From Candidatus Poribacteria bacterium (GTDB taxonomy: Bacteria > Poribacteria > WGA-4E > JAJDTR01), in contig CBDCTK010000002.1 of NCBI GenBank assembly GCA_965222225.1, forward strand, positions 5,248,001-5,312,000: DNA of 64,000 nucleotides, given 5' to 3'. Position 1 is the stretch's first letter, and the number at the start of each line of letters is the position of its first letter. The position numbers and the translations under genes were made by a program. The notes beneath the pieces are model-generated. The model was given only the letters and a program-made list of their open reading frames with translations, had not been told where the DNA came from and did no database searches. Shown here one piece after another: positions 1 to 64,000 of this stretch.

Positions 1-2
1 CA

Positions 3-545
3 GAGGCGTATTTTCTGACCTACGGTGGGCAGTTTGAAAGCCAACAAGCGGCGCAAAAACGGATTCTAATTCAGACAGGTTTTGTCCTGGTCGGCATCTG
101 TATTCTGTTGTATCTTGCGATGGATTCCATCCGGATTTCATTACTGGTAATGCTGAACCTACCGTTGGCGTTAATCGGCGGCGTTGTCAGTGTCTTTCTC
201 ACTGGAGGTGTGTTGAGTATTCCGTCGATGGTAGGTTTTATTCTTCTGTTCGGCATCGCCGTGAGGAACGGCATTATCTTGGTCACACACATCAATACCC
301 TACGCGCCGAAGGTATGCCCCTCTACGATGCCGTGATGAAGGGTGCCGAAGAACGCATTAGCCCGGTGTTAATGACAGCCTTGACCACGGGGCTGGGGAT
401 GTTGCCGCTCGCGCTTGCCCACGGTTCGGGCGCGGAGCTTCAGAAACCACTCGCAATCGTTATCAGTGGTGGGATGATAACATCAACGCTCTTGACGCTG
501 CTCGTTTTGCCGGTATTGTACTATATTGTCGAAAATCGTAGGTAG
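3..545 (+). CDS. CusA/CzcA family heavy-metal efflux RND transporter, C-terminal part (5' end outside window)
   Basis: Frame open from base 3 (EAYFLTYGGQFESQQ...); GFILLFGIAVRNGIILV and ERISPVLMTALTTGLGMLPLAL..GAELQKPLAIV are characteristic of CzcA/CusA TM10-12. Confidence 0.92.
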   Translation, partial: EAYFLTYGGQFESQQAAQKRILIQTGFVLVGICILLYLAMDSIRISLLVMLNLPLALIGGVVSVFLTGGVLSIPSMVGFILLFGIAVRNGIILVTHINTLRAEGMPLYDAVMKGAEERISPVLMTALTTGLGMLPLALAHGSGAELQKPLAIVISGGMITSTLLTLLVLPVLYYIVENRR

Positions 546-566
546 TACACCGATAACAATCTGTAG

Positions 567-743
567 AATCAAGCGACCAGAAAGTGAGCAGGATTTTTTA
601 TCGCCCTTCCTATCCGGTCGGTTGATCGATAGAGTTCTCACCAGCCTTTGGGAGTCCCTTTGTGCAATCAAGCAACTGAACAAGGAGTAGGAGGGGCATC
701 TTGCCCCGACCGACCCAGTAACAACGAGTGCGATAGTAATCCC
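567..743 (+). repeat. Cluster of ~37-bp GATCAA...GCGATAG..ATCC micro-elements: reverse copy 591-627 nested in a forward copy; a second forward copy 666-743 interrupted by a GTAG REP at 687-710
   Basis: Direct reading and alignment with the other copies in the window. Confidence 0.8.
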
Positions 744-931
744 ATGGAGCCCCCTTTTTTCCTCAATACTCGGTTTTCCCGTCCCTTCGACCCTTCCATT
801 CTTCCAGTCACTCTCCCCGATTTTCCCTTTCACTTGCCCTATTTATGTCCATCTGCGTGCATTGCACTCTTTCATCCTCCCTTTCTTCCTTTCAATCCGC
901 ATCTGAGGCGCTGGGCCTCCTTCGTTGTTTC

Positions 932-960
932 TTGACATCTTCGTTTGCATGTGTTTTAAT
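932..960 (+). promoter_or_regulatory. Candidate sigma70-type promoter upstream of the TonB-dependent receptor
   Basis: TTGACA (932-937), 17-bp spacer, TGn-TTTAAT (955-960); the -10 box has one mismatch at a key position. Confidence 0.4.
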
Positions 961-1097
961 AAAAAAGTTCCCTAATCTCCACCGATAATCCCTAGAGTGG
1001 CACCCATTGTACTCAACACCGATGCGCTCGAAAGGGCGTTGAAGGTGATAAAAACAGCACTACCCAGCGCTTCAATTGTAATACCTTTCGAGCCCGC

Positions 1098-3302
1098 ATG
1101 AAGTGGTTTCGCCTATCTTTAGTTGCCATCTTCCTAATTAACAGTATACAAGCGATAGCTTTGCCCCAATCCGCTTCTGTTTCGGGACAGGTTGTTGATG
1201 ATTTGACATGGCTTCCAATTAGTGATGTCCAAGTTACACTTGTAGTAGAAGAAGCGACAATCCTCTCCCGGACCGATGCGAACGGGAATTTTCGGTTTGA
1301 TGGAATTGCACCGGGCACATACACGCTTCGTTTTGTTCGCGACACTTACCAAATGTTGGAGAGAGTAATTGATGTCGCCAGGAATCTGCCGGCATTGACG
1401 GTTTCGCTGAAGAGCCGCACGGTCCAGCTTGAAGAGATTCTGGTCACGCCTGACGACGATGCTCTCGCTAATCTTGAAAAAACGACAGATCTCGCGCTCT
1501 CTGAGGCGCGACTGGATGAAAAGATGGGGATTACGATCGCCGACGCGCTTAGCGATGAGGTGGGAATCGCGCAACGGTCGATGGGACGCGCGGTAGCGCG
1601 TCCGGTCATTCGAGGCATGGGTGGTGACCGATTGCTCATTCTTGAGGATGGCGAACGCACAGGCGATAAATCTGCATCCGCGGCAGACCATGCGGTTGCA
1701 ATCGATCCGAGCACCGCGAAAAATATCAAGGTAATCCGTGGCCCCGCGTCGCTCATCTACGGTTCAAACACCCTCGGCGGCGTCGTAAATGTCAAACGCG
1801 AAACTATCCCGAAAGCCGTGCCCAACCACCCTACGGTAGACCTCAAGTTTCAGAGTGAATCCGTCAATTCGGGAATTGCCGCGATAACAGGGTTGACGGT
1901 TCCAGTCGGTGATTTTGCCTGGAGGTTGGCGTGGAATCGTCGCTATGCTAATGACACGCACACTCCTGTTGGCGTTTTGGAAAACACATCTCTGTCAAAT
2001 ACCAGTTTTTCAAGCGGTGCTTCCGTGGTCAAGAACTGGGGTCACGTTGGCGTATCGGGGGGTCGATACCGTTCCGATTACGGGATTCCCGGGTCACCGG
2101 AAGGACACATCTCGGGAGTCAACATCGCACTCGATCGCCAGCGGTATGAAGGCAACGTTGAGTATGCGTTCAATGACTCATATCTTGAGAAGTTGAAACT
2201 GCACTCCACTCATACGCGCTATCAGCATCAGGAGTTTGAATCAAACAAAACACTCGGAGTTGAATTTGTTGCATTGACTTCCAACGTGTCCGCGTTGGCA
2301 CATCTGGAGGGTGATGCAATAGCGGGAATGTGGGGCGAGTATCGCGATCATTCGACGGGCGGATTCTACTGGACGCCACACACGCGGGAGATTTCTATCG
2401 CGGGTTTCTACTTCAATCAGAGACAATTCAACGACTTTACACTACAAGGAGCAATTCGCTACGACATCAAGCGAGTCGAGCCGTTTAAGACAGGCACTGT
2501 AACCCGCGCAGGAATGGTTCGGCGCAGAAACTTTGGCGGCGTGTCAGGTGCCGTGTCGGGCATCTACCATTGGAGCGACGGTTTGAAGACTGGGGCGACG
2601 ATGATGAAAGCGTTTCGTGCTCCCGGAATTGAAGAACTCTTTTCGGATGGGCCTCATCTTGCAGCTTACTCCTACGAGATTGGTAACTCCGAACTCGACA
2701 CCGAGAACGGCTGGGGAACAGAGGCGTTTCTGCGCTATTCGGTAGGTCGGGTAAAGCTGAATCTCGCACTTTTTCGCAACCAGATTTTCGGTTACCTGAT
2801 TCCGACTAACACCGGCGAAAAGGAGTGGGGCAGCGGCGCCGTGGGATGGTTGTGGATTTATCAATACCGAGGACAGGATGCTATCCTCGACGGTGCCGAA
2901 TTGAGCGTTGACGCCGAAATTATCCCGTGGTTGCACGCGCAGGTGCGCATGAGTTATGTCAGGGGGACTTTGGCGACCAATGAATTGCCAGTTGAACGTA
3001 TTCCGCCTCTAAACGGAAAAGTGGCGATCCGACACGTGACAAAATCGTCGAACTTTCACGTGTCGGCGCGATTCTCGGATTCGCAGCACCGGTTAGGCGA
3101 GTTTGAGCTTCCTACGGATGGATACATCGCCTATGACGTGGGTTGCCAGTATATGTTCTCGATTTGGGGGCTTCAACATCAAACGGTTTTTGCTATTGAG
3201 AACATCCTTGACACGGAGTACCGGCAACACCTTTCGAGAATCAAAGTGGTAATGCCGGAGCCGGGACGCAACGTCAAGTTCCTGTATCGAATCGGATACT
3301 AA
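1098..3302 (+). CDS. TonB-dependent receptor with N-terminal carboxypeptidase-regulatory-like domain (ZnuD-like metal uptake subfamily)
   Basis: Signal peptide; plug motif RPVIRGMGGDRLLILEDG..DHAVAIDP..IKVIRGPASLIYGS; C-terminal ENILDTEY..PEPGRNVKFLYRIGY; lies next to a CzcA-type exporter. Confidence 0.9.
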   Translation: MKWFRLSLVAIFLINSIQAIALPQSASVSGQVVDDLTWLPISDVQVTLVVEEATILSRTDANGNFRFDGIAPGTYTLRFVRDTYQMLERVIDVARNLPALTVSLKSRTVQLEEILVTPDDDALANLEKTTDLALSEARLDEKMGITIADALSDEVGIAQRSMGRAVARPVIRGMGGDRLLILEDGERTGDKSASAADHAVAIDPSTAKNIKVIRGPASLIYGSNTLGGVVNVKRETIPKAVPNHPTVDLKFQSESVNSGIAAITGLTVPVGDFAWRLAWNRRYANDTHTPVGVLENTSLSNTSFSSGASVVKNWGHVGVSGGRYRSDYGIPGSPEGHISGVNIALDRQRYEGNVEYAFNDSYLEKLKLHSTHTRYQHQEFESNKTLGVEFVALTSNVSALAHLEGDAIAGMWGEYRDHSTGGFYWTPHTREISIAGFYFNQRQFNDFTLQGAIRYDIKRVEPFKTGTVTRAGMVRRRNFGGVSGAVSGIYHWSDGLKTGATMMKAFRAPGIEELFSDGPHLAAYSYEIGNSELDTENGWGTEAFLRYSVGRVKLNLALFRNQIFGYLIPTNTGEKEWGSGAVGWLWIYQYRGQDAILDGAELSVDAEIIPWLHAQVRMSYVRGTLATNELPVERIPPLNGKVAIRHVTKSSNFHVSARFSDSQHRLGEFELPTDGYIAYDVGCQYMFSIWGLQHQTVFAIENILDTEYRQHLSRIKVVMPEPGRNVKFLYRIGY

Positions 3303-3303
3303 C

Positions 3304-3512
3304 GATCAACTGAGTGGATAACGAAGGCGATAGAAATCCCATACAGATCTTACCAGCCTTTGAGAGCGCCAGCGGCGATCAAGCGACTGATTAAGGAGCG
3401 CGATAGTAAATCCCGTGCGATGGAAATCTTCAGGTGTATAGCAGCAAGCCACCCTACACCAAGGCCCCGGTGCGGGATCAACCGACCGGAAAGGAAGGAC
3501 GATAGAGATTCT
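3304..3512 (+). repeat. Three ~37-bp micro-element copies (3304, 3377, 3476) plus extra 3' ends, inserted in short palindromic repeats
   Basis: gatcaactgagtggataacgaaggcgatagaaatccc; gatcaagcgactgattaaggagcgcgatagtaaatccc; gatcaaccgaccggaaaggaaggacgatagagattc. Confidence 0.85.
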
Positions 3513-3630
3513 CATGCTTCGCATTGGAAAGACTCGGTCGACACTATTTGTAACCGCTTATAATTGCAAATTTAGGGTGATGGTATTATTGCCCTACCCG
3601 ACAACATTGACAAGCAGGCGCACGTACTAT

Positions 3631-4275
3631 CTAAAATCGGAGGGTGAGAACAGTGCCTATTCCCCTGTTCGAGGTCACGGGGTCGATTCCAACCGTGGCT
3701 CGTTCACCATCAAGTTCAATCAAATGCCGGTAAGAAACCTGCTGATTCTGCCGATTAATCCTGTTGGCGGACATCGGCGCGTCAATCAGTGACCAAATCG
3801 CTCCGCCAAGGAGTAGCACATACCCGGGAATGCTCCGCCAATCGTCGTTGTCCGCGTCGAGGTTGCCATCAGGTTCGTCGACGTTATCGCCAACCGCGCT
3901 GAGTACAAGTCCCAATCCTACCACTGCCGCGCCCATTTGCGCGACTCCCTTCGTGTACTCCCCATTGTAGAATTGTCCGGAGCCGACGATCGGAAACGAC
4001 AAACCGAGTGCTACCATGGGGTTCTTCTTCTGGCTAAGAGTTCGCGAACCGAAAGCAGGATCTCTGGATATTCTGACAATCTCGTGCATCCTATATTTGA
4101 ACTCCTTGCCGTCTCGCCGCTTTATCTTTAGCGATTTGTCCGGAATCTGCTCCAGAATCGTGCCGCGCACGATGCCTCCATTCTCAAGGTAAACGACATC
4201 CTCTACCTGCTGTGCAGAAACTGTGGTAGCCACTGCAAATACCATCGCGAATACAACCAATGTAACACGTACCAT
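3631..4275 (-). CDS. Secreted/membrane protein with TM2-like segment
   Basis: Signal peptide, DVVYLENGGIVRGTILEQ, KKNPMVALGLSF..G.GQFYNG (TM2-like), C-terminal Phe; AGGAG SD. Confidence 0.7.
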   Translation of the reverse strand: MVRVTLVVFAMVFAVATTVSAQQVEDVVYLENGGIVRGTILEQIPDKSLKIKRRDGKEFKYRMHEIVRISRDPAFGSRTLSQKKNPMVALGLSFPIVGSGQFYNGEYTKGVAQMGAAVVGLGLVLSAVGDNVDEPDGNLDADNDDWRSIPGYVLLLGGAIWSLIDAPMSANRINRQNQQVSYRHLIELDGERATVGIDPVTSNRGIGTVLTLRF

Positions 4276-4370
4276 AGCTCCTCCTACATGTCTTGCTCAT
4301 GTCTTGCTACAAGGGCCCCCAGTCTGGAAACAATGCCGAGATAGGCATTGTCCGGTTTTTCAGGGTTTCG

Positions 4371-5516
4371 TTAGCCGATTTGGACAACCTTCCCGCTTGC
4401 TGCCGACTGGAACGCCGCCGTAATCACCGCAACCGACTGTGCCGCCATTTCGGCGTTCATTTCACTTTCCACGCCGTTGTCGACACAGTCGACAAACGAG
4501 GAAATTTCCTCCTGACCCTGTCCGTCACTGACGGAAACCCAATGCTGTTTCGGCGGCCCCGTAGATTTGGTCTGGGTACTCCCCCACATTCCCGTTGGGT
4601 CTAAGGGATTAGGCGGAGGCGGCTGAAAAGTGGGTTCATCTGCGAAAACTTCCAAGTGAGATTTTGAAGGGTCAAATGTCAATGTGTCACGCGTCCCGAC
4701 GAGGTGAAGCCGCCAAATGCCGCCTTGGGGATGGCTCAACCATCCAATCCGACCTCCGGAGACCGTCGCGGTGACACCGTCCTCCAATGTCAAAGCCATT
4801 GCCCCAAAATCCTCCACATTGCGATCGAAGTGCCCCTTGAAGAAATAATTGGCGGTGTTTGCGTAGACCGTCTTGACCGTCTTGCGAGTTAACCAATTCA
4901 CCATTGCGACTGCATAAACACCGATGTCAAACATCTCTCGCTTGGCATCGACAAAGGTGTAACGTTCCACAGTGGGTTTTTCTATGCGCTTGTTGCCCGC
5001 AGGCGCAGACCCCGGATGCCCCTTGGCAAAGAGCACGTCGCAGTGAATGGCGCGAAGTTCGCCGACGTCCCCGCGATCTAATGCCTGACGCGCAGCTTGT
5101 GCAGGTGGATTGTGTATGTTGGTGTACATCTGGGTGCGAACGCCGGATCGCTTCACCGCCGCTACAATCTTTGCTGCGTCATCGGGGTTCAACGCAAGCG
5201 GTTTGTCCAGATAGACGTGCTTTCCCGCCTCCGCGCACCGAGCGCCCACGCGCCCGCGCCGCTCAGTCTCTACGCATGAGCACACGATATGCACGTCGTC
5301 ACGCGCCAACGCCTCCTCCAAATCCGGTATGTAAGGAATGTCTAATTCTCTGGCGAGTGCGCGGTTCAGTTCAACACGATCGGATGGCGCATCTAGCTCA
5401 TCAGACGACGCGATAAGCCGACATCGAGGGTCTGCGGCGAAAAGACGCGAATATCCTTCCTGGTGCGATCGATGCCCGCCAATTATTAGTACACCGTACT
5501 TTTCTTGACTGTCCAT
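4371..5516 (-). CDS. Gfo/Idh/MocA family oxidoreductase
   Basis: Rossmann-like N-terminus, AGKHVYLDKPLA motif; start placed at ATG 5516 after a GAGGAG SD. Confidence 0.88.
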   Translation of the reverse strand: MDSQEKYGVLIIGGHRSHQEGYSRLFAADPRCRLIASSDELDAPSDRVELNRALARELDIPYIPDLEEALARDDVHIVCSCVETERRGRVGARCAEAGKHVYLDKPLALNPDDAAKIVAAVKRSGVRTQMYTNIHNPPAQAARQALDRGDVGELRAIHCDVLFAKGHPGSAPAGNKRIEKPTVERYTFVDAKREMFDIGVYAVAMVNWLTRKTVKTVYANTANYFFKGHFDRNVEDFGAMALTLEDGVTATVSGGRIGWLSHPQGGIWRLHLVGTRDTLTFDPSKSHLEVFADEPTFQPPPPNPLDPTGMWGSTQTKSTGPPKQHWVSVSDGQGQEEISSFVDCVDNGVESEMNAEMAAQSVAVITAAFQSAASGKVVQIG

Positions 5517-5517
5517 G

Positions 5518-5973
5518 TCACTCCTCACTCCTCAAGTTTACAGGTTCTCCCGACGCAATCGCCCGACTAATCAGATCAGAGAGTTTTCCTTCGTCATCAA
5601 GTTGAATCGAGGACCGCATCAACCGATACTGCCCACGCGGAGTTTCGTGATAGATTGCCCCTCGATTTCCGACTAGAGCCAAATCTATGGATTCCTCCTG
5701 ATTGGCTGCAACGCGATTCACGCTAAGTAAAGCCGTCTGTCCACCCGCGTATTTAATCATCGTCGTGGACTGAGTCCCATCCTGACTCTGCTGCACATAA
5801 ATCTGTTCAGGTGATGACGGCATCCAAGCATTCGCGATGTTCGCGAGTGCAGCGCTTGCCCCGACGGTATCCCCATCCTTGAGCGGAGACTGTAATAGAC
5901 AACGAACGAACACCGGGCTGCCTATTCGTCCTTCGTTGATAACGGATTGAACCGATTTCTGCAGAGATTCCAA
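5518..5973 (-). CDS. Small protein resembling a stand-alone C-terminal domain of a Gfo/Idh/MocA enzyme
   Basis: VQSVINEGRIGSPVFVR and LVGNRGAI resemble the C-terminal domain of Gfo/Idh/MocA; stop lies 1 nt before the next ATG. Confidence 0.6.
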   Translation of the reverse strand: MESLQKSVQSVINEGRIGSPVFVRCLLQSPLKDGDTVGASAALANIANAWMPSSPEQIYVQQSQDGTQSTTMIKYAGGQTALLSVNRVAANQEESIDLALVGNRGAIYHETPRGQYRLMRSSIQLDDEGKLSDLISRAIASGEPVNLRSEE

Positions 5974-6172
5974 TGTAAAATCCTTTCCTTTCGTCCAGAT
6001 TCACGCGATGTTTGCCGGCACGATGGTGAGATGATTTTCCTAGCAACAATGCCGACTCTCGTAACATTATTGCAATCGGGCGCCGAGAAACTCGCTGTAC
6101 TGAGATTCATGCGTTAAGATTTGGGGGTATGTGGTTCAGTATATAGTAGCGTTATTCACTGCGCCGTCTTCT

Positions 6173-6213
6173 GTAGGAGCGAGCTTTGCTCGCGACCGAA
6201 GGATCGCTCTTAC
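6173..6213 (+). repeat. GTAG-type REP hairpin doublet
   Basis: gtaggagcgagctttgctcgcgac...tcgctcttac. Confidence 0.7.
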
Positions 6214-6352
6214 AGCAGGTTTATAGTAGTGATTGTTCGATTGTCCGATCGAAGAGAGGAATTCTACAAGTGTATAGCGTGCGACGCAAAAACATGAAAG
6301 AACCTTCTCAATTTACCAAAAATGGTTTTGCCGCGCATTATTTATACAGAGC

Positions 6353-6670
6353 CTAAAAGGCGGCAGCAGCACTACTCTCTGTCGAAAAGATCTCGACAAT
6401 ACTTGATGCACCTACCAAGTTAAATGCTCGTAGTATGTTGTCTCGGAGGCCATACACCTTTAGGTCGCCGCCCTTCCGGCGAAGGCGCATTGCCACACCT
6501 ACGAGGGCCCCTATCGCCGTGCTGCTGATATGTTTTACCTCGCTGAGATTCATGACGATTTTCAAGGTGTTTTGAGACTCTAGGGTTTGCTTGAGTTCTC
6601 CTACCACATGATTCCGAAGGTCTTCATTGACATCAATAACGGTGATTTCGGCGCTTTCGCGGATGATCAT
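6353..6670 (-). CDS. STAS-domain anti-sigma factor antagonist
   Basis: IVMNLSEVKHISSTAIGALV..RKGGDLKV (STAS phosphoserine motif region). Confidence 0.88.
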   Translation of the reverse strand: MIIRESAEITVIDVNEDLRNHVVGELKQTLESQNTLKIVMNLSEVKHISSTAIGALVGVAMRLRRKGGDLKVYGLRDNILRAFNLVGASSIVEIFSTESSAAAAF

Positions 6671-7029
6671 CGATTCTTTTAACACGGTATTTTTCCCTTC
6701 AAGTATGATTTCAAAAACTTGGACAGTCAAGCAAATGAGTGTCTTTGTTGTTGGTAACTCTTGGCATTACGTCACATAATGCCTCGGTAGCCCTCCAAGC
6801 AAAGGAGAAAACGTGGGAAAAGACAGATAATAAAATGAAGTATAACACCGGTGGTGACAATTTATATCGCTAGTAGGTGACAGTCCCGTTATCTAGGTAA
6901 TGTTAGGCACCTGTACAAACTGCGTAGATGGCAAATTGATTAACGACGAACTTACACGAACCTAGAATAAACGATAGTTATCCCTATGTTTTGGACAAGA
7001 ACGGACATCAAGATCCCAACGTTGACGAT

Positions 7030-7980
7030 TTAGTATCCCAATTTCAAATCTACCAAATTCGTGAGCGGCTCTCCAGCGAGGTAACGACGCAAATTCTCGT
7101 GGAAAATTGCCGTAGCGCTGGCGGAGGTAAAGACAGACCGCCCGGAACAGTGCGGCGTTATTAGTAAGTTCGGCGTATCCCAGAGTGGGGTATCTTCCGG
7201 TAACGGTTCTGTAGCGGTCACATCCAATCCGGCACCGGCGAGTCGTCCTTCGCGCAACATCCGTACCAACGCATCTTCATCTACGATCCCACCCCGCGAA
7301 ACCACTAGCAGGTAGCTTGACGGCTTCATGAGCCCAAGTTGCTGTTCGCCGAGCAAGCCTGCTGTTTTCGGCGTATGGGGTGTTGTTACTGCTACCACAT
7401 CGGATCGCCGCAACAGGTCATCCAGTCCATCCGATAGCCTCAGTTCGGTCACAAAATCGGGTTTCAGCACTTCGTGGGCGTCAATGGCAATGACGTTCAT
7501 ATCAAATGCGTGACCCCTTTTGGCAATCGCACGGCCGATGTTTCCCAGACCGATCATTCCGAGGGTCAGGCCGGTTAATCCCACCATAGGGTTGTCAAAT
7601 TGAATCCCCCAGTCGTGATTCTGTTGAGCCTGAAAAGTCTGTCGCAAATTCCGGGCAAGGCTAATCAGCAACCCGAAGGTGTGCTCGGCGATTGTGGCGG
7701 CATGAGCCCCGCGGGTATTCGTGACAATCACATCACTTTCGGCGAGTTCGGCAATTCGTGCCAGTTTTTCCACCCCGGCGCCCGAATTTTGAATCCACTT
7801 CAGCTGTTTCGCCGCTAGAAACGCTTCCCGAGAGATACCCCCGAAAACAACCTCGGCATCGGAAATCTCGCGCAGAATCTCATTCTGGTCACTGGCGGCA
7901 GTAAATTCTACCTGAGGGAAAGTCTTCTTAGCTTCGGCAAACCGATTTTGGTACCATGACCCGATAATAAGTAGCTTCAT
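7030..7980 (-). CDS. D-2-hydroxyacid dehydrogenase family protein
   Basis: IAEH, GLGNIG, SRGGIVDE, LDVT..EPL, ITPH motifs. Confidence 0.92.
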   Translation of the reverse strand: MKLLIIGSWYQNRFAEAKKTFPQVEFTAASDQNEILREISDAEVVFGGISREAFLAAKQLKWIQNSGAGVEKLARIAELAESDVIVTNTRGAHAATIAEHTFGLLISLARNLRQTFQAQQNHDWGIQFDNPMVGLTGLTLGMIGLGNIGRAIAKRGHAFDMNVIAIDAHEVLKPDFVTELRLSDGLDDLLRRSDVVAVTTPHTPKTAGLLGEQQLGLMKPSSYLLVVSRGGIVDEDALVRMLREGRLAGAGLDVTATEPLPEDTPLWDTPNLLITPHCSGRSVFTSASATAIFHENLRRYLAGEPLTNLVDLKLGY

Positions 7981-8171
7981 ATGACTCAAGCAGCCGGGAC
8001 CTCAAGATTCAGACTTGGGCACACAGCCGCGTCTCTCCCTTTTCGATTATAGCTCGTTCAGTCAGACGCAAAACTCCGACGTTTGGCATATCCGCTTTTA
8101 ATTAAAATTAATTTATTAGACGATATCCGGACAACTTGGTTGGGGGCATTCATTGACGCAAACAAGCCCAA

Positions 8172-8799
8172 TCAGTCAACCCGAAAGATGAGCAATGTTG
8201 AGTGATTGTAACCTGGACCAGCCAACTCTCTCCCAGCGTTACATCGCACCAACTCGTCTTCGAGCCAGAATAGTTCGGCAAGTGCCCCCCGCTTCCCACA
8301 ACGTCGGTCGAATGCCACCCTCCCGACTAACATTGGATAATTCAATAGCAATTCTGCTTTGAGGCCTCATGCAACCACGAATTTCTTCAAGGATCTTGAC
8401 AAGATCAATCACGTACTCCTGCACGGGTTGCTCGGTCTTTCCATCGCGAAGACTCAAATAGGGCGGACTCGTGAAGACAAGATTGAAAGGTGGCAAGTCG
8501 TGTTCTAAAATACCACGACTGTCTTCAGTAAGAACACGACTTGGAGGTACCCCCCGCTTGGCGGCAAAAACACTCCGTTGCGAGTCTTTCTCGAATCCAA
8601 TCGCTTGGCGTCCAAGGTATTGGGCAGCCACCAAAGTAGTGCCAAATCCACAGAACGGGTCAAGAACCCAGTCACCGGGATTGGAGAATCGGTTCACGAC
8701 AAACTCTGCCAGTTCTAGTGGAAACCGGAAAGAACTCGGACCGGAGAAGTCAATCGGCTCTAATGTGCCGTCTATGGTAAACCACGTTTTATCCCGCAC
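8172..8799 (-). pseudogene. Orphan N4/N6 DNA methyltransferase, frameshifted in a G6 run (8285-8290)
   Basis: [11 protein letters not shown] (motif I) and TSPPY (motif IV); removing one G continues as [37 protein letters not shown] ending at 8172. Confidence 0.75.
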
Positions 8800-8892
8800 G
8801 ATTCGAGCGGCTTTATCTACTCGATTTTCTCAAGTCTTTCCCGCTCGTACTGTGTTTCATGCTCTGACGTAAATCCGGTGATGTGCCGGTTA

Positions 8893-9699
8893 TCAAGAAT
8901 TGATAAGGGTCCGCAAGTAATCGCCCGCTTTTCGCATAGATTCAATCGGATCCGATTCCCCTTCGTAGACGATGGAGAGGGGGCCATTGTAACCCACCCC
9001 GCGCAGAATGTCAAGAACCCGCGGATAATCAAGCCACTCCTCAATACCGCTGTCTATGTGATAAAACTTCGTGCGAACATACACGGCGTAAGGCGCCGTT
9101 TTCGCAATACTGGCATAGCAATCGTAGTCGGGATGAGATGAACCTCTATGACCGCTGGCACCGGGCGACCCGGCATATTGTCCCGTATCCAAGATATGGG
9201 TAAAATAGGGGCGATCCGTTTCCAGAAGTGCACGGAGCAAATCATCGCCGGTACGGGTGACATTGTTGTGGTTGTGGTTCTGTAAACCGACTAGAATGCC
9301 CTTTTCATAGCCATAGTCGGCGACTTCCTGGAATCCGGCAATCATCGGCGCCCAAAGCGCTTCTTCGTCTTCGCAATCTTCGGGAATATATGCCCCGAAG
9401 ACACGCACGAGCGGGCAACTCATGAAATCCGCGACATCGATCCACTTTTTAATCAACGCAATCTGCTCTGGATGTTCATCAACGGGACGACCGAAATCGT
9501 TGCTAATCCCGATATAGCCGAGAGGCAACCCCCGTTCAATCAGCGTCATCTTCAGTTCGCGAAGATACCCGATATCTGTGGATTCAAAAGCGCTTGTATG
9601 CAATTCAATGACATCGAAACCGAGATCGTACACAATCCGTGCAAATTCAGCAGCGACGACATTCCTGAGATTTAAAGACATCGTACCTAATTTTATCAT
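8893..9699 (-). CDS. Sugar phosphate isomerase/epimerase (AP-endonuclease-2 TIM barrel)
   Basis: LGFDVIEL, VGLQNHN, LDTGQY, GYNGPLSIVYEG; AGGAG SD before MIKLG. Confidence 0.88.
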   Translation of the reverse strand: MIKLGTMSLNLRNVVAAEFARIVYDLGFDVIELHTSAFESTDIGYLRELKMTLIERGLPLGYIGISNDFGRPVDEHPEQIALIKKWIDVADFMSCPLVRVFGAYIPEDCEDEEALWAPMIAGFQEVADYGYEKGILVGLQNHNHNNVTRTGDDLLRALLETDRPYFTHILDTGQYAGSPGASGHRGSSHPDYDCYASIAKTAPYAVYVRTKFYHIDSGIEEWLDYPRVLDILRGVGYNGPLSIVYEGESDPIESMRKAGDYLRTLINS

Positions 9700-9848
9700 A
9701 ATAACAAATCTCCTCAATTCGTCATCAGAAATCGCGTTCGAACAGTATATCGCATCTACATCAGTCAATCAATCGATTTTCCGATGCCTAGACTCGATTT
9801 TTTCGTCATATAGCCTTGAGAACGCGAAGCCAACAAGGAGCTTCACTA

Positions 9849-10127
9849 GTGGATGACTCATTCATTAAAGCGTACGGGTTGCATGTTGACGATATCTATC
9901 GGTTTATTCATCGGCTTCTAGGGAACCCAACAGATGCCGAAGACATGACCGCCGAGACGTTTCTCCGAGCGTATCAAGGCTGGTCCGAATTACTTGACCC
10001 GGCAGCCGTACGTTCATGGCTGTTTCGCATCGCGTACAACGGGTGTATCGACCTAGTGCGCCAGCGCCAACAACATCCGGTGATTTCATTCGATAGAACG
10101 ACCTCGGAGGAAATGGCGCAGATTTAG
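9849..10127 (+). pseudogene. ECF sigma-70 factor fragment (region 2 only)
   Basis: AAGGAG SD + GTG; DAEDMTAETFLRAY and SWLFRIAYNGCIDLVR; region 4 missing. Confidence 0.8.
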
Positions 10128-10276
10128 CGGCGGCATTCGATGCCAAGTTCATTGAAGAAGCGCTTTTGCAGACCGATGCAGCCGAAGTTAAATTCTGGAT
10201 GCGCCCGGAACCGACTGATTCGATGCGCCTTGAATTAGCACAAAACTTTCTCTATGTCGTCATGCCCATGAAATGA
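10109..10276 (+). pseudogene. C-terminal fragment of a DNA polymerase III beta-clamp (DnaN)-like domain, out of frame with the sigma fragment
   Basis: Manual translation GNGADLAAAFDAKFIEEALLQTDAAEVKFWMRPEPTDSMRLELAQNFLYVVMPMK* matches the DnaN C-terminal pattern (AFN..Y....L ... YVVMPM). Confidence 0.65.
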
Positions 10277-10722
10277 TGCAAGCCGAACTATTTACCGACA
10301 CACTCATACAGTTGATGCGCGACGCTTTCCCTCGCGAAACACTCGCGCCCGAATCCGCGCTCGCATCACCTCTAATTTAAACGTACACGGGATGGAACTC
10401 TGGACGAACCCGGCGATTCCGTTCGACGGATCGTCCGTTGAGTACACTCCGGTTGTGGCGGACCAACTCTACTATTCCGGAGTTTGATGTGCCGCCACCT
10501 GCCGCCGAATCAACCACATTTTCGTTGATTTCTGGTTCACGTAACTGATGCATCCACCGATGCGCAAGCGACAACGACGCCATCGGATAAACGCTGATAT
10601 TTCAATATAGAAAAAGCCCTGTTGGATTTATCCGGCAAGGCTTTTTTGGCCAATCTGATTCAAATTCTCGCGGTGGCACGCCCAAATCCTGGCGAGAGCA
10701 CTTCTGTCTGACCAGTTCCCGG

Positions 10723-13700
10723 TTATTTCGACACAAACGCCAACGGCGATGCCTCCAGCCGATTGACGAGAACCACCACATGACCATTCAACGGCTGTGC
10801 CCTAACAAGAGATGGCATCTCCTCACGGAAGGTTTGCCACAACTGACCGCCGCGGCGCTTTGCAAGCAGACTGGTCAGAAGAACGCCGTCATCACCGCCA
10901 ATCCGATGCGCCGAGATTGCCTCAATTAAGGAAAGATCGGTCTCTACGGAGGGTGAGAGCCAACCTTGGGCGATGAGACGTGTGATCCAAAGCGAGGAGT
11001 TTTCATCCACCATCATCAGCGACTTGACCGCATCTTCAGCCTGATTCTCACGGGCGTCTCCATCTTCAAGCAGTAACACCGCGTATAAAGCGGCGAGATA
11101 GGCGGAGGCATTGTTATCCTCTGGCTTCAACACCTTCATCGCATTTACCGTTGAGACGGCTTTTTCGGCAAGAGTTGTGAGTTCTGCGTCGTTGGGAACA
11201 ACTCGCCCTGCCATGCCGATACACCAAGCGGCGCGCGTCACAAGCTGCGGATCCATCCCTTCGATCTGCGGGTTGTCCCAAGCCATTTGAAGCGTGGTGA
11301 GTGCTTCAAGTTCAACGCCGCCGCGAACCGCCTCTGCCAGTAACTGCCAAGGTGCATCACCTAAACTTCTTTCGACATTATCACGTGCTTGTTTTGCTGT
11401 CGCCTTTTCACGAGTGTCGGCACGCGCTTCCCAACGTTTCACCGCTAATTGTTGCAACGCTTTCAGTGATGCACGCGTCTCGCTTGACAGGTCACGCCCA
11501 GCGACTTTCACGATATCAAGTTGGCCATTGCGCAGTGCTTCGAGAAATGACTTCACCTTTGCGTGGGTATGCGGCTCTCCGTAGACGAGCAATCGCCCCA
11601 CGTCAATCAACACCGCAGAGCCGGGATTGAGTCCCGAATCCTCCTTCTGGTCAATGGCAATTCTGACTCCATTAAGGAAGTCTGTCAGCGCGTTTTCGAG
11701 ATCTGCCTCTGAAGTGAAATTGTTAATCTCCTCCTCTGCAGGTATCGCGAGGTCGACAACAGCGTATCCCCAGGCGGAGGGCGCCGGTATACGCCGCGTT
11801 ACGCCAACTCTGATTGTGTCTGCGTCTTTCATTTGCCACGTTAGATGGTACGGCGCAAGCAGCCAATCCAGCCCTTGAATCATCGTGGCATAGCGCAGGT
11901 CAAGATATGTCACCCAAAGTTCTGGCAGATTCAGCAACTCAATGACATCTGCGAGGCTACCATTCATGAGGTCAAGTTCACATCCGCCCGCTTCGACGAC
12001 GGTATGAATTGCATCGTCAAGCGGTTGATTGCGAAGAACGAGGTCAAGTTTTCGGTTCAAACGCGGGTGGGCTTGGGCGCGTCTTTTGCCAATCTCCTCT
12101 GTCACGGTTAAAATCGCCTCGATCAGAGTGTCATCATTGCTGCCGTGCATGTCAGCTTGTAGTGCCAACACATGCTGATACCGAAGTCGTGCCGATTCGA
12201 GTTTACCCTGTTTCCGCAACTCTTTTGCCTCCGCCAACGCTTTTTGTTCATCTACGTGCCTTTTCATCGACCACTGGGCGAACAGAGTACGTCCAATCTC
12301 TTGAATACGTTCACTACTGAAGCGTGGTTGGTCATGCGGGGCATCACTGAACAGCCCCTGAGTGATCTGAATATCTTCCCTCAGTTCGCTGGTCGCGCTA
12401 ACGGATAAGGATTTCCTATCAAGACTCGGTGGTGCTTCTGTTGTGGGTGTAAAGGAAAAGGAAGCAGAAGATGACCATAGCTGCCGTGCAGCCCTGGGCC
12501 TCGCCAATGTACGCTGACTGTATCGGGCGGAATAACTCAGCCGGAGTTCTCCGATTCCACGCGACGCCTGTGCTGAAGCAGATGCTGCTTGAAACGTAGC
12601 TGCCCTTGCTGCAGGAGCTTGCCCTAAAAGGCTATCATGCTCTTCGAGAACAACACCTCCGCCAAAGACGCCATCGAACTCAACCCTAGTCGGTAACGGT
12701 ACCGGCACAAGCACCCGACGAGGCGGTTTCGCCTGTTGACTCACGAGCTGCACTTCGCTCTCATCCACCGCGACGAAACTCGTGTATTGGCTCATCAGTC
12801 GATAGGTCAGCGCTACCTGCGTAATTTCCTCAATGACTTCGGGCGTATCGGCATAGAACATCTGCGCCGATATGTCCTCAATCTTCTTCCGTGCCCACGT
12901 CTTGGAGAGAACGCCGTGTTTTGGTTGTGTACGCGGAAGTGCTACGTCCAGTGAATATGAGAGCGGTTTCCCCTCTGCGACACCTGACAATTCAATCTGT
13001 GTTCTTCCGCCCTCCGCATAGCGTCCAAACAGGATGACCGGCCTGCCTGCCCACAGCTCGGGAATTCGGCGCGGAAAGATTTCATAGACGGACAGATCAT
13101 TCCAATCAATCTGGATGTTCGCGAGTTGTGCCCGATGAATCCGATCGACAATCTGCGAGACCAACTCCTTCGGATCGGTATTGAGTTCAATAACACCAGA
13201 CATTCCTCCGCCCTGTTTCGCCACGCCATCAATCAGGAAGCGGTTGGGCGACGAACCGATGCCGATTGCCCAAAAGCGAATCTGGTCTCCGGCGCGCCTG
13301 CCGACCTCAGCAATAATCTCCGCTTCGTTGCCGATGTAGCCGTCTGTGAGCATCACGACGATACGCACCCGTTCCGGGTCTACCGGCTCGTTGAGCACCA
13401 TCCTGATGCCCTTGAGCATCTCCGTTCCGCCGCCGGCTTGAATCTGTTGTGTGAAGTTCAGGGCGCGACTGACATTCTCCTTCGTCGCTGCAACCGGTCT
13501 TTCGAACAGTTTGTTTGCATAGCCGGCAAAGGTGATGACTTGCACAGTGTCGTTCGGCTTGCTGAGGCGGAAAAAGTGACGCATCGCCTCTTTTACCTTC
13601 TCTGTCGGATGACCGCCCATCGAACCGGAAACGTCAACGAGAAAAACGACCTCGCGTGGCGGGGCTTTGGCGAGTTCAGCGTCAAGTTTCGGCTGAATCA

Positions 13701-14673
13701 TAAGCATGAAATAGCCTTGGTCCCTCCCTTTGGAGTGCGCCAAAACCGCCATCTCCGGCTTTTCACCAACGACAGCGTATTTCATCACAAAATCCTTGTT
13801 TGGAATCGAATCGGCGGGCGAAATCTCCACCACGGCGCCCGATGCTCCGATGCGCTCAAGCGTTACTTTGTGATTGGGGCTCTTGATGTCCCCAACCGGC
13901 ACCCCCGCTTCGAGCGACACCGAAAGACTTATATCGTGTCCTGTGCGATAGCCCGGCATAAGTGCTGGCGGTGTAATCCGCGAGGCATCCGGTACACGCG
14001 TCGTGTCCGGCGACCAACCTGTGCCGGACGGATCGCCCCCTTCCGTTGCTCCCTCTAATTCGCCAACTTTTCCCTTCAATTCTTTCGGAAGTTCCGGTTT
14101 CTTGGAAATCGGTGCGCCAGGAATATAACGGGGACCCACAACCATCGGGAAGTGAAATTCATAAGTGCCCATGTCGTAGTTGAGAACATCAACGTAGGAG
14201 ATTTCGATGCGAATCTCCTTGCCCGGTTTGATATTGCCGACCGACTGGGTAAAGATATTCGGTCGCTCCTGCTCAAGGAGGCTTGCCGTCGCTCCCTGAT
14301 TGATCGCCCGCTCATACATGGCACGCGCCTCATCCCGACGCTTAATCAGACCGACAACCCGTCGCTCGCCGATGACCATTGTCATATCGTCCACGGCGGC
14401 GGTATGCGGCAGCGGGAAGACATAAACCGCCTCAATCTTTTCGTCATACGGATTCTCGAACGTTTGGGTCACCGTCACGCGAGCGATGAAGCCGGAGATA
14501 ATCGCTTTGACATCTGTGTGCTTCAGCGGACATTCGACAATCTCATCTTCGGTTTTGACGCGCAACGCACCTTGGGTGACCTCCTGTTCCATCGGGTCAA
14601 TAGGCTGTGGTGTTTGTGCGAAGGCAATGCCGCCGGAAAAAATCAATATCATCAGCGAATTCAGTCCTGTCAT
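10723..14673 (-). CDS. Secreted VIT + vWA domain protein with long C-terminal extension
   Basis: Signal peptide; VTQTFENP..IEAVYVFPLP (VIT); DVSGSM MIDAS, GGTEM, LTDG; LMSQYTSFVAVD. Confidence 0.9.
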   Translation of the reverse strand: MTGLNSLMILIFSGGIAFAQTPQPIDPMEQEVTQGALRVKTEDEIVECPLKHTDVKAIISGFIARVTVTQTFENPYDEKIEAVYVFPLPHTAAVDDMTMVIGERRVVGLIKRRDEARAMYERAINQGATASLLEQERPNIFTQSVGNIKPGKEIRIEISYVDVLNYDMGTYEFHFPMVVGPRYIPGAPISKKPELPKELKGKVGELEGATEGGDPSGTGWSPDTTRVPDASRITPPALMPGYRTGHDISLSVSLEAGVPVGDIKSPNHKVTLERIGASGAVVEISPADSIPNKDFVMKYAVVGEKPEMAVLAHSKGRDQGYFMLMIQPKLDAELAKAPPREVVFLVDVSGSMGGHPTEKVKEAMRHFFRLSKPNDTVQVITFAGYANKLFERPVAATKENVSRALNFTQQIQAGGGTEMLKGIRMVLNEPVDPERVRIVVMLTDGYIGNEAEIIAEVGRRAGDQIRFWAIGIGSSPNRFLIDGVAKQGGGMSGVIELNTDPKELVSQIVDRIHRAQLANIQIDWNDLSVYEIFPRRIPELWAGRPVILFGRYAEGGRTQIELSGVAEGKPLSYSLDVALPRTQPKHGVLSKTWARKKIEDISAQMFYADTPEVIEEITQVALTYRLMSQYTSFVAVDESEVQLVSQQAKPPRRVLVPVPLPTRVEFDGVFGGGVVLEEHDSLLGQAPAARAATFQAASASAQASRGIGELRLSYSARYSQRTLARPRAARQLWSSSASFSFTPTTEAPPSLDRKSLSVSATSELREDIQITQGLFSDAPHDQPRFSSERIQEIGRTLFAQWSMKRHVDEQKALAEAKELRKQGKLESARLRYQHVLALQADMHGSNDDTLIEAILTVTEEIGKRRAQAHPRLNRKLDLVLRNQPLDDAIHTVVEAGGCELDLMNGSLADVIELLNLPELWVTYLDLRYATMIQGLDWLLAPYHLTWQMKDADTIRVGVTRRIPAPSAWGYAVVDLAIPAEEEINNFTSEADLENALTDFLNGVRIAIDQKEDSGLNPGSAVLIDVGRLLVYGEPHTHAKVKSFLEALRNGQLDIVKVAGRDLSSETRASLKALQQLAVKRWEARADTREKATAKQARDNVERSLGDAPWQLLAEAVRGGVELEALTTLQMAWDNPQIEGMDPQLVTRAAWCIGMAGRVVPNDAELTTLAEKAVSTVNAMKVLKPEDNNASAYLAALYAVLLLEDGDARENQAEDAVKSLMMVDENSSLWITRLIAQGWLSPSVETDLSLIEAISAHRIGGDDGVLLTSLLAKRRGGQLWQTFREEMPSLVRAQPLNGHVVVLVNRLEASPLAFVSK

Positions 14674-15122
14674 TTTACCTCATTGTGTGTTTAGCGAGTT
14701 GGAAATTTGTGCTAAGTTTAGGGCAATAATCCAACCAAGGATTTTCGCAAATGCGAATTCTTGGATTCAAGCATTCAGGTGAGACGGTGCTTCGAACACG
14801 CGCGTTCATCGGTGTGATTTGCTGATTCCGAGGGGTTGAACTCCGGTTATCCACATAGACGATTTGGAAGGTGGATAGTTTAAGCTGCATCAGGATGTTT
14901 CGACAGATCCAGGTTTATGGAAAATGTGCGACATTCCGAGGAAGGGATTGTCAGGTCCTAGAACACATCGGAACAACGCTGGGAATGCGTGCAGAAACCT
15001 GAGTGTTTGGTAAATTCTGTCGTTCGGTACGGTTTTGTCACTTGTGAAGTAAGTTCGGAATGTGTAAAATCTTGCACCAAGTCGGAACACAACGCACGCG
15101 ATATATAGCCGGAGAAACTGTA

Positions 15123-17260
15123 ATGCCTAGGTTGATTCAAGGATACGTCGCTATCGAAAATGGAGATCGCTTGGAAGGTGTGTCGGTATCCAACGGTAGG
15201 GAGATTGTCCAAACCGATGGCCGTGGTCTGTATCAACTGTCGTGTTGCTCTGAGACTCGTTTCGTTTGTATTACCGTACCCGCGGGGTACGCGGCTGCGG
15301 ATGGGTTCTACATTGACCTGCAAACAACGTCGAACTTCGATTTCGCTCTACGGCATCACCCCGAAAGTAAGAGTACATCGTTCTCGTTTGTGCAAATTAC
15401 CGATCTCCACACCACGGTCGATGATGGTGTGTTTCTGGAACAAGATCTTGCGCAGATACATCGGGAGGTAGGTCACAAGGCTCAGTTCATTGTGGCAAGT
15501 GGCGATTTGACAGATGGCGGGCAACGGGAGGAATACAAAACCTATCTCGGCGCTATAGCAAAATCCGAGCTTCCCGTCTATCACGCTGTTGGCAATCACG
15601 ATGATCGTGCCGAAAAATGGGGAACAAATTTCATGGATGTGCTGGGACCAATGTACTACAGTTTCGACTACGGTCCTCTGCATTTCGTCGTTTACGATGG
15701 AAGGAGAAGACGACGTACTGACAGCACAGACCAGGAATGCTGGATGCGTGCAGATCTCGAATTGCAGCCTCCAAACAAGCCGGTGGCAATCATCAACCAC
15801 TACCCTTGGGGTAGCGAGTTCTACGATCAGTGGAAAGCCTACCCAATCATAGCGACCTTGTCCGGACACTGGCACTCCACTCGGCTGTTCGTGGATGGGC
15901 AGACCGTGCACTATAATACGCCTAGCCTCGGATTTGGCGGCAGCGATCAGAGCCCGCGAGCATATCGTCTATTCACCTATGAGCGTGGAAAACTGAATGC
16001 GGTAAGCCGGGCGCTGGTGTCGTCGGAGACTTTTTCCGGCATTAGTTTTCGGCCGTCCGCGGACAACGTCGCAGGTGTCCTGCATCGATTTGAGGAAACA
16101 CATCCCGAGCCTGGAGCAGATTGGTACCTATTTCACGGAAACGCACGTCGGACGGGGAGCGCCCTAATCGGACCGCACCCACCGTTGTCTTTGGCTTGGC
16201 GAGCGGGCACCGGTGGGTCAATACACATTGCCGCGCCACTGGTGGTTGAAGGATTGGTCTTCCAGTCCACGAAGAACGAGGATACACTTTCCGGCAATGG
16301 GCTTTCGGCGTTTGATGCGCGTAACGGCGCTCTGCAGTGGCGCCATACCACCAACTCCGCCATAAAGCGTGCGCCCGCCTACTGCGATGGTCGTCTATTT
16401 CTAGTGACCACAACCGGCTTGGTGCAGGCGCTTACCGCAGAAAGGGGCGAACGGCTATGGAGTTACGAGTTGGGAGACGCGTCTCGGCTCTGGGTGTATA
16501 CCGCGCCGCTAGTAGTACGCGATCGAGTGTACATCGGTGCGAATTCACGCGTCGTGGCATTAGATCAGGAAACCGGCGATGTCGTTTGGCGTCGAGATGA
16601 CCTAGTGCCGGACGATTTTCCTCCCTGTACCAACTCACCGTCTGCCTGCGGCGGATACATTGTGGTGGGGTTTTATGGACAACCGACGAATCTGATGGTA
16701 TTGGACGCCACAATCGGCAAGACGGTATGGACCAAAGCCGAGGAAATCCGTACGATATTTATTCTACGCCGGTCATTGATGAGGATGGTACGATTTACAC
16801 GGTCAGCGCTGGCGCGGTTCGAGCCTACGACTTGGAAACAGGGGCATTGAAGTGGGAGGCGCCGTTTACGCTTAATCGTGTCCGTGCAACACCTGCACTG
16901 GCTGAGGGTCGACTTTTTGTTTGTACGGGTAGCGGGACGCTGCATGCCCTTGAGGCGGAGTGCGGCAGGGAACTCTGGAAGTGGAGTGCATGCGGGAACG
17001 CGCCGTTGTTTACCCCTTACGCGCGTGAAGGGGGCGTCACGCTTGCATCACCGGTCGTGGCTGGAAACTGTGTCTACGTTGCGGCGGCGAACGGTTATCT
17101 TTATGCCCTGGACACAGCCACGGGAACGTGTGTGTGGGGACACAATCTCCAAATCCCCTTGGCTGCGTCCCCAGCCATTTCCGGCAACGGCGTTTGGGTT
17201 GGGGGCTGCGACGGGTTTGTCTACGCTTTTGCCTCGTCGGAACACATAATACTCTTGTAG
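15123..17260 (+). pseudogene. Calcineurin-like metallophosphoesterase fused to a PQQ-like beta-propeller; -1 frameshift at ~16742
   Basis: ITDLH, SGDLTD, GNHD, SGHWH motifs, then W..FHGN..RTG and repeated ALD..TG..W propeller blades; ORFs 15060-16850 and 16727-17260 join if one G is added (GAG GGA AAT CCG). Confidence 0.85.
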
Positions 17261-17407
17261 GGTGCGATCAACCGACTGATTAAGGAGGGCGATAGAGATC
17301 CCCTGCGATCAAGCGACTGGACAGGATCAAACGAGTGGATAACGATTAAGTGACCGAATAGGGAACGCGACAGCAAATCCCGTGCGATAGAACTCTTGCC
17401 AGCCTTT
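17257..17407 (+). repeat. GTAG REP split by four nested micro-element starts
   Basis: gtagggtgc[gatcaa..atccc]ctgc[gatcaa..[..]..gatagaactct]tgccagcc; compare intact REP at 27178. Confidence 0.8.
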
Positions 17408-17511
17408 TCTCCGTGTCGTGATACCGCGACGGGAAAATTTCGGCACGCTGACATGCCCGATTACATTTTTGTCCGATAAAGGCGAACGATGTGACCCAAT
17501 CTCCGATTGAC

Positions 17512-18792
17512 CTAGCGCTCCTGCCAACGCCCCGGCTCCGGATTCTTCTGCACCTGTTGGAACAGATTCGCCCACTCGATTGAGCCGTCATCGTACCACA
17601 CTTCCAAACGTGCGCCTTCCACCTGCGCTTCCGCAATGCCCTGTTTGAAATAACTTAACCGGTCGCCTTCCATATGGATACAACTGCCATCCGGATATAC
17701 TACGGTCTTGATAATCCGAGGCTCTGGATGTATGTAACGCCCCTCCGCGTCGAGTTTTTCGTCGGGCACGCGGTATTTTTCGATGGCGTCTTCATCAACT
17801 TCAACACCGAGACCGGGAGCGTCCGGAACTTTGTGACATCCGTCCACAACTTCGATTGGCTTCTTGAGCAAATGGTGACTGTACAGATTAATGCAGGTAA
17901 TCGCAGGCCAAGTAGCGTGGGTAAGTACCGCGCCCAGATGGCCCGCCCAGGTTGTCGTCAGTCCGTTCCCCACGATCTGCAACCAGAAGGGGAGTTCCGC
18001 CTCCGCGCTAAGAGACCCTTGACGAACCACGATGGACTTCCCACCACCGATGACATACCCATCACAAACAGACTCACGGATGTTGACCTTGTAGGGTGGT
18101 GAACCGAAGTGCATCGCAATCGGTCGGTCTATGGCTTGGCGAATCCGCTTGTTGTCCGCCACATTCTCTTGTGGTATCGGTGATTCAAACATCGCCACGT
18201 TGTCGTATTTCGCCAACTTCGCCATGATAGGAATGGCGGTTGCCGCATCTTGGAAAGAACCGTTTGGATCCAGATCGAGTTTGAAATCCGCCGGCACAAC
18301 CTTGGAAATCGCATCAACCTGTTCGACGATATCCCACCACGGGCGCGGTTTATTCTTGAAACTGGTGTAACCGCTTTCCACGGCATCTCTGGCTTCAGCC
18401 GCCCAGTTTTCCGGCGAGGCGTCAATCGACCACCACGAAATTGGCGCTGTGTCTCTCACCTTCGTCCCCAGTAATTCGTAGACCGGCACCTCCAGAATCT
18501 TTCCCACCACGTCAAAGAGTGCCATCTGCAAACCCGCGCCGAGAGAGTCGTCGTTCATCAATTTGGCGGGGCTTTCCCCTAGCACACGCTGTACGCTTTC
18601 GTCGGTAACACGTCCATAGGTGTAGTGGATGACCGTCTCCCCCCATCCCACATGCCCGGTGTCCGTGGTCACCTTGCACAGTTCCAAAATGGACCAGTTG
18701 TACACATTGGATACGCTCTCGATAGTGATTTGGTTCTGCCGAGGCGTAAACGGTACGTCAACAATAGTGCGTTCGACATTAACAACTTTCAT
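17512..18792 (-). CDS. Mandelate racemase/muconate-lactonizing (enolase superfamily) enzyme
   Basis: TDTGHVGWGE, MALFDVVGK..VPVYELLG, KNK, LDPN, FESP, PDAPGLGVEVD. Confidence 0.9.
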   Translation of the reverse strand: MKVVNVERTIVDVPFTPRQNQITIESVSNVYNWSILELCKVTTDTGHVGWGETVIHYTYGRVTDESVQRVLGESPAKLMNDDSLGAGLQMALFDVVGKILEVPVYELLGTKVRDTAPISWWSIDASPENWAAEARDAVESGYTSFKNKPRPWWDIVEQVDAISKVVPADFKLDLDPNGSFQDAATAIPIMAKLAKYDNVAMFESPIPQENVADNKRIRQAIDRPIAMHFGSPPYKVNIRESVCDGYVIGGGKSIVVRQGSLSAEAELPFWLQIVGNGLTTTWAGHLGAVLTHATWPAITCINLYSHHLLKKPIEVVDGCHKVPDAPGLGVEVDEDAIEKYRVPDEKLDAEGRYIHPEPRIIKTVVYPDGSCIHMEGDRLSYFKQGIAEAQVEGARLEVWYDDGSIEWANLFQQVQKNPEPGRWQER

Positions 18793-18891
18793 CTGTACCC
18801 CTTTCTCCGCTTATAGTCATTACAATAAGGATTTCGCATATAGGACTTAGGTTGTTCGGTTTGTAGTAGCATAATTTATTGTGCGTCTCCT

Positions 18892-18945
18892 GTAGGAGCG
18901 ATCTCCCGATCACGACTTCCTGTAGCGAGCAAAGTTCACCTTTAC
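18892..18945 (+). repeat. Degenerate GTAG REP doublet
   Basis: gtaggagcgatctcccgatcacgac...gcgagcaaagttcacctttac; same family as 48128-48200. Confidence 0.65.
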
Positions 18946-19033
18946 AGTTGGTTTGTCGTAATAATCTTCAATCATTAAATCCCCCTGGTCGGTCCTACTG
19001 GATTGACAAATCCAGCAAATCTTTGTTTAACCC

Positions 19034-19115
19034 GTAGGTTGGGTTGAACAATCAAGCGACTGAATAGGGAATGCGATAGTGACTCCCTGCGATAGGAATC
19101 CTAGTGAAACCCAAC
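19034..19115 (+). repeat. GTAG REP with micro-element (19050-19102) inserted in its loop
   Basis: gtaggttgggttgaac[aatcaagcga...gaatcct]agtgaaacccaac versus the empty form at 33066 gtaggctgggttgaacacagtgaaacccaacctac. Confidence 0.85.
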
Positions 19116-19142
19116 TATCCAGCTGAAAACCCACAGCATAGC

Positions 19143-20567
19143 CTAGAATGGGTTGAGTTCGTTTTTAAGTTCTTCCACCGCATTCATGGCATCCTCCAAT
19201 TCCTGTCTAGGTATGTTCACAATGGTAGCATGGCTGAGCGGGTTAAGGATAATGCTTCGACCCAATTCGATTTCGTGAATGAGAGTTTGTTTTAGTTTGC
19301 AAGTGACTTTGTTTTTGATTTTGATGGAATCCCAGAAATCCTGACTGTCCAGTTTCTTCGGGTCGCTGCGATACCGGACCGGGAGACGTTCATCATCGCA
19401 ATACTTTTTTATTATTGTTTCAAAAGCCGTGCGGATGTAGATTGCACAAGCTTTGTAGTCGCAGGCATCAAGATGTTCCTGTGCCTTCTCAAGATACGCC
19501 TTATTTTCCACATAGACCGGCATTTCAAATTTGTCTGTTTGTGCGAAATAGAATTCAACGGCTTTCCATTGCCTGTTCGCGGAGGCCCACTGTTTGACAA
19601 TCTCATACCACGCCTTATCGTAAGTCATCAGAAAAATCTGGTACTCTGAGAAATATTTCTTCAGAATGTCAAGTACCGGGAAACGATTTGACATGTCCAA
19701 GCCAATCAACACGTCGTCAAGAGCGAGAATCTTCAACTCGCTGTCCGGTTGAAGTAAGAACCCTGCGAAATAGAGGGATAAAGCAATCGCAGACAGTTTC
19801 GCTTCGTTCAAGAAACTGTGATACGCGGCGAGATCTCTGTCAAGAAACTTCACCTTTAGTGAAATCTGCTGATTATCTAGCGTCTTGTCGTGACGGTTGT
19901 ACTTAATCTTATCAAAGCCCAGGTCCAGAATAACATTGTATCCAAACTCGTTGAGGATTTCAGATGTCAACGTCTGTAGTTCTGCTAGCTTACCGGTCAA
20001 CTCATTATTGAACGATTCAACTTGTTCTTCAAGTTCTGCAATCTGTGTGGTTGCGTTTCGGCGAGGACGTGGTGCTTTTCGTAGGTCATCCCAGTCGTCG
20101 ACGAGACTTCGATTGGATTTGTCGCCAATAGTATTACCTAAGAGATTGTCAATCAGTAGCACGAAGACATTCACGTCCTCTTCATCGTGATTGACATTAT
20201 GCGTCTTCAGAAGCGCCTTGTAATCTAGGAAGCCCTTTGCCTTTGATGCATCAATAATACGTTGGTTCTCCGTCTCTCTAACAGTTCGCGACCATTTGTA
20301 GATACACTCATTTGGAACTGAATCCGCCTGGAGATGGAGCTTAGTGTATCCATCATCCTTAATGAAGATGTTCTGATGATTTTCAAATCGGGCAGAGGTA
20401 TCCTCACTGGATTCAAGAAACGACTTTAATGCCAGATACAGCGACGATTTTCCGCTCCCATTCTCGCCGTAGACCAGCAGATTTTTCCCTGCTTTATGAA
20501 GGTCAATCTCCAAGGTTCCACGGAAGGCTCTGAAGTTTTTAGTCTTGATTTTGGTGATTCTCACCAC
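19143..20567 (-). CDS. ABC/SMC-type ATPase with C-terminal HEPN-like domain (PrrC/RloC-like anticodon nuclease candidate)
   Basis: KNFRAF, Walker A GENGSGKS, signature-like FLNEAKLS, Walker B LALDDVLIGLD, switch MTYD; C-terminal IRTAFE and LNPLSH match the PrrC/RloC RxxxE...NxxSH pattern; GTG start overlaps the upstream TGA. Confidence 0.8.
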   Translation of the reverse strand: MVRITKIKTKNFRAFRGTLEIDLHKAGKNLLVYGENGSGKSSLYLALKSFLESSEDTSARFENHQNIFIKDDGYTKLHLQADSVPNECIYKWSRTVRETENQRIIDASKAKGFLDYKALLKTHNVNHDEEDVNVFVLLIDNLLGNTIGDKSNRSLVDDWDDLRKAPRPRRNATTQIAELEEQVESFNNELTGKLAELQTLTSEILNEFGYNVILDLGFDKIKYNRHDKTLDNQQISLKVKFLDRDLAAYHSFLNEAKLSAIALSLYFAGFLLQPDSELKILALDDVLIGLDMSNRFPVLDILKKYFSEYQIFLMTYDKAWYEIVKQWASANRQWKAVEFYFAQTDKFEMPVYVENKAYLEKAQEHLDACDYKACAIYIRTAFETIIKKYCDDERLPVRYRSDPKKLDSQDFWDSIKIKNKVTCKLKQTLIHEIELGRSIILNPLSHATIVNIPRQELEDAMNAVEELKNELNPF

Positions 20568-23500
20568 TTGTCCTCAATGATACGAATCGGTCTTAGACTA
20601 TCCTGAAAGAAAAGGTTGACCCGAACTGGATGTTCTTTATGGTACAGGCGCTCATATAGAGCGCGGAATGCAAACATTTTATCTCCGTGAATCTCTTTCA
20701 CTTCCGACAACTGCTCCGCCATCAGATGTTTGAATAAATCTCTGTTACCGCCCTGGAGCACATCGGGCATGTAGAACTCATAAAACAGCCCGTTGATTAT
20801 ACGCTCGAAATATTTGAGCATCAGGAAATCGCGAGCATGGGCTAAATCCTTGCCGCTCGTTGTCGGTTGGTTTTGAAGATAGATGAGGTACTCGACAATC
20901 TTGCGAACCAAGTTTTTCTGCTCTGCATTGAGGTCGGGAACGGGAATCTGCTTTATAAAGCCGCCGCGCGCTTGAAGTTCGCCCGGGCCTGACTGGTCAG
21001 AAACTTGGTAATAGAACCACTCCACGGTGCGCGTATTGAGTAAACCGCACAACCACGTTTGCTCCGTGGGGATGATGTAGCAAGTAGAGCCGCAAAAATA
21101 TCCATCGGCCTCAACCGCAAAGGTTTGGGTGTTATAAAGGTTCGGACAGACCAGCTTCGGTACCGCATAGCGCTCAATCTCCTCGACGGATGCTTGGAGC
21201 TCGTACCATCCCCCTTTGCCTTTTCTCTTGCTAAGAGAATCTCGGTGTTTTTCTAGGTGTCTTCGAATGGCTGGATAGGCGTTTATCTCTATACCACGGT
21301 AGGCAAAGATTAACCACTGCTCCGGTGGTTCCACTTGCCAGCGTCTTATGTCCCGCCCATGCAGGATTGGCTTCAGAATATCTTCGGACGAAGGGTGTTC
21401 TGCAATCAGTTTATCTCGCGTTTTGCCGTCTACTACAAACACATCAGTCGGTGCTGTTTTGATTCCGAAAAAGGGCTGCGTCTTGATATATTCTCCCAAC
21501 GGCGTACCAGTATCGCGAAGTCTCTTCTCCAAATTCAACATTTCTGGAGAATCATCCAGAGAACGAGAAGACTTTTCATCGACGGTTATGGCTTTTTCTT
21601 TCATGGGATAACGGTTCCTAAAACCTTGGCGAACCAACATCGCGATATCTTCCGGCAACTTAACCTGATTTGCCCGCTCAAAGGCGGCAATGTTTTTGTA
21701 ATCGTTGCGAAACGCCGCGCCAATATCCACACCTTTCTTCTTGGCAGTGATCAGATTTGCTTTGGCTTTGTCCCATTCTTTCAGGTGCAACCAAACTTCA
21801 GCGCGATTGTAATAGGCGTTAGCATAATCTCGTTTTATCGCGACATCATACTCTTCAATTGCGCGATTGTACTCACCGTTTTTGTAATAAGCAACTCCCC
21901 GATTGTTGTAGGCTACAGCAAGCGCCGGGTTGAGTTCAATGACTTTGCTATAGTCCTTGATGGATCGGTCAAATTCGCGTTGTTGATAATAAGCAATAGC
22001 ACGATTGTGATAGGCGAGGAAGCAATTAGGTTTCAGTTCTATTGCCTTATTATAGTCCTTGATGGCCCGATCAATTTCGCCCTTGTTGCGATACGCAGCA
22101 CCGCGGTTGTTATATGGTGCGGGATTCCAAGGTTCCAGTTCTATTGCCCTAGTACAGTCGATGATAGCGCGATCGTTCTCGCCTTTACTACGGTAAGCAC
22201 CTCCACGATTGCTGTAGGCCGCGGCATAGTTCTGTTTGCGCGCTATTGCTTTGCTAAAATCCTCAATAGCCCGGTCATGTTCACCTTTGTTACTGTTGAG
22301 CGTCCCACGATTGTTATAAGGCTCGGGATCGTCAGGATTGAGTTTTATCGCTGTGTTGTAATCTTTGACAGCTAGGCCAATCTTCCCTTGTTCATCGTAA
22401 GCAATGCCTCGGCTGTTATATGCGTTCGCATAATTGGGATTGAGTTGTATTGCTTTGTTAAAGTCTTTGATTGCCCGATCAACTTCATCCTTTTCGTGGT
22501 AAGCAATGCCGCGGTTGTTATAGGGATCAGCACAATAGGGATTGAGTTTAATCGCCACGTTAAATTCGTCAATTGCGCGATTGATTTCACCATGGTCACG
22601 GTAAGCAACCCCTCGATTATTATAGGCATTGGCATAATCCGGTTTGAGTTTGATAGCCATGTTAAAGTCTTTAATAGCTCGGCCATAATTACCTTTATCG
22701 TAGTAAACTGCACCACGATTATTGTATGGTTCGGCAAGGCCTGGGTTTAATTGTATTGCTGTATTAAAGTCTTTGATGGCTTGGTCTACCTCGCCCTTAT
22801 CGCGGTAAGCATTACCCCGATTGTTATAAGCTATGAAAGAGTCGGAATTTCGATCTATCGCTTTGGTGAAGTCTTTTATGGCCCTTTTGATGTCGTGCTT
22901 ATTGCTGTAAACCATTCCGCGATTATTATAGGCCATGGCAAAATCGGGTTCGTGTTTAATTGCAGTGTTAAAGTCTTTTATGGCCCGGTCATAATTACCT
23001 CTATCACAGTATGCATTGCCGCGATTATAGTAGGCGTTGGCATCGTCGGCCCTAAGTTCTATCGCGGCATTAAAATCCTTGATAGCAAGGTCATACTCGC
23101 CCAGTTTGTGATAGGCAATCCCTCGGTTGTTGTAGGGCTTGTCCTCATTGGGATTACGTCGTATCGCGTGATTAAAGTCCTTGATAGCAAGTTCAACCTC
23201 GTCTTTATCGACGTAAACAGTGCCGCGATTGTTATAGGCGGCGGCATCACCAGGATTGAGTTGTATCGCTTGATTGAAGTCCTTGATGGCAAAGCCATAC
23301 TCACCTTTGCTGTTATACGCAACCCCGCGGTTGTTGTATGCGTCGGTATCACGGGGGTTGAGTTCAACCGCCAGTGAGTAAGCTTCTATAGCCCCGTCTA
23401 TTTGCCCAAGCCTCAGAAGAAAATCACCTTGTTGGAACGCCGATTCAGCGCGTAACTCTCGTTCAGACATCCTAGGTGCCGAATCCTCCTGAACTAGCAT

Positions 23501-24004
23501 TTTGCGAACCGCTTTCCGGGTACCCTCCACCACATTTTGCCAGCCTTTGCTCCTAGGATTCCATTCGTTGAGAGGTTTGCCTTCGGCAGGGAGAACTTGG
23601 ATGTCACCGAGTATCTGGGGTTCCCATCTGTTAGGGTGCAAGCCCTCGGCGGACGGAGCCTTAGTACTTCTCAATTGATGATTCTCCCAGTCGCACGCCT
23701 CAAGGATAATCGGAATAACCCGTGTGTCTGTTTTTAACGCCTCTGCCAACTCCTTGTTGCAATTATTAGAGGCAAGACTTGCAGCCGAGACTAAGTATAG
23801 GAGAATATCCGAATTGGCTAGGTTATCGGCAATGTCTCTATACCACTCATCGCCCGGGAGAATTTCGTTGTCGTCCCAAAGTTCTATCTCGCCTCTGTTT
23901 TCCATCACGGCAAGGCGAGTTCTCAATTCCTTCCTTTCTTCTTTATCGTTATGTGAATAAGTAATGAATGCTTTTGGTCCTGCGCCCATTCTCATGTTCT
24001 CCAC
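20561..24004 (-). CDS. TIR domain + 17 TPR repeats + TaqI_C/Eco57I-type restriction-modification specificity domain
   Basis: AFITYSHND..LWDDNEILPGDEW..SLASNNCNKEL..VIPIILEAC (TIR_2, Glu retained); 17 AYNNRG-type 34-aa repeats (~23449-21722); GTPLGEY..GIKT..LHGRDIRRW..YPAI..HL..WYELQ..PKL..GLLN..IKQIPVP (type IIG TRD, ~21508-20561). Confidence 0.88.
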   Translation of the reverse strand: MENMRMGAGPKAFITYSHNDKEERKELRTRLAVMENRGEIELWDDNEILPGDEWYRDIADNLANSDILLYLVSAASLASNNCNKELAEALKTDTRVIPIILEACDWENHQLRSTKAPSAEGLHPNRWEPQILGDIQVLPAEGKPLNEWNPRSKGWQNVVEGTRKAVRKMLVQEDSAPRMSERELRAESAFQQGDFLLRLGQIDGAIEAYSLAVELNPRDTDAYNNRGVAYNSKGEYGFAIKDFNQAIQLNPGDAAAYNNRGTVYVDKDEVELAIKDFNHAIRRNPNEDKPYNNRGIAYHKLGEYDLAIKDFNAAIELRADDANAYYNRGNAYCDRGNYDRAIKDFNTAIKHEPDFAMAYNNRGMVYSNKHDIKRAIKDFTKAIDRNSDSFIAYNNRGNAYRDKGEVDQAIKDFNTAIQLNPGLAEPYNNRGAVYYDKGNYGRAIKDFNMAIKLKPDYANAYNNRGVAYRDHGEINRAIDEFNVAIKLNPYCADPYNNRGIAYHEKDEVDRAIKDFNKAIQLNPNYANAYNSRGIAYDEQGKIGLAVKDYNTAIKLNPDDPEPYNNRGTLNSNKGEHDRAIEDFSKAIARKQNYAAAYSNRGGAYRSKGENDRAIIDCTRAIELEPWNPAPYNNRGAAYRNKGEIDRAIKDYNKAIELKPNCFLAYHNRAIAYYQQREFDRSIKDYSKVIELNPALAVAYNNRGVAYYKNGEYNRAIEEYDVAIKRDYANAYYNRAEVWLHLKEWDKAKANLITAKKKGVDIGAAFRNDYKNIAAFERANQVKLPEDIAMLVRQGFRNRYPMKEKAITVDEKSSRSLDDSPEMLNLEKRLRDTGTPLGEYIKTQPFFGIKTAPTDVFVVDGKTRDKLIAEHPSSEDILKPILHGRDIRRWQVEPPEQWLIFAYRGIEINAYPAIRRHLEKHRDSLSKRKGKGGWYELQASVEEIERYAVPKLVCPNLYNTQTFAVEADGYFCGSTCYIIPTEQTWLCGLLNTRTVEWFYYQVSDQSGPGELQARGGFIKQIPVPDLNAEQKNLVRKIVEYLIYLQNQPTTSGKDLAHARDFLMLKYFERIINGLFYEFYMPDVLQGGNRDLFKHLMAEQLSEVKEIHGDKMFAFRALYERLYHKEHPVRVNLFFQDSLRPIRIIEDKW

Positions 24005-24121
24005 AATAGCGAATTATTAGAAGTTCGTCCGAATCGCAAGTTACCAGAGATTGCAGAATTTCACGGATTAAGTTCAACCAACGTTAGGACTCGCTTTTAA
24101 TCCGCGTAATCAGTTTAATCC

Positions 24122-24252
24122 GATCAACTGACTGAATAACGAGGGATCAAGCGACTGAACAAGGAGCGCGATAGAGATCCCATAGTAAATCCCGTAGTGA
24201 CCGATCAACTGAGTGGTCAACGAAGGCGATAGCAGATCCCGATAGAAATCCC
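24122..24252 (+). repeat. Nested micro-element cluster (copies at 24122, 24145, 24203)
   Basis: gatcaactgactgaataacgagg[gatcaagcg...gagatcc]catagtaaatccc and gatcaactgagtggtcaacgaaggcgatagcagatccc-gatagaaatccc. Confidence 0.85.
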
Positions 24253-24337
24253 ATTCAGACAAGCGATAGTACATCGCCCCCTAAAATCGCAAGAACTTCA
24301 GTGTTTGACGTGCTCCATCAGTCATTGAATGATCCGC

Positions 24338-25033
24338 TTAGGATGATTTCTCATGCTCATACCAATCTCGCGGATAATACCCAATCACCAAGCGCCCATG
24401 ATCAAGATCATACATCGGCCAGTTGCTATCCGAAACCCCAAACACAATCTCATACTTCACGTCGGGGTGGATAATGGCACGCTCGAACACCCTCACCGCA
24501 TCGCCGTGACCGAGATGGTGCGGGTGTTCGGGCTTTGGCCTGTTGGCTCTGAAGTTGCCGATCCGCACCCCCACGAATCCGATGTCATACTGGCTCGAAT
24601 ACGAATATCCCATAGCCTCTCCGAACACTTTGCTCACCGTGTAATGACCAACCGGGCAAGGCGTCATATCAACCGTACGGCGTACCTTCGTGTAAGACGG
24701 TCCGAGCACACCTGCGCGGCTCGCATAAGCAATGCGGCGCACGCCATTCCGAACGGATGCTTCAAACATGTTGTAAGTTCCGATGAGATTGCTCTGAAGT
24801 ACGCCTTCCCAGCCATGGTCGATGCCGGTTAGATGGATGACCGCATCCATACCTTGGGTCGCTCGGAGCATCGTGTCAAAGTCGGCGACATCGCCGATGA
24901 TTGTGTCTTCAAGATCGGGCATCGGTTGGCGGTCTAAACCGCGAATGGCGTACCTATCCTTCATTCCCTTCACGAGTACCGAGCCAATCGCCCCCGCCGC
25001 GCCGGTGATTAAAACTTTAATCTTCTCTTCCAT
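24338..25033 (-). CDS. NAD-dependent epimerase/dehydratase (uronate dehydrogenase-like)
   Basis: ITGAAGAIG, YTVSK, RIG, FGVSD. Confidence 0.88.
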   Translation of the reverse strand: MEEKIKVLITGAAGAIGSVLVKGMKDRYAIRGLDRQPMPDLEDTIIGDVADFDTMLRATQGMDAVIHLTGIDHGWEGVLQSNLIGTYNMFEASVRNGVRRIAYASRAGVLGPSYTKVRRTVDMTPCPVGHYTVSKVFGEAMGYSYSSQYDIGFVGVRIGNFRANRPKPEHPHHLGHGDAVRVFERAIIHPDVKYEIVFGVSDSNWPMYDLDHGRLVIGYYPRDWYEHEKSS

Positions 25034-25154
25034 TACTACCTCTTGGATTGTACGACTTCAGATTTGGAATATCTCACTAGTTAAACGTGGCAATTCCAAG
25101 TCGCTCTGAATCCTGACTAATCCGGAACTAGGATTTGCTTTTGCACCGCCCCTA

Positions 25155-26306
25155 TTAGCTCCTACCTATGCGTCGGTCCTCTGCCTCTAGCCATTCGTTG
25201 TAGGGTCTGGGCATCTTCTCTGGAGCGGGCAAGCCGTTTTCCCGCCGCCAACGCAGCAGCGGGTGTTCTCGGTGTTGCTGCGGTAAGTCTACGCGATTGC
25301 CATACGCCGCGGATTCGAAAATGCCCATCATAATTTCAATATTGTGCTGTCCCTCCGCACCGCTGCATTCGTGATCGCGATTTTCGTCTAAGGCGCTAAC
25401 GTGCTCTTCGACAAACCAGTAATCGTCGATGGAGGCGGGGCTGGATCGGTCATAGTGTTCCGGATAGAGTGGCGCCAACGCTTCCCAGCCATCCGGTTCA
25501 AACGACTGTGTCAACCGCCACGCGCCTCCTTGAATGAGAAGCCCGGTTTTCCCCAGCAATCGTCCTTCAGTCCCGACAATCTCCATCATGGTGGAAGTCG
25601 TTGACGGGAGACGGTGCTGCAAAAGGTTCGCTGTAACGTTATTGTCAAAGTGAAGCGTCGCCGTGATGCGTTCTCCGGCAATCGTTCCCATTCCGTGCGG
25701 TGACGAAATAACGTCCTCAGGTGTAATGAGATGGTTGTTTGTTAATGCCGTGGCGGAAACGGTGCGGCAATGACCCGCGAACTTGAGCATATCATTGAGT
25801 TGGTGTGTCCCGATATTCATCAATCCGTAACCGCCGTAGTAGACCTTGCCGCGGCTGTTGATATAGCACAATTCGCCAATGCGGCCCTCTGTAAACGCCT
25901 TGTACGTTGCCCGCATATAAGCGCCAACGCGGCCCTGATGATGAACGGCTATGCGAACTCCCTTTTCCTTCGCTTTTGCCACCACCGCATCGGCTTGCTC
26001 AAGGTCAACACACATCGGCTTTTCAACATCGACATGGACGCCGTGTTCCAGCACGCGCATGCAGAGATCGTAGTGAAACTCGGTTCCCGTCGGTATGGCC
26101 ACGATATCGGGTGCGGTCTGGCGAATCATCTCATCCAAGTCGGTAAAGCGCGCGGTTACCCCCAATTCGTCACCGAGTGTGTCTAGTCGATCTCGGATTA
26201 GGTCGCACAGCGCTACGACTTCGGTGTGCGGGTGGGCATGATACGCGCGCGCAGCCGCGGTGCCGCGTCCACGACAGCCCAAAATCGCAATTCGATACGT
26301 TTTCAT
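25155..26306 (-). CDS. Gfo/Idh/MocA family oxidoreductase
   Basis: ILGCRGRG, HVDVEKPM; overlaps the upstream aldolase stop. Confidence 0.9.
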   Translation of the reverse strand: MKTYRIAILGCRGRGTAAARAYHAHPHTEVVALCDLIRDRLDTLGDELGVTARFTDLDEMIRQTAPDIVAIPTGTEFHYDLCMRVLEHGVHVDVEKPMCVDLEQADAVVAKAKEKGVRIAVHHQGRVGAYMRATYKAFTEGRIGELCYINSRGKVYYGGYGLMNIGTHQLNDMLKFAGHCRTVSATALTNNHLITPEDVISSPHGMGTIAGERITATLHFDNNVTANLLQHRLPSTTSTMMEIVGTEGRLLGKTGLLIQGGAWRLTQSFEPDGWEALAPLYPEHYDRSSPASIDDYWFVEEHVSALDENRDHECSGAEGQHNIEIMMGIFESAAYGNRVDLPQQHREHPLLRWRRENGLPAPEKMPRPYNEWLEAEDRRIGRS

Positions 26307-27091
26307 ACGGTTTCACCCAATGCTTTATCGAACTCTTGGATGCTGTTCTTCAAGACATTCGTTAACTCGAAATCGCCGCGATACGCCAATAACTGTGCTC
26401 CCAGTTCGCGAAGTTCCGTTATCTGCTCCGGTGTGCCGGCGGGCATGCCCCAAACGATGTTATGCCTGCGAGCGACTTCAGCGACCCGACAAATCGCCGT
26501 GTCAAGTGTTATCCCAGCGTTGGGTTCAACCCGATCAAGGCGTAGAGCGAGATCGCCGGGGCCCACAAAAAGCGCGTCGATTCCCGGCACGGATGCAATC
26601 TCGTCCGCGTTCTCAAGTGCTTCGAGTGTCTCAATCTGGACGACGACGAAGGTCTCACGATTAATGTCATCGGAATAGGCGCTGTTCGGACGAAAAACGT
26701 CAAGACCAAAGTCCGCATCCAGACCTGACCCGTCCAACCCGCGATTGCCCAACGGAGGAAATTTCACGGCATTCACAACACGCCGAGCGGTTGCCGCATC
26801 CGAAATAAGGGGCATCATCACAGCCGTCGTGCCATCCTCAAGATAGCGATAGAGGCGGGAATGTTCCTGTGTGGGAGGTCGCACCATACAGTCGATATCA
26901 TTGTAATGACACAGCGCCAACAAACTTTGAACCTCGCGGTCGGACATCGTCCGATGCTCCAGATCCAGCCAGATAAGGCCGTGACCGACATGTGCCGCAT
27001 GACGCACATAAAACGGGATGTAGTGCCCCAGACCGCATACACGAGCACACCTGCCCTCCCGGAATTTCTTCAACGTCTTGCTTTCTCTCAT
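26303..27091 (-). CDS. HpcH/HpaI aldolase family protein
   Basis: WLDLEH, KFPPLGNRG, VVQIET, LFVGPGDL. Confidence 0.9.
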   Translation of the reverse strand: MRESKTLKKFREGRCARVCGLGHYIPFYVRHAAHVGHGLIWLDLEHRTMSDREVQSLLALCHYNDIDCMVRPPTQEHSRLYRYLEDGTTAVMMPLISDAATARRVVNAVKFPPLGNRGLDGSGLDADFGLDVFRPNSAYSDDINRETFVVVQIETLEALENADEIASVPGIDALFVGPGDLALRLDRVEPNAGITLDTAICRVAEVARRHNIVWGMPAGTPEQITELRELGAQLLAYRGDFELTNVLKNSIQEFDKALGETV

Positions 27092-27129
27092 GTTTTGTTC
27101 CTATTTCATGAAACCTTCAGAGCCTATTC

Positions 27130-27210
27130 GAAACCGAGTTTTTTCTTCAAAACTCGGTTTCTTCCTTACGCAATGTTGTAGAGTGGGCACTGCCCACCAG
27201 TCTTTGAAAG
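27130..27210 (+). repeat. 13-bp-arm palindrome (27130-27161) followed by an intact GTAG REP (27178-27198) with ccagtctttg tail
   Basis: gaaaccgagtttt-N6-aaaactcggtttc; gtagagtgggcactgcccacc. Confidence 0.7.
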
Positions 27211-27293
27211 CCCTTGGTGAAAATGCTCAATGCAGCTATTCTGCAACCCAAATGACCAAAACAGACTCTACCACCCATCATCCAAACAGGCGC

Positions 27294-28280
27294 CTAATTA
27301 TCATCCATAACTGCCTGAATCATCGCCTTGATGTAACCGAACTCGTAAGCAAACGCTTGACGATTACTCTCCGGATCCTTATGCCCCGGGGCGTGATCGG
27401 GCACAACCATGTGTTCGTAGCCAACCTCTTTGAGCGCCTGCATGTTACGGTGCATATTCATCGCCCCTTCATCGGGCCACACTTCCTGAAATTTGTTGCG
27501 CCCGCCAACAATGTTCCGAAAATGGCACACAAATATCTTCTTGCGGCTGCCCAAGTAACGAATAATCTCGGGAACCTCAGTTCTGGGGTCTTCCACACTC
27601 TCCGCCATGCAGCCTAGGCACAGGTTGACGCCGTGATAGGGACTTGGGTAAATCTCTATAAAACGCTTGAAACCGTTGGCGCCGCCAAGTACCCGGTCCA
27701 CACCACGGTGACCGGGCGGTAGCCACGGATCACAAGGATGACAAGCCAACCTGACTTTGCACTCCGTTGCCACCGGAATCACCCGTTCAAGGAAATATGT
27801 GATGCGTTCCCAATTCATCTCGGCGGTGACAGGTGTCTCGAATCTCGGTTCACGGTCTTTGGCTTTTTCCAAATCCCACGTGCTATAAATGGACCCGCCG
27901 CGTCCGGGAGGTTCGCTTTCGGTACGTTGGTGTTCCATTTCGCAAAGCAGATATTTGACTGCGGGGATCCCTGCCTCCGCCGCTTGTCGAATCATGTCAC
28001 AGACGAGATCGATCTCCTTGTCCCCTTCCTCGTAATTCCCGAGCATAAAGTTGGGTATCTCACCCCCATTCACATTGAGCAGCGAGGTAGGCAGCCTGAC
28101 CATCTCCATGTCAATCCCGAATTGGGCGCACTTCTCCTTTTTCTCCACCAGCTCCGCGACATCCCAGCCGTAAGCGCGATGGAAGGTGATGAAGTTCTCA
28201 TTCTTGTTGAACACGCCGTGTCTCGCCAAGTATTCCAAATCCATGTCCGATGTGTTGAACTGCTGTGTGCCGACGTGCAT
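27294..28280 (-). CDS. Mannonate dehydratase (UxuA) family protein
   Basis: WERITYFLERVIPVA, LACHPCDP, HFRN, FQEVWPDEG, PDHAP, GYIKAM; SD AGGAG before MHVG. Confidence 0.88.
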   Translation of the reverse strand: MHVGTQQFNTSDMDLEYLARHGVFNKNENFITFHRAYGWDVAELVEKKEKCAQFGIDMEMVRLPTSLLNVNGGEIPNFMLGNYEEGDKEIDLVCDMIRQAAEAGIPAVKYLLCEMEHQRTESEPPGRGGSIYSTWDLEKAKDREPRFETPVTAEMNWERITYFLERVIPVATECKVRLACHPCDPWLPPGHRGVDRVLGGANGFKRFIEIYPSPYHGVNLCLGCMAESVEDPRTEVPEIIRYLGSRKKIFVCHFRNIVGGRNKFQEVWPDEGAMNMHRNMQALKEVGYEHMVVPDHAPGHKDPESNRQAFAYEFGYIKAMIQAVMDDN

Positions 28281-28885
28281 CCGTCTCCTCCTACGCCTTC
28301 TTCGGGTCAAGCATCAAATAATCCGTCAGTGCAAACCAAATAGGAGCTGTGCAATCGCTCCTACACGAGCGTCTTCCTCGCTCGGGACGAACGTTCCCAA
28401 TCCGCATTATTCGATGTTGAATGTTACCAAAAGTCTGCGCTCAATCAACGAATCACTATAGCACTCTTCAAAATATTGGTCAAGCGAAATCATCGGCTGT
28501 GAGAAGGCAATTCCACAGGTGAAAGGTCTTGTAGGAGCGATCTCCCGGTCGCGATTCCTTGTAGAATCCACAACCATCAAATCCCCGATTTCCCATCCTC
28601 TCTTTTCGTTGCGTGTCCTGTCTAAAGCGAAGTGCGGGGGTGGGCACTCCCCACCATTCAAACCCATTGGTAATTTACCGGTTACTGGGTGAAGAGGACG
28701 AACCGTGGCAAATCAATGGATTTCTGATGCGTTGCCCCGCGTGCATTTTGAGTTTAAGTTTCAAACCAGTTATGCTATGATTATCACCGCGTACACGGGG
28801 CATGATAGCCGCCGCGAAAACGCCCCCAATAACCGCACAATTCCTAAAAATTGACCATGCCCCGCACCGCATCGGAGGCCCTCAC

Positions 28886-30613
28886 TTGCCATCTCCAGAA
28901 ATAAGCTTCGATCCGATCCAGTTTGAAGTCATACGTAACGCACTCCTTGAGGCAACTGAAGAAATGACAGTTGCCTTGCGGCGCAGCGCCTATTCGACCA
29001 ATATTAAAACCCGCGCAGACTTTTCTTGTGCCTTCTTTGACCGCCAGTTGCAAGCCGTTGCGCAAGCCTTCGCTCAACCTTCCCATCTTGGCTCGCTATC
29101 CGAATTTGTACCGAGAGTGGTCCGGGAATACGGCGACGCCATCCTCGGTCCCGGCGACGCCATCCTCTCTAACCACCCTTACTTGGGTGGTGTCCATCTC
29201 AACGACATCACCCTTATCTCGCCCGTATATCACCAAGATGAGCTCTTCGGCTACGTCGCTAGCCTCGCGCATCATGTTGATGTGGGTGGCGGTGCGCCTG
29301 CCAGCATCGGCGCCTTTCGCGAAGTCTTTCAGGAAGGCATCATCATTCCACCTGTGAAACTGGTACATCGCGGAGAGATTGTCGATGATGTCTTTAGGCT
29401 TGTGCTGGAACAGATTCGTTCAAAACGTGAAACTGCGGGCGATTTCCGAGCGCAGATCGCGGCGAACAACACCGGTATACGCCGGATTGTTGCTCTCCTG
29501 GACCAAAAAGGGGCAGAAACTATTGCTTTTTACATCAACGAACTCCTTGATTACACCGAACGACGCACGCGTGCCGAGATCGCCACGCTTCCTCAAGGCA
29601 GTTTCTCTGCCGACGGATATGTTGACAACGACGGGTTTACCGATGAACCGGTATACCTCGCGGGAAAAATGGTAGTTGATGCCGACGGCGTTCTTTTTGA
29701 CTTAACCGGTTGCGACGCGCAACGGCGCGCACCCGTGAATTCGACCTACGCCCAGACCTTCTCAGCGTGCGCGTATGTACTGAAAGCCCTCATAGATCCC
29801 GACATCCCGGTCAATGCGGGGTTCTACCGCTTGGTGCGCATGAATGCGCCCCTCGGCACAGTCGTCAATTGCGCACCGCCAGCCCCGGTGGTCGGGGGAT
29901 GGGAGACGCAAATGCGGGTTAGCGATATACTTCTCAAGGCGCTGGCGCAAGTTCTCCCGGAGCGCGTTCCTGCCGGCACCAAAGCCATGATGGCTCAACT
30001 CGGATTTGGAGGAACCGATCCCCGGTCGGGTGAACTTTACGCCTATTACGAAACGATGGCGGGCGGATACGGCGGTCGTGCGACTAGCGACGGCCCCGAT
30101 GCTGTGCAGGCTCACAGTCAAAATACGGAGAATGCCCCGGTTGAGGAAACCGAAATCAATTATCCGGTACGCATCCTTCGCTATGAACTGGTCGAGAATT
30201 CGGAAGGCGCCGGTGAATATCGCGGTGGACTCGGCTTGCGCCGTGATTACTTCTTTGACCATGAGGTTTCGTATACCATTCTGGCAGATCGAGATCGGTG
30301 GGGGCCGTGGGGGCTGTTCGGCGGAGAGGCTGGAAAAGTGGCAAGCTACGTGTTGAATCCCGATGCGGAGGCGACCAAGCTCGGCTCCAAAGTGACGGTT
30401 CATCTCAAGCCGGGAGATGTCGTGAGTTACCGCACATGCGGCGGCGGTGGTTACAATCCACCGACAGCACGTCATCCGCAATCGGTATTGCGTGATGTAA
30501 GAGATGGAAAAGTAAGCTTGGAGAGAGCGAGAGATGTCTATCGAGTCGCCATCAACACAGACACGTGGAGCGTTGACACTGAAGAGACCACTAAGCTACG
30601 CTCAAATAAATGA
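28886..30613 (+). CDS. Hydantoinase B/5-oxoprolinase family protein
   Basis: DPIQFEVIRNAL, RRSAYSTNIK..DFSCA, HLNDIT, HHVDVGG, GAGEYRGG, TCGGGGY; TTG start after GGAGG. Confidence 0.93.
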   Translation: MPSPEISFDPIQFEVIRNALLEATEEMTVALRRSAYSTNIKTRADFSCAFFDRQLQAVAQAFAQPSHLGSLSEFVPRVVREYGDAILGPGDAILSNHPYLGGVHLNDITLISPVYHQDELFGYVASLAHHVDVGGGAPASIGAFREVFQEGIIIPPVKLVHRGEIVDDVFRLVLEQIRSKRETAGDFRAQIAANNTGIRRIVALLDQKGAETIAFYINELLDYTERRTRAEIATLPQGSFSADGYVDNDGFTDEPVYLAGKMVVDADGVLFDLTGCDAQRRAPVNSTYAQTFSACAYVLKALIDPDIPVNAGFYRLVRMNAPLGTVVNCAPPAPVVGGWETQMRVSDILLKALAQVLPERVPAGTKAMMAQLGFGGTDPRSGELYAYYETMAGGYGGRATSDGPDAVQAHSQNTENAPVEETEINYPVRILRYELVENSEGAGEYRGGLGLRRDYFFDHEVSYTILADRDRWGPWGLFGGEAGKVASYVLNPDAEATKLGSKVTVHLKPGDVVSYRTCGGGGYNPPTARHPQSVLRDVRDGKVSLERARDVYRVAINTDTWSVDTEETTKLRSNK

Positions 30614-30668
30614 CGTGGAACGCACGCAAAGTAGCAGAAACGCCGATTCTCTGCGGTGATTTCATGTT

Positions 30669-30849
30669 GTAGGGCGCGCACTGCGATCAAGCGACTGCAT
30701 AGGGAGTGCGATAGAACTCTTACCAGCCTTTGAAAGCGTCAGCGTGCAATCAACTGAGATCGAACGAGCAAACAGCGATTAACCGAATGGATAGTGAGTA
30801 AAACTTTCTATCGCCCTCGCTGTTCACTCGGTTGATCGATAAAGATCCT
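30669..30849 (+). repeat. GTAG REP interrupted by a micro-element, then further nested copies including a reverse copy (30801-30837)
   Basis: gtagggcgcgcactgc[gatcaagcg...aactct]taccagcc; gattaaccga..gagt[reverse copy]gataaagatcc. Confidence 0.8.
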
Positions 30850-30959
30850 CTCTCCAAATCACGACCTATCGTCGAGAATCGGAATTCCCTCCTACCGGGG
30901 ATATACCGTTTCCGTTTTCCGGCGCGAACAATGGGCCCGAGACAAAAAAGGCAAAACGT

Positions 30960-33062
30960 ATGACCTCAAGGTATCGCCTTGGAATTGACATTGGTGGCAC
31001 GTTTACCGATGCAACCTTAATCAACGAAAATACGGGAGAGATTCACGTCGGCAAGGTGCCTTCCACGCCGGAAGACCCGTCAGTCGGTTTTATGAATGCA
31101 ACCGATCGGATGCTCCGCGAGGTCGCCGTGTCCCCGGATGAGGTCGAATATGTCGTACACGGCACGACCGTCGCCACCAATGCCATAATCGAAAAAAAGG
31201 TGGCTCCGACAGGTTTCATTACAACCGATGGCTTCCGCGATCTGCTTGAGATCCAACGACAGATTCGACCGACGTTGTACGATTTGCATTTCGAGAAACC
31301 CCGTCCGCTGGTGCCGCGATACCTATGTTTCGGCATACCGGAGCGCCTTGACGCACAGGGGCAGGTGTTAACGCCCTTGGATGAAAACGCGCTCGTGGAG
31401 GCGGTTGAGCAACTTAAGCGCGAAAATGTGACAGCCGTCGCCGTCTGCTTCCTTCATTCCTACATCAACCCGAACCATGAAAAACGAGTGGGCGAAATCC
31501 TGCACGAGGTATTTCCCGACGCCATCGTCTCTCTCTCTTCCGAGGTCGCCCCGGAATTTCGCGAGTATTTTAGAGCGAGTACCACAGTGATTAACGCGTG
31601 TATCCGTCCCATTGTCGCGCGTTATCTCCGGCACATCGAAGATCGGCTGCGGGAGAAAGGGATTACAGCGTCGTTACTCGTCATGCAGAGCAGCGGCGGT
31701 GTATTTACCTTCGCGTCGGCGAGCGAAAAACCCGTATTCATGGTCGAATCCGGTCCCGCGGCGGGCGTAATCGCCGCAACCTACCTTGGCACAGCCTTGG
31801 GGCACCCCGATGTCATCTCCTTCGACATGGGCGGAACCACGGCGAAGGCAGGTCTTGTTCAAAACGGGGCACCGCGCGTGACCAAGGAGTATGAGGTCGG
31901 AACGGCGGCGCAATCCGGCGTTGGTGCCTCCCGTGGTGCAGGGTATCCAATTCGCACGCCTGTACTCGATCTCGTGGAGATAGGCGCCGGGGGCGGGTCG
32001 ATAGCGTGGGTGGATTCGGGCGGAATACTGCGAGTGGGTCCTCAGAGCGCAGGGGCTGACCCCGGTCCCGTCTGTTACGGCAAAGGTGGGCAAGAGCCGA
32101 CCATCACGGACGCCAATTTAGTGTTGGGACGTTTAAATCCGAGCTACTTCTTGGGCGGCGAAATCGAGTTGGAGGTTGAGGCGGCCAGAAAAGCAGTCTA
32201 CGAGAAGTGCGCGCAGCCATTGGGCATGGGAATTGTCGAAACCGCGCACGGCATCGTGGAAATTGCCAATGCCGCTATGACCAACGCGCTGCGCCTTGTT
32301 TCGGTGCAACGGGGATATGACCCCAGAGATTTCGTCTTGGTGGCGTTTGGCGGGGCGGGGCCCGTGCATGCCAACCGATTGGCGATTGAAGTCCAGATAC
32401 CGAAAACCATCATTCCAATGAGCCCCGGCACCACGTCAGCCATGGGATTGCTAGTCACCGACCTCAAACACGACTACTCTAAGACGCTCATCCAGCGTGT
32501 TGACCAAGCGGACGCGGAAATGGTCGCGAAAATCTACCGCGAGTTGGAGGTGGATGGGCGGGCGAACCTTGAGCGCGAGGGAATGAATTCGGAGGAAATT
32601 ACCTTCATGCACCAAGTTGACATGCGATATGTCGGGCAAAGTTACGAGCTCACCATCCCTCTACCTGACGGAAAATTGAGTGCGGCTGAAATTGAAGGTG
32701 TTCTTTCCCGGTTCCATCGTGAACATCACCGGGCTTACGGCTACAGCGCATCGAACGAGCCGGTCGAGTTTGTAAATCTCCGTCTCTCCGCCATCGGAAC
32801 AATCAACAAACCCCAACTACGCGAGATTGGCGCAGGCGACAGTCCTTTATCAGCCGCGCAGAAGGCTATCCGATCCGTGTATTTTGCTGAGCGTGAGTGT
32901 TTCGTTGAATGTCCAATCTATGACCGCTACCGCCTCTCTGCCGGATTTGTGTTGGAAGGACCCGCTATCGTTGAGGAGATAGACGCCACCACGGTCATTC
33001 ACCCGGGATATCAGGCTCTGGTTGATGGGTTTGGCAACTTGATTCTGACTAAAACTTCCTAA
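30960..33062 (+). CDS. Hydantoinase A/5-oxoprolinase family protein (N-methylhydantoinase A-like)
   Basis: GIDIGGTFTD, HGTTVATN, ESGPAAG, DMGGTT, GAGGGS, GPQSAGADPGP, FGGAGP. Confidence 0.94.
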   Translation: MTSRYRLGIDIGGTFTDATLINENTGEIHVGKVPSTPEDPSVGFMNATDRMLREVAVSPDEVEYVVHGTTVATNAIIEKKVAPTGFITTDGFRDLLEIQRQIRPTLYDLHFEKPRPLVPRYLCFGIPERLDAQGQVLTPLDENALVEAVEQLKRENVTAVAVCFLHSYINPNHEKRVGEILHEVFPDAIVSLSSEVAPEFREYFRASTTVINACIRPIVARYLRHIEDRLREKGITASLLVMQSSGGVFTFASASEKPVFMVESGPAAGVIAATYLGTALGHPDVISFDMGGTTAKAGLVQNGAPRVTKEYEVGTAAQSGVGASRGAGYPIRTPVLDLVEIGAGGGSIAWVDSGGILRVGPQSAGADPGPVCYGKGGQEPTITDANLVLGRLNPSYFLGGEIELEVEAARKAVYEKCAQPLGMGIVETAHGIVEIANAAMTNALRLVSVQRGYDPRDFVLVAFGGAGPVHANRLAIEVQIPKTIIPMSPGTTSAMGLLVTDLKHDYSKTLIQRVDQADAEMVAKIYRELEVDGRANLEREGMNSEEITFMHQVDMRYVGQSYELTIPLPDGKLSAAEIEGVLSRFHREHHRAYGYSASNEPVEFVNLRLSAIGTINKPQLREIGAGDSPLSAAQKAIRSVYFAERECFVECPIYDRYRLSAGFVLEGPAIVEEIDATTVIHPGYQALVDGFGNLILTKTS

Positions 33063-33065
33063 CTT

Positions 33066-33100
33066 GTAGGCTGGGTTGAACACAGTGAAACCCAACCTAC
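33066..33100 (+). repeat. Intact GTAG REP hairpin between convergent genes
   Basis: gtaggctgggtt-gaacacagtga-aacccaacctac. Confidence 0.75.
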
Positions 33101-33221
33101 AAGCGCTAATCTAGACATCTTCAGTTTCGACTGACACCGTAGGCAATAACAATCTTTATTCCCTAAATTGGTGTTACTCCTTCGTCTTTGTCCCTTTCTA
33201 TGAAGCAGGCAGGCCTCTAAA

Positions 33222-33300
33222 AGCCCCAGAGGGGCGGAAGGTGTATAGAAACGTCCAAACCTCACGCACTCAAGCCCCAGCGGGGCGACAGGAAATAGCA
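33222..33300 (+). repeat. Tandem pair of GCCCCAG(A/C)GGGGC hairpin repeats (related degenerate copies near 3365-3475, 30735 and 55796-55868)
   Basis: agccccagaggggcggaaggtgtatagaaa ... agccccagcggggcgacaggaaatagca. Confidence 0.65.
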
Positions 33301-33357
33301 ACTTGAATGCCCAAGAATGGCTTTGTCACCTAATATTCAAACAGGATCTGAGAATTC

Positions 33358-34104
33358 TTAATTTCTTAAAAAATCGTAGCGTCGAAAATACCCATTCTCA
33401 ATCGTCTCGTTTTCGGATGTTGTCTCGGCGCTTGCCCAATGACTCGCGTACCCACGCCGCCAGCGGTCCGATTCGTTACGATGGGACGTATGCAGCATCT
33501 TGCTATGGTGGAAAACCACCCCACCCTTCTTTACCTCCGCCAACACCTCTTTCGACAAGTCAATCAGGTCGGGTGGGGGCACCAAGTTATGCCAATGCTC
33601 CGAATCCGGCACCTCATGGGGTATTACCGGCCCCTTATGCGAGCCCTCGATATAGCGCAAACAACCGTTAGCTGCATCGGAATCGTCCATTGCTACCCAC
33701 ACGGTAATGACATGATCTGCCGGATGGCATTTGAAATAAAAGTTATCCTGATGGTACGGTTTGGCGGTGCCGAAGTGCGGCGGCTTCATAAAAACCTGAT
33801 CGCTGAACACCAGTGGTTCGACACCGATAAGATCTCTGATGATTACACGAAGCCGGGAGTCTAGCACGAAAGTTTGGAATGCGGCTCCCTTCTCGAACGG
33901 GTGATTGAGTTTGCGGGGCGCGATTCTACCATCTCCCGCGTAGTCGACGATGTGATGCGATGATTCACCTTGTTTAATCTCTTCGTCCGTCACCTCAAGT
34001 ACAAGTCGAGCGATCCGCTCTACTTCCTCAGGCGCGAACACCCCTTCGACGGCGACCCATCCCTTCTCCCAGTAGTGGCCATAAGTTTCTTGACTGATAT
34101 TCAT
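33358..34104 (-). CDS. Phytanoyl-CoA dioxygenase (PhyH) family protein
   Basis: KPP..G..KPYHQD, WVAMDD..NGCL..GSH, HHSKMLHTS..N.S..WRR. Confidence 0.92.
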   Translation of the reverse strand: MNISQETYGHYWEKGWVAVEGVFAPEEVERIARLVLEVTDEEIKQGESSHHIVDYAGDGRIAPRKLNHPFEKGAAFQTFVLDSRLRVIIRDLIGVEPLVFSDQVFMKPPHFGTAKPYHQDNFYFKCHPADHVITVWVAMDDSDAANGCLRYIEGSHKGPVIPHEVPDSEHWHNLVPPPDLIDLSKEVLAEVKKGGVVFHHSKMLHTSHRNESDRWRRGYASHWASAETTSENETIENGYFRRYDFLRN

Positions 34105-34121
34105 GTCCGCCCCCATTTACG

Positions 34122-35264
34122 TTAAACGTGCTGCCGATACACCCGTCCGCCTTTGACTACGGTGACGGGCACGAAACCCTGTCTACCGGTGCGCACCTCA
34201 CCACGCGAGTCTGCGAGCTGAAGTTCGCCCTCACGCAACTCGGATACCACGGCGTCCCCCCAAGCGCCAATCGCCAACGTCCCAATCTTATCGGGCATCA
34301 AGATTACCTCTGCCGGCACGGACGTGACCTTTGCAATGGCGTCATCAAGCCTGATGCCGAGATGGAGGAACTTGGTGACGACATTTGCCAGGTCATAAAC
34401 GGGACCCTTAACGTTGTAGGCGTGCAAATCCGAGGAAATGGTTTGTGGCTCAACACCTTGCACCATTGCACGCTCGGCAATATCCCACGAAAACGAGCCG
34501 GCGCCGTGACCAACATCAAATATCACGCCCCGCTCCATTGCTTCATGCACGGATCTCCGTACCTTCCCATCGTCATCCAAGATGCCGCACGCCCTATCAT
34601 GAAAACAGTGTGTCAGGACATCTCGTTCCTTCATGACAGCGAGAATGTCGTCAAGTGAATCGCACCATGCGTTTTGCGGGTGTATCATGATGGGCACCCC
34701 TGCCGCATCAGCCGCTTCGCGTGCCCGATACAGCGGCGTCAACCCCGACCGCTCACTGGCAATCTTGTTCCGAGTCAGCCGCGCCTTGACACCCAAGATG
34801 AGGTCGCGATGCTTCTCGATCATCTGGCACGCCTTGCTGACATTGGCGTATTCCGGCATCTCGAACTCGCCAATCTCCTCCGTCATCATCCCCTGCGACG
34901 AGACGTTGAGATAGGCGAAGACGCTCGTCTCACTTACCTCAATCACATACTTCCGAAAACCGGTGAAGTTATCAGCGCCCGCCGACCCGGCGTCAACGAC
35001 TGTGGTGGCGCCTTTTGCGAGGCAGGTGGGATCCGGTTCTATGCCGTAATGACCCACACCGTAGAATACATGAACGTGTAAATCAATCAACCCCGGCGTG
35101 ACAATCCGCTCGCTCGCATCCAGAACCTCGCGCGCCTCGCCCTTCGGCAGATCGTCACCGACGGCTGCAACGACGCCGTTGGCAAACGCCACGTCCCTCT
35201 TCGCGTGGACGCTTTGCGCGGAATCAACTAGCGTCCCGCCTTTGATGAGTAGGTCATAAGCCAT
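34122..35264 (-). CDS. Amidohydrolase/dihydroorotase-like metallohydrolase
   Basis: PGLIDLHVH, VDAGSAG, THCF, FDVGHGAGSF, ISSDLH. Confidence 0.9.
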   Translation of the reverse strand: MAYDLLIKGGTLVDSAQSVHAKRDVAFANGVVAAVGDDLPKGEAREVLDASERIVTPGLIDLHVHVFYGVGHYGIEPDPTCLAKGATTVVDAGSAGADNFTGFRKYVIEVSETSVFAYLNVSSQGMMTEEIGEFEMPEYANVSKACQMIEKHRDLILGVKARLTRNKIASERSGLTPLYRAREAADAAGVPIMIHPQNAWCDSLDDILAVMKERDVLTHCFHDRACGILDDDGKVRRSVHEAMERGVIFDVGHGAGSFSWDIAERAMVQGVEPQTISSDLHAYNVKGPVYDLANVVTKFLHLGIRLDDAIAKVTSVPAEVILMPDKIGTLAIGAWGDAVVSELREGELQLADSRGEVRTGRQGFVPVTVVKGGRVYRQHV

Positions 35265-35608
35265 TGTTTGCCTCTGGATTCCTCCGGCAGGATAAACCAA
35301 TCTCGCTCGGGAGGAAACTCAATTTGGTGCGACAGATGCTGTTCATTTTCCTTGCGATTACTCTGGCGTAGATAAACTACACCCTCGCCATTATATGTGA
35401 AACCGAACATTCCGTCAATGACATTCTCTTGACGTGGCTGCACGATTGCCCTCATAGCTCCCAATATTTCGGTTGACGAAGACACGAAACACAGGTAAAA
35501 TAAAACGCTAGTTTTCTCCACATGGGTTATCGCTGCCCATAAGAAATCATCACTAAACAAATCTCGCTCGGTGAACAATACAGTACCATCTCAAGGAGAG
35601 CATTAGAC

Positions 35609-36283
35609 ATGCCGGACAACGCTACATTAAGGGAACGAATTCGCAACGGAGAAACCCTACAAGTTGGTGGCGCGCCCATGGATGCGACCAAAGACGAGCT
35701 TGCGGAAATCCTCAAGCAAGGCTCCTACGATATGATTGGGGTGTGTAGTCAACACGGCCCATTCGACGAAGAGAAGCTTTGGTCGTTCTGCAAAAATGCG
35801 CATGAACTGGGAATACCCGTTCAGCTACGTATCAAGCATCCCAAACACGCTTATCTCATCGGAAATTTGTGCGACTTGGGCCCCGCCGCCATTGTCATCC
35901 CGCAGGTTGATGAGGAGGCTGATGTCGATGACGCCATCCGCGCGTTTTACTACCCGCCGGTGGGGATCCGAAGTTTCCCGCCGCCTAACGGTTACGGCAG
36001 GGATAAGTATACCGGACGTGAGGATTATATTGAGTGGTGGAACGAGAACGGAATTCTAACTTTCCAGTTAGAATCGGTTGACGGTGTGGTTAACGCACGC
36101 AAACTTGCCAAGCCCGGCATCGCCATGCTGTATTTCGGCGCACAGGATTTGAGCATCAGTATCGCGACACATCCCAATTCACCGTTTTCAACTGTCGAGG
36201 AATGCAAGGCGTATGTACGGAAACAGATGGAGGGAACAGGTATTAAGGTTTCCAAAGCCGACGCCCCCGGCGGAGAGGTCTAA
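35609..36283 (+). CDS. HpcH/HpaI aldolase-like protein
   Basis: SQHGP, DLGP..IVIPQV, YYPPVGIRS, QLES, FGAQDL; AAGGAG SD. Confidence 0.85.
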   Translation: MPDNATLRERIRNGETLQVGGAPMDATKDELAEILKQGSYDMIGVCSQHGPFDEEKLWSFCKNAHELGIPVQLRIKHPKHAYLIGNLCDLGPAAIVIPQVDEEADVDDAIRAFYYPPVGIRSFPPPNGYGRDKYTGREDYIEWWNENGILTFQLESVDGVVNARKLAKPGIAMLYFGAQDLSISIATHPNSPFSTVEECKAYVRKQMEGTGIKVSKADAPGGEV

Positions 36284-36342
36284 CGACGCTCCGTGTGTGA
36301 AGTGATTCGTGCGGACTCGATCAGCGGAAAAGGTAAATTTCT

Positions 36343-37194
36343 ATGTATAATCTCGATGGTAAAGTTGCACTGGTGACAGGCGCCGGTGGTGAACGTGGAA
36401 TTGGCCGCGCCATCGCGGTACGACTTGCGAAAGAGGGCGCCGATGTCATCGTCAACGACATCGTCAGTAATCCGTACGCGGATTGGGGCACAGCTTGGGA
36501 GGGGGCGCCCTCCGTCGTCCGCGAAATTGAAGAGATGGGGAGGAAATCTATCTGTATCTTGGCGGACGTTTCCAACGCGGGGCAGGTGGATGACATGGTG
36601 TCCCAAGCGGTTGGAGAACTCGGACGCATCGACATTCTTGTAACCAACGCCGGTTCTCGTCCGGGCCCGGATCGGGTGCCGGTGGTTGACCTGGAGGAGG
36701 AAGCTTGGGACACGGTTCATAACGTCAACCTCAAAGGCACATTTCTCTGTTGTCGAGCGGTTGCCCGCCACATGCTGGCGCGAGAGCCGGGAGGAAAGAT
36801 AATCACCATGGCGTCTGCGTCTGGGAAGCGCGGACACGCGCGTTTTGCCGCTTACTGTGCTGCCAAATTTGGGGTTGTCGGCTTTACCCAGGCGCTGGCA
36901 ATGGAATTGGCTTCACATCAAGTCAATGTCAATGCAATCTGTCCCGCCATTGTGGACACCGAGCGGTGGAGCTACATCGGAGCCGTGCTGTCGGGCGAGG
37001 ACATTACCGGCGAGGAGTTTCAGAAAACCGGACGCCATGCCGAGCAGATGCGAAGGAGTGGTTCGGGGATTCCTTGGGGGCGGGTTGCGGATGTCGACGA
37101 TGTCGCGCAGACCGCGGCATTCCTCGCTTCCGCCGAATCGGACTACCTAACGGGGCTCTCCATCAGCGTCGCAGGGGGCGCGGAGATGGATTGA
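36343..37194 (+). CDS. SDR family oxidoreductase
   Basis: TGAGG..GIG, TNAG, YCAAK, NAICP. Confidence 0.92.
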   Translation: MYNLDGKVALVTGAGGERGIGRAIAVRLAKEGADVIVNDIVSNPYADWGTAWEGAPSVVREIEEMGRKSICILADVSNAGQVDDMVSQAVGELGRIDILVTNAGSRPGPDRVPVVDLEEEAWDTVHNVNLKGTFLCCRAVARHMLAREPGGKIITMASASGKRGHARFAAYCAAKFGVVGFTQALAMELASHQVNVNAICPAIVDTERWSYIGAVLSGEDITGEEFQKTGRHAEQMRRSGSGIPWGRVADVDDVAQTAAFLASAESDYLTGLSISVAGGAEMD

Positions 37195-37223
37195 AATATT
37201 TGTTTATGCCGTTATCCTGTTCC

Positions 37224-37306
37224 AAAAGCGAGCGGATAGATCAACTGAGTGAATAGCGAAGGCGATAGAAGATCCGGATAAAAATCCCAGTGCGATAGAA
37301 ATTCCC
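37224..37306 (+). repeat. Micro-element copy (37239) with stacked extra 3' ends
   Basis: gatcaactgagtgaatagcgaaggcgatagaagatcc-ggataaaaatccc-agtgcgatagaaattcc. Confidence 0.8.
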
Positions 37307-37626
37307 TTGTCCCGCCGACTTTGCGCGGCGATAAGGCTTCTTACTCCGATCTATACAAGTGTCTTTACTTGACTCAAGCAATCAATGCATTATCGTTTTG
37401 GAGAAGCGGTATAACATACCGGAATAGCACGTTATGTGCGTTGTTTTCGATGGCATGAATAAAGACTGAGACACAGGTAAGCATTATTTGAAACTAAGTT
37501 TTGCGACAATACCGCTGCAAGGTGTGTGAACCCGCATTGCAGCGGTATTTCATTATATCCCTCACCACCTCGTATGATAATTGAATTGTGATTCACCGCA
37601 TCCGATTGAGACACTTGGAGAAGAAG

Positions 37627-38562
37627 ATGGAAACACACCGTTTTGAGCCGACCGTTTACTACACTGCTCTTGGCACATACGAACCCGTTCTCCGCATCGA
37701 AAGTGGTGATACCGTCGTAACCACGACCGTCGACAATAGCGGCCGTGATGCGGAAGATCAGGCAGTCACGCGAGGGGGAAATCCTCAGACGGGCCCATTT
37801 TATATTGAAGGCGCCGCGTACGGTGACACACTCGTTGTTCACTTCGATCGAGTCGTCCCCAACCGAAGAATTGGACGCACCGCAACCGTTATTGCGCCTA
37901 ATGTCCTGGATCCCTACTACGTCGCTGCCAACCTGCCAAAGAGCGGTGGCGCCGAATGGGAAATTGACGTAGATAAGTGGACGGCGACACTCATCTCCCC
38001 AAAGACAAGATTGGGTGAGTTTTGCCTTCCCCTTGAACCCATGGTGGGGTGTTTCGGTGTGGCAGCCCAAGACTGCCAAGCCATTTCAACCGCAACATCC
38101 GCGGAGCATGGAGGAAATATGGATTATCGTGGATTCTGCCAAGGCGCGACCGTATACCTCCCCGTGTTCGCCGAAGGGGCGCTTTTCTTTCTCGGCGACG
38201 GCCACGCTGTTCAGGGGGATGGCGAGATTGTTGGCACTGGTATTGAAGTCTCATTCGATGTCCAATTCACGGTCAATCTAATCAAAGGCAAGCACATTCA
38301 CTGGCCTCGAGGGGAGAATGAAGACTATATCTTTACCGCCGGGAACGCTCGTCCGCTAGATCAAGCCGTTCAACACGCAACCACCGAGATGGTTCGTTGG
38401 CTGATTGAACTCGGTCTGGAAGCCAACGAGCCGCATATCTTGCTCGGTCAATGTGTGGAATACGACGTGGGAAATGTGTTCGACCCTGCCTACACAATGA
38501 TTTGCAAGGTCAAGAAAAGCATCTTGCAAGATATTGGCCTCAACATTCAACCAGTGTTGTGA
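37627..38562 (+). CDS. Acetamidase/formamidase family protein
   Basis: NPQTGPFYIEGA..GDTL, PMVGCFGVA, HGGNMD, GDGHAVQGDGE..GTGIE. Confidence 0.92.
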   Translation: METHRFEPTVYYTALGTYEPVLRIESGDTVVTTTVDNSGRDAEDQAVTRGGNPQTGPFYIEGAAYGDTLVVHFDRVVPNRRIGRTATVIAPNVLDPYYVAANLPKSGGAEWEIDVDKWTATLISPKTRLGEFCLPLEPMVGCFGVAAQDCQAISTATSAEHGGNMDYRGFCQGATVYLPVFAEGALFFLGDGHAVQGDGEIVGTGIEVSFDVQFTVNLIKGKHIHWPRGENEDYIFTAGNARPLDQAVQHATTEMVRWLIELGLEANEPHILLGQCVEYDVGNVFDPAYTMICKVKKSILQDIGLNIQPVL

Positions 38563-38603
38563 GAACCATTCACCGCGAGATCGAGTTAGTCGTCAGCACT
38601 CTA

Positions 38604-38939
38604 GTAGGGCGCGATAGAGATCCCCTGCACACCAGCCTTTGCCAAAACGACAGGAATACACTTCGTGACCCTCAAGTTAACTCAAGTTGCTACCTATTCC
38701 GGTAGGTTGGCCTTCCAGCCCGACCCACGATCAAACGAGCGAGTAGCGAGTAGCGAGTAGCGAGTGCGATAGAGATCTTCACAGGTTGTATGGCATAAGA
38801 AACCGCTAGATTTTGTACATTTGTAGGGTGGGCGCCGCCCAGCATTTCTTGTAGCGTGCGCACGACGATTAAATGAGCGAATAGCGAACAGGATTTCCTA
38901 TCGCCCTCCCTATCCGGTCGGTTGATCGATAGAAATCCC
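38604..38939 (+). repeat. REP and micro-element cluster: partial copy ~38607, copy 38729 with a (GAGTAGC)3 expansion, copy 38867 with a nested reverse copy 38891-38927; GTAG REPs at 38604, 38702 and 38823
   Basis: Direct reading of the sequence. Confidence 0.8.
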
Positions 38940-39041
38940 ACCTGCCTTTGCCTTTCATTGTCTTAGTGGTTGATTGAAGGGATTCGGCATGCATTCGCAG
39001 TGGATTCTTGGGCGCAATGTGCACCAGATTTGGAGGTGAAT

Positions 39042-40466
39042 ATGATCGAACGTTGGGAAACTTATGAACTCACACTGGATGGACCACAGGGGGGTAATCC
39101 GTTCGTTGATGTTGAATTGACGGCGGAATTTAGACTCAATAACCGAGTTTTCAAGCCACACGGGTTTTACGACGGCGATGGGCTTTACAAAGTTCGATTC
39201 ATGCCAGATGAAGTTGGCGAATGGACTTACGCCACCACAAGTAACCGAGCCGAACTCAATGGAAAGACGGGGAGATTTACGTGCATTGGGCCATCCGAGG
39301 GAAATCACGGGCCTGTGAACGTCCATAACGATTTCTACTTTCGGTATGCCGACGGGACGCCGTATCATCAGTTTGGGACGACGTGCTACGCATGGACTCA
39401 TCAAGGCGACGCGATGGAGGAGCAGACACTCCAAACCCTCGCCGATGCACCGTTCAACAAACTGCGGATGTGCATCTTTCCGAAGGATTACGCCTACAAC
39501 GATAATGAGCCGGTTTATTATCCGTACGAGGGACAGCCGCTCACGGATTGGGATTTCACGCAATTCAACCCCGAGTTCTGGCGGCATTTTGAAGAGCGCG
39601 TCCGTGACCTTTTGCGCCTCGGTATCGAAGCAGATCTTATCCTGTTTCACACCTATGACCGGTGGAATTTCGAGAACATGGCCGCAAATAGCGATGATCG
39701 CTATATTCGTTACGCCGTCGCTCGGTTAGCGGCGTTCCGAAATGTGTGGTGGTCGTTGGCGAATGAATATGACATCATGCCTGCGAAAAAGGAATCTGAC
39801 TGGGACCGGTTTTTCCAGATTATCCGCGACCATGACCCCTATCAACGACTGCGTGGGATTCACAACTGTCGCCGCTGGTATGACCACAGCAAGCCGTGGG
39901 TGACGCACACGAGTCTTCAAACCGCCAATATGGCGCACGGTATCCGCTATCGCCGCCAATACAGGAAGCCGGTTATCTACGATGAGTGCCGCTACGAAGG
40001 AGATATTCCGCAGGGGTGGGGAAATATCTCCGCAAAGCAGATGGTACAGCACTTCTGGGCAGGCACTGTTTCCGGTTGCTATGTCGGTCATGGCGAGACT
40101 TACAAACATCCCGAAGATTTCCTATGGTGGGCAAAAGGTGGCGTGCTGCGCGGCGAAAGTCCCAAGCGAATTGCGTTCCTCAAATCGTTCATGGCGGAAG
40201 CTCCGGCGTTTGACGCGCTCGAACCGATTGGCGACGACAGTGGGCGATATGTTCTCGCCAAGCCGGGCGAATACTACCTCGTCTACGTAACCCAACCACA
40301 AACCCTTACGCTCGATCTGTCGGGGACTCGCCCATACAGAATTGATGGCGTGGACACATGGAACATGAAAGTCGAGCCGATCGGGACGGCACAGCCGGGG
40401 GAGTATAATCTTACTGCCTCTCACAGTGATTTTGCGTACCGCTTTACACCCTATGCGCCGGGTTAG
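39042..40466 (+). CDS. DUF5060/DUF4038/DUF5605-type putative glycoside hydrolase
   Basis: GNPF.DV, GFYDGDG.YKVRFMP, GTTCYAW, PFNKLRMC, WWSLANEYD, DECRYEG, HGETY. Confidence 0.8.
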   Translation: MIERWETYELTLDGPQGGNPFVDVELTAEFRLNNRVFKPHGFYDGDGLYKVRFMPDEVGEWTYATTSNRAELNGKTGRFTCIGPSEGNHGPVNVHNDFYFRYADGTPYHQFGTTCYAWTHQGDAMEEQTLQTLADAPFNKLRMCIFPKDYAYNDNEPVYYPYEGQPLTDWDFTQFNPEFWRHFEERVRDLLRLGIEADLILFHTYDRWNFENMAANSDDRYIRYAVARLAAFRNVWWSLANEYDIMPAKKESDWDRFFQIIRDHDPYQRLRGIHNCRRWYDHSKPWVTHTSLQTANMAHGIRYRRQYRKPVIYDECRYEGDIPQGWGNISAKQMVQHFWAGTVSGCYVGHGETYKHPEDFLWWAKGGVLRGESPKRIAFLKSFMAEAPAFDALEPIGDDSGRYVLAKPGEYYLVYVTQPQTLTLDLSGTRPYRIDGVDTWNMKVEPIGTAQPGEYNLTASHSDFAYRFTPYAPG

Positions 40467-40766
40467 AGAGCCTGACCAAGCGGGGTCGACCAGCGAGCGT
40501 GCGTTCGTTGCTGTTTCACGCAAGAGGGGAAAACTGCGATTTAATGATTCGCAGATTGGCGTGGATAGACAGATCCACGCCATAACCGTACATATGCAGC
40601 GGATTTGGCAATCCACTGCGAGCGGTGATTGATTTAACTCACATTCTCCCGGTTTGCAACGTTCCGTATAAGCGGCAACTTGGGTTAACATTCAATCCAT
40701 AATATGTGTAAATGACTATAGATGCAATCCCTCAACTGCGTAAGCCCTAAAGGAATAAGACACCAC

Positions 40767-41585
40767 ATGATCAACTTACCAATTAACCCTGACGCGCGCC
40801 GATTGACCGAGGAAGAAAAGGAACAATTTCGCGCCTGGGGCTACATCAAGAACCTACCCGTTTTCGACAAACCTGCTATACCCGTGCTACAGCAACGCTT
40901 TAAGGAACTAGCCGCGATGTTGCCCGAAGATGTCCACATGAGTCGCGTGAATAATTGGCACAAGGCAAATCGGTATGTGTACAATTTGTGCCGAACCCCG
41001 ACAATCCTCGATTACGTTGAGGACCTGCTGGGCCCGAATTTCTTTCAGTGGGGAGCGCACTGCTTCGCAAAGTTCCCGCACGATGAGACGGTCGTCCCTT
41101 GGCATCAGGATTCACGCTATTGGCCATTGGAGCCGAAGATGACCGTGAGCGTGTGGCTTGCTCTATTCGACACGGACGAAACCAATGGCGCCATGCGCAT
41201 TGTACGGGGCAGCCACCTCTGGGAGCCTGTGGAGCACAACAGAGTAGCGAATGAAAACTACGTGCTCCATTTGGAGGCCGACCAAAAGGCAATCGATCAG
41301 GGCGAAGTGGTGACGCTGGACTTGAAAGCCGGCGAAATATCGCTGCACGACAACCGTCTACTGCACGGATCGGGTCCAAATAATTCGGATAGAATCCGAG
41401 CAGGTCAGACGATGCGATTCGCTCCGACCAACGTCAAATGCGACCTGAGCGCAGAAGGCTGGTCAACGTTTGAAAGCTATCTTGTGCGCGGCGTGGACGA
41501 ATACAACCATAACCCGGTTGGCAAAGTGCCGAGTTGGAATGGACACCCGGTCCGGGGTGGACAGGGTTCATCGGACTTCGCATAG
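40767..41585 (+). CDS. Phytanoyl-CoA dioxygenase (PhyH) family protein
   Basis: PWHQD..YW, WLAL.D...NGAM..GSH, LHD..LLHGS..N.S..R. Confidence 0.92.
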   Translation: MINLPINPDARRLTEEEKEQFRAWGYIKNLPVFDKPAIPVLQQRFKELAAMLPEDVHMSRVNNWHKANRYVYNLCRTPTILDYVEDLLGPNFFQWGAHCFAKFPHDETVVPWHQDSRYWPLEPKMTVSVWLALFDTDETNGAMRIVRGSHLWEPVEHNRVANENYVLHLEADQKAIDQGEVVTLDLKAGEISLHDNRLLHGSGPNNSDRIRAGQTMRFAPTNVKCDLSAEGWSTFESYLVRGVDEYNHNPVGKVPSWNGHPVRGGQGSSDFA

Positions 41586-41676
41586 TTTCTGCTATCGGGC
41601 ACATCTTGAACAATTCTCCGCCTTCAGTTATCTGAGGAGTTTATCTACAAAATATTTAGCATAGGGAGACGAAATT

Positions 41677-42756
41677 TTGGCTGAAACTCACAATTTTCAA
41701 GCAAGTTACCTTCACGCTGTTTCACGGCAGATATTCATGGCAGTCGAAACGCCGCGCCATATTGCCGAGACTGTTGCGGGCATCCTCGTCAACGCGAACC
41801 TCTCTGGACACGATTCGCACGGCGTGTTACGCATAACCTCGTATTTGGACATGATGGATAAGGACAGATTGCGTCCGAAGGTTGAGCCCGAAGTGGTCAA
41901 AGAAACCGACAACACCTTTGTCGTGAATGCCGGATTCGGATTCGGACACTACACCGCTCAGAAATCGATTGAGCTAGCCATTGACAAGGCAAAGCGTTTT
42001 AATATTGCCTGCGCCAGCCTCTATGATACCAGTCATATTGGACGATTGGGAGAATACGTCGAAGTAGCCGCACGCGCCGGATGCATCAGTATCGTTACCC
42101 TCGGCACCGGGCAGCGGGGCGCCTGGTCCGTCGTTCCTTTTGGCGGTGCAGTGGGAGGTTTGAGTACGAATCCGGTTGCTATCGGCTGCCCAACCGGTGA
42201 TGATTCACCGTTCGTTGCCGACATCGCCACCAGCGTGATTGCCGAAGGAAAGCTCCGTGTCGCCCGAAGTAAGGGGGAGAACGTGCCCGAAGGATATATT
42301 CTGGATAAGCACGGCAACCCGACTGTCAAAACAATGGACTTCTACGACGGCGGTTTTTTGCTGCCGTTCGGCGGTCACAAGGGCTATGCGCTATCATTGG
42401 TAACCTGCCTGCTGGGAGGATTGTCCGAAGAGTTCGACATTGAAAAAGGCAGAATGGGCGGCGTATTCATGCAGGTGATTAATGTCGAGGCTTTCACGCC
42501 TTTGGAAAAATATCAACAAGCTGTGCGGGCATTTCTCGACAACATGAAAGCGACGCCGCCGGCACCGGGTTTCAATGAAGTGCTGGTTCCGGGGGACTTT
42601 GAACATCGTTGCCGTGCTGAACGGCTGGTCAATGGCATTGATATTCCGGACACCATTCATCAGAAACTTCAGGAGCATGCGGCTGAGTTGAACATCTCTT
42701 TGGGCGGGGACATCGTTGAGCCGGGTGACATCGCGCGGTATCAGGTGAAGTCATAA
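41677..42756 (+). CDS. Ldh_2 family (malate/L-lactate/ureidoglycolate/sulfolactate type) dehydrogenase
   Basis: GHDSHG, HIGRLG.Y, TNP, D.ATS..A.GK, PFGGHKGY, VPG. Confidence 0.92.
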   Translation: MAETHNFQASYLHAVSRQIFMAVETPRHIAETVAGILVNANLSGHDSHGVLRITSYLDMMDKDRLRPKVEPEVVKETDNTFVVNAGFGFGHYTAQKSIELAIDKAKRFNIACASLYDTSHIGRLGEYVEVAARAGCISIVTLGTGQRGAWSVVPFGGAVGGLSTNPVAIGCPTGDDSPFVADIATSVIAEGKLRVARSKGENVPEGYILDKHGNPTVKTMDFYDGGFLLPFGGHKGYALSLVTCLLGGLSEEFDIEKGRMGGVFMQVINVEAFTPLEKYQQAVRAFLDNMKATPPAPGFNEVLVPGDFEHRCRAERLVNGIDIPDTIHQKLQEHAAELNISLGGDIVEPGDIARYQVKS

Positions 42757-42831
42757 TGTGGGTACATCCCCGAACAATCCGGTGAAAGATGGCGCATCGG
42801 AGACAGAGTTACGTCAAATAGGAAACAGATC

Positions 42832-43917
42832 TTGGTTGAAACGCATAACTTCACCGCAAGCCACCTTCATGCAATCACCCGGCAGATTTTCATGGGGGCA
42901 GGGGCGCCCCGCCATATCGCCGACAGCGTGGCAGGAGTCTTGGTCAATGCGAATCTTTCGGGACACGACTCGCACGGCGTCCTCCGTATCCCGCAGTACT
43001 TCGGTTGGATAGCCGACGGTTCCTTGCAGCCCGCTGCCGAGCCAAGGGTGGTGAAAGAGACGCCAAATTCGCTGCTGGTAGATGGAGGTCAAGGGTTTGG
43101 ACACTATGCCTCCCTAAAGACTATCCACATGGCAATCGAGAAAGCGCAGACCGGTAATGTGGCATGTGCCAACCTCGTTCACATGAGCCACATCGGGCGG
43201 TTGGGGGAATACGCGGAGGCCGCGGCGCGCGCGGGCTGCATCGGCATCATTACGTGCGGTGTCGGCCTTGGTTGTACGACCCCCACTCGCGTTGTGCCTT
43301 TCGGCGGGGCGATTGGCAAGCTAGACACAAATGCGATTGCCATCGGTGTTCCGACGGGCGCCGAGGCGCCGTTTATCGCCGATTTTGCGACAAGTGTCGT
43401 AGCTGAGGGAAAAGTTCGAGTCGCCCTCAGCAAAAATCTCGATCTCGCGGAAGGCTGCATCCTTGATAAATACGGCAACGCGACCGTTAAGCCCGCCGAC
43501 TTTTTCGACGGTGGCTGGTTACTCCCGCTCGGGAGGCACAAAGGCTACGCGCTTTCGTTAATAACGTGTCTCTTGGGAGGATTGTCACCTGACATTGACC
43601 TCGGAGTAGACGGCATGAACGGCGCGTTTATGCAGGTGATAAACGTTCAAGCCTTTACGCCATTAGAGGTCTATCAGCGGGCAGTACGCGCGTTCCTTGG
43701 TGGCATGAGGGAGACGCCCCCGGCACCTGGGTTTGATGAGGTGTTGGTACCTGGCGATCTGTCGCATCGCCGCCGCGTAGAGCGGCTAACCAACGGCATT
43801 GAGTTGCCGGAGACAACGCATCGACATATTCAAGACGCCGCCGCGCAATTGGGCGTCTCCTTGTCCGAAGATATCGTTGAGACGAAGGACATTGAGCAGT
43901 ATCAAGCGGTTTCATAA
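42832..43917 (+). CDS. Ldh_2 family dehydrogenase (tandem paralogue)
   Basis: Same motifs; closely collinear with 41677-42756. Confidence 0.92.
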   Translation: MVETHNFTASHLHAITRQIFMGAGAPRHIADSVAGVLVNANLSGHDSHGVLRIPQYFGWIADGSLQPAAEPRVVKETPNSLLVDGGQGFGHYASLKTIHMAIEKAQTGNVACANLVHMSHIGRLGEYAEAAARAGCIGIITCGVGLGCTTPTRVVPFGGAIGKLDTNAIAIGVPTGAEAPFIADFATSVVAEGKVRVALSKNLDLAEGCILDKYGNATVKPADFFDGGWLLPLGRHKGYALSLITCLLGGLSPDIDLGVDGMNGAFMQVINVQAFTPLEVYQRAVRAFLGGMRETPPAPGFDEVLVPGDLSHRRRVERLTNGIELPETTHRHIQDAAAQLGVSLSEDIVETKDIEQYQAVS

Positions 43918-44156
43918 GAGAAAACTAACTTAGCTAAAGGGATTCACTAACATCGTCTAGTAGTGAATGCTTCGTTGTAAATGCATTTCTTAGGCGCCAA
44001 TCCATCTTAATCACATCACCGAAACGTACCTGCCAACAGGATGCTGATTCGACAAAGCGTTCTTGTTCCAACTCAATCCGGTCTGCGGTTTCCCTAGAGA
44101 TTGAGTTCTTTCCTCCGCAGACAGGTCAGTACGCGGCGCGCGATAGGAGATCGCAC

Positions 44157-44487
44157 ATGAGAGCCGGAGTTGCCGTTGGAGATTAGCGCCGTCATGCTGG
44201 TAACGGAATGGTGCCTCGCAACGCTGCAATACGAGATGTTCTGCGAGTACGAGCTGTGGGTTGATGAAAATGCGCCGTTTGACTACACGATGACCTTTGC
44301 CTACACAAATAGCGAAAAGACGTATGTCGGAATGGACGAGGAGTTGGCGCGAGACGAAAAAGGCGGTTGCGAGGTGGGTTCTTTCCCCTCACTGTGGGCG
44401 CACAATGTGCGTTCGCTGCATACCTCGCTTGCCGTTGGAATTGAGGGAATGATTAAAGACGGAATCGCATCACTTTTGGAGGATTGA
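44157..44487 (+). pseudogene. Internally deleted neutral/alkaline-ceramidase-like gene
   Basis: AGGAG SD + MRAGVA joined out of frame via GTTGCC (44169-44174) to a C-terminal part LPLEI..EMFCEY...AYTN...YV...GGCE. Confidence 0.6.
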
Positions 44488-44518
44488 GAGACAGTCCGAT
44501 AAAGAGGAGTTAGAAACC

Positions 44519-44764
44519 ATGGTACAGACAATGGCTGAGCATCTCATTGAACAAGGTGAAAAACGCGGTGAGACACGAGGTGAAACACGAGCGAAACAAG
44601 CAGCAGTCGTCAAACTGCTGCAGTTGAGATTTAATGAGGTTCCCGAATCCGTTACCAACCAGATTACCTTGATACAGGATTTCTCCCGTCTTGATGCGCC
44701 GTTTGAGAAAGCACTGGCTGCACGGACGCTGGATGAAATTGATTTGCAAAACCACGATGGCTAA
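44519..44764 (+). CDS. Rpn-family (recombination-promoting nuclease) C-terminal module / DUF4351-like small protein
   Basis: GAGGAG SD; M.QTMAEHLIEQGEKRGETRGETRAK..LLQLRF..VP. Confidence 0.65.
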   Translation: MVQTMAEHLIEQGEKRGETRGETRAKQAAVVKLLQLRFNEVPESVTNQITLIQDFSRLDAPFEKALAARTLDEIDLQNHDG

Positions 44765-44879
44765 GAACTTACGGAACAGGCTCTCAGCGTTAGCAGTTCC
44801 GGCAGTCAAGCATGGCGTTGTAATGGAACTCACGGTTGTCTTCACGGCAGAAGTCGATTAATCTTGATAAATTTCGAAA

Positions 44880-47800
44880 ATGGACATCATCCAGGAACTC
44901 AATGAGAAACAGGGACAGGCGGTAACCGATAAAGACGGCGCAATTTTGGTTGTGGCAGGTCCGGGCACGGGCAAAACAATGGTTATCACCCACAGAATCG
45001 CCCACCTCATCCACCACCACGGCGTGCCGCCGGAGCAAATCCTCGCTGTCACCTTTACCAATAAAGCCGCGCAAGAAATGCTCGACCGAATCAAGGATTT
45101 ACTCGGCACAACCCAGGGATTAGACGTTAAGATTCATACCTTCCACGCCTTCTGCGTTGGCTTGCTGCGAGAACACGCGCAGGAAATCGGGTTAAACAAG
45201 AACTTTACGATTTTCGATCAGGAGACACAGAATGAAGTCCTGATTGAATGCCTGCGAGAGTTGAAACTGAACCGACTCGACTACCCGCCCTGGCAGTTGC
45301 GCGACATCATCGGGGGGTATAAGGTGAAGTTGGAAAATCCGCTCGCTGCAGACGGTGAAATGCCCGAGATTCGTACAAGAGATGGCGACGTGATTGACGA
45401 CCCGTCCGCCATCCAAAATATCGTCGACCTAATCAAAGCATATCGGAGCAAACTCGCCGCCCATTCCGCCCTCGACTTTGATGATCTGCTCTCCAAGACT
45501 GTCGAAGTGCTTCAGAAAACACCCACCGTCCGTGCAAAATACCATCGCGACATCCGCTATATCCTAGTCGATGAATATCAGGACATCAATGCCGTCCAGT
45601 ATGAACTTCTGAAATTATTGTGCCGCGTACCCGAGCGTAATTTGATGGTAGTCGCCGATGAAAATCAGTCGATTTATAGTTGGCGTGGCTCCATGCCGGA
45701 ATACATAGAGAAATTCAAGACCGATTTCCAACCAACCGTCGTGGCATTGGAAGAGCACTATCGTTGTACCGAGAAAATTCTGCGGGCGGCACAGACGGTG
45801 ATTTCCAAGAATACCCGCCAGGAAAGGAGTACCCTGAAGACACATCGGGGCGCGGGGCACTCCCTTTTCCACTATACATTGGGTGATCCAAACGAAGAGG
45901 CGTCGCACATTGCCAGGCTCATCCGCCAACTCGTAAATGAACGGCACTACTCTTATGGAGATATCGCCATCTTTTACCGGACGCATCAGCTCGCGGAGGC
46001 GCTGGCGGATCGGTTATATTACGAGGGGATTCAGTTTCAGCGTGTCGGACGAGAAAACTCGTTCCAAGAGACACACGCACAAGATATTTCGTCCTATCTA
46101 AGTTTTATCCAGTGGCGCCTCCCGCGCGATCTTGAACGGGCGCTCAATTTTCCGCAACAGTTGATTGACGATCTTACGCTCGCGCGGCTCAAATGGTTGG
46201 CGCAGCGTGATAAACTGACGCTGGTTGAACTGCTCGAAAAGATTGAAAACTATCCGGAAGATGTTGGCCCCTTGACACGCCGGAACATCCGCCAGTTCCT
46301 CGGAGAAATTGATGCCTTTGCCGAAGAAATCAGAGGCGAAAAAATTGCCAAAGTTGTGTCGAAACTGTTTAATCTGCTTGAAAGCCGTCGCTCGTCCTAT
46401 CGCGATGAAGAGATTCGACAAATTGAAGAGTGGGACGAAATCCCATATCTCAGGGTGGCTGCGGACGCTTTGTACAGCGCGATACAGCGCGGTGAGTCGG
46501 TGCGAATCACGGCTACCAATGAGATTGATTCCTGCTGTGCCGCACACATCGTTCATCAGACAATGGAGCACTATCTTGACTGCGACGTTTGTATAGAATT
46601 TTTGCCCTTGGAGGACGAAATACCCGAAATCGACAACGATAGCATAAATGTAATGATTGGTCGGTTTTCGGCTTTGCCCGAGGCAACTGGAACAGTAATT
46701 CTCATCGCATCCGAGCCAGAGTACAGCGCGAATGTGATTCAGTTAGGACGAAACGAAGAGCCGGATAAAAATCCGGAAATTGCCAAGAGTGTCATCGCGC
46801 TGAAACTATGTCAGCGAGTGGTTGGCTACTTTGAAACCCCGAATTTCGCCGACATGATTGTCTACGACCTCGAAACCACCGACTACAATCACAGGCGGGC
46901 GGAGATTGTCGAAATCGCCGCCAAGCGGCTCAGCATTATCGGGAGTGAACTCGAACGATACCATCAATTGGTCAAACCCTCGCGCGCTATTCCCGCGTCG
47001 AGCACCCGCGTTCACGGTATCGACAACGAAACGGTCAAAAATGAACCGAGTATCGAAGCGGTGCTTCCAAGCTTTCTCAGTTTTATCCAAGACCGCATTC
47101 TCATCGGTCATAATGTAATTGAGTTTGACAATATGGTCTTGGAACGCGAACTCAGGCGATTGGATATCGGCTTATCAAACCCTTGCTACGATACCCTCGT
47201 CACCGCTCAACGGCTTTATCCGCGCGAGTCCTGTAAACTTGAGGCGCTTTCTGAAAAATTCGGTATTGAACACGATACCATGCACCGAGCGATTGAGGAC
47301 GTACAGGTGAACCACCGTGTGTTTGAGGAGCTAATCAAGGTTAATCTCCGCCATCGCGAGGTGCGCTCATTGACAGAGTTTTTGCCGTTTGTGGGAGTCG
47401 GGATCCTCGCAAGTCGGGCGGGGCGCTGGGAAACTGAAGGCTCTGAGAATGCCCTGAACGATGAACAACCGTCGGATGCCATAGGAGCCTTTCTTCAAGC
47501 ATCTGCACGATACGTGCAACACCATCGTCCTGAGGCGGGTAAGTTGTTGTCATCCATGGGATCTACGGAGATAGAGAAAATTGGAGAATTTTTTCAAACA
47601 CTCCGAAAAACCACGCTCCCGAATTTTCCGGAAGATGGAGATTGGGAAAATAGGCGGGCAAAATTCATGAACGGCGTTATACAATTCGAGAGGAATAGCC
47701 GTGAAAAGGAAATTTCTGGTTTCCTTGATTATCAAAAGTTAATCAATAGCGCCGACGAAACAGAGAGCGAAACCGACAAGATTACGTTGATGACCCTTCA

Positions 47801-48068
47801 TGCGGCAAAGGGAACAGAGTTTCGAGTGGTCATCGTGACAGGAATGGAAGAGGGAACGTTCCCCATTAGGCGCAAAGACCAGTCGTTGGCGGAAATTGAA
47901 GAAGAACGCCGATTGTTCTATGTCGGCATGACGCGAGCCAAGGATCGACTCTATCTCACCTCTGTTGTCCGTCGTCACGGCGATTTAGAACGCGTGCCCT
48001 CCATGTTCACTCGCGAAATTCCATCGAACCTTATCAATCGATGGTCGCCGCGCGGTTTGAGGCATTGA
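44880..48068 (+). CDS. UvrD/PcrA-family helicase with an inserted DEDDh (DnaQ-like) 3'-5' exonuclease domain
   Basis: AGPGTGKT, TFTNKAA, VDEYQD, QSIYSWRG, HYR; DLETT, HN..FD, HRAIED; then TLHAAKGTEF and EERRLFYVGMTRAK. Confidence 0.92.
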   Translation: MDIIQELNEKQGQAVTDKDGAILVVAGPGTGKTMVITHRIAHLIHHHGVPPEQILAVTFTNKAAQEMLDRIKDLLGTTQGLDVKIHTFHAFCVGLLREHAQEIGLNKNFTIFDQETQNEVLIECLRELKLNRLDYPPWQLRDIIGGYKVKLENPLAADGEMPEIRTRDGDVIDDPSAIQNIVDLIKAYRSKLAAHSALDFDDLLSKTVEVLQKTPTVRAKYHRDIRYILVDEYQDINAVQYELLKLLCRVPERNLMVVADENQSIYSWRGSMPEYIEKFKTDFQPTVVALEEHYRCTEKILRAAQTVISKNTRQERSTLKTHRGAGHSLFHYTLGDPNEEASHIARLIRQLVNERHYSYGDIAIFYRTHQLAEALADRLYYEGIQFQRVGRENSFQETHAQDISSYLSFIQWRLPRDLERALNFPQQLIDDLTLARLKWLAQRDKLTLVELLEKIENYPEDVGPLTRRNIRQFLGEIDAFAEEIRGEKIAKVVSKLFNLLESRRSSYRDEEIRQIEEWDEIPYLRVAADALYSAIQRGESVRITATNEIDSCCAAHIVHQTMEHYLDCDVCIEFLPLEDEIPEIDNDSINVMIGRFSALPEATGTVILIASEPEYSANVIQLGRNEEPDKNPEIAKSVIALKLCQRVVGYFETPNFADMIVYDLETTDYNHRRAEIVEIAAKRLSIIGSELERYHQLVKPSRAIPASSTRVHGIDNETVKNEPSIEAVLPSFLSFIQDRILIGHNVIEFDNMVLERELRRLDIGLSNPCYDTLVTAQRLYPRESCKLEALSEKFGIEHDTMHRAIEDVQVNHRVFEELIKVNLRHREVRSLTEFLPFVGVGILASRAGRWETEGSENALNDEQPSDAIGAFLQASARYVQHHRPEAGKLLSSMGSTEIEKIGEFFQTLRKTTLPNFPEDGDWENRRAKFMNGVIQFERNSREKEISGFLDYQKLINSADETESETDKITLMTLHAAKGTEFRVVIVTGMEEGTFPIRRKDQSLAEIEEERRLFYVGMTRAKDRLYLTSVVRRHGDLERVPSMFTREIPSNLINRWSPRGLRH

Positions 48069-48127
48069 TTTACATCCAAACTGTCCTTGAGAGTATTCGC
48101 ACATAGGTATGTTATATTTCGCCACCT

Positions 48128-48200
48128 GTAGGAGCGATCTCCCGATCGCGACCTCCTGTTACGACAAAATTCAGGAATCGCGAGCAAAACTCGCTCCTAC
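48128..48200 (+). repeat. Inverted GTAG REP doublet (REPIN-like)
   Basis: gtaggagcgatctcccgatcgcgac ... tcgcgagcaaaactcgctcctac. Confidence 0.75.
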
Positions 48201-48302
48201 TGAAAACGCACAGTGAACTGCAGTATTACAAACCGAAGTTTGTAAGTTTTATCTTCGGTTAGATTTACCAAACGTCTCAGCGTTTCACGCGGAAGAATCA
48301 GC

Positions 48303-49073
48303 ATGTTCGACTTACAGAACAGAGTTGCGTTCATCACCGGCGGAGCGCGTGGGATTGGACGCGGGTGCGCGCTTGAGATGGCAAAATGCGGCGCCGACAT
48401 CGTCATCTACGACAAGGGGAATCGGGAGGCGGCAGCGGAAACCGTCGAAATGATTCGCCAAGTTGGCGGAGAGGCGATTATTGTGGTTGGTGATGTTACT
48501 GATCGGAATGCTGTGGAGGCGGGCGTTCAACAAAGCATTGACCGTTTCGGCAAGATTGACATCCTCGTAAGCAACGCCGGAAGCAGTATCCGAAACCCAT
48601 TTCTGGAACTCTCCGCTGAGGACGCCGCTCAAACGATTAATGTTTGCATGTGGGGAGTGTTCCATTGCACTCAGATTGTTGCAAGGCACATGGTCGCGCG
48701 TGATGGAGGCGGAAAGATCCTAATCATCAGTTCCGTCCACGCCTTCATTCCGTTTGGGAATTCCGTTCCGTACAACACGGCGAAAGCGGGCATCATCAAC
48801 ATGGGAAACACAATAGCAACCGAGCTCGCACAACATCGCATCAACGTGAACGTCATTGAGCCCGGTTGGACGGACACACCCGGAGAACGGAACTATTCGA
48901 CCCGGGAGGAGCAGCGGGAAGGCGCGAAGAAATTACCTTGGGGACGGCTGGGAACGATTGAGGATATTGGGAAGTCGGCTGCGTTTCTGTGTTCGGACGC
49001 AGCCGACTACATCACCGGCGCCACGCTCCGCGTTGACGGCGGATACTGGTTGCCACGGTATCCGTCAGAGTAG
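48303..49073 (+). CDS. SDR family oxidoreductase (glucose-1-dehydrogenase-like)
   Basis: TGGARGIG, SNAG, SSVH, YNTAK, ITGATLRVDGG. Confidence 0.92.
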   Translation: MFDLQNRVAFITGGARGIGRGCALEMAKCGADIVIYDKGNREAAAETVEMIRQVGGEAIIVVGDVTDRNAVEAGVQQSIDRFGKIDILVSNAGSSIRNPFLELSAEDAAQTINVCMWGVFHCTQIVARHMVARDGGGKILIISSVHAFIPFGNSVPYNTAKAGIINMGNTIATELAQHRINVNVIEPGWTDTPGERNYSTREEQREGAKKLPWGRLGTIEDIGKSAAFLCSDAADYITGATLRVDGGYWLPRYPSE

Positions 49074-49106
49074 AAGACCATAGGATAGGTTGTCGAGATA
49101 CTGCAC

Positions 49107-49185
49107 GATCAAGCGAGCGAATAGCGAGTGCGATAGAGATCCTAAGGCGATAGTAAATCCCTTAGTGAGGGCGATAGAAATCACC
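49107..49185 (+). repeat. Micro-element with two additional stacked 3' ends
   Basis: gatcaagcgagcgaatagcgagtgcgatagagatcct-aaggcgatagtaaatccct-tagtgagggcgatagaaatc. Confidence 0.8.
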
Positions 49186-49234
49186 TCATTGCGCGTCTCG
49201 AATCGGCTGTAACATTTGGATTTTTGAAATCGTA

Positions 49235-50281
49235 TTAAACCTCCGGTACCGGGACACGATAGGATTCGGCAATTTCTACCAAACGCTTCCAGGTTTTCTC
49301 TTCGATTGGAATCCCTTCCTTCATGCGTTGGGCGCGGCTATGCGCCTCAAATTCGCCGGGAACGTAGATTTCATCCACGCCGGGAAGCCTGTTCGAGGAT
49401 TTGACCCACTCAACCATATACTCTATCTCCTCGGTGTAGGTGTCGAGATCGATGAAATCCTGTATTTTCATGACAATCATCACAATTCCGCTCCCGCCGC
49501 GAGTTGGTTCGTCGCGGCTGCACCCCGCCCATGAGAGTCCACCGGCAATTGCATCAATCATGAATCCCAAACCAAAACCTTTATGCCCGAATTGGAAGCC
49601 CCCCAGCGGCATCACCGCCGTATCCTCTACCCTGTCATTAAACGCGCTCGGATCCGTAACCGGGTTACCCTCCGAATCAATCATCCAGCCCTCCGGCATC
49701 TCCTGGTCGCGTGCCGATTTGATGGCGATTTTGCCGCCAGCCACGACGCTAAGCGTCATATCAAGCATTAGCGGTTCACCGTGCTTGCGAGGGACGGCAA
49801 TCGCTATTGGATTGGGGGGCAACCGTCGTGAAGTTCCCCCGAACGGGTGCATGAAGCGGTTGCCGCCGTTGAGCAGGACGATACCAATCATCCCTTCCTC
49901 CGCAGCCTGAGGTGGGTAGGTTCCCATACGTCCGGCATGACCGCAGTTGTATAGCGCTACTGCTCCCAGCGTTCTCGATTTCGCCTTTTCGATGGCGAGA
50001 TCCATGGCTTTCTTCGCCGCCACCATGCCAAGCGCATCGTTGACATTGATAACGGCGCTGGCGGGGGTTTCACGGACAATTTCCATCCGCTCCTCCGACG
50101 GTCCCGCTTTCATCGTGTCTATGTAAAAATCGGTGCGCATCACGCCGTGCGAGTCGTGACCCATAAGATTGGAATCGCAGAGGTGATCGCTGACAATTCG
50201 CGCATCCTCCTCCACCGCGCCGACGTTGATATAGATGTTGTACACCATCTCCTTAAGTGCTGCGTATGGAACATGAACCAT
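49235..50281 (-). CDS. Ldh_2 family dehydrogenase (third copy)
   Basis: GHDSHG, HAGRMG.Y, PNP, DM..S.VAGGK, GHKGFGL, VPGE. Confidence 0.9.
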   Translation of the reverse strand: MVHVPYAALKEMVYNIYINVGAVEEDARIVSDHLCDSNLMGHDSHGVMRTDFYIDTMKAGPSEERMEIVRETPASAVINVNDALGMVAAKKAMDLAIEKAKSRTLGAVALYNCGHAGRMGTYPPQAAEEGMIGIVLLNGGNRFMHPFGGTSRRLPPNPIAIAVPRKHGEPLMLDMTLSVVAGGKIAIKSARDQEMPEGWMIDSEGNPVTDPSAFNDRVEDTAVMPLGGFQFGHKGFGLGFMIDAIAGGLSWAGCSRDEPTRGGSGIVMIVMKIQDFIDLDTYTEEIEYMVEWVKSSNRLPGVDEIYVPGEFEAHSRAQRMKEGIPIEEKTWKRLVEIAESYRVPVPEV

Positions 50282-50398
50282 AAAAATTTCTCCCTTCACA
50301 GTAGTAGGCATACTCCGTATGCCGTACTCCGCCTTCCTTGTAAAGTCCTAAAATAGGTTTACAGATTTTATTACGCATTACTCTTCACGTATTACCCC

Positions 50399-50584
50399 TT
50401 AAATTACCGGCACGATTTCTACGTCCGAACGTTTGGCGAACTGATCAACCGCACCGTTGAAAACACCTCTGCTGCCACGAACCAAATCCTCGCCGCGAGT
50501 CACGCTAAAGTTCTCATACGTCGTAGGATTGGGGTGAGACGAATTGGTTTCCTGAAAGTAGTGGGCAACAATGATTTTAGGCGT
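50399..50584 (-). pseudogene. N-terminal remnant of an M81/MlrC-family metallopeptidase
   Basis: AAGGAG SD, ACG in place of ATG, then PKIIVAHYFQETNSSHPNPTTYENF..GEDLV...VEIVPVI*. Confidence 0.6.
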
Positions 50585-50625
50585 GACGTTCTCCTTGATT
50601 CAGGTTCGGGTTCCTGATACCAATT

Positions 50626-50853
50626 TCATTCATCAACTGTGTTAACTCCAAGTTGATTTAGGGCTTCCTTCAAAAGAAGATTTTTCAGTCCATCGGACCC
50701 GTACGTTCTATCGAAAAACTACACCGCGTCCTTGTTTTCGTCCAATCCTCTGCCACTCAACACTTCCCACAGATCCGCCGCAAAGACCTCTTGGGTGAGT
50801 CTTCCTTCTAAAATATCACTGTGCGGCACAGCAATTGTGTGGAAGGGATTCAT
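50626..50853 (-). pseudogene. DUF499-family AAA+ ATPase remnant (N-terminus joined to a probable C-terminal tail, in-frame TAG at 50719-50721)
   Basis: MNPFHTIAVPHSDILEGRLTQEVFAADLWEV...*FFDRTY..GLKNLL|KEALNQLGV; ATG overlaps the corrected HepT stop (ATGA). Confidence 0.75.
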
Positions 50854-51196
50854 TTGCGTAGCCCCTTAATCATCTGTTCAATCTTCAGCTTCAGAGCCGG
50901 CATATCTGATTGCACGATTTCCCAAACAATCTCAATATTGTGACATCGAAATATCCGTGAATGAGAATGTCTCTTAAGCCGGCAATTTTTCGCCACTCAA
51001 CACTTGGATACTCCTCTCGAAGGGACTCAGGCACCTGTTTGACAGCTTCACCAATGACTTCAATGTTTTGGATAATCGCGTCAAATCGCATCCGATCAGA
51101 TTCAAACTCCGTGCGAGTGATTCCCTGCATGTACGCTTGAATTCGATTGATTGCTTCTAAAACATCTTCAAGGTAAATCTCATAGTTTCGCGACAT
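50850..51196 (-). pseudogene. HepT-like (DUF86) HEPN RNase toxin with a 2-bp insertion near 50940
   Basis: [21 protein letters not shown] (RX4HXY); removing CA restores [17 protein letters not shown]...K* ending at 50850. Confidence 0.85.
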
Positions 51197-51503
51197 ATTC
51201 GACTTCTTTTTCGATGTGCGGTCTCAAACCCGGTTTGACAGAATTGGAAATCACCAGGTCAATCTTTTTTTCAAACAAATCTTCAAGGAATATACGTAGC
51301 CCCATGTAATTATCGAATGACAGTTTCTTAAATTCTACGAGCAGGTCAATGTCACTGTCCTCGCGGGCCGCACCATTGACATAAGAACCGAAGAGTCCAA
51401 GCCATTTCACACTGTATTCTTTCAGTGTACCTTGGTGCTTAAGAAGCGTCTGTTCAATTTCGTTTTTGGATAAGATGCTTGGCTTTATCTTTTCCGTTTC
51501 CAT
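51180..51503 (-). CDS. Minimal nucleotidyltransferase (MntA-type antitoxin)
   Basis: [21 protein letters not shown] (GSX10DXD); overlaps the HEPN gene. Confidence 0.9.
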
Positions 51504-51589
51504 CTCTGCTTTTCCGCGATTCTACCAGCCTAGCCTTCTTGCGCGTTGAGATAGTCAAATCTCCTCCACGGCGCGAGTCTGCGTCTACC

Positions 51590-53875
51590 CTAAGACGATT
51601 CGGTTTCTCCTTCCTCGAAAGCGCTGCGAATCTCTTTGAAAAGTGTAATGGCTTTACGTCGCCTATCGTTGGGTAAATCACTCGCATCCGTCATTTTGCT
51701 AAGCGCTCCGTGCACTCGGATAGCCAACGATTCCTTGGTGATTTCTATACCCTTGTCTTCCATAAATCGCTCGATTCCTTCCCAGATTACGCCTTCACCG
51801 CGTAAAGAAATCTCATTCACATTCGCAAGTGCTAGTTGCTTGCTGTAAGCATCCATAAGATCCTCTGCAAAAAAATCCTCCGAAAAGAGGTCTTCAATAG
51901 CGAAATTACCATTGGTTCCCACGGCGTCACCCAGTAACAGAGATTTGGTTTGATGAGTTTTATAAGGTGCGAGCCATGTTTTAACCAGTTTCACCTGAGC
52001 GCTTCGTCCTTCATCATCAGAATCGAACAAGGCGACCACCTTTAACCCCTGTCCGGTCATAAATGTGGCAATATTAACAGCCGCGAAGGAGCTTCCCCCG
52101 GGCGTGGTGAGTACATCCTCCGGCAAGCCCCCTTTCCCATCTTGTTGCAGCAAGTTAGATAATTTCGTCAGGATTCGATACTCATTGACCCCCTCTACGA
52201 CAAGATTGCGTTGGGCGACCACAAAACACTGTGAAGCGTTTATTCCTAAAGCTGCCTGAAATACGCGTTTTGCTTCTGGAGGGCTCTCGGTAAAGTCAGT
52301 CGTGACAACGGTGCCATTCTTCGTTTCCATCAACACTCGGATTCGGTCCGAATAGTTCAGATCAATCATAAAAGGAAGATGAGTCGTATAGAGAAGCGTA
52401 TTCCCCTCTGCATAGTGGTCAAGCCGGAGAAGTAGGTCTTTTTGGGCATCGGGATGAAGATGAAGTCCGGGTTCGTCAAGGAGAACGACACATCCTTCAA
52501 ACGATCCTTGACTTTCGTGCATCAACATGAGATCGAAGGGAAAAAACCACTGAAATCCTTTCGATCGCTCCTCCAGTCGAATGAGTGCCGGATCGTGATT
52601 GTCTTTTACAAAGGTGAAGAAATGCTGGCCGTCGGCGCGGTACTCAACTTCATATTGACGCTGACGAAGTCGATTCGAAATTTTACTCGTTAGCGTGGCG
52701 GTGCCATCGTCAAGATCGAATTGGCGTTGCTCGACATGGTCCGGATTGCCCTCTTCAAGATTAACCACCTCGTCTAAGCTCGACTTTGTACAAAAGTACA
52801 ATGGTTGGGTTGTACGGAAAGCCATACAACACCAAACCCGTAGGCGGGGCATCTTGCCCCGCCATGCAACACCGAAATTCGAGTGACACCCAACACATTA
52901 TCTGCATGATACTGGAAACCGCTACCGACTTTTTCAATGGTCTGCCAAAAAGCCGAGAGAATCAAAATCTCCTTCGCTTTTCGACAACACTTGATTATCG
53001 CTGCTTGTTATGTCTCTAAAATGTACAAAGTCGAGCTAAGTCGAGACCGGATAACGTAAGGAGAGCCAGAAATGTGTTATCTTCGTCTGTCAAACGATTT
53101 TGGTCGTGGCGAACTTTAATCTCATCCAGTTGAGCCGTGCCGCTAAATGCCCTGTAATCAGACATATAGACAAATGTGGGCAAATGATCTCTAACGTACT
53201 TGTGCGCTTTTGATCGAATGGTAGGCAATTGTTCAAGTGTCTGAACAAACTGCTTAAGGCTTTTACCGTAGCAATTGACGAACTTGCTCTCAATCTGCTT
53301 CAAAGGGGCCTCCGGCGATCGCACTTCGCGCAACAACGACTTGTGCTTCTGTACCAGTTTTGTCAACTCTGTCAATTGTCCCTCATGCGCCAGGCGTCTC
53401 GCGTCTTCAAGGCATTCACCGGCGCGATGTTTAATCGGTCACCGAGCCCTTCTGGAATCTCCGGCAGGGAATAGCAGGCTTTATCGACATCGCCCGGATG
53501 ATGTTCATCCGAGAGAAAATCTTCCTCAAATTCTACAGTTAATTCACCGGCATAATTTCGTGACACCTCCACACAATCCGGAATATCTTCGCACTCCGCC
53601 ATTCGACCGAGATCCGACTTCTCCCGATCTGAGAGTCTAAGCCTTACTCGACAAACCTCCTGTTTTTCGCTTCGCCCTTTTCGATGGGCACGCGGCCACT
53701 CCCGTTCCATCTGGTATGGGTCCGGATTGTACGGGTTGAGCTTATGGAGCGCCTTCAGAAGGGTAGTCTTGCCTGATTCGTTTTTGCCAACAAACACTGT
53801 TAGAGGATTCACCTCAATCCACCCGGAGTCAAGTATTCCTTTGTACATCTTTACACGAAAGGCAATCAAGTCCAT
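51590..53875 (-). pseudogene. OLD-family ABC ATPase + TOPRIM nuclease, disrupted by a frameshift (~53432) and a MITE
   Basis: GKNESGKTT, RSKGFQWF, LLDEPGLHLHP, TTHLPF, VVEG, DSD; removing the MITE restores LSGLDLDEVVNLE. Confidence 0.88.
52779..53035. mobile_element. 257-bp MITE with terminal inverted repeats and target-site duplication
   Basis: CTCGACTTTGTACA / TGTACAAAGTCGAG perfect 14-bp TIR; CTAAG duplicated at 52774-52778 and 53036-53040 (or TAA with a 15-bp TIR); carries a GTAG REP at 52840-52863. Confidence 0.9.
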
Positions 53876-53942
53876 AAAAAAGTTCGAAATCTCCTATCTC
53901 GTTTCTTTAATAACCCATGTTGCTACCTATCCTGTAAATCGG

Positions 53943-54009
53943 GGTCAAGCGACTGAATAAGGAGTGCGATAGTAGATCCTGATAGAGATCCCAGTGCGAT
54001 AGCTAATCC
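53943..54009 (+). repeat. Micro-element with two additional stacked 3' ends
   Basis: ggtcaagcgactgaataaggagtgcgatagtagatcct-gatagagatccc-agtgcgatagctaatcc. Confidence 0.8.
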
Positions 54010-54294
54010 AGCGCGATGAGTTCCCTTCTAACCCGATCCCTGAACGAAATCATGATATAAAAATTGCAATACAACCCTCGAAGGAACGTTTCCCACGATT
54101 TCCGATAGGTGACGACCTGAGCTCGGTACGAGTCATTTTATCATGGCGCCGTAGCGTAAACCAACTCCATCTTGGCTATAAGGTAATCATCTAACGATCG
54201 CAATGGATCTATTCACCATCCGGCCCGGACGCGCGACGAATAGCGCTTCTACGAACCGGCGGCGATGATCGCGCATGAATATCAACCGTGCCCG

Positions 54295-55320
54295 CTACGC
54301 ATTCCCTTTCCGATAAAAATCCTTAAACGCTTTAATGAGCGTGTAAATATCGTCTCTGCTGACATCCAAGTGAATTGTCAGGCGGATTGATGTGCCTCCT
54401 GATATCAGAATGCCTCTATTCTTCATAAATTCTGACAGTGCCGCTGAATCGGAATCGGTAACCCCAATATATACCATGTTCGTCTGCGTAGGCGGGTAAT
54501 TAACGATAACCTCGTCAATTTCATTGAGCCCGTCTGCCAAAAGGGCGGCGTTCACATGATCTTCCTCAAGCCTGTCAACCTGCTTCGTTAGTGCAAAAAT
54601 ACCCGCTGCCGCCAGTATCCCAGCTTGCCTCATACCGCCGCCGAGAACTTTACGCCAGCGGCGTGCCTCCTTTATTACATCGGTCGTCGCGCAGAGCACC
54701 GATCCGACAGGAGCGCCCAACCCCTTTGAAAGACAGAATGAGACGGAATCGAAATTGCACGCGATTTCATTGACGGGAACCCTCTGCTTCACGGCAGCGT
54801 TGAACACGCGAGCGCCGTCAAGATGGAGTTTCAGATTCCGCTCTTGTGTAAACTTTCGCGCCTTGCGAAGATAGTCGAGAGGTAGAGCAATCCCGGCCCG
54901 CGTGTTCTCCAGACACAATAACTTAGTTCGAGCGTAGTGGAAATTGTCGGGTTTGATGGCGTTATCAACCGCGTCCAAATCCAGCGTGCCGTCGGAATCG
55001 AAATCTAGAGGTTGCGGCTGGATGCTGCCCAACACCGCCGCGCCGCCTCCTTCTGCCTTGTAGGTGTGGGCATCCTGTCCGACGACGTATTCATCACCCC
55101 GCTGACAATGTGACATTATCCCCAATAAGTTACTCTGCGTGCCGCTGGTGGCGAATACGGCTGCTTCCATCCCCATGGTTTCCGCCGCGAGTTCCTCCAG
55201 ACGGTTGACCGTTGGATCTTCGCCAAGAACATCATCACCGAGTTCTGCGGCCGCTATCGCCGCGGTCATACCCTCTGTAGGTCTAGTGGCTGTATCACTC
55301 CTCAGATCAATGACTTTCAT
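54295..55320 (-). CDS. ltaE: Low-specificity L-threonine aldolase
   Basis: IDLRSDT.T.PT, GDDV.GEDPT, SGTQSN, CLENT, HLDGAR, CLSKGLGAPVGS, RK.LGGGMRQAG. Confidence 0.95.
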   Translation of the reverse strand: MKVIDLRSDTATRPTEGMTAAIAAAELGDDVLGEDPTVNRLEELAAETMGMEAAVFATSGTQSNLLGIMSHCQRGDEYVVGQDAHTYKAEGGGAAVLGSIQPQPLDFDSDGTLDLDAVDNAIKPDNFHYARTKLLCLENTRAGIALPLDYLRKARKFTQERNLKLHLDGARVFNAAVKQRVPVNEIACNFDSVSFCLSKGLGAPVGSVLCATTDVIKEARRWRKVLGGGMRQAGILAAAGIFALTKQVDRLEEDHVNAALLADGLNEIDEVIVNYPPTQTNMVYIGVTDSDSAALSEFMKNRGILISGGTSIRLTIHLDVSRDDIYTLIKAFKDFYRKGNA

Positions 55321-55490
55321 GATTTTCCTCAATGGTGTAGAACTTTGGCAATTGACGGTGCAAAGCCTGGTCGTTTGGAAATTCAACGCGAAGAACACAT
55401 CAATCGCTGCAGATCTTAATTATACCATTTCGCTTGAATAACAGTGCATATGATGCCTAAATTATATCATTCACTTTCTCCGTAAGCGGG

Positions 55491-55989
55491 GATCAAGCGA
55501 GCGATTAAGTGAGTGGACAATGAACGATCAAACGACTGAAAAAGGAGTGCGATAGTAGACCCTGATAGAGATCCTTTATGGAGTACGATAGTAAATCCCA
55601 CAAAGGACATGAATAGTGACTGCGATGGAGATTCCATAGAAACACCGTTAGGCATGTCTTCTGTAGGGGCGATCTCGCAATCGCGACCTTCCCCGCTCCA
55701 GCGGAAATCAGGGGATTGTCAATCGCACCTTGAGATACTAGCGCGACGGCCTCATCACAGTGTTCTGAGAATCACGATGAGGTCTTCGTGTCTTGCACTC
55801 CCGGAGGAGTGCTATGTTAGTAGAAAGTAGGCCTTCCCTTCTCGCGCTCCAGCGGAGCGGCATGTATATCCTTCGATTGGCGAGCACGCAGGTTCGGTGT
55901 AATTGCTCCAACGATTCTCGGCTATGGGGGATCAATCGAGCGGTAAGTGACCGATCAACTGAGCGAACAGCGAAGGCGATAGAGATCCT
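55491..55989 (+). repeat. Repeat-dense spacer: nested micro-elements (55491-55643, 55930-55989), GTAG REP at 55663, hairpin pair at 55796-55868
   Basis: Direct reading of the sequence. Confidence 0.8.
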
Positions 55990-56133
55990 ATTCAGACAAT
56001 TACCGAAATACCCCTGCCTTATACCTCATTCTTTTAGGGAATAGACCACCAAGTTAAGAATTTTGCGACGGAAATCCCACCAATACTTGACGAACTCTCT
56101 TAAATTAATCCCTATGCCAACAATATTACCCCT

Positions 56134-57087
56134 CTATCTCTTTTTAATCAGCTTCTGGAACGACCGAAGTTCACGAGGTGGATCCATTTGACTTCCGTAG
56201 TCGCTCCAAGAAACCTCCGCAACGTAAATATCACCCTTCGAGTCAACTGCGATTCCGTGCGGCGAATAAAACCGTCCGGGTTCATCACCGTAAGATTGGT
56301 CGCTCAATTGTGACAAAATATTGCCCTTGAGATCCATGATGGTTACGCGAGGACCTAGGTTGGTGCCGATACGATTACTGCCAATTCCGCAGAAGTATTC
56401 TCCAACGTAAATCAGCGGTTCATCCTTCATGTCAATACAGATGCACGCCGCGCGCGACAAATTTACCCACTGCGTTTCGTATTTGCCGTTTGGGTCGAAC
56501 ACCTGTATTCGGTGATTCTCGCGATCCGCGATGTAGACCCAGCCGTCCTTGTCTACGACGATGTTGTGAACGATATTGAATTGTCCCGGCCCCGTGCCAG
56601 ATTCTCCCCAAGAAAACAGGTGTTTTCCATCCGGCGAAAATTTGTGCACCCGCGCATTCGCGTAACCGTCCGCGACATACAAACCCCCGTCGCGTGGATC
56701 AACTGCACTGTGCGTCGGCAAGTTAAACGGAATACCGCCCATTGCCGGTGAAGGCTTGTTCGCTTCTCCCAAGGTTAACAGCAGTTTTCCGTCGGGAGTA
56801 AACTTGCGAACCGTATGATCGCCATTGTCAACACAGTAGACCATGGCATCAGGTCCAATGGTTACCCCATGCGGATTTCCGAATATACCGTCGCCCCACG
56901 TCCGGAGGACATTCCCGTCAGGGTCTAGTACGACCATTGGGTGAGTGCCGCGATTGAAGACGTAAACGTTGTCTTTTTCGTCCACGGCGACAGCGGTAGC
57001 TTCTTTGTAGGTCCAGTTCTCTGGAAGATTGCCCCAATCCTCCCCGGACGTTTCATAGCCATAATCTTCGTTGCCTAGAGTAACCAT
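56134..57087 (-). CDS. NHL-repeat protein (peptidyl-alpha-hydroxyglycine alpha-amidating lyase-like)
   Basis: VAVD..DNVYVFNRG.HP, PHG, FNLPT, DGYANARVHKF, DRENHRIQVFD. Confidence 0.9.
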   Translation of the reverse strand: MVTLGNEDYGYETSGEDWGNLPENWTYKEATAVAVDEKDNVYVFNRGTHPMVVLDPDGNVLRTWGDGIFGNPHGVTIGPDAMVYCVDNGDHTVRKFTPDGKLLLTLGEANKPSPAMGGIPFNLPTHSAVDPRDGGLYVADGYANARVHKFSPDGKHLFSWGESGTGPGQFNIVHNIVVDKDGWVYIADRENHRIQVFDPNGKYETQWVNLSRAACICIDMKDEPLIYVGEYFCGIGSNRIGTNLGPRVTIMDLKGNILSQLSDQSYGDEPGRFYSPHGIAVDSKGDIYVAEVSWSDYGSQMDPPRELRSFQKLIKKR

Positions 57088-57159
57088 ATCTTTCCTCAAC
57101 TTTAAGATGTTCTATTGATCCCCATCTCGTATTGTGGACGGGGCTCAAGATGCGTTCAA

Positions 57160-57999
57160 TCAACCCGTTGCCGGGTGAGTGAGACCGAGAGTCTGACGCG
57201 CCTCGTCGGGCGTTGCGACTTCACGCTGCAACTGCTCCACCAAATTGGCGGCGACTTCAACCATCTCAGCATTGCTTTTGAGCAGTACCCCGCGACGCAG
57301 ATAGATGTTGTCCTCAAACCCGACGCGGATGTGACCGCCCAATAGGATACCCATCGTAATCATCGGCAACTGCGTTCGGCCAACCCCCAAAACGGACCAT
57401 TGTGCTTTTGGTGGCAACTGTTTTACCATAGCCAGTAGATGCTCCGGCGTGGCTTCAATCCCCCACCCGGCGCCCATGCACAGTTGGATAAATAACGGTT
57501 CATCAAACAATCCCTCATCAATCAACTGCTGCGCTTGCGCCATGTGACCCATATCAAACACTTCGATTTCGGGTTTGACGCCGTATTCCCGCATCCGCTT
57601 TGCCGCGGCGCGTCCCCACTCCGGCGGATTGAGAAACACGCCATCCCCAAAGTTCATTGACCCCACATCAAGTGAACACAACTCGGGTTTTAAGGTCACC
57701 GGCTCAAGGCGTTCTTCGATGATGTTTTTGCCCGGTATATTTCCGCCGCTCGTCGTGAGGTTGATTGCAATATCGCACCCCTCCCGAATTCGGTCGACCA
57801 CCTCTTTGAAGAGTTCAATCCTTGAGCACACGATGCCGGTCTCGGGATCACGAACATGGATGTGAGTAATCGCCGCCCCCGCTTTGCAACATTCGATGGC
57901 TGCCTCTGCGATCTCCTTTGGGGTGTACGGCACAGCCGGATTCTTGTCCTTCATGGGGCCTGAGCCGCACACTGCCACCGAGATAATAGTCTTCTCCAT
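57160..57999 (-). CDS. 3-keto-5-aminohexanoate cleavage (BKACE, DUF849) family enzyme
   Basis: [43 protein letters not shown]. Confidence 0.93.
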
Positions 58000-58229
58000 A
58001 ATCTCTCACTTCCAATCAGATTGCAAAGATGGCCGAAGTCTACCCAAGCATCCACCGCACCGCCGGTGCTAAAGGCATAGGTTGCTTCCGATACTATACA
58101 CCTGACGCACCGCTAGAACCAAAGAGAGGGTATCCCCCAATCTTCCATCTTCCCAGTCTTCCACCCTTGCCCCGCCTTGGAAAGATTTGATTGACGCTAT
58201 TTATACACTGCAAATATAGAGAAATGGTA

Positions 58230-59081
58230 TTAATTCTTGACCATTCCGCCGTCAACATTCAAAGTTTGGCCCGTGATGTTCATCGCATCTTCGGAGACCA
58301 GAAACGTCACAGCGCGTCCGAGATCTTCTGCCATCTGCTCCCGTCGCATAGGAGTCGCACGGAACATGTCGGGGTATTTACCGTGGGCAATACCGACGAA
58401 CCATTCTCTGGAGTCTTGCCCCTGAAATTCTGGAATGTTCTCCACCATCCGTTTTGAGATGCCTTTCCACGCATCCGTATATACGATGCCGGGGCAAACG
58501 CAATTCACGTTGATGTTATGTGGTCCTAGTCGTTCCGCGAGCGTCTGGGTGTAGCTAATCAAACCCGCCTTCACCGCACAGTAGGCTGGCGGGACGAAAC
58601 GCTCCATGTTCTTGGCTGATGGCGTAAACCGACCAGCTATCGACGAGACGTTCACAATCTTCCCGCTGTTTTGTTCTATAAAATGTGGTGCGACAGCTTC
58701 ACACATCAGAACCGATGCCCTGAGGTTCTGTTCGTAGGTGCCATCCCACAGCGCTTCAACATTTGCGAGCGGTCCCGAGCCGACCACTTTTGGCGTTGCG
58801 CGTCCGCCGCCCACATTGTTAACAACGATGTCAATCTTGCCGCACGCGTCAAGCGTTTTCTGAACCACACGCAAGATTGTATCCGCTGTCGTAATGTCGC
58901 CCGGCATGGCAACGGCTTTGCGGCCGATTGCCCGCACCGCATCGGCAGTGCTGTTTGTTGTTTCTTCGCGGAAGGAACTCACGACGACATCAGCGCCTTC
59001 CTCGGCGAGACAAAGCGCAATGGCGCGGCCAATCCCCCGTCCCGCAGCGGTTACGATAGCTACTTTTCCTTCCAATTTCAT
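58230..59081 (-). CDS. SDR family oxidoreductase
   Basis: TAAGRGIG, NNVG, YCAVK, ITGQTLNVDGG. Confidence 0.92.
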   Translation of the reverse strand: MKLEGKVAIVTAAGRGIGRAIALCLAEEGADVVVSSFREETTNSTADAVRAIGRKAVAMPGDITTADTILRVVQKTLDACGKIDIVVNNVGGGRATPKVVGSGPLANVEALWDGTYEQNLRASVLMCEAVAPHFIEQNSGKIVNVSSIAGRFTPSAKNMERFVPPAYCAVKAGLISYTQTLAERLGPHNINVNCVCPGIVYTDAWKGISKRMVENIPEFQGQDSREWFVGIAHGKYPDMFRATPMRREQMAEDLGRAVTFLVSEDAMNITGQTLNVDGGMVKN

Positions 59082-59115
59082 GGCATACCTCTCTCGTTAC
59101 CAATCTTTGCTCGCC

Positions 59116-60234
59116 CTAAGCTGTCCCGGAAGATTCGAACACGACAAGCGATCTTGCCACATTTCCCTTTTCCAACGCGTCGAAACCCGTGTTAATCTCG
59201 GACAGTGGCAAACGCATGCTAATCATTTCGTCAAGTAGCAATCGCCCATCCATATACAGATTTGCCAATCGCGGAAAGTCCACTCGTGGACGGCTCATAC
59301 CGTAAGACGTGCGCACGATTTCACGTTCACCCATCAGGATATGGAACGGCAACGTGACCTCTTCCCCGAAAGGCGTCTTGCCGAGTAGGACAATCCTCGC
59401 GCCGGGGCGTGAGGCTTCGAGTGTCTGTCGAATCGAGATATTCTGACCAGCGGCTTCAATCGCATAATCGGCACCGCGCCCATCGGTTAGCTCGCGTACA
59501 AACGCGACGGGGTCATCTTGTGTAGCATCCACAACATGTGTCGCGCCGAATTTTCGAGCCCATTCCAATTTCAGGGGATTGACATCTACCCCCACGATAA
59601 TTGAGGCGCCGGAGATACGAGCTCCTTGCACGGCACTAAGTCCCACGGCGCCGCAACCACTCACCACGACGCTAGTCTCCGGTTTAATGCGGGCGGCATG
59701 AACGGCGCCCCCATATCCTGTCATAACCGCGCATCCAAGCAATGCCGCCCGGTCCAATGGAAAGTCCTTCCGCAACGGCACCGCTGCCTGCTCCGGGATG
59801 ACGTTATACTCCGCGTGTGACGACACAAGGCTGTAGTAATAGACCGGCTCCCCGTCAAGTGACATGCGCGTTGTCCCGTCGAATAGAACCCCCTTGCCAC
59901 CGGCGGACTTCGCCACCTCGCACAGAATAGGTTGACCGTGATCGCAGTAAAAACAGTGACCACAATTGGGGCTCCATGAACACGCCACGTGGTCGCCGAC
60001 TTTCACCCGCGTAACTCCCGGACCAACGGATTCAACCACACCTGCGCCTTCGTGACCAATTACGGCAGGTAGGTTCACCGGCTGGTAGCCGTGCATGGTC
60101 TCCCAGTCCGTGTGGCAAAGTCCGCTGGCGGCGATTTTCACGCGAACCTCGCCTGGACCCGGATCTGCAATTTCAAGCTCTTCAACTGAGAGCGTGCTAG
60201 GCGTTGAGTGCAGCACGGCGGCTTTCATTTTCAT
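59116..60234 (-). CDS. Zn-dependent alcohol dehydrogenase (class III-like)
   Basis: GLCHTD, GHEGAG, CGHCFYC..C, GCAV.TG.G, GCGAVG. Confidence 0.93.
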   Translation of the reverse strand: MKMKAAVLHSTPSTLSVEELEIADPGPGEVRVKIAASGLCHTDWETMHGYQPVNLPAVIGHEGAGVVESVGPGVTRVKVGDHVACSWSPNCGHCFYCDHGQPILCEVAKSAGGKGVLFDGTTRMSLDGEPVYYYSLVSSHAEYNVIPEQAAVPLRKDFPLDRAALLGCAVMTGYGGAVHAARIKPETSVVVSGCGAVGLSAVQGARISGASIIVGVDVNPLKLEWARKFGATHVVDATQDDPVAFVRELTDGRGADYAIEAAGQNISIRQTLEASRPGARIVLLGKTPFGEEVTLPFHILMGEREIVRTSYGMSRPRVDFPRLANLYMDGRLLLDEMISMRLPLSEINTGFDALEKGNVARSLVVFESSGTA

Positions 60235-60346
60235 GGTGGTCGTTCTCCTTATGTCGAAACGGGTAGCGTTTTGAGGTATTGGAGTTCGCTCACACCTTCA
60301 AATATCCTAATATGCTTCATCTTTCGGTAGCTATGTACCAGACGTA

Positions 60347-61237
60347 TTATTCAGCCGCGGACGGTGTCCACGATTTCAACTGCTTCCGCCAGACCCGATC
60401 TACCTCACCCCGAATCGCCTGTACATCCTCCCAGCGGTCTCCGAACACAGACAGGAAATAGCCTCCCGACCCCTGCTCCGGACAAACAAACATCTCCCTG
60501 CCCGGTTCAGCCGCTTGCATCCAACACTCAATGACCTGCTCGGCGAATTCTAGCCAATCCAGAAACTCCGGCGTGAACTTCCCACCTCGTCCAAGTGCGG
60601 GCACTTGGCAATGATGACCATTAAACGGTCGAAAATGGAACTGCTGCGCATACTGGATAAGGTCTGTCCGCTCCGCCAAGCGATCCCAGTAAGGCGGTGA
60701 AAGGTGTTTGATGACTGCCGGATGCGAGAAATCCCACGTCATTTTCAGTAGGCGGTTCTCCGCCTTTTCAAATCCCTCCGCCAGTGCATAAGCCTTCTCT
60801 GGGGTCTCGGTGCACGTGTCGCGGTGAACCTCAATGGCGACATCCATCTCCAACTCGTCTGCTGTCTCCATCACCCGTCGCGCTACAAACAGCGCACGTT
60901 CGGTTGGAGTGTCATGGTCGAGCAACTGCACATTCACGCATCGCGCGTTAGCATCTTTAATCGCCCTGAGCTTCGGACAAATCTCCTTTGCGTTTCCTAT
61001 ATCCACGGTGGCTGCGAAGAGAAGTCCGTGTTTTTCGACATGCTCGGCGGTGATATCAGGCACCCGTCCGCAAAATCCATCAAAGCCCGCCTTCTTGATC
61101 CGCTTAATTTTCTGGTCGATCGACCATTCTCCCTTCTTCCCGCCGTAGTCGGTCAACGTCCAAAGGGTAGCCATGTGCTGAATCTTCGGCCGATTGATTT
61201 TCTTTAAATCATCGTTTTTCCCGTTATCCTTAGCCAT
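60347..61237 (-). CDS. Xylose isomerase-like TIM-barrel protein
   Basis: AGFDG, EVHRDTCTE, WDFSH, HFRPFNG, CPE. Confidence 0.75.
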   Translation of the reverse strand: MAKDNGKNDDLKKINRPKIQHMATLWTLTDYGGKKGEWSIDQKIKRIKKAGFDGFCGRVPDITAEHVEKHGLLFAATVDIGNAKEICPKLRAIKDANARCVNVQLLDHDTPTERALFVARRVMETADELEMDVAIEVHRDTCTETPEKAYALAEGFEKAENRLLKMTWDFSHPAVIKHLSPPYWDRLAERTDLIQYAQQFHFRPFNGHHCQVPALGRGGKFTPEFLDWLEFAEQVIECWMQAAEPGREMFVCPEQGSGGYFLSVFGDRWEDVQAIRGEVDRVWRKQLKSWTPSAAE

Positions 61238-61624
61238 CAATCTCTCCTTAAGTGTATGGAACCTTTCAATGCCTCGTAACTGCGACTGAGCTATTCGTAT
61301 CTATCGTTGCCCACGTTGGAAAATTCGACTTCAAAAATTATAACATCTTTCCGAAAAGTTAAGAATAAAAATCGACAGATGCCATAAAGCCATCCACCTG
61401 CTAGAGGTTTGGGAATCTTCAATCATCAAATCGACAATGGAATCTTCACAGATGCAGGTCCCTGTAGGAACGATCTCGCGGTCACGACAATTTAATTGCA
61501 GGTGTACAAGCAGAATGGGCACCTGCAACTTCGGCCACGTTAATAAACCGCCGAAAATATCCGCTGTTAATAGCTATACCATTTCGTTCGAATAACAGTG
61601 GATAGAGCGAAATAACTATTTCGT

Positions 61625-61824
61625 TAGGACTTATGCGATGGAGCATCCGGTAGGAGCGATCTCCGAATCGCGACTTTAATTCACGCCATTGATGCACTGT
61701 CATTTAGAGAATTGGTGTTATCACTGTTTTTTCCTATTCCTATCTGGTATAATTTTCATAACTTGGGCACACTCCTTGATGCCCGATGAATCGGGCTACT
61801 ATAGGCTGGAGCGCGTAAGTCCTA
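61625..61824. mobile_element. ~200-bp MITE-like element bounded by TAGGACTTA(T/C)GCG inverted repeats
   Basis: taggacttatgcg (61625-61637) and cgcgtaagtccta (61812-61824); terminal TA; contains a GTAG REP at 61650. Confidence 0.6.
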
Positions 61825-61916
61825 GACCGCTCAAGATATAGTAGAAATAGCATTTGCCACTATAACTGAAATAGAGATTTACAATTCGTAGCTAGACCCA
61901 CAGGAAAACGAAAAGC

Positions 61917-63008
61917 ATGAAAGCGACAATTGCAGTATTGGAAGGCGACGGAATCGGTCCCGAAATCATGGCAGAAGGTCTCAAGGTCCTTGATGCCATA
62001 GCAGCGCGATACAACCACGATTTTGAATATAAACGATGCGCGTTCGGTGCCGCTGCGTATTTCACCACGGGATCGGCATTTCCGGACCAAACCCGTGAAG
62101 TATGTGATGAGGCAGATACCATCATCAAGGGGCCCGTTGGGATTGCCGTTCGAGAAATGAACCGAATTCCTACCGAGGAACGACCTGAGTTGGCGGTATT
62201 GGAATTGCGAGAACGATACACGACCTTCGCCAATTATCGCCCCGTAAAACTACCGTCATCTTTGGCTAGCTTCTCGCCACTGCGTGAGGATCGTTTGGGA
62301 GCAGGCATCGACATTCTCATGATCCGAGAACTCACGGGGGATATATACTTCGGTAAAAAGCGGGAGGGAAAGGACACCGGAATGCAATTTGCCCAAGACG
62401 ATTGTGTCTACACGGAGGAGCAGATTCGGCGTGTTGCAACGACTGCCTTTGAAGAGGCGCGGGCTCGGAACGTGCAGCTCACCAACGTTGATAAAGCGAA
62501 TATACTTGCCACCTCAAGGTTCTGGCGCGCAATTGTGGAGGAAACCGCCCGCTCATTTCGGGAGGTGCCGCTTCAGCACGTGTTGGTGGACAATGCAGCC
62601 TACCAACTCGTCATCGATCCGACACAGTTCAACGGCGTGATGTTACTTGGCAATATGAACGGTGACATTTTGAGCGATGAAGCGGGAGGAATCATCGGAT
62701 CCCTCGGACTTATGCCATCAGCCTGCGTGGGCCCTGAGAAAGTTTTCGTGGAACCCGTGCACGGTGCGGCACCGGACATTGCGGGTACGGGACAAGCTAA
62801 TCCTTATTCGATGATTGGCAGCGCCGCCCTGATGCTTGAAAAAGGACTTGGGCTAAACGAGGAATCTAATCTGATCTGGGACTGCCTATTTGGTGTTTTT
62901 GAACAAGGCTATGTTACGGCCGAGCTTGCCGCGGCGGTGAAACGGGGAACGGTACTTTCTACGTCGGAGTTTGGGGATCGCGTAGCAAGCGCGATACAAA
63001 CGGCTTAA
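61917..63008 (+). CDS. leuB: 3-isopropylmalate dehydrogenase
   Basis: GDGIGPEI, FANYRP, RELTGDIYFG, VDKANIL, VDNAA.QL, GDILSDEA, GSLGL.PSA, EPVHG.APDIAG. Confidence 0.88.
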   Translation: MKATIAVLEGDGIGPEIMAEGLKVLDAIAARYNHDFEYKRCAFGAAAYFTTGSAFPDQTREVCDEADTIIKGPVGIAVREMNRIPTEERPELAVLELRERYTTFANYRPVKLPSSLASFSPLREDRLGAGIDILMIRELTGDIYFGKKREGKDTGMQFAQDDCVYTEEQIRRVATTAFEEARARNVQLTNVDKANILATSRFWRAIVEETARSFREVPLQHVLVDNAAYQLVIDPTQFNGVMLLGNMNGDILSDEAGGIIGSLGLMPSACVGPEKVFVEPVHGAAPDIAGTGQANPYSMIGSAALMLEKGLGLNEESNLIWDCLFGVFEQGYVTAELAAAVKRGTVLSTSEFGDRVASAIQTA

Positions 63009-63131
63009 GTTCTGCGGTTTGACAAATCACTTGGCGTTCTTCGGTGGAGCGATCTCCGAATCGCGACTTCAATTCCTCCCAGTGATTCAGAGCAACTGCC
63101 ACTTGAATCTCCACGGTTCAACCGACAAATG

Positions 63132-63977
63132 TTATCGCTTAGTCGCTAATTCACGTTTTAGCCGTTTGGCGTTCTCAATCTTAACCTCGAATTGTCGTAA
63201 ATCACTAGCCTTTTCAAGAAAGAGATTCAGATACAATTGGGTCATGGACGCATTGCCCTCCTCCTTGTACAACTGACTGAGCCGGTAATAGACCTCCGGA
63301 TCCGTCGAGTCGAGCGACAACGCCTTTTCATACGTGCGAATCGCTTGATTCAATCGTCCCGAATCTTGAAACGCTTCGCCCAAGCTAACATGCGCATCCG
63401 CGTCGCTTTGATCTAGGCTGATTGTCCTCTCGTAATTCTCGATAGCAACCTCAAACTCTCCCCGCGCGTGCTGAGCCACCGCCAAATTATAATAGGCATC
63501 TTGGAATTCCGGGTCAATTTCGATTGCCCCACGATAGGCTTTGACCGCTTCTTCAAATTCGCCCTCACTGTCGTAAGCGTATCCCAAATTGTTATAGAAC
63601 ACTGGATTGTCCGGCTCCACCCGAATCGCCTCCCGGAACGCTTTAGTCGCCTCATCATTTAGCCGCAAACTTAGGTATACCAATCCAAGGTGGTTATGAG
63701 TTTTCGCGTTCTCGTCATCAAGGCTCACCGCCGTCCGGAATGCCTCAATCGCTTTATCGTGCTCGCCCAGATCATGGTAGGTTTTCCCGAGTTGAAAGTG
63801 TCCCTCCGCGTCCTCCGGCGTTAAACCCATTCCCATTCTAAGTTTGAACGCTTCGCGTTTAAGTTGCTCTTGCCGTTGCGTGGCTTCATCGGGAGGCTGG
63901 CAACCTGAGAATATGAGCCAGGCGCTGAGCATAATACGAATCGAGGTGTGTAGTCGACTGAACGATGGCGAACGCAT
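63132..63977 (-). CDS. TPR-repeat (lipo)protein
   Basis: LIFSGC lipobox-like motif; about six TPR repeats. Confidence 0.85.
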   Translation of the reverse strand: MRSPSFSRLHTSIRIMLSAWLIFSGCQPPDEATQRQEQLKREAFKLRMGMGLTPEDAEGHFQLGKTYHDLGEHDKAIEAFRTAVSLDDENAKTHNHLGLVYLSLRLNDEATKAFREAIRVEPDNPVFYNNLGYAYDSEGEFEEAVKAYRGAIEIDPEFQDAYYNLAVAQHARGEFEVAIENYERTISLDQSDADAHVSLGEAFQDSGRLNQAIRTYEKALSLDSTDPEVYYRLSQLYKEEGNASMTQLYLNLFLEKASDLRQFEVKIENAKRLKRELATKR

Positions 63978-64000
63978 GGTGGCTATCTCATTGGTGACAA

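Follow-up and report, generated by a model that had tools for sequence, protein, structure and literature searches.

A self-nesting hairpin repeat of about 36 nucleotides is mobile in the intergenic DNA of Candidatus Poribacteria

The intergenic DNA of a Candidatus Poribacteria bacterium carries about 800 copies (about 780-880 by different counts) of a non-coding hairpin repeat that is mobile, being present or absent at orthologous sites of sister genomes, and that inserts into other hairpins, at their loops, and into older copies of itself. The analysis started from a window of 64,000 nt (positions 5,248,001 to 5,312,000 of contig CBDCTK010000002.1) and was extended to the whole genome and its relatives. 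At a confidence somewhat short of even, we favor a reading of the element as a REP-like, SDR-like, non-autonomous and structure-defined single-strand DNA element, with an HUH enzyme as the probable agent of its movement in trans.

The repeat unit consists of ATCAA, a 17-nt hairpin, GCGATAG, one to three variable bases, and (A/G)ATC(C). Its total length of ~35-37 nt agrees with an earlier reading of the window made from the sequence alone (hereafter the sequence-only reading), which placed it well below the size of MITEs. The base 5' of the unit is almost always G (792/881 copies have G before ATCAA). Within the hairpin, two Watson-Crick pairs are followed by tandem G.A/A.G, two further Watson-Crick pairs, and a G.A-closed loop R-A-Y. 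In the genome structure set of 779 copies, collected solely with the anchor GATCAA-N18-CGATAG, standard pairs are found at 6-22 in 743 copies, at 7-21 in 740, and at 10-18 and 11-17 in 755 each (95-97%), with three to four pair types at each of the four positions and 360 distinct stems overall. The same set has G.A at 8-20 in 722 copies, A.G at 9-19 in 750, and G.A at 12-16 in 754. In the window alignment, 98.5% of cells are paired versus 66% after shuffling, and the covariation score is 1.0 versus 0.40, with 0/500 shuffles reaching either value; when the partners are slid, pairing is at most 56%. The four stem pairs are nearly independent of one another, their mutual information (≤0.34 bit) lying far below their entropies (1.4-2.0 bits), and 83 combinations are present. 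Stem letters vary freely provided that pairing is kept, while the unpaired and G.A letters are fixed, as expected of contacts for a shape-reading protein. This covariation contradicts the sequence-only view that the element is not a hairpin of the REP kind, and compensatory change within the hairpin accounts for the alternation of fixed and two-fold-degenerate positions recorded there.

The pairing is also strand-specific. G.T or T.G combinations outnumber A.C or C.A by 320 to 29 among the 779 copies, the top strand is more stable than its complement in 439/533 copies, and the folding strand is the GATCAA strand. Mean predicted MFE over the 533 copies is -5.6 kcal/mol with RNA parameters, equal to shuffled sequence, and -1.7 with DNA parameters, weaker than shuffled. 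All four covarying pairs fall within the predicted MFE fold in 293/533 copies with the former parameters versus 8/533 with the latter. Folding of so weak a hairpin would need a protein, or else G.A stacking that is absent from the parameters.

The ends of the element are GATCAA and GCGATAG..ATCC, and neither carries a GTAG/CGTC tetranucleotide tag; TGTAG precedes only 17/779 copies, where it is part of a host REP or array. Many copies display GGATC/GATCC terminal symmetry, which corrects the 3-4 bp (GAT..ATC) proposed from the sequence alone. Beyond this symmetry, terminal inverted repeats of a parent IS with a target-site duplication were not found. A 5' GATC is present in 83% of copies; at the 3' end, 204 of 633 copies have GATC and 203 have AATC. 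A model in which GATC...GATC represents a target duplication is rejected because only 204/633 have the 3' GATC. An Rfam 15 scan of the window returned 0 matches at the gathering score, no known family being matched.

The 5' motif GATCAASYGASYG, with at most one mismatch, has 24 matches in the window (21 on the + strand, 3 on the - strand) against 1.44 expected and a maximum of 6 in 100 shuffles, bearing out the dispersed, self-nesting intergenic family that had been proposed. R1, a covariance model trained on 17 copies from the window and the source of all bit scores below, identifies 21 matches (18 +, 3 -) at E<=1 with filters off. All of them fall outside long ORFs, as the sequence-only reading had noticed for intact CDSs, and several copies start only a few bases from a stop codon. 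The sequences at the positions that it named are as it described, and its tally of about 30 5' ends, high next to the 21 R1 matches, is fair when truncated 5' modules are included.

Complete copies on the + strand lie at 3301..3344 (61.0 bits), with a start at 3304 directly after the stop of ORF 1098-3302; at 3473..3516 (49.0 bits), slightly diverged, with ACGATAG and the tail GATTC; and at 30682..30725 (48.8 bits), within a GTAG-tagged REP (GTAGGGCGCGCACTGC-copy-CCAGCCTTTG). Additional 3' modules, again on the + strand, accompany the complete copies at 3374..3432 (one module, GCGATGGAAATCT; 58.8 bits), 24200..24252 (an extra module; 54.9 bits), 37236..37305 (two more modules; 57.1 bits, family D6), and 49104..49182 (two more; 57.6 bits), as well as a GGTCAA-start copy at 53940..54009 (two more; 55.1 bits, family D6). 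An AATCAA-start copy with two 3' modules (19047..19103, +, 51.5 bits) occupies the loop of a terminator-like hairpin (GGTTGGGT...ACCCAAC), and at 38726..38782 (+, 32.5 bits) the 7-nt 3' stem half AGCGAGT is tandemly repeated (38744-38764).

Three outer copies on the + strand enclose inverted copies. The first, at 567..641 (family D13), has its 5' part from 567 and its 3' part, GATAGAGTTCTC, at ~630-641, with a complete inverted copy between them (587..630, -, 57.7 bits; pattern match at 615-627, -). The second, a degenerate copy beginning GATTAACC, spans 30774..30860 (17.7 bits, family D13) around an inner copy at 30797-30840 (-, 55.8 bits), and the third, beginning GATTAAATGAGCG, spans 38864..38950 (22.1 bits) around 38887-38930 (-, 62.7 bits). 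In the Russian-doll example of the sequence-only reading, written 24122[24145-24180]24193 and confirmed as such, an outer copy read by eye (24122..24193, +, family D3) is broken after its position 23 by a complete inner copy (24142..24185, +, 58.7 bits). Larger assemblies are found at 17263..17400 (+), with complete copies at 17266 and 17344, truncated 5' modules at 17307 and 17325, and an extra 3' module (58.5 and 54.9 bits, plus GATCAASYGASYG pattern matches), and at 55491..55642 (+), a multiple nest with 5' modules at 55491 and 55503 and a complete inner copy at 55526-55562 (58.8 bits over 55523-55566) that ends with stacked 3' modules and a degenerate copy. A truncated or degenerate 5' part at 55930 precedes the complete copy 55953-55989 (55930..55993, +; 57.4 bits over 55950-55993). 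The degenerate copy at 666..747 (+) has AATCAA and a hairpin at 666-688 and a 3' module, GTGCGATAGTAATCC, near 729-744, the two being split by ~40 nt of an unrelated G+C hairpin; R1 matches it weakly at 705-747 (14.7 bits).

Across the genome, copies are spread over 487 separate intergenic regions and include tandem 38-nt arrays at C2:1578410-1578600. Only 116/823 core matches lie fully within crude ORFs of at least 100 aa, though such ORFs make up 82% of the DNA. Among the 151 Candidatus Poribacteria genomes searched, the element was present in 17, from two families, and not found in 134. It occurs in 9/9 genomes of group g1, 4/4 of g4, and 0/100 of f2. Inspection of the low-copy genomes G010, G072, G088, and G133 for a "master" locus showed copies on a small number of short contigs or in unremarkable intergenic DNA, and the one site in G072 is itself a nest. 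The lineage-confined range of the element resembles that of mobile repeats. A pattern scan of viral contigs gave 0 matches, and a literature search of limited scope returned nothing relevant on Poribacteria REPs or intergenic repeats and transposases.

Both filled and empty orthologous sites, which the sequence-only reading had proposed to compare, exist among the sister genomes. G003 and G007 lack the copy at 19050 and show the hairpin loop as an empty site; G004 has a shorter form there, and G000 has one 16-nt 3' module more than G004. The 24122-24252 cluster is missing from the orthologous site of G005, G006, and G007, the 49104..49182 cluster is missing in G005, where the flanks have diverged, and sister genomes have an intact GTAG REP at the sites of the 17266 and 30685 copies. 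The comparison does not define the ends to the base, because the best empty site (19050) leaves one extra T and the flanks at 49107 and 37239 are too diverged. Among contigs of public runs from four studies, which are short and break at the repeat, none joins cleanly across an element.

Nesting was quantified by excision. Under the two best cut definitions, an outer copy reappears once the inner one is removed in 46 and 48 of 376 strict copies, versus 5/376 in a control in which flanks of different copies were joined. Under 36 cut definitions and both orientations, 91/376 copies are nested, a count without a matched control. The nested pairs comprise 84 in the same orientation and 7 inverted and do not have the inverted-doublet arrangement of REPINs. 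Nesting sites concentrate at position 24 of the outer copy (n=26, plus 9 ambiguous), position 21 (n=18), and position 14 (n=10, plus 2), with n=7 at position 18 and n=7 at positions 2-3, giving set insertion points between G23 and CGATAG, behind the GA at 19-20, and within the loop. Truncated 5' parts and extra 3' modules are common, and nesting at position 21 (context TCCCGTG|CGATAG, n=71) explains most "solo" 3' ends.

Among isolated copies, 27/157 are bracketed by a stem of at least 6 bp, versus 3% in controls, mostly as GTAGGGTGCG-copy-CCTGCGCACC. The targets of the element are loops of GTAG-tagged REP hairpins, terminator-like hairpin loops, and set positions in older copies. Junctions contain 1-3 letters common to the target and the element end, and filled versus empty sites show no target duplication, as the sequence-only reading had also concluded. 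The border of the inserted segment differs by one base between classes (ATCAA..ATCC versus TCAA..ATCCC). The target is limited to G^ or GA^, with no fixed 4-5-nt sequence 5' of the left end.

The orientation of the element follows GC skew, and with it replication, not transcription. In co-directional intergenic regions, 167 copies are sense and 146 antisense. Regions of negative skew contain 136 + and 41 - copies and those of positive skew 47 + and 89 -, whatever the gene strand; in 100-kb bins, rho is -0.49 with skew (p 1.3e-4) and -0.07 with gene strand. Orientation tracks skew through several sign changes along the chromosome, with dnaA located at the cumulative-skew minimum, and the folding strand is on the leading-strand template. 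A bias that follows skew rather than flanking genes points to a DNA-level rather than an RNA-level process.

Because the element is too small to encode its own enzyme, something must act in trans. The sequence-only reading was right that something acts in trans; for the integrase, RT or HUH enzyme that it guessed, no dedicated partner fits among five Y1/RAYT loci and one RT-like gene in the sampled genomes. The Y1 loci of this genome are L001, L002, L003, L005, and L215, and intact RAYTs are present in sister genomes. Inward-facing copies flank an IS200-like gene of the L001 type at distances of 45 and 114 nt, an arrangement seen in only 9/4352 crude ORFs within 350 nt, and the L005 RAYT remnant is likewise bracketed. 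We take the bracketing copies to have inserted secondarily into REP hairpins at the flanks of RAYT genes; element copies also truncate RAYT genes. In other genera the L001 type has a different hairpin repeat at its flanks (GCCCC-N4-GGGGC GACATGT..TATAG). All 7 g6 genomes of a 41-genome sample carry the L001 type, and the element was not found in them; the search missed the L001 type in 2/4 element-carrying g4 genomes. The L002 type is present in only 3/9 sister genomes. The L003 type, interrupted here by an in-frame TAG, has a different GTAG repeat at its flanks, and no L003-type gene was found in G004 or G008, both full of the element. In this genome the L005 and L215 types are truncated; G001 and G002 have intact forms, which accompany other GTAG repeats, and the intact L005 orthologue of G001 is accompanied by no element copies. 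A RAYT gene both flanked by and co-distributed with the element (a REPtron) was not found among these loci, each having another flanking repeat or a non-matching distribution, and the search did not find TnpB. The RT-like gene scores 26.8 bits, under the Pfam cut-off of 29.6, adjoins a restriction-enzyme-like gene with no element copy near, and is present in only 5/9 g1 and 1/4 g4 genomes.

In the mechanism that we favor, the element would move as single-stranded DNA at the replication fork, where an HUH Y1 enzyme of the RAYT/IS200-like type may cut and join it in trans. Copies have entered DNA that is unpaired, such as REP loops, terminator-like loops, and older copies, and insertion at set positions of the latter generates both the Russian dolls and the stacked 3' ends. 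The orientation bias might arise via strand-specific insertion or excision, or alternatively via preferential loss of copies with the folding strand on the lagging-strand template. Several observations count against this mechanism. The IS608 model predicts the opposite fork polarity for the active strand, no dedicated enzyme was found, and the hairpin is weak. In addition, the one-base border shift is not obviously explained by a site-specific nuclease, and the copies are without a GTAG tag.

A bolder reading, which we consider possible but unlikely, is that these repeats constitute a new class of shape-defined, ultra-small mobile element: a single-strand hairpin of 36 nt, built around tandem G.A, that enters hairpin loops (REPs and its own copies included), has no dedicated transposase, and would ride on a host replication or repair activity or on a yet-unrecognised enzyme. 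If this were true, it would be the first SDR-like system outside cyanobacteria as well as a parasite of REP/RAYT systems.

Less probable again is an element that acts at the RNA level, either as a protein-binding or processing site in transcripts or by spreading via an RNA copy and a reverse transcriptase that leaves 5'-truncated insertions. The element fits such a role in its tolerance of G.U, its tandem sheared G.A pairs, and its G..A-closed loop, all well-known motifs of RNA, and RNA parameters are those that recover the four pairs in the MFE fold (293 versus 8 of 533 copies); yet no Rfam family matches at the gathering score, and orientation is independent of flanking genes (167 versus 146) and follows GC skew. 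The frequent truncated 5' parts and extra 3' modules would suit reverse transcription, but solitary 3' ends derive mostly from nesting at position 21, and the sole RT-like gene is sub-threshold, patchily distributed, and without a copy nearby. Contigs from RNA libraries span copies at 17273-17640 and 24208-24538, though with DNA carry-over possible they are no proof of transcription.

We give marginally less credence to a host-selected, strand-skewed DNA site for replication, segregation, or repair, similar to KOPS or Chi, that has spread mainly by recombination and local duplication. Such a site would be consistent with an orientation that tracks GC skew across its sign changes, with very strongly conserved unpaired letters beside free stems, with the presence of copies in all 9 sister genomes and a second family, and with the failure to find a dedicated transposase. 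Presence or absence at orthologous sites and the exact interruption of repeats are instead the behavior of an insertion, and the truncation of RAYT genes by copies also argues against host selection. An element that was not found in most of the phylum (134/151 genomes), moreover, cannot be an essential chromosomal signal.

Local amplification by itself, with slippage and unequal recombination between short repeats building the clusters, is improbable. It is compatible with the tandem 38-nt arrays at C2:1578410-1578600, the tandem 7-nt stem piece at 38744-38764, and the extra 16-nt 3' module of G000 relative to G004 at the same site, but slippage accounts for the growth of clusters and not for their seeding, and it leaves aside the 487 separate intergenic regions occupied and the insertions into unrelated hairpins whose sister site is empty. 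Nothing was found in favor of an assembly or sequencing artefact, which we consider already refuted, since the family is present in no fewer than 13 additional assemblies, of which several are closed single contigs, and in public-run contigs from four studies.

How elements far below MITE size move has been a question since the cyanobacterial SDRs were described. The question becomes testable in Poribacteria, an unrelated second lineage: genomes carry hundreds of copies, several sister genomes are closed, empty sites are clear, the positions of insertion are defined, and a strand rule applies. Its design of free stems and fixed G.A letters offers a precise ligand with which to find the protein that reads it. 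Since it disrupts REP hairpins and RAYT genes, the element may have an influence on REP/RAYT populations in these sponge symbionts, and it accounts for much of the intergenic repeat content of Poribacteria and for many spurious ORFs in annotation.

The IS200/IS605 family (IS608, ISDra2), with its miniature derivatives, makes no target duplication, recognizes an imperfect hairpin on one strand, has an orientation tied to the replication strand, and inserts by a short specific sequence. The element resembles it in these four traits and differs in having one hairpin rather than two different subterminal ends, a reversed fork polarity, and a one-base junction shift.

Very small dispersed repeats (SDRs) of the Nostocaceae are reportedly 21-27 nt long, share a hairpin with compensatory changes, and are nested in one another. 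The sequence-only claim that no described element behaves in this way therefore does not hold, as SDRs are said to have both the hairpin and the nesting. SDR4-6 would also have in common with the Poribacteria element a size far below that of MITEs, a lack of coding capacity, no known enzyme, and insertion into each other or into other short repeats. The element is longer (35-37 nt), the tandem G.A core is its own, and its host is Candidatus Poribacteria rather than a cyanobacterium; the two are likened by description, not by sequence, making the element at most an analogue of SDRs. PMC5861425 reports no SDR-like repeat outside Nostocaceae among HIP1-rich cyanobacteria.

REPs and REPINs, as treated in the relevant sections of PMC3116915 and PMC3733652, are likewise short, high-copy, extragenic, lineage-specific stem-loops with compensatory changes, in which mismatches near the loop matter for recognition. 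According to the latter, REPs are known both as targets and as partners of HUH enzymes, and RAYTs are reported to cleave the GTAG tag. Genomes that bear the element also carry several RAYTs and classical GTAG REPs. The element itself differs in lacking a GTAG/CGTC tag, in a weak stem that is not G+C-rich, and in the absence of inverted doublets; it flanks no RAYT gene as that gene's own repeat and inserts into REPs. Its pairing is established by covariation, while its predicted stability is no better than that of shuffled sequence. The CGTC-tagged REPs (Di Nocera et al. 2013, PMC3733652) come close as an abundant palindromic family without a dedicated transposase in genomes with IS200/RAYT genes. 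They differ in tag and sequence, and self-nesting is not mentioned in the sections that describe them. A preference for REP stem-loops as insertion sites is shared with IS1397 and others, which target REP hairpins (cited in PMC3116915). IS1397-type elements are full-size ISs with their own transposase, whereas the Poribacteria element is a 36-nt passenger.

The sequences that a sequence-only reading had placed at named coordinates are confirmed on re-reading of the window, where the micro-element behaves as a dispersed family: its 5' motif GATCAASYGASYG, at one mismatch or fewer, occurs 24 times (21 on the + strand) against 1.44 expected, and the maximum in 100 shuffled windows was 6. A covariance model, R1, built from 17 window copies (alignment A1) and run with filters off at E ≤ 1, returned 21 matches, 18 on + and 3 on −. 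All 21 fall outside long ORFs, in keeping with none having been noticed inside an intact CDS. A scan of the genome and its relatives, as suggested, recovered the family genome-wide and in sister genomes. In the host genome (two contigs, 5.70 Mb, 50% G+C), GATCAA-N18-CGATAG is present 779 times (434 on +, 345 on −), and a hairpin-skeleton detector gives 823 matches versus 5 in the reversed sequence, just 116 of them lying fully within crude ORFs that occupy 82% of the DNA.

The earlier description of the element as "not a hairpin like a REP" is not supported. With the G of GATCAA numbered 0, four covarying stem pairs are standard in most of the 779 copies: 6-22 in 743 (C-G 224, G-T 175, G-C 173, A-T 170), 7-21 in 740, and 10-18 and 11-17 in 755 each, the last three with three or four pair types. 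Fixed letters lie between and above these varying pairs (G8.A20 in 722 copies, A9.G19 in 750, G12.A16 in 754) and account for the reported alternation of fixed and degenerate positions with a period of roughly 4 nt. In the window alignment 98.5% of cells are paired versus 66.1% in shuffles, none of 500 shuffles reaching as high; both-sided changes occur at all four pairs, and sliding the partners by 1-3 columns lowers pairing to 56% or less. The pairs vary almost independently (mutual information ≤0.34 bit versus entropies of 1.4-2.0 bits), 588 clean copies showing 83 combinations, among them 59 of the 88 predicted to occur two or more times, and the genome 360 distinct stems, which explains why almost every copy is different, as first remarked. 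The fold is specific to the GATCAA strand: G.T/T.G wobbles number 320 and A.C/C.A mismatches 29 in the 779 copies, and this strand is more stable than its complement in 439 of 533. Folding under RNA parameters gives a mean MFE of −5.6 kcal/mol, not better than shuffled, and under DNA parameters −1.7, weaker than shuffled. Because the stem is thermodynamically weak, the pairing is kept by selection rather than by obvious stability, and help from a protein or from G.A stacking is probably required. Outer GGATC...GATCC letters allow a short extra stem at the base; of 633 copies, only 204 have GATC as their 3' tetramer and 203 have AATC.

Synteny with the sister genomes is good (~85% identity in genes), so orthologous intergenic DNA can be aligned, and the proposed comparison of filled and empty sites reveals copies present in some genomes and absent from others. 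The copy at 19050 is missing from the sister genomes G003 and G007, and G004 carries a shorter form with one 3' module less; the empty site is a terminator-like hairpin loop (GGTTAGGT AGAACA^CAGTGAA ACCCAAC). The cluster at 24122-24252 is missing from G005, G006 and G007, where the empty site, ..AATCCG^CGATTCAG.., is similar to the element's own G^CGATAG. Where copies stand at 17266 and 30685, other genomes have an intact GTAG-tagged REP hairpin (GTAGGGTGCGCA..GCGCACCAGCCTTTG). The clusters at 49107 and 37239 are also missing in relatives, with flanks too divergent for their ends to be placed. The element moves, or moved. Genome-wide, a perfect stem of at least 6 bp surrounds 27 of 157 isolated copies versus 3.0% of mismatched flank pairs, the commonest bracket being GTAGGGTGCG[copy]CCTGCGCACC; GGTGC and GGAGC, each the 5' arm of a different GTAG REP family, lie immediately upstream of 47 and 43 of the 779 copies, respectively. 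Contigs from public reads are short and end at the repeat.

Self-nesting is likewise borne out. Of 376 strict copies, 46 leave an outer copy behind when the inner ATCAA..TCC is excised and 48 when TCAA..TCC plus one base is removed, versus 5 of 376 when flanks of different copies are joined. A wider count, under 36 cut definitions and both orientations and without a matched control, gives 91 of 376 nested, 84 in the same orientation and 7 inverted, all of the latter at 23/24. By count of the outer-copy nucleotides that lie 5' of the inserted copy, the favored positions are 24, at G^CGATAG (26 cases, plus 9 ambiguous between 24 and 25), 21, after the GA at 19-20 (18), 14, in the loop (10, plus 2), 18 (7), and 2-3 (7). 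The numerous solo 3' ends are largely remnants of outer copies; the context TCCCGTG|CGATAG occurs 71 times by itself, and G immediately precedes the ATCAA-hairpin in 792 of 881 copies. No target duplication is seen, as originally reported, only one to three letters being common to the target and the end of the element. A one-base offset separates the two main cut classes.

Element orientation tracks GC skew and not transcription. Of the regions that lie between co-directional genes, 167 have mostly sense copies and 146 mostly antisense ones. Where the + strand skew is negative, 136 regions are + and 41 −; where it is positive, 47 are + and 89 −, a relation present on both gene strands. In 100-kb bins orientation correlates with skew (rho −0.49, p 1.3e-4) and not with gene-strand bias (rho −0.07, p 0.62), and the window (skew −0.022; 18 + versus 3 − copies) accords with this trend. 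On the large contig, C2, dnaA (2.61 Mb) adjoins the cumulative-skew minimum, so the skew polarity is the usual one, and the folding strand tends to be the lagging strand, that is, the leading-strand template. The bias could arise from strand-specific insertion or excision, or from more frequent loss when the folding strand is on the exposed lagging-strand template. The skew of the 5.6-Mb C2 changes sign at least eight times, pointing to numerous large inversions or to replication that is irregular in pattern.

Orientation that follows skew rather than genes connects the element with a process at the level of DNA that is linked to replication, leaving an RNA-level or retro-mobile element unlikely. 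A strand-skewed DNA site selected by the host would share the skew relation and is rated slightly lower still, given copies that come and go between sister genomes. Slippage only is very improbable beside insertions into unrelated hairpins that are empty in sister genomes. Our preferred, still tentative reading is of a non-autonomous element, mobilized in trans, that would be recognized through its shape on a single DNA strand and would insert where DNA is unpaired, with an HUH Y1 enzyme as the likeliest agent because such enzymes read imperfect single-strand hairpins, leave no duplication, are replication-linked and are plentiful in this lineage. Three points speak against such an agent: the polarity is reversed, the GTAG tag is missing, and there is no partner gene.

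Five loci of the genome match the Y1 HUH transposase family, and there is a sixth remnant besides. The suggested search for copies next to a transposase or reverse transcriptase gene shows copies bracketing Y1 genes; by distribution and own repeats none fits as a dedicated partner. The L001 type (157 aa; NCBIfam IS200 model, 65.8 bits, cut-off 55) lies between inward-facing copies here and in sister-genome orthologues; in genera g3, g4 and g6 its orthologues are bracketed by another repeat (GCCCC-N4-GGGGC then GACATGT..TATAG), one copy of which adjoins the gene here too. In the 41-genome sample the protein occurs in 7 of 7 g6 genomes, which yielded no element, and two of the four element-bearing g4 genomes yielded no such protein. 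The L002 type is in only 3 of 9 sister genomes. The L003 type (NCBIfam RAYT model, 92.6 bits, cut-off 80; in-frame TAG) is bracketed by another GTAG REP, GTAGGAGCGATCTCC..GATCGCGAC; G004 and G008 yielded no relative. Copies tightly bracket the L005 remnant, one of them sitting in the loop of a GTAGGGACAACC..GGTTGTCC REP; its intact 201-aa orthologue in G001 has that REP and no copies. The sixth remnant, L215 (C2:1.5456 Mb; WQRRFWEH motif), is cut off by a copy here and intact in G001 and G002, there with the GTAGGGTGCGCA REP family. Since RAYT genes have REP hairpin flanks and the element inserts into REP hairpins, the bracketing is read as a by-product. TnpB was looked for and not found. The sole RT-like gene (26.8 bits, below the Pfam cut-off) does not match the element in distribution; this 670-aa ORF with a weak reverse-transcriptase domain (C2:4499563-4501572, outside the window) adjoins a gene with type I restriction-enzyme R-subunit domains, is present in 5 of 9 sister genomes, interrupted by in-frame stops in several of them, and is probably part of a defence locus with its neighbor.

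Other repeats occur besides the micro-element. A classical GTAG-tagged REP, CTGTAGGAGCGATCTCC..GATCGCGAC (~100 genome copies), lies at 18890-18918, 28529-28557, 48126-48154, 55661-55689, 61462-61490, 61648-61676 and 63041-63069; inverted copies around the L003 RAYT with its in-frame TAG (C2:3.089 Mb) make a REPtron. A third family, GTAGGGTGCGCA..GCGCACCAGCCTTTG (30669-30684 with 30721-30735; 38822-38845; genome-wide, 129 GTAGGGTGCGCA and 414 GTAGGGTG), flanks the WQRRFWEH-type RAYT and hosts the micro-element more often than any other repeat. A fourth hairpin repeat, CGCTCCAGCGGAGCGGCATGTATAT, has one window copy (55836-55865) and only ~9 strict copies in the genome, and is the one that brackets the IS200-like Y1 gene in other Poribacteria genera. 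In G001 a GTAGGGACAACC..GGTTGTCC REP at ~1730-1760 of locus L196 (G001:C1:2228792-2232004) appears to lie within the ORF of the intact 201-aa RAYT-like gene, the frame unbroken. A head-to-tail element array outside the window (C2:1578410-1578600; at least five units, 38-nt period) has TCTTGTAG in place of the usual tail, which puts a GTAG immediately before every GATCAA. The genome has few copies (117) of the HIP1 octamer GCGATCGC. Among window genes, the ORF at 20561-24004 (−, 1147 aa) contains fourteen head-to-tail 102-nt units (21802-23349, 60-73% identity) and has the look of a protein built from 34-residue repeats, TPR-like going by the length of the unit alone; the ORFs at 41677-42756 and 42832-43917 share a 161-nt stretch (41674-41834, 42829-42989; 72% identity) and are probably tandem paralogues.

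Scanning one genome per species for the exact pattern gave at least 101 stretches; all the matches listed come from records titled Candidatus Poribacteria bacterium (sponge-symbiont MAGs). Among 41 relatives, R1 found the element in 9 of 9 sister genomes (genus g1; 150 scored candidates saturated in each), in 4 of 4 genomes of g4, a genus of another family, and three times in g2; 26 genomes from seven further genera in the sample gave no match. Of 151 genomes searched across the phylum, 17 were positive (family f1 9/9, f3 7/26, f2 0/100); where copies are few, they sit on a handful of small contigs or at lone intergenic sites. Viral contigs searched contained none, and the suggested Rfam search of the window matched no RNA family at gathering score.

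The literature searched yielded nothing on such repeats in Poribacteria. The element resembles a REP in how it works and would be even closer to the small dispersed repeats (SDRs) of Nostoc; three features that define the REP/RAYT family, the tag, the REPtron and the doublet, are not seen in it. CGTC REPs (PMC3733652) are likewise without a dedicated transposase, and PMC5861425 reports no SDR-like repeats outside Nostocaceae among HIP1-rich cyanobacteria. By analogy, the Poribacteria element is classed as a putative SDR-like, REP-invading micro-element in a second phylum.
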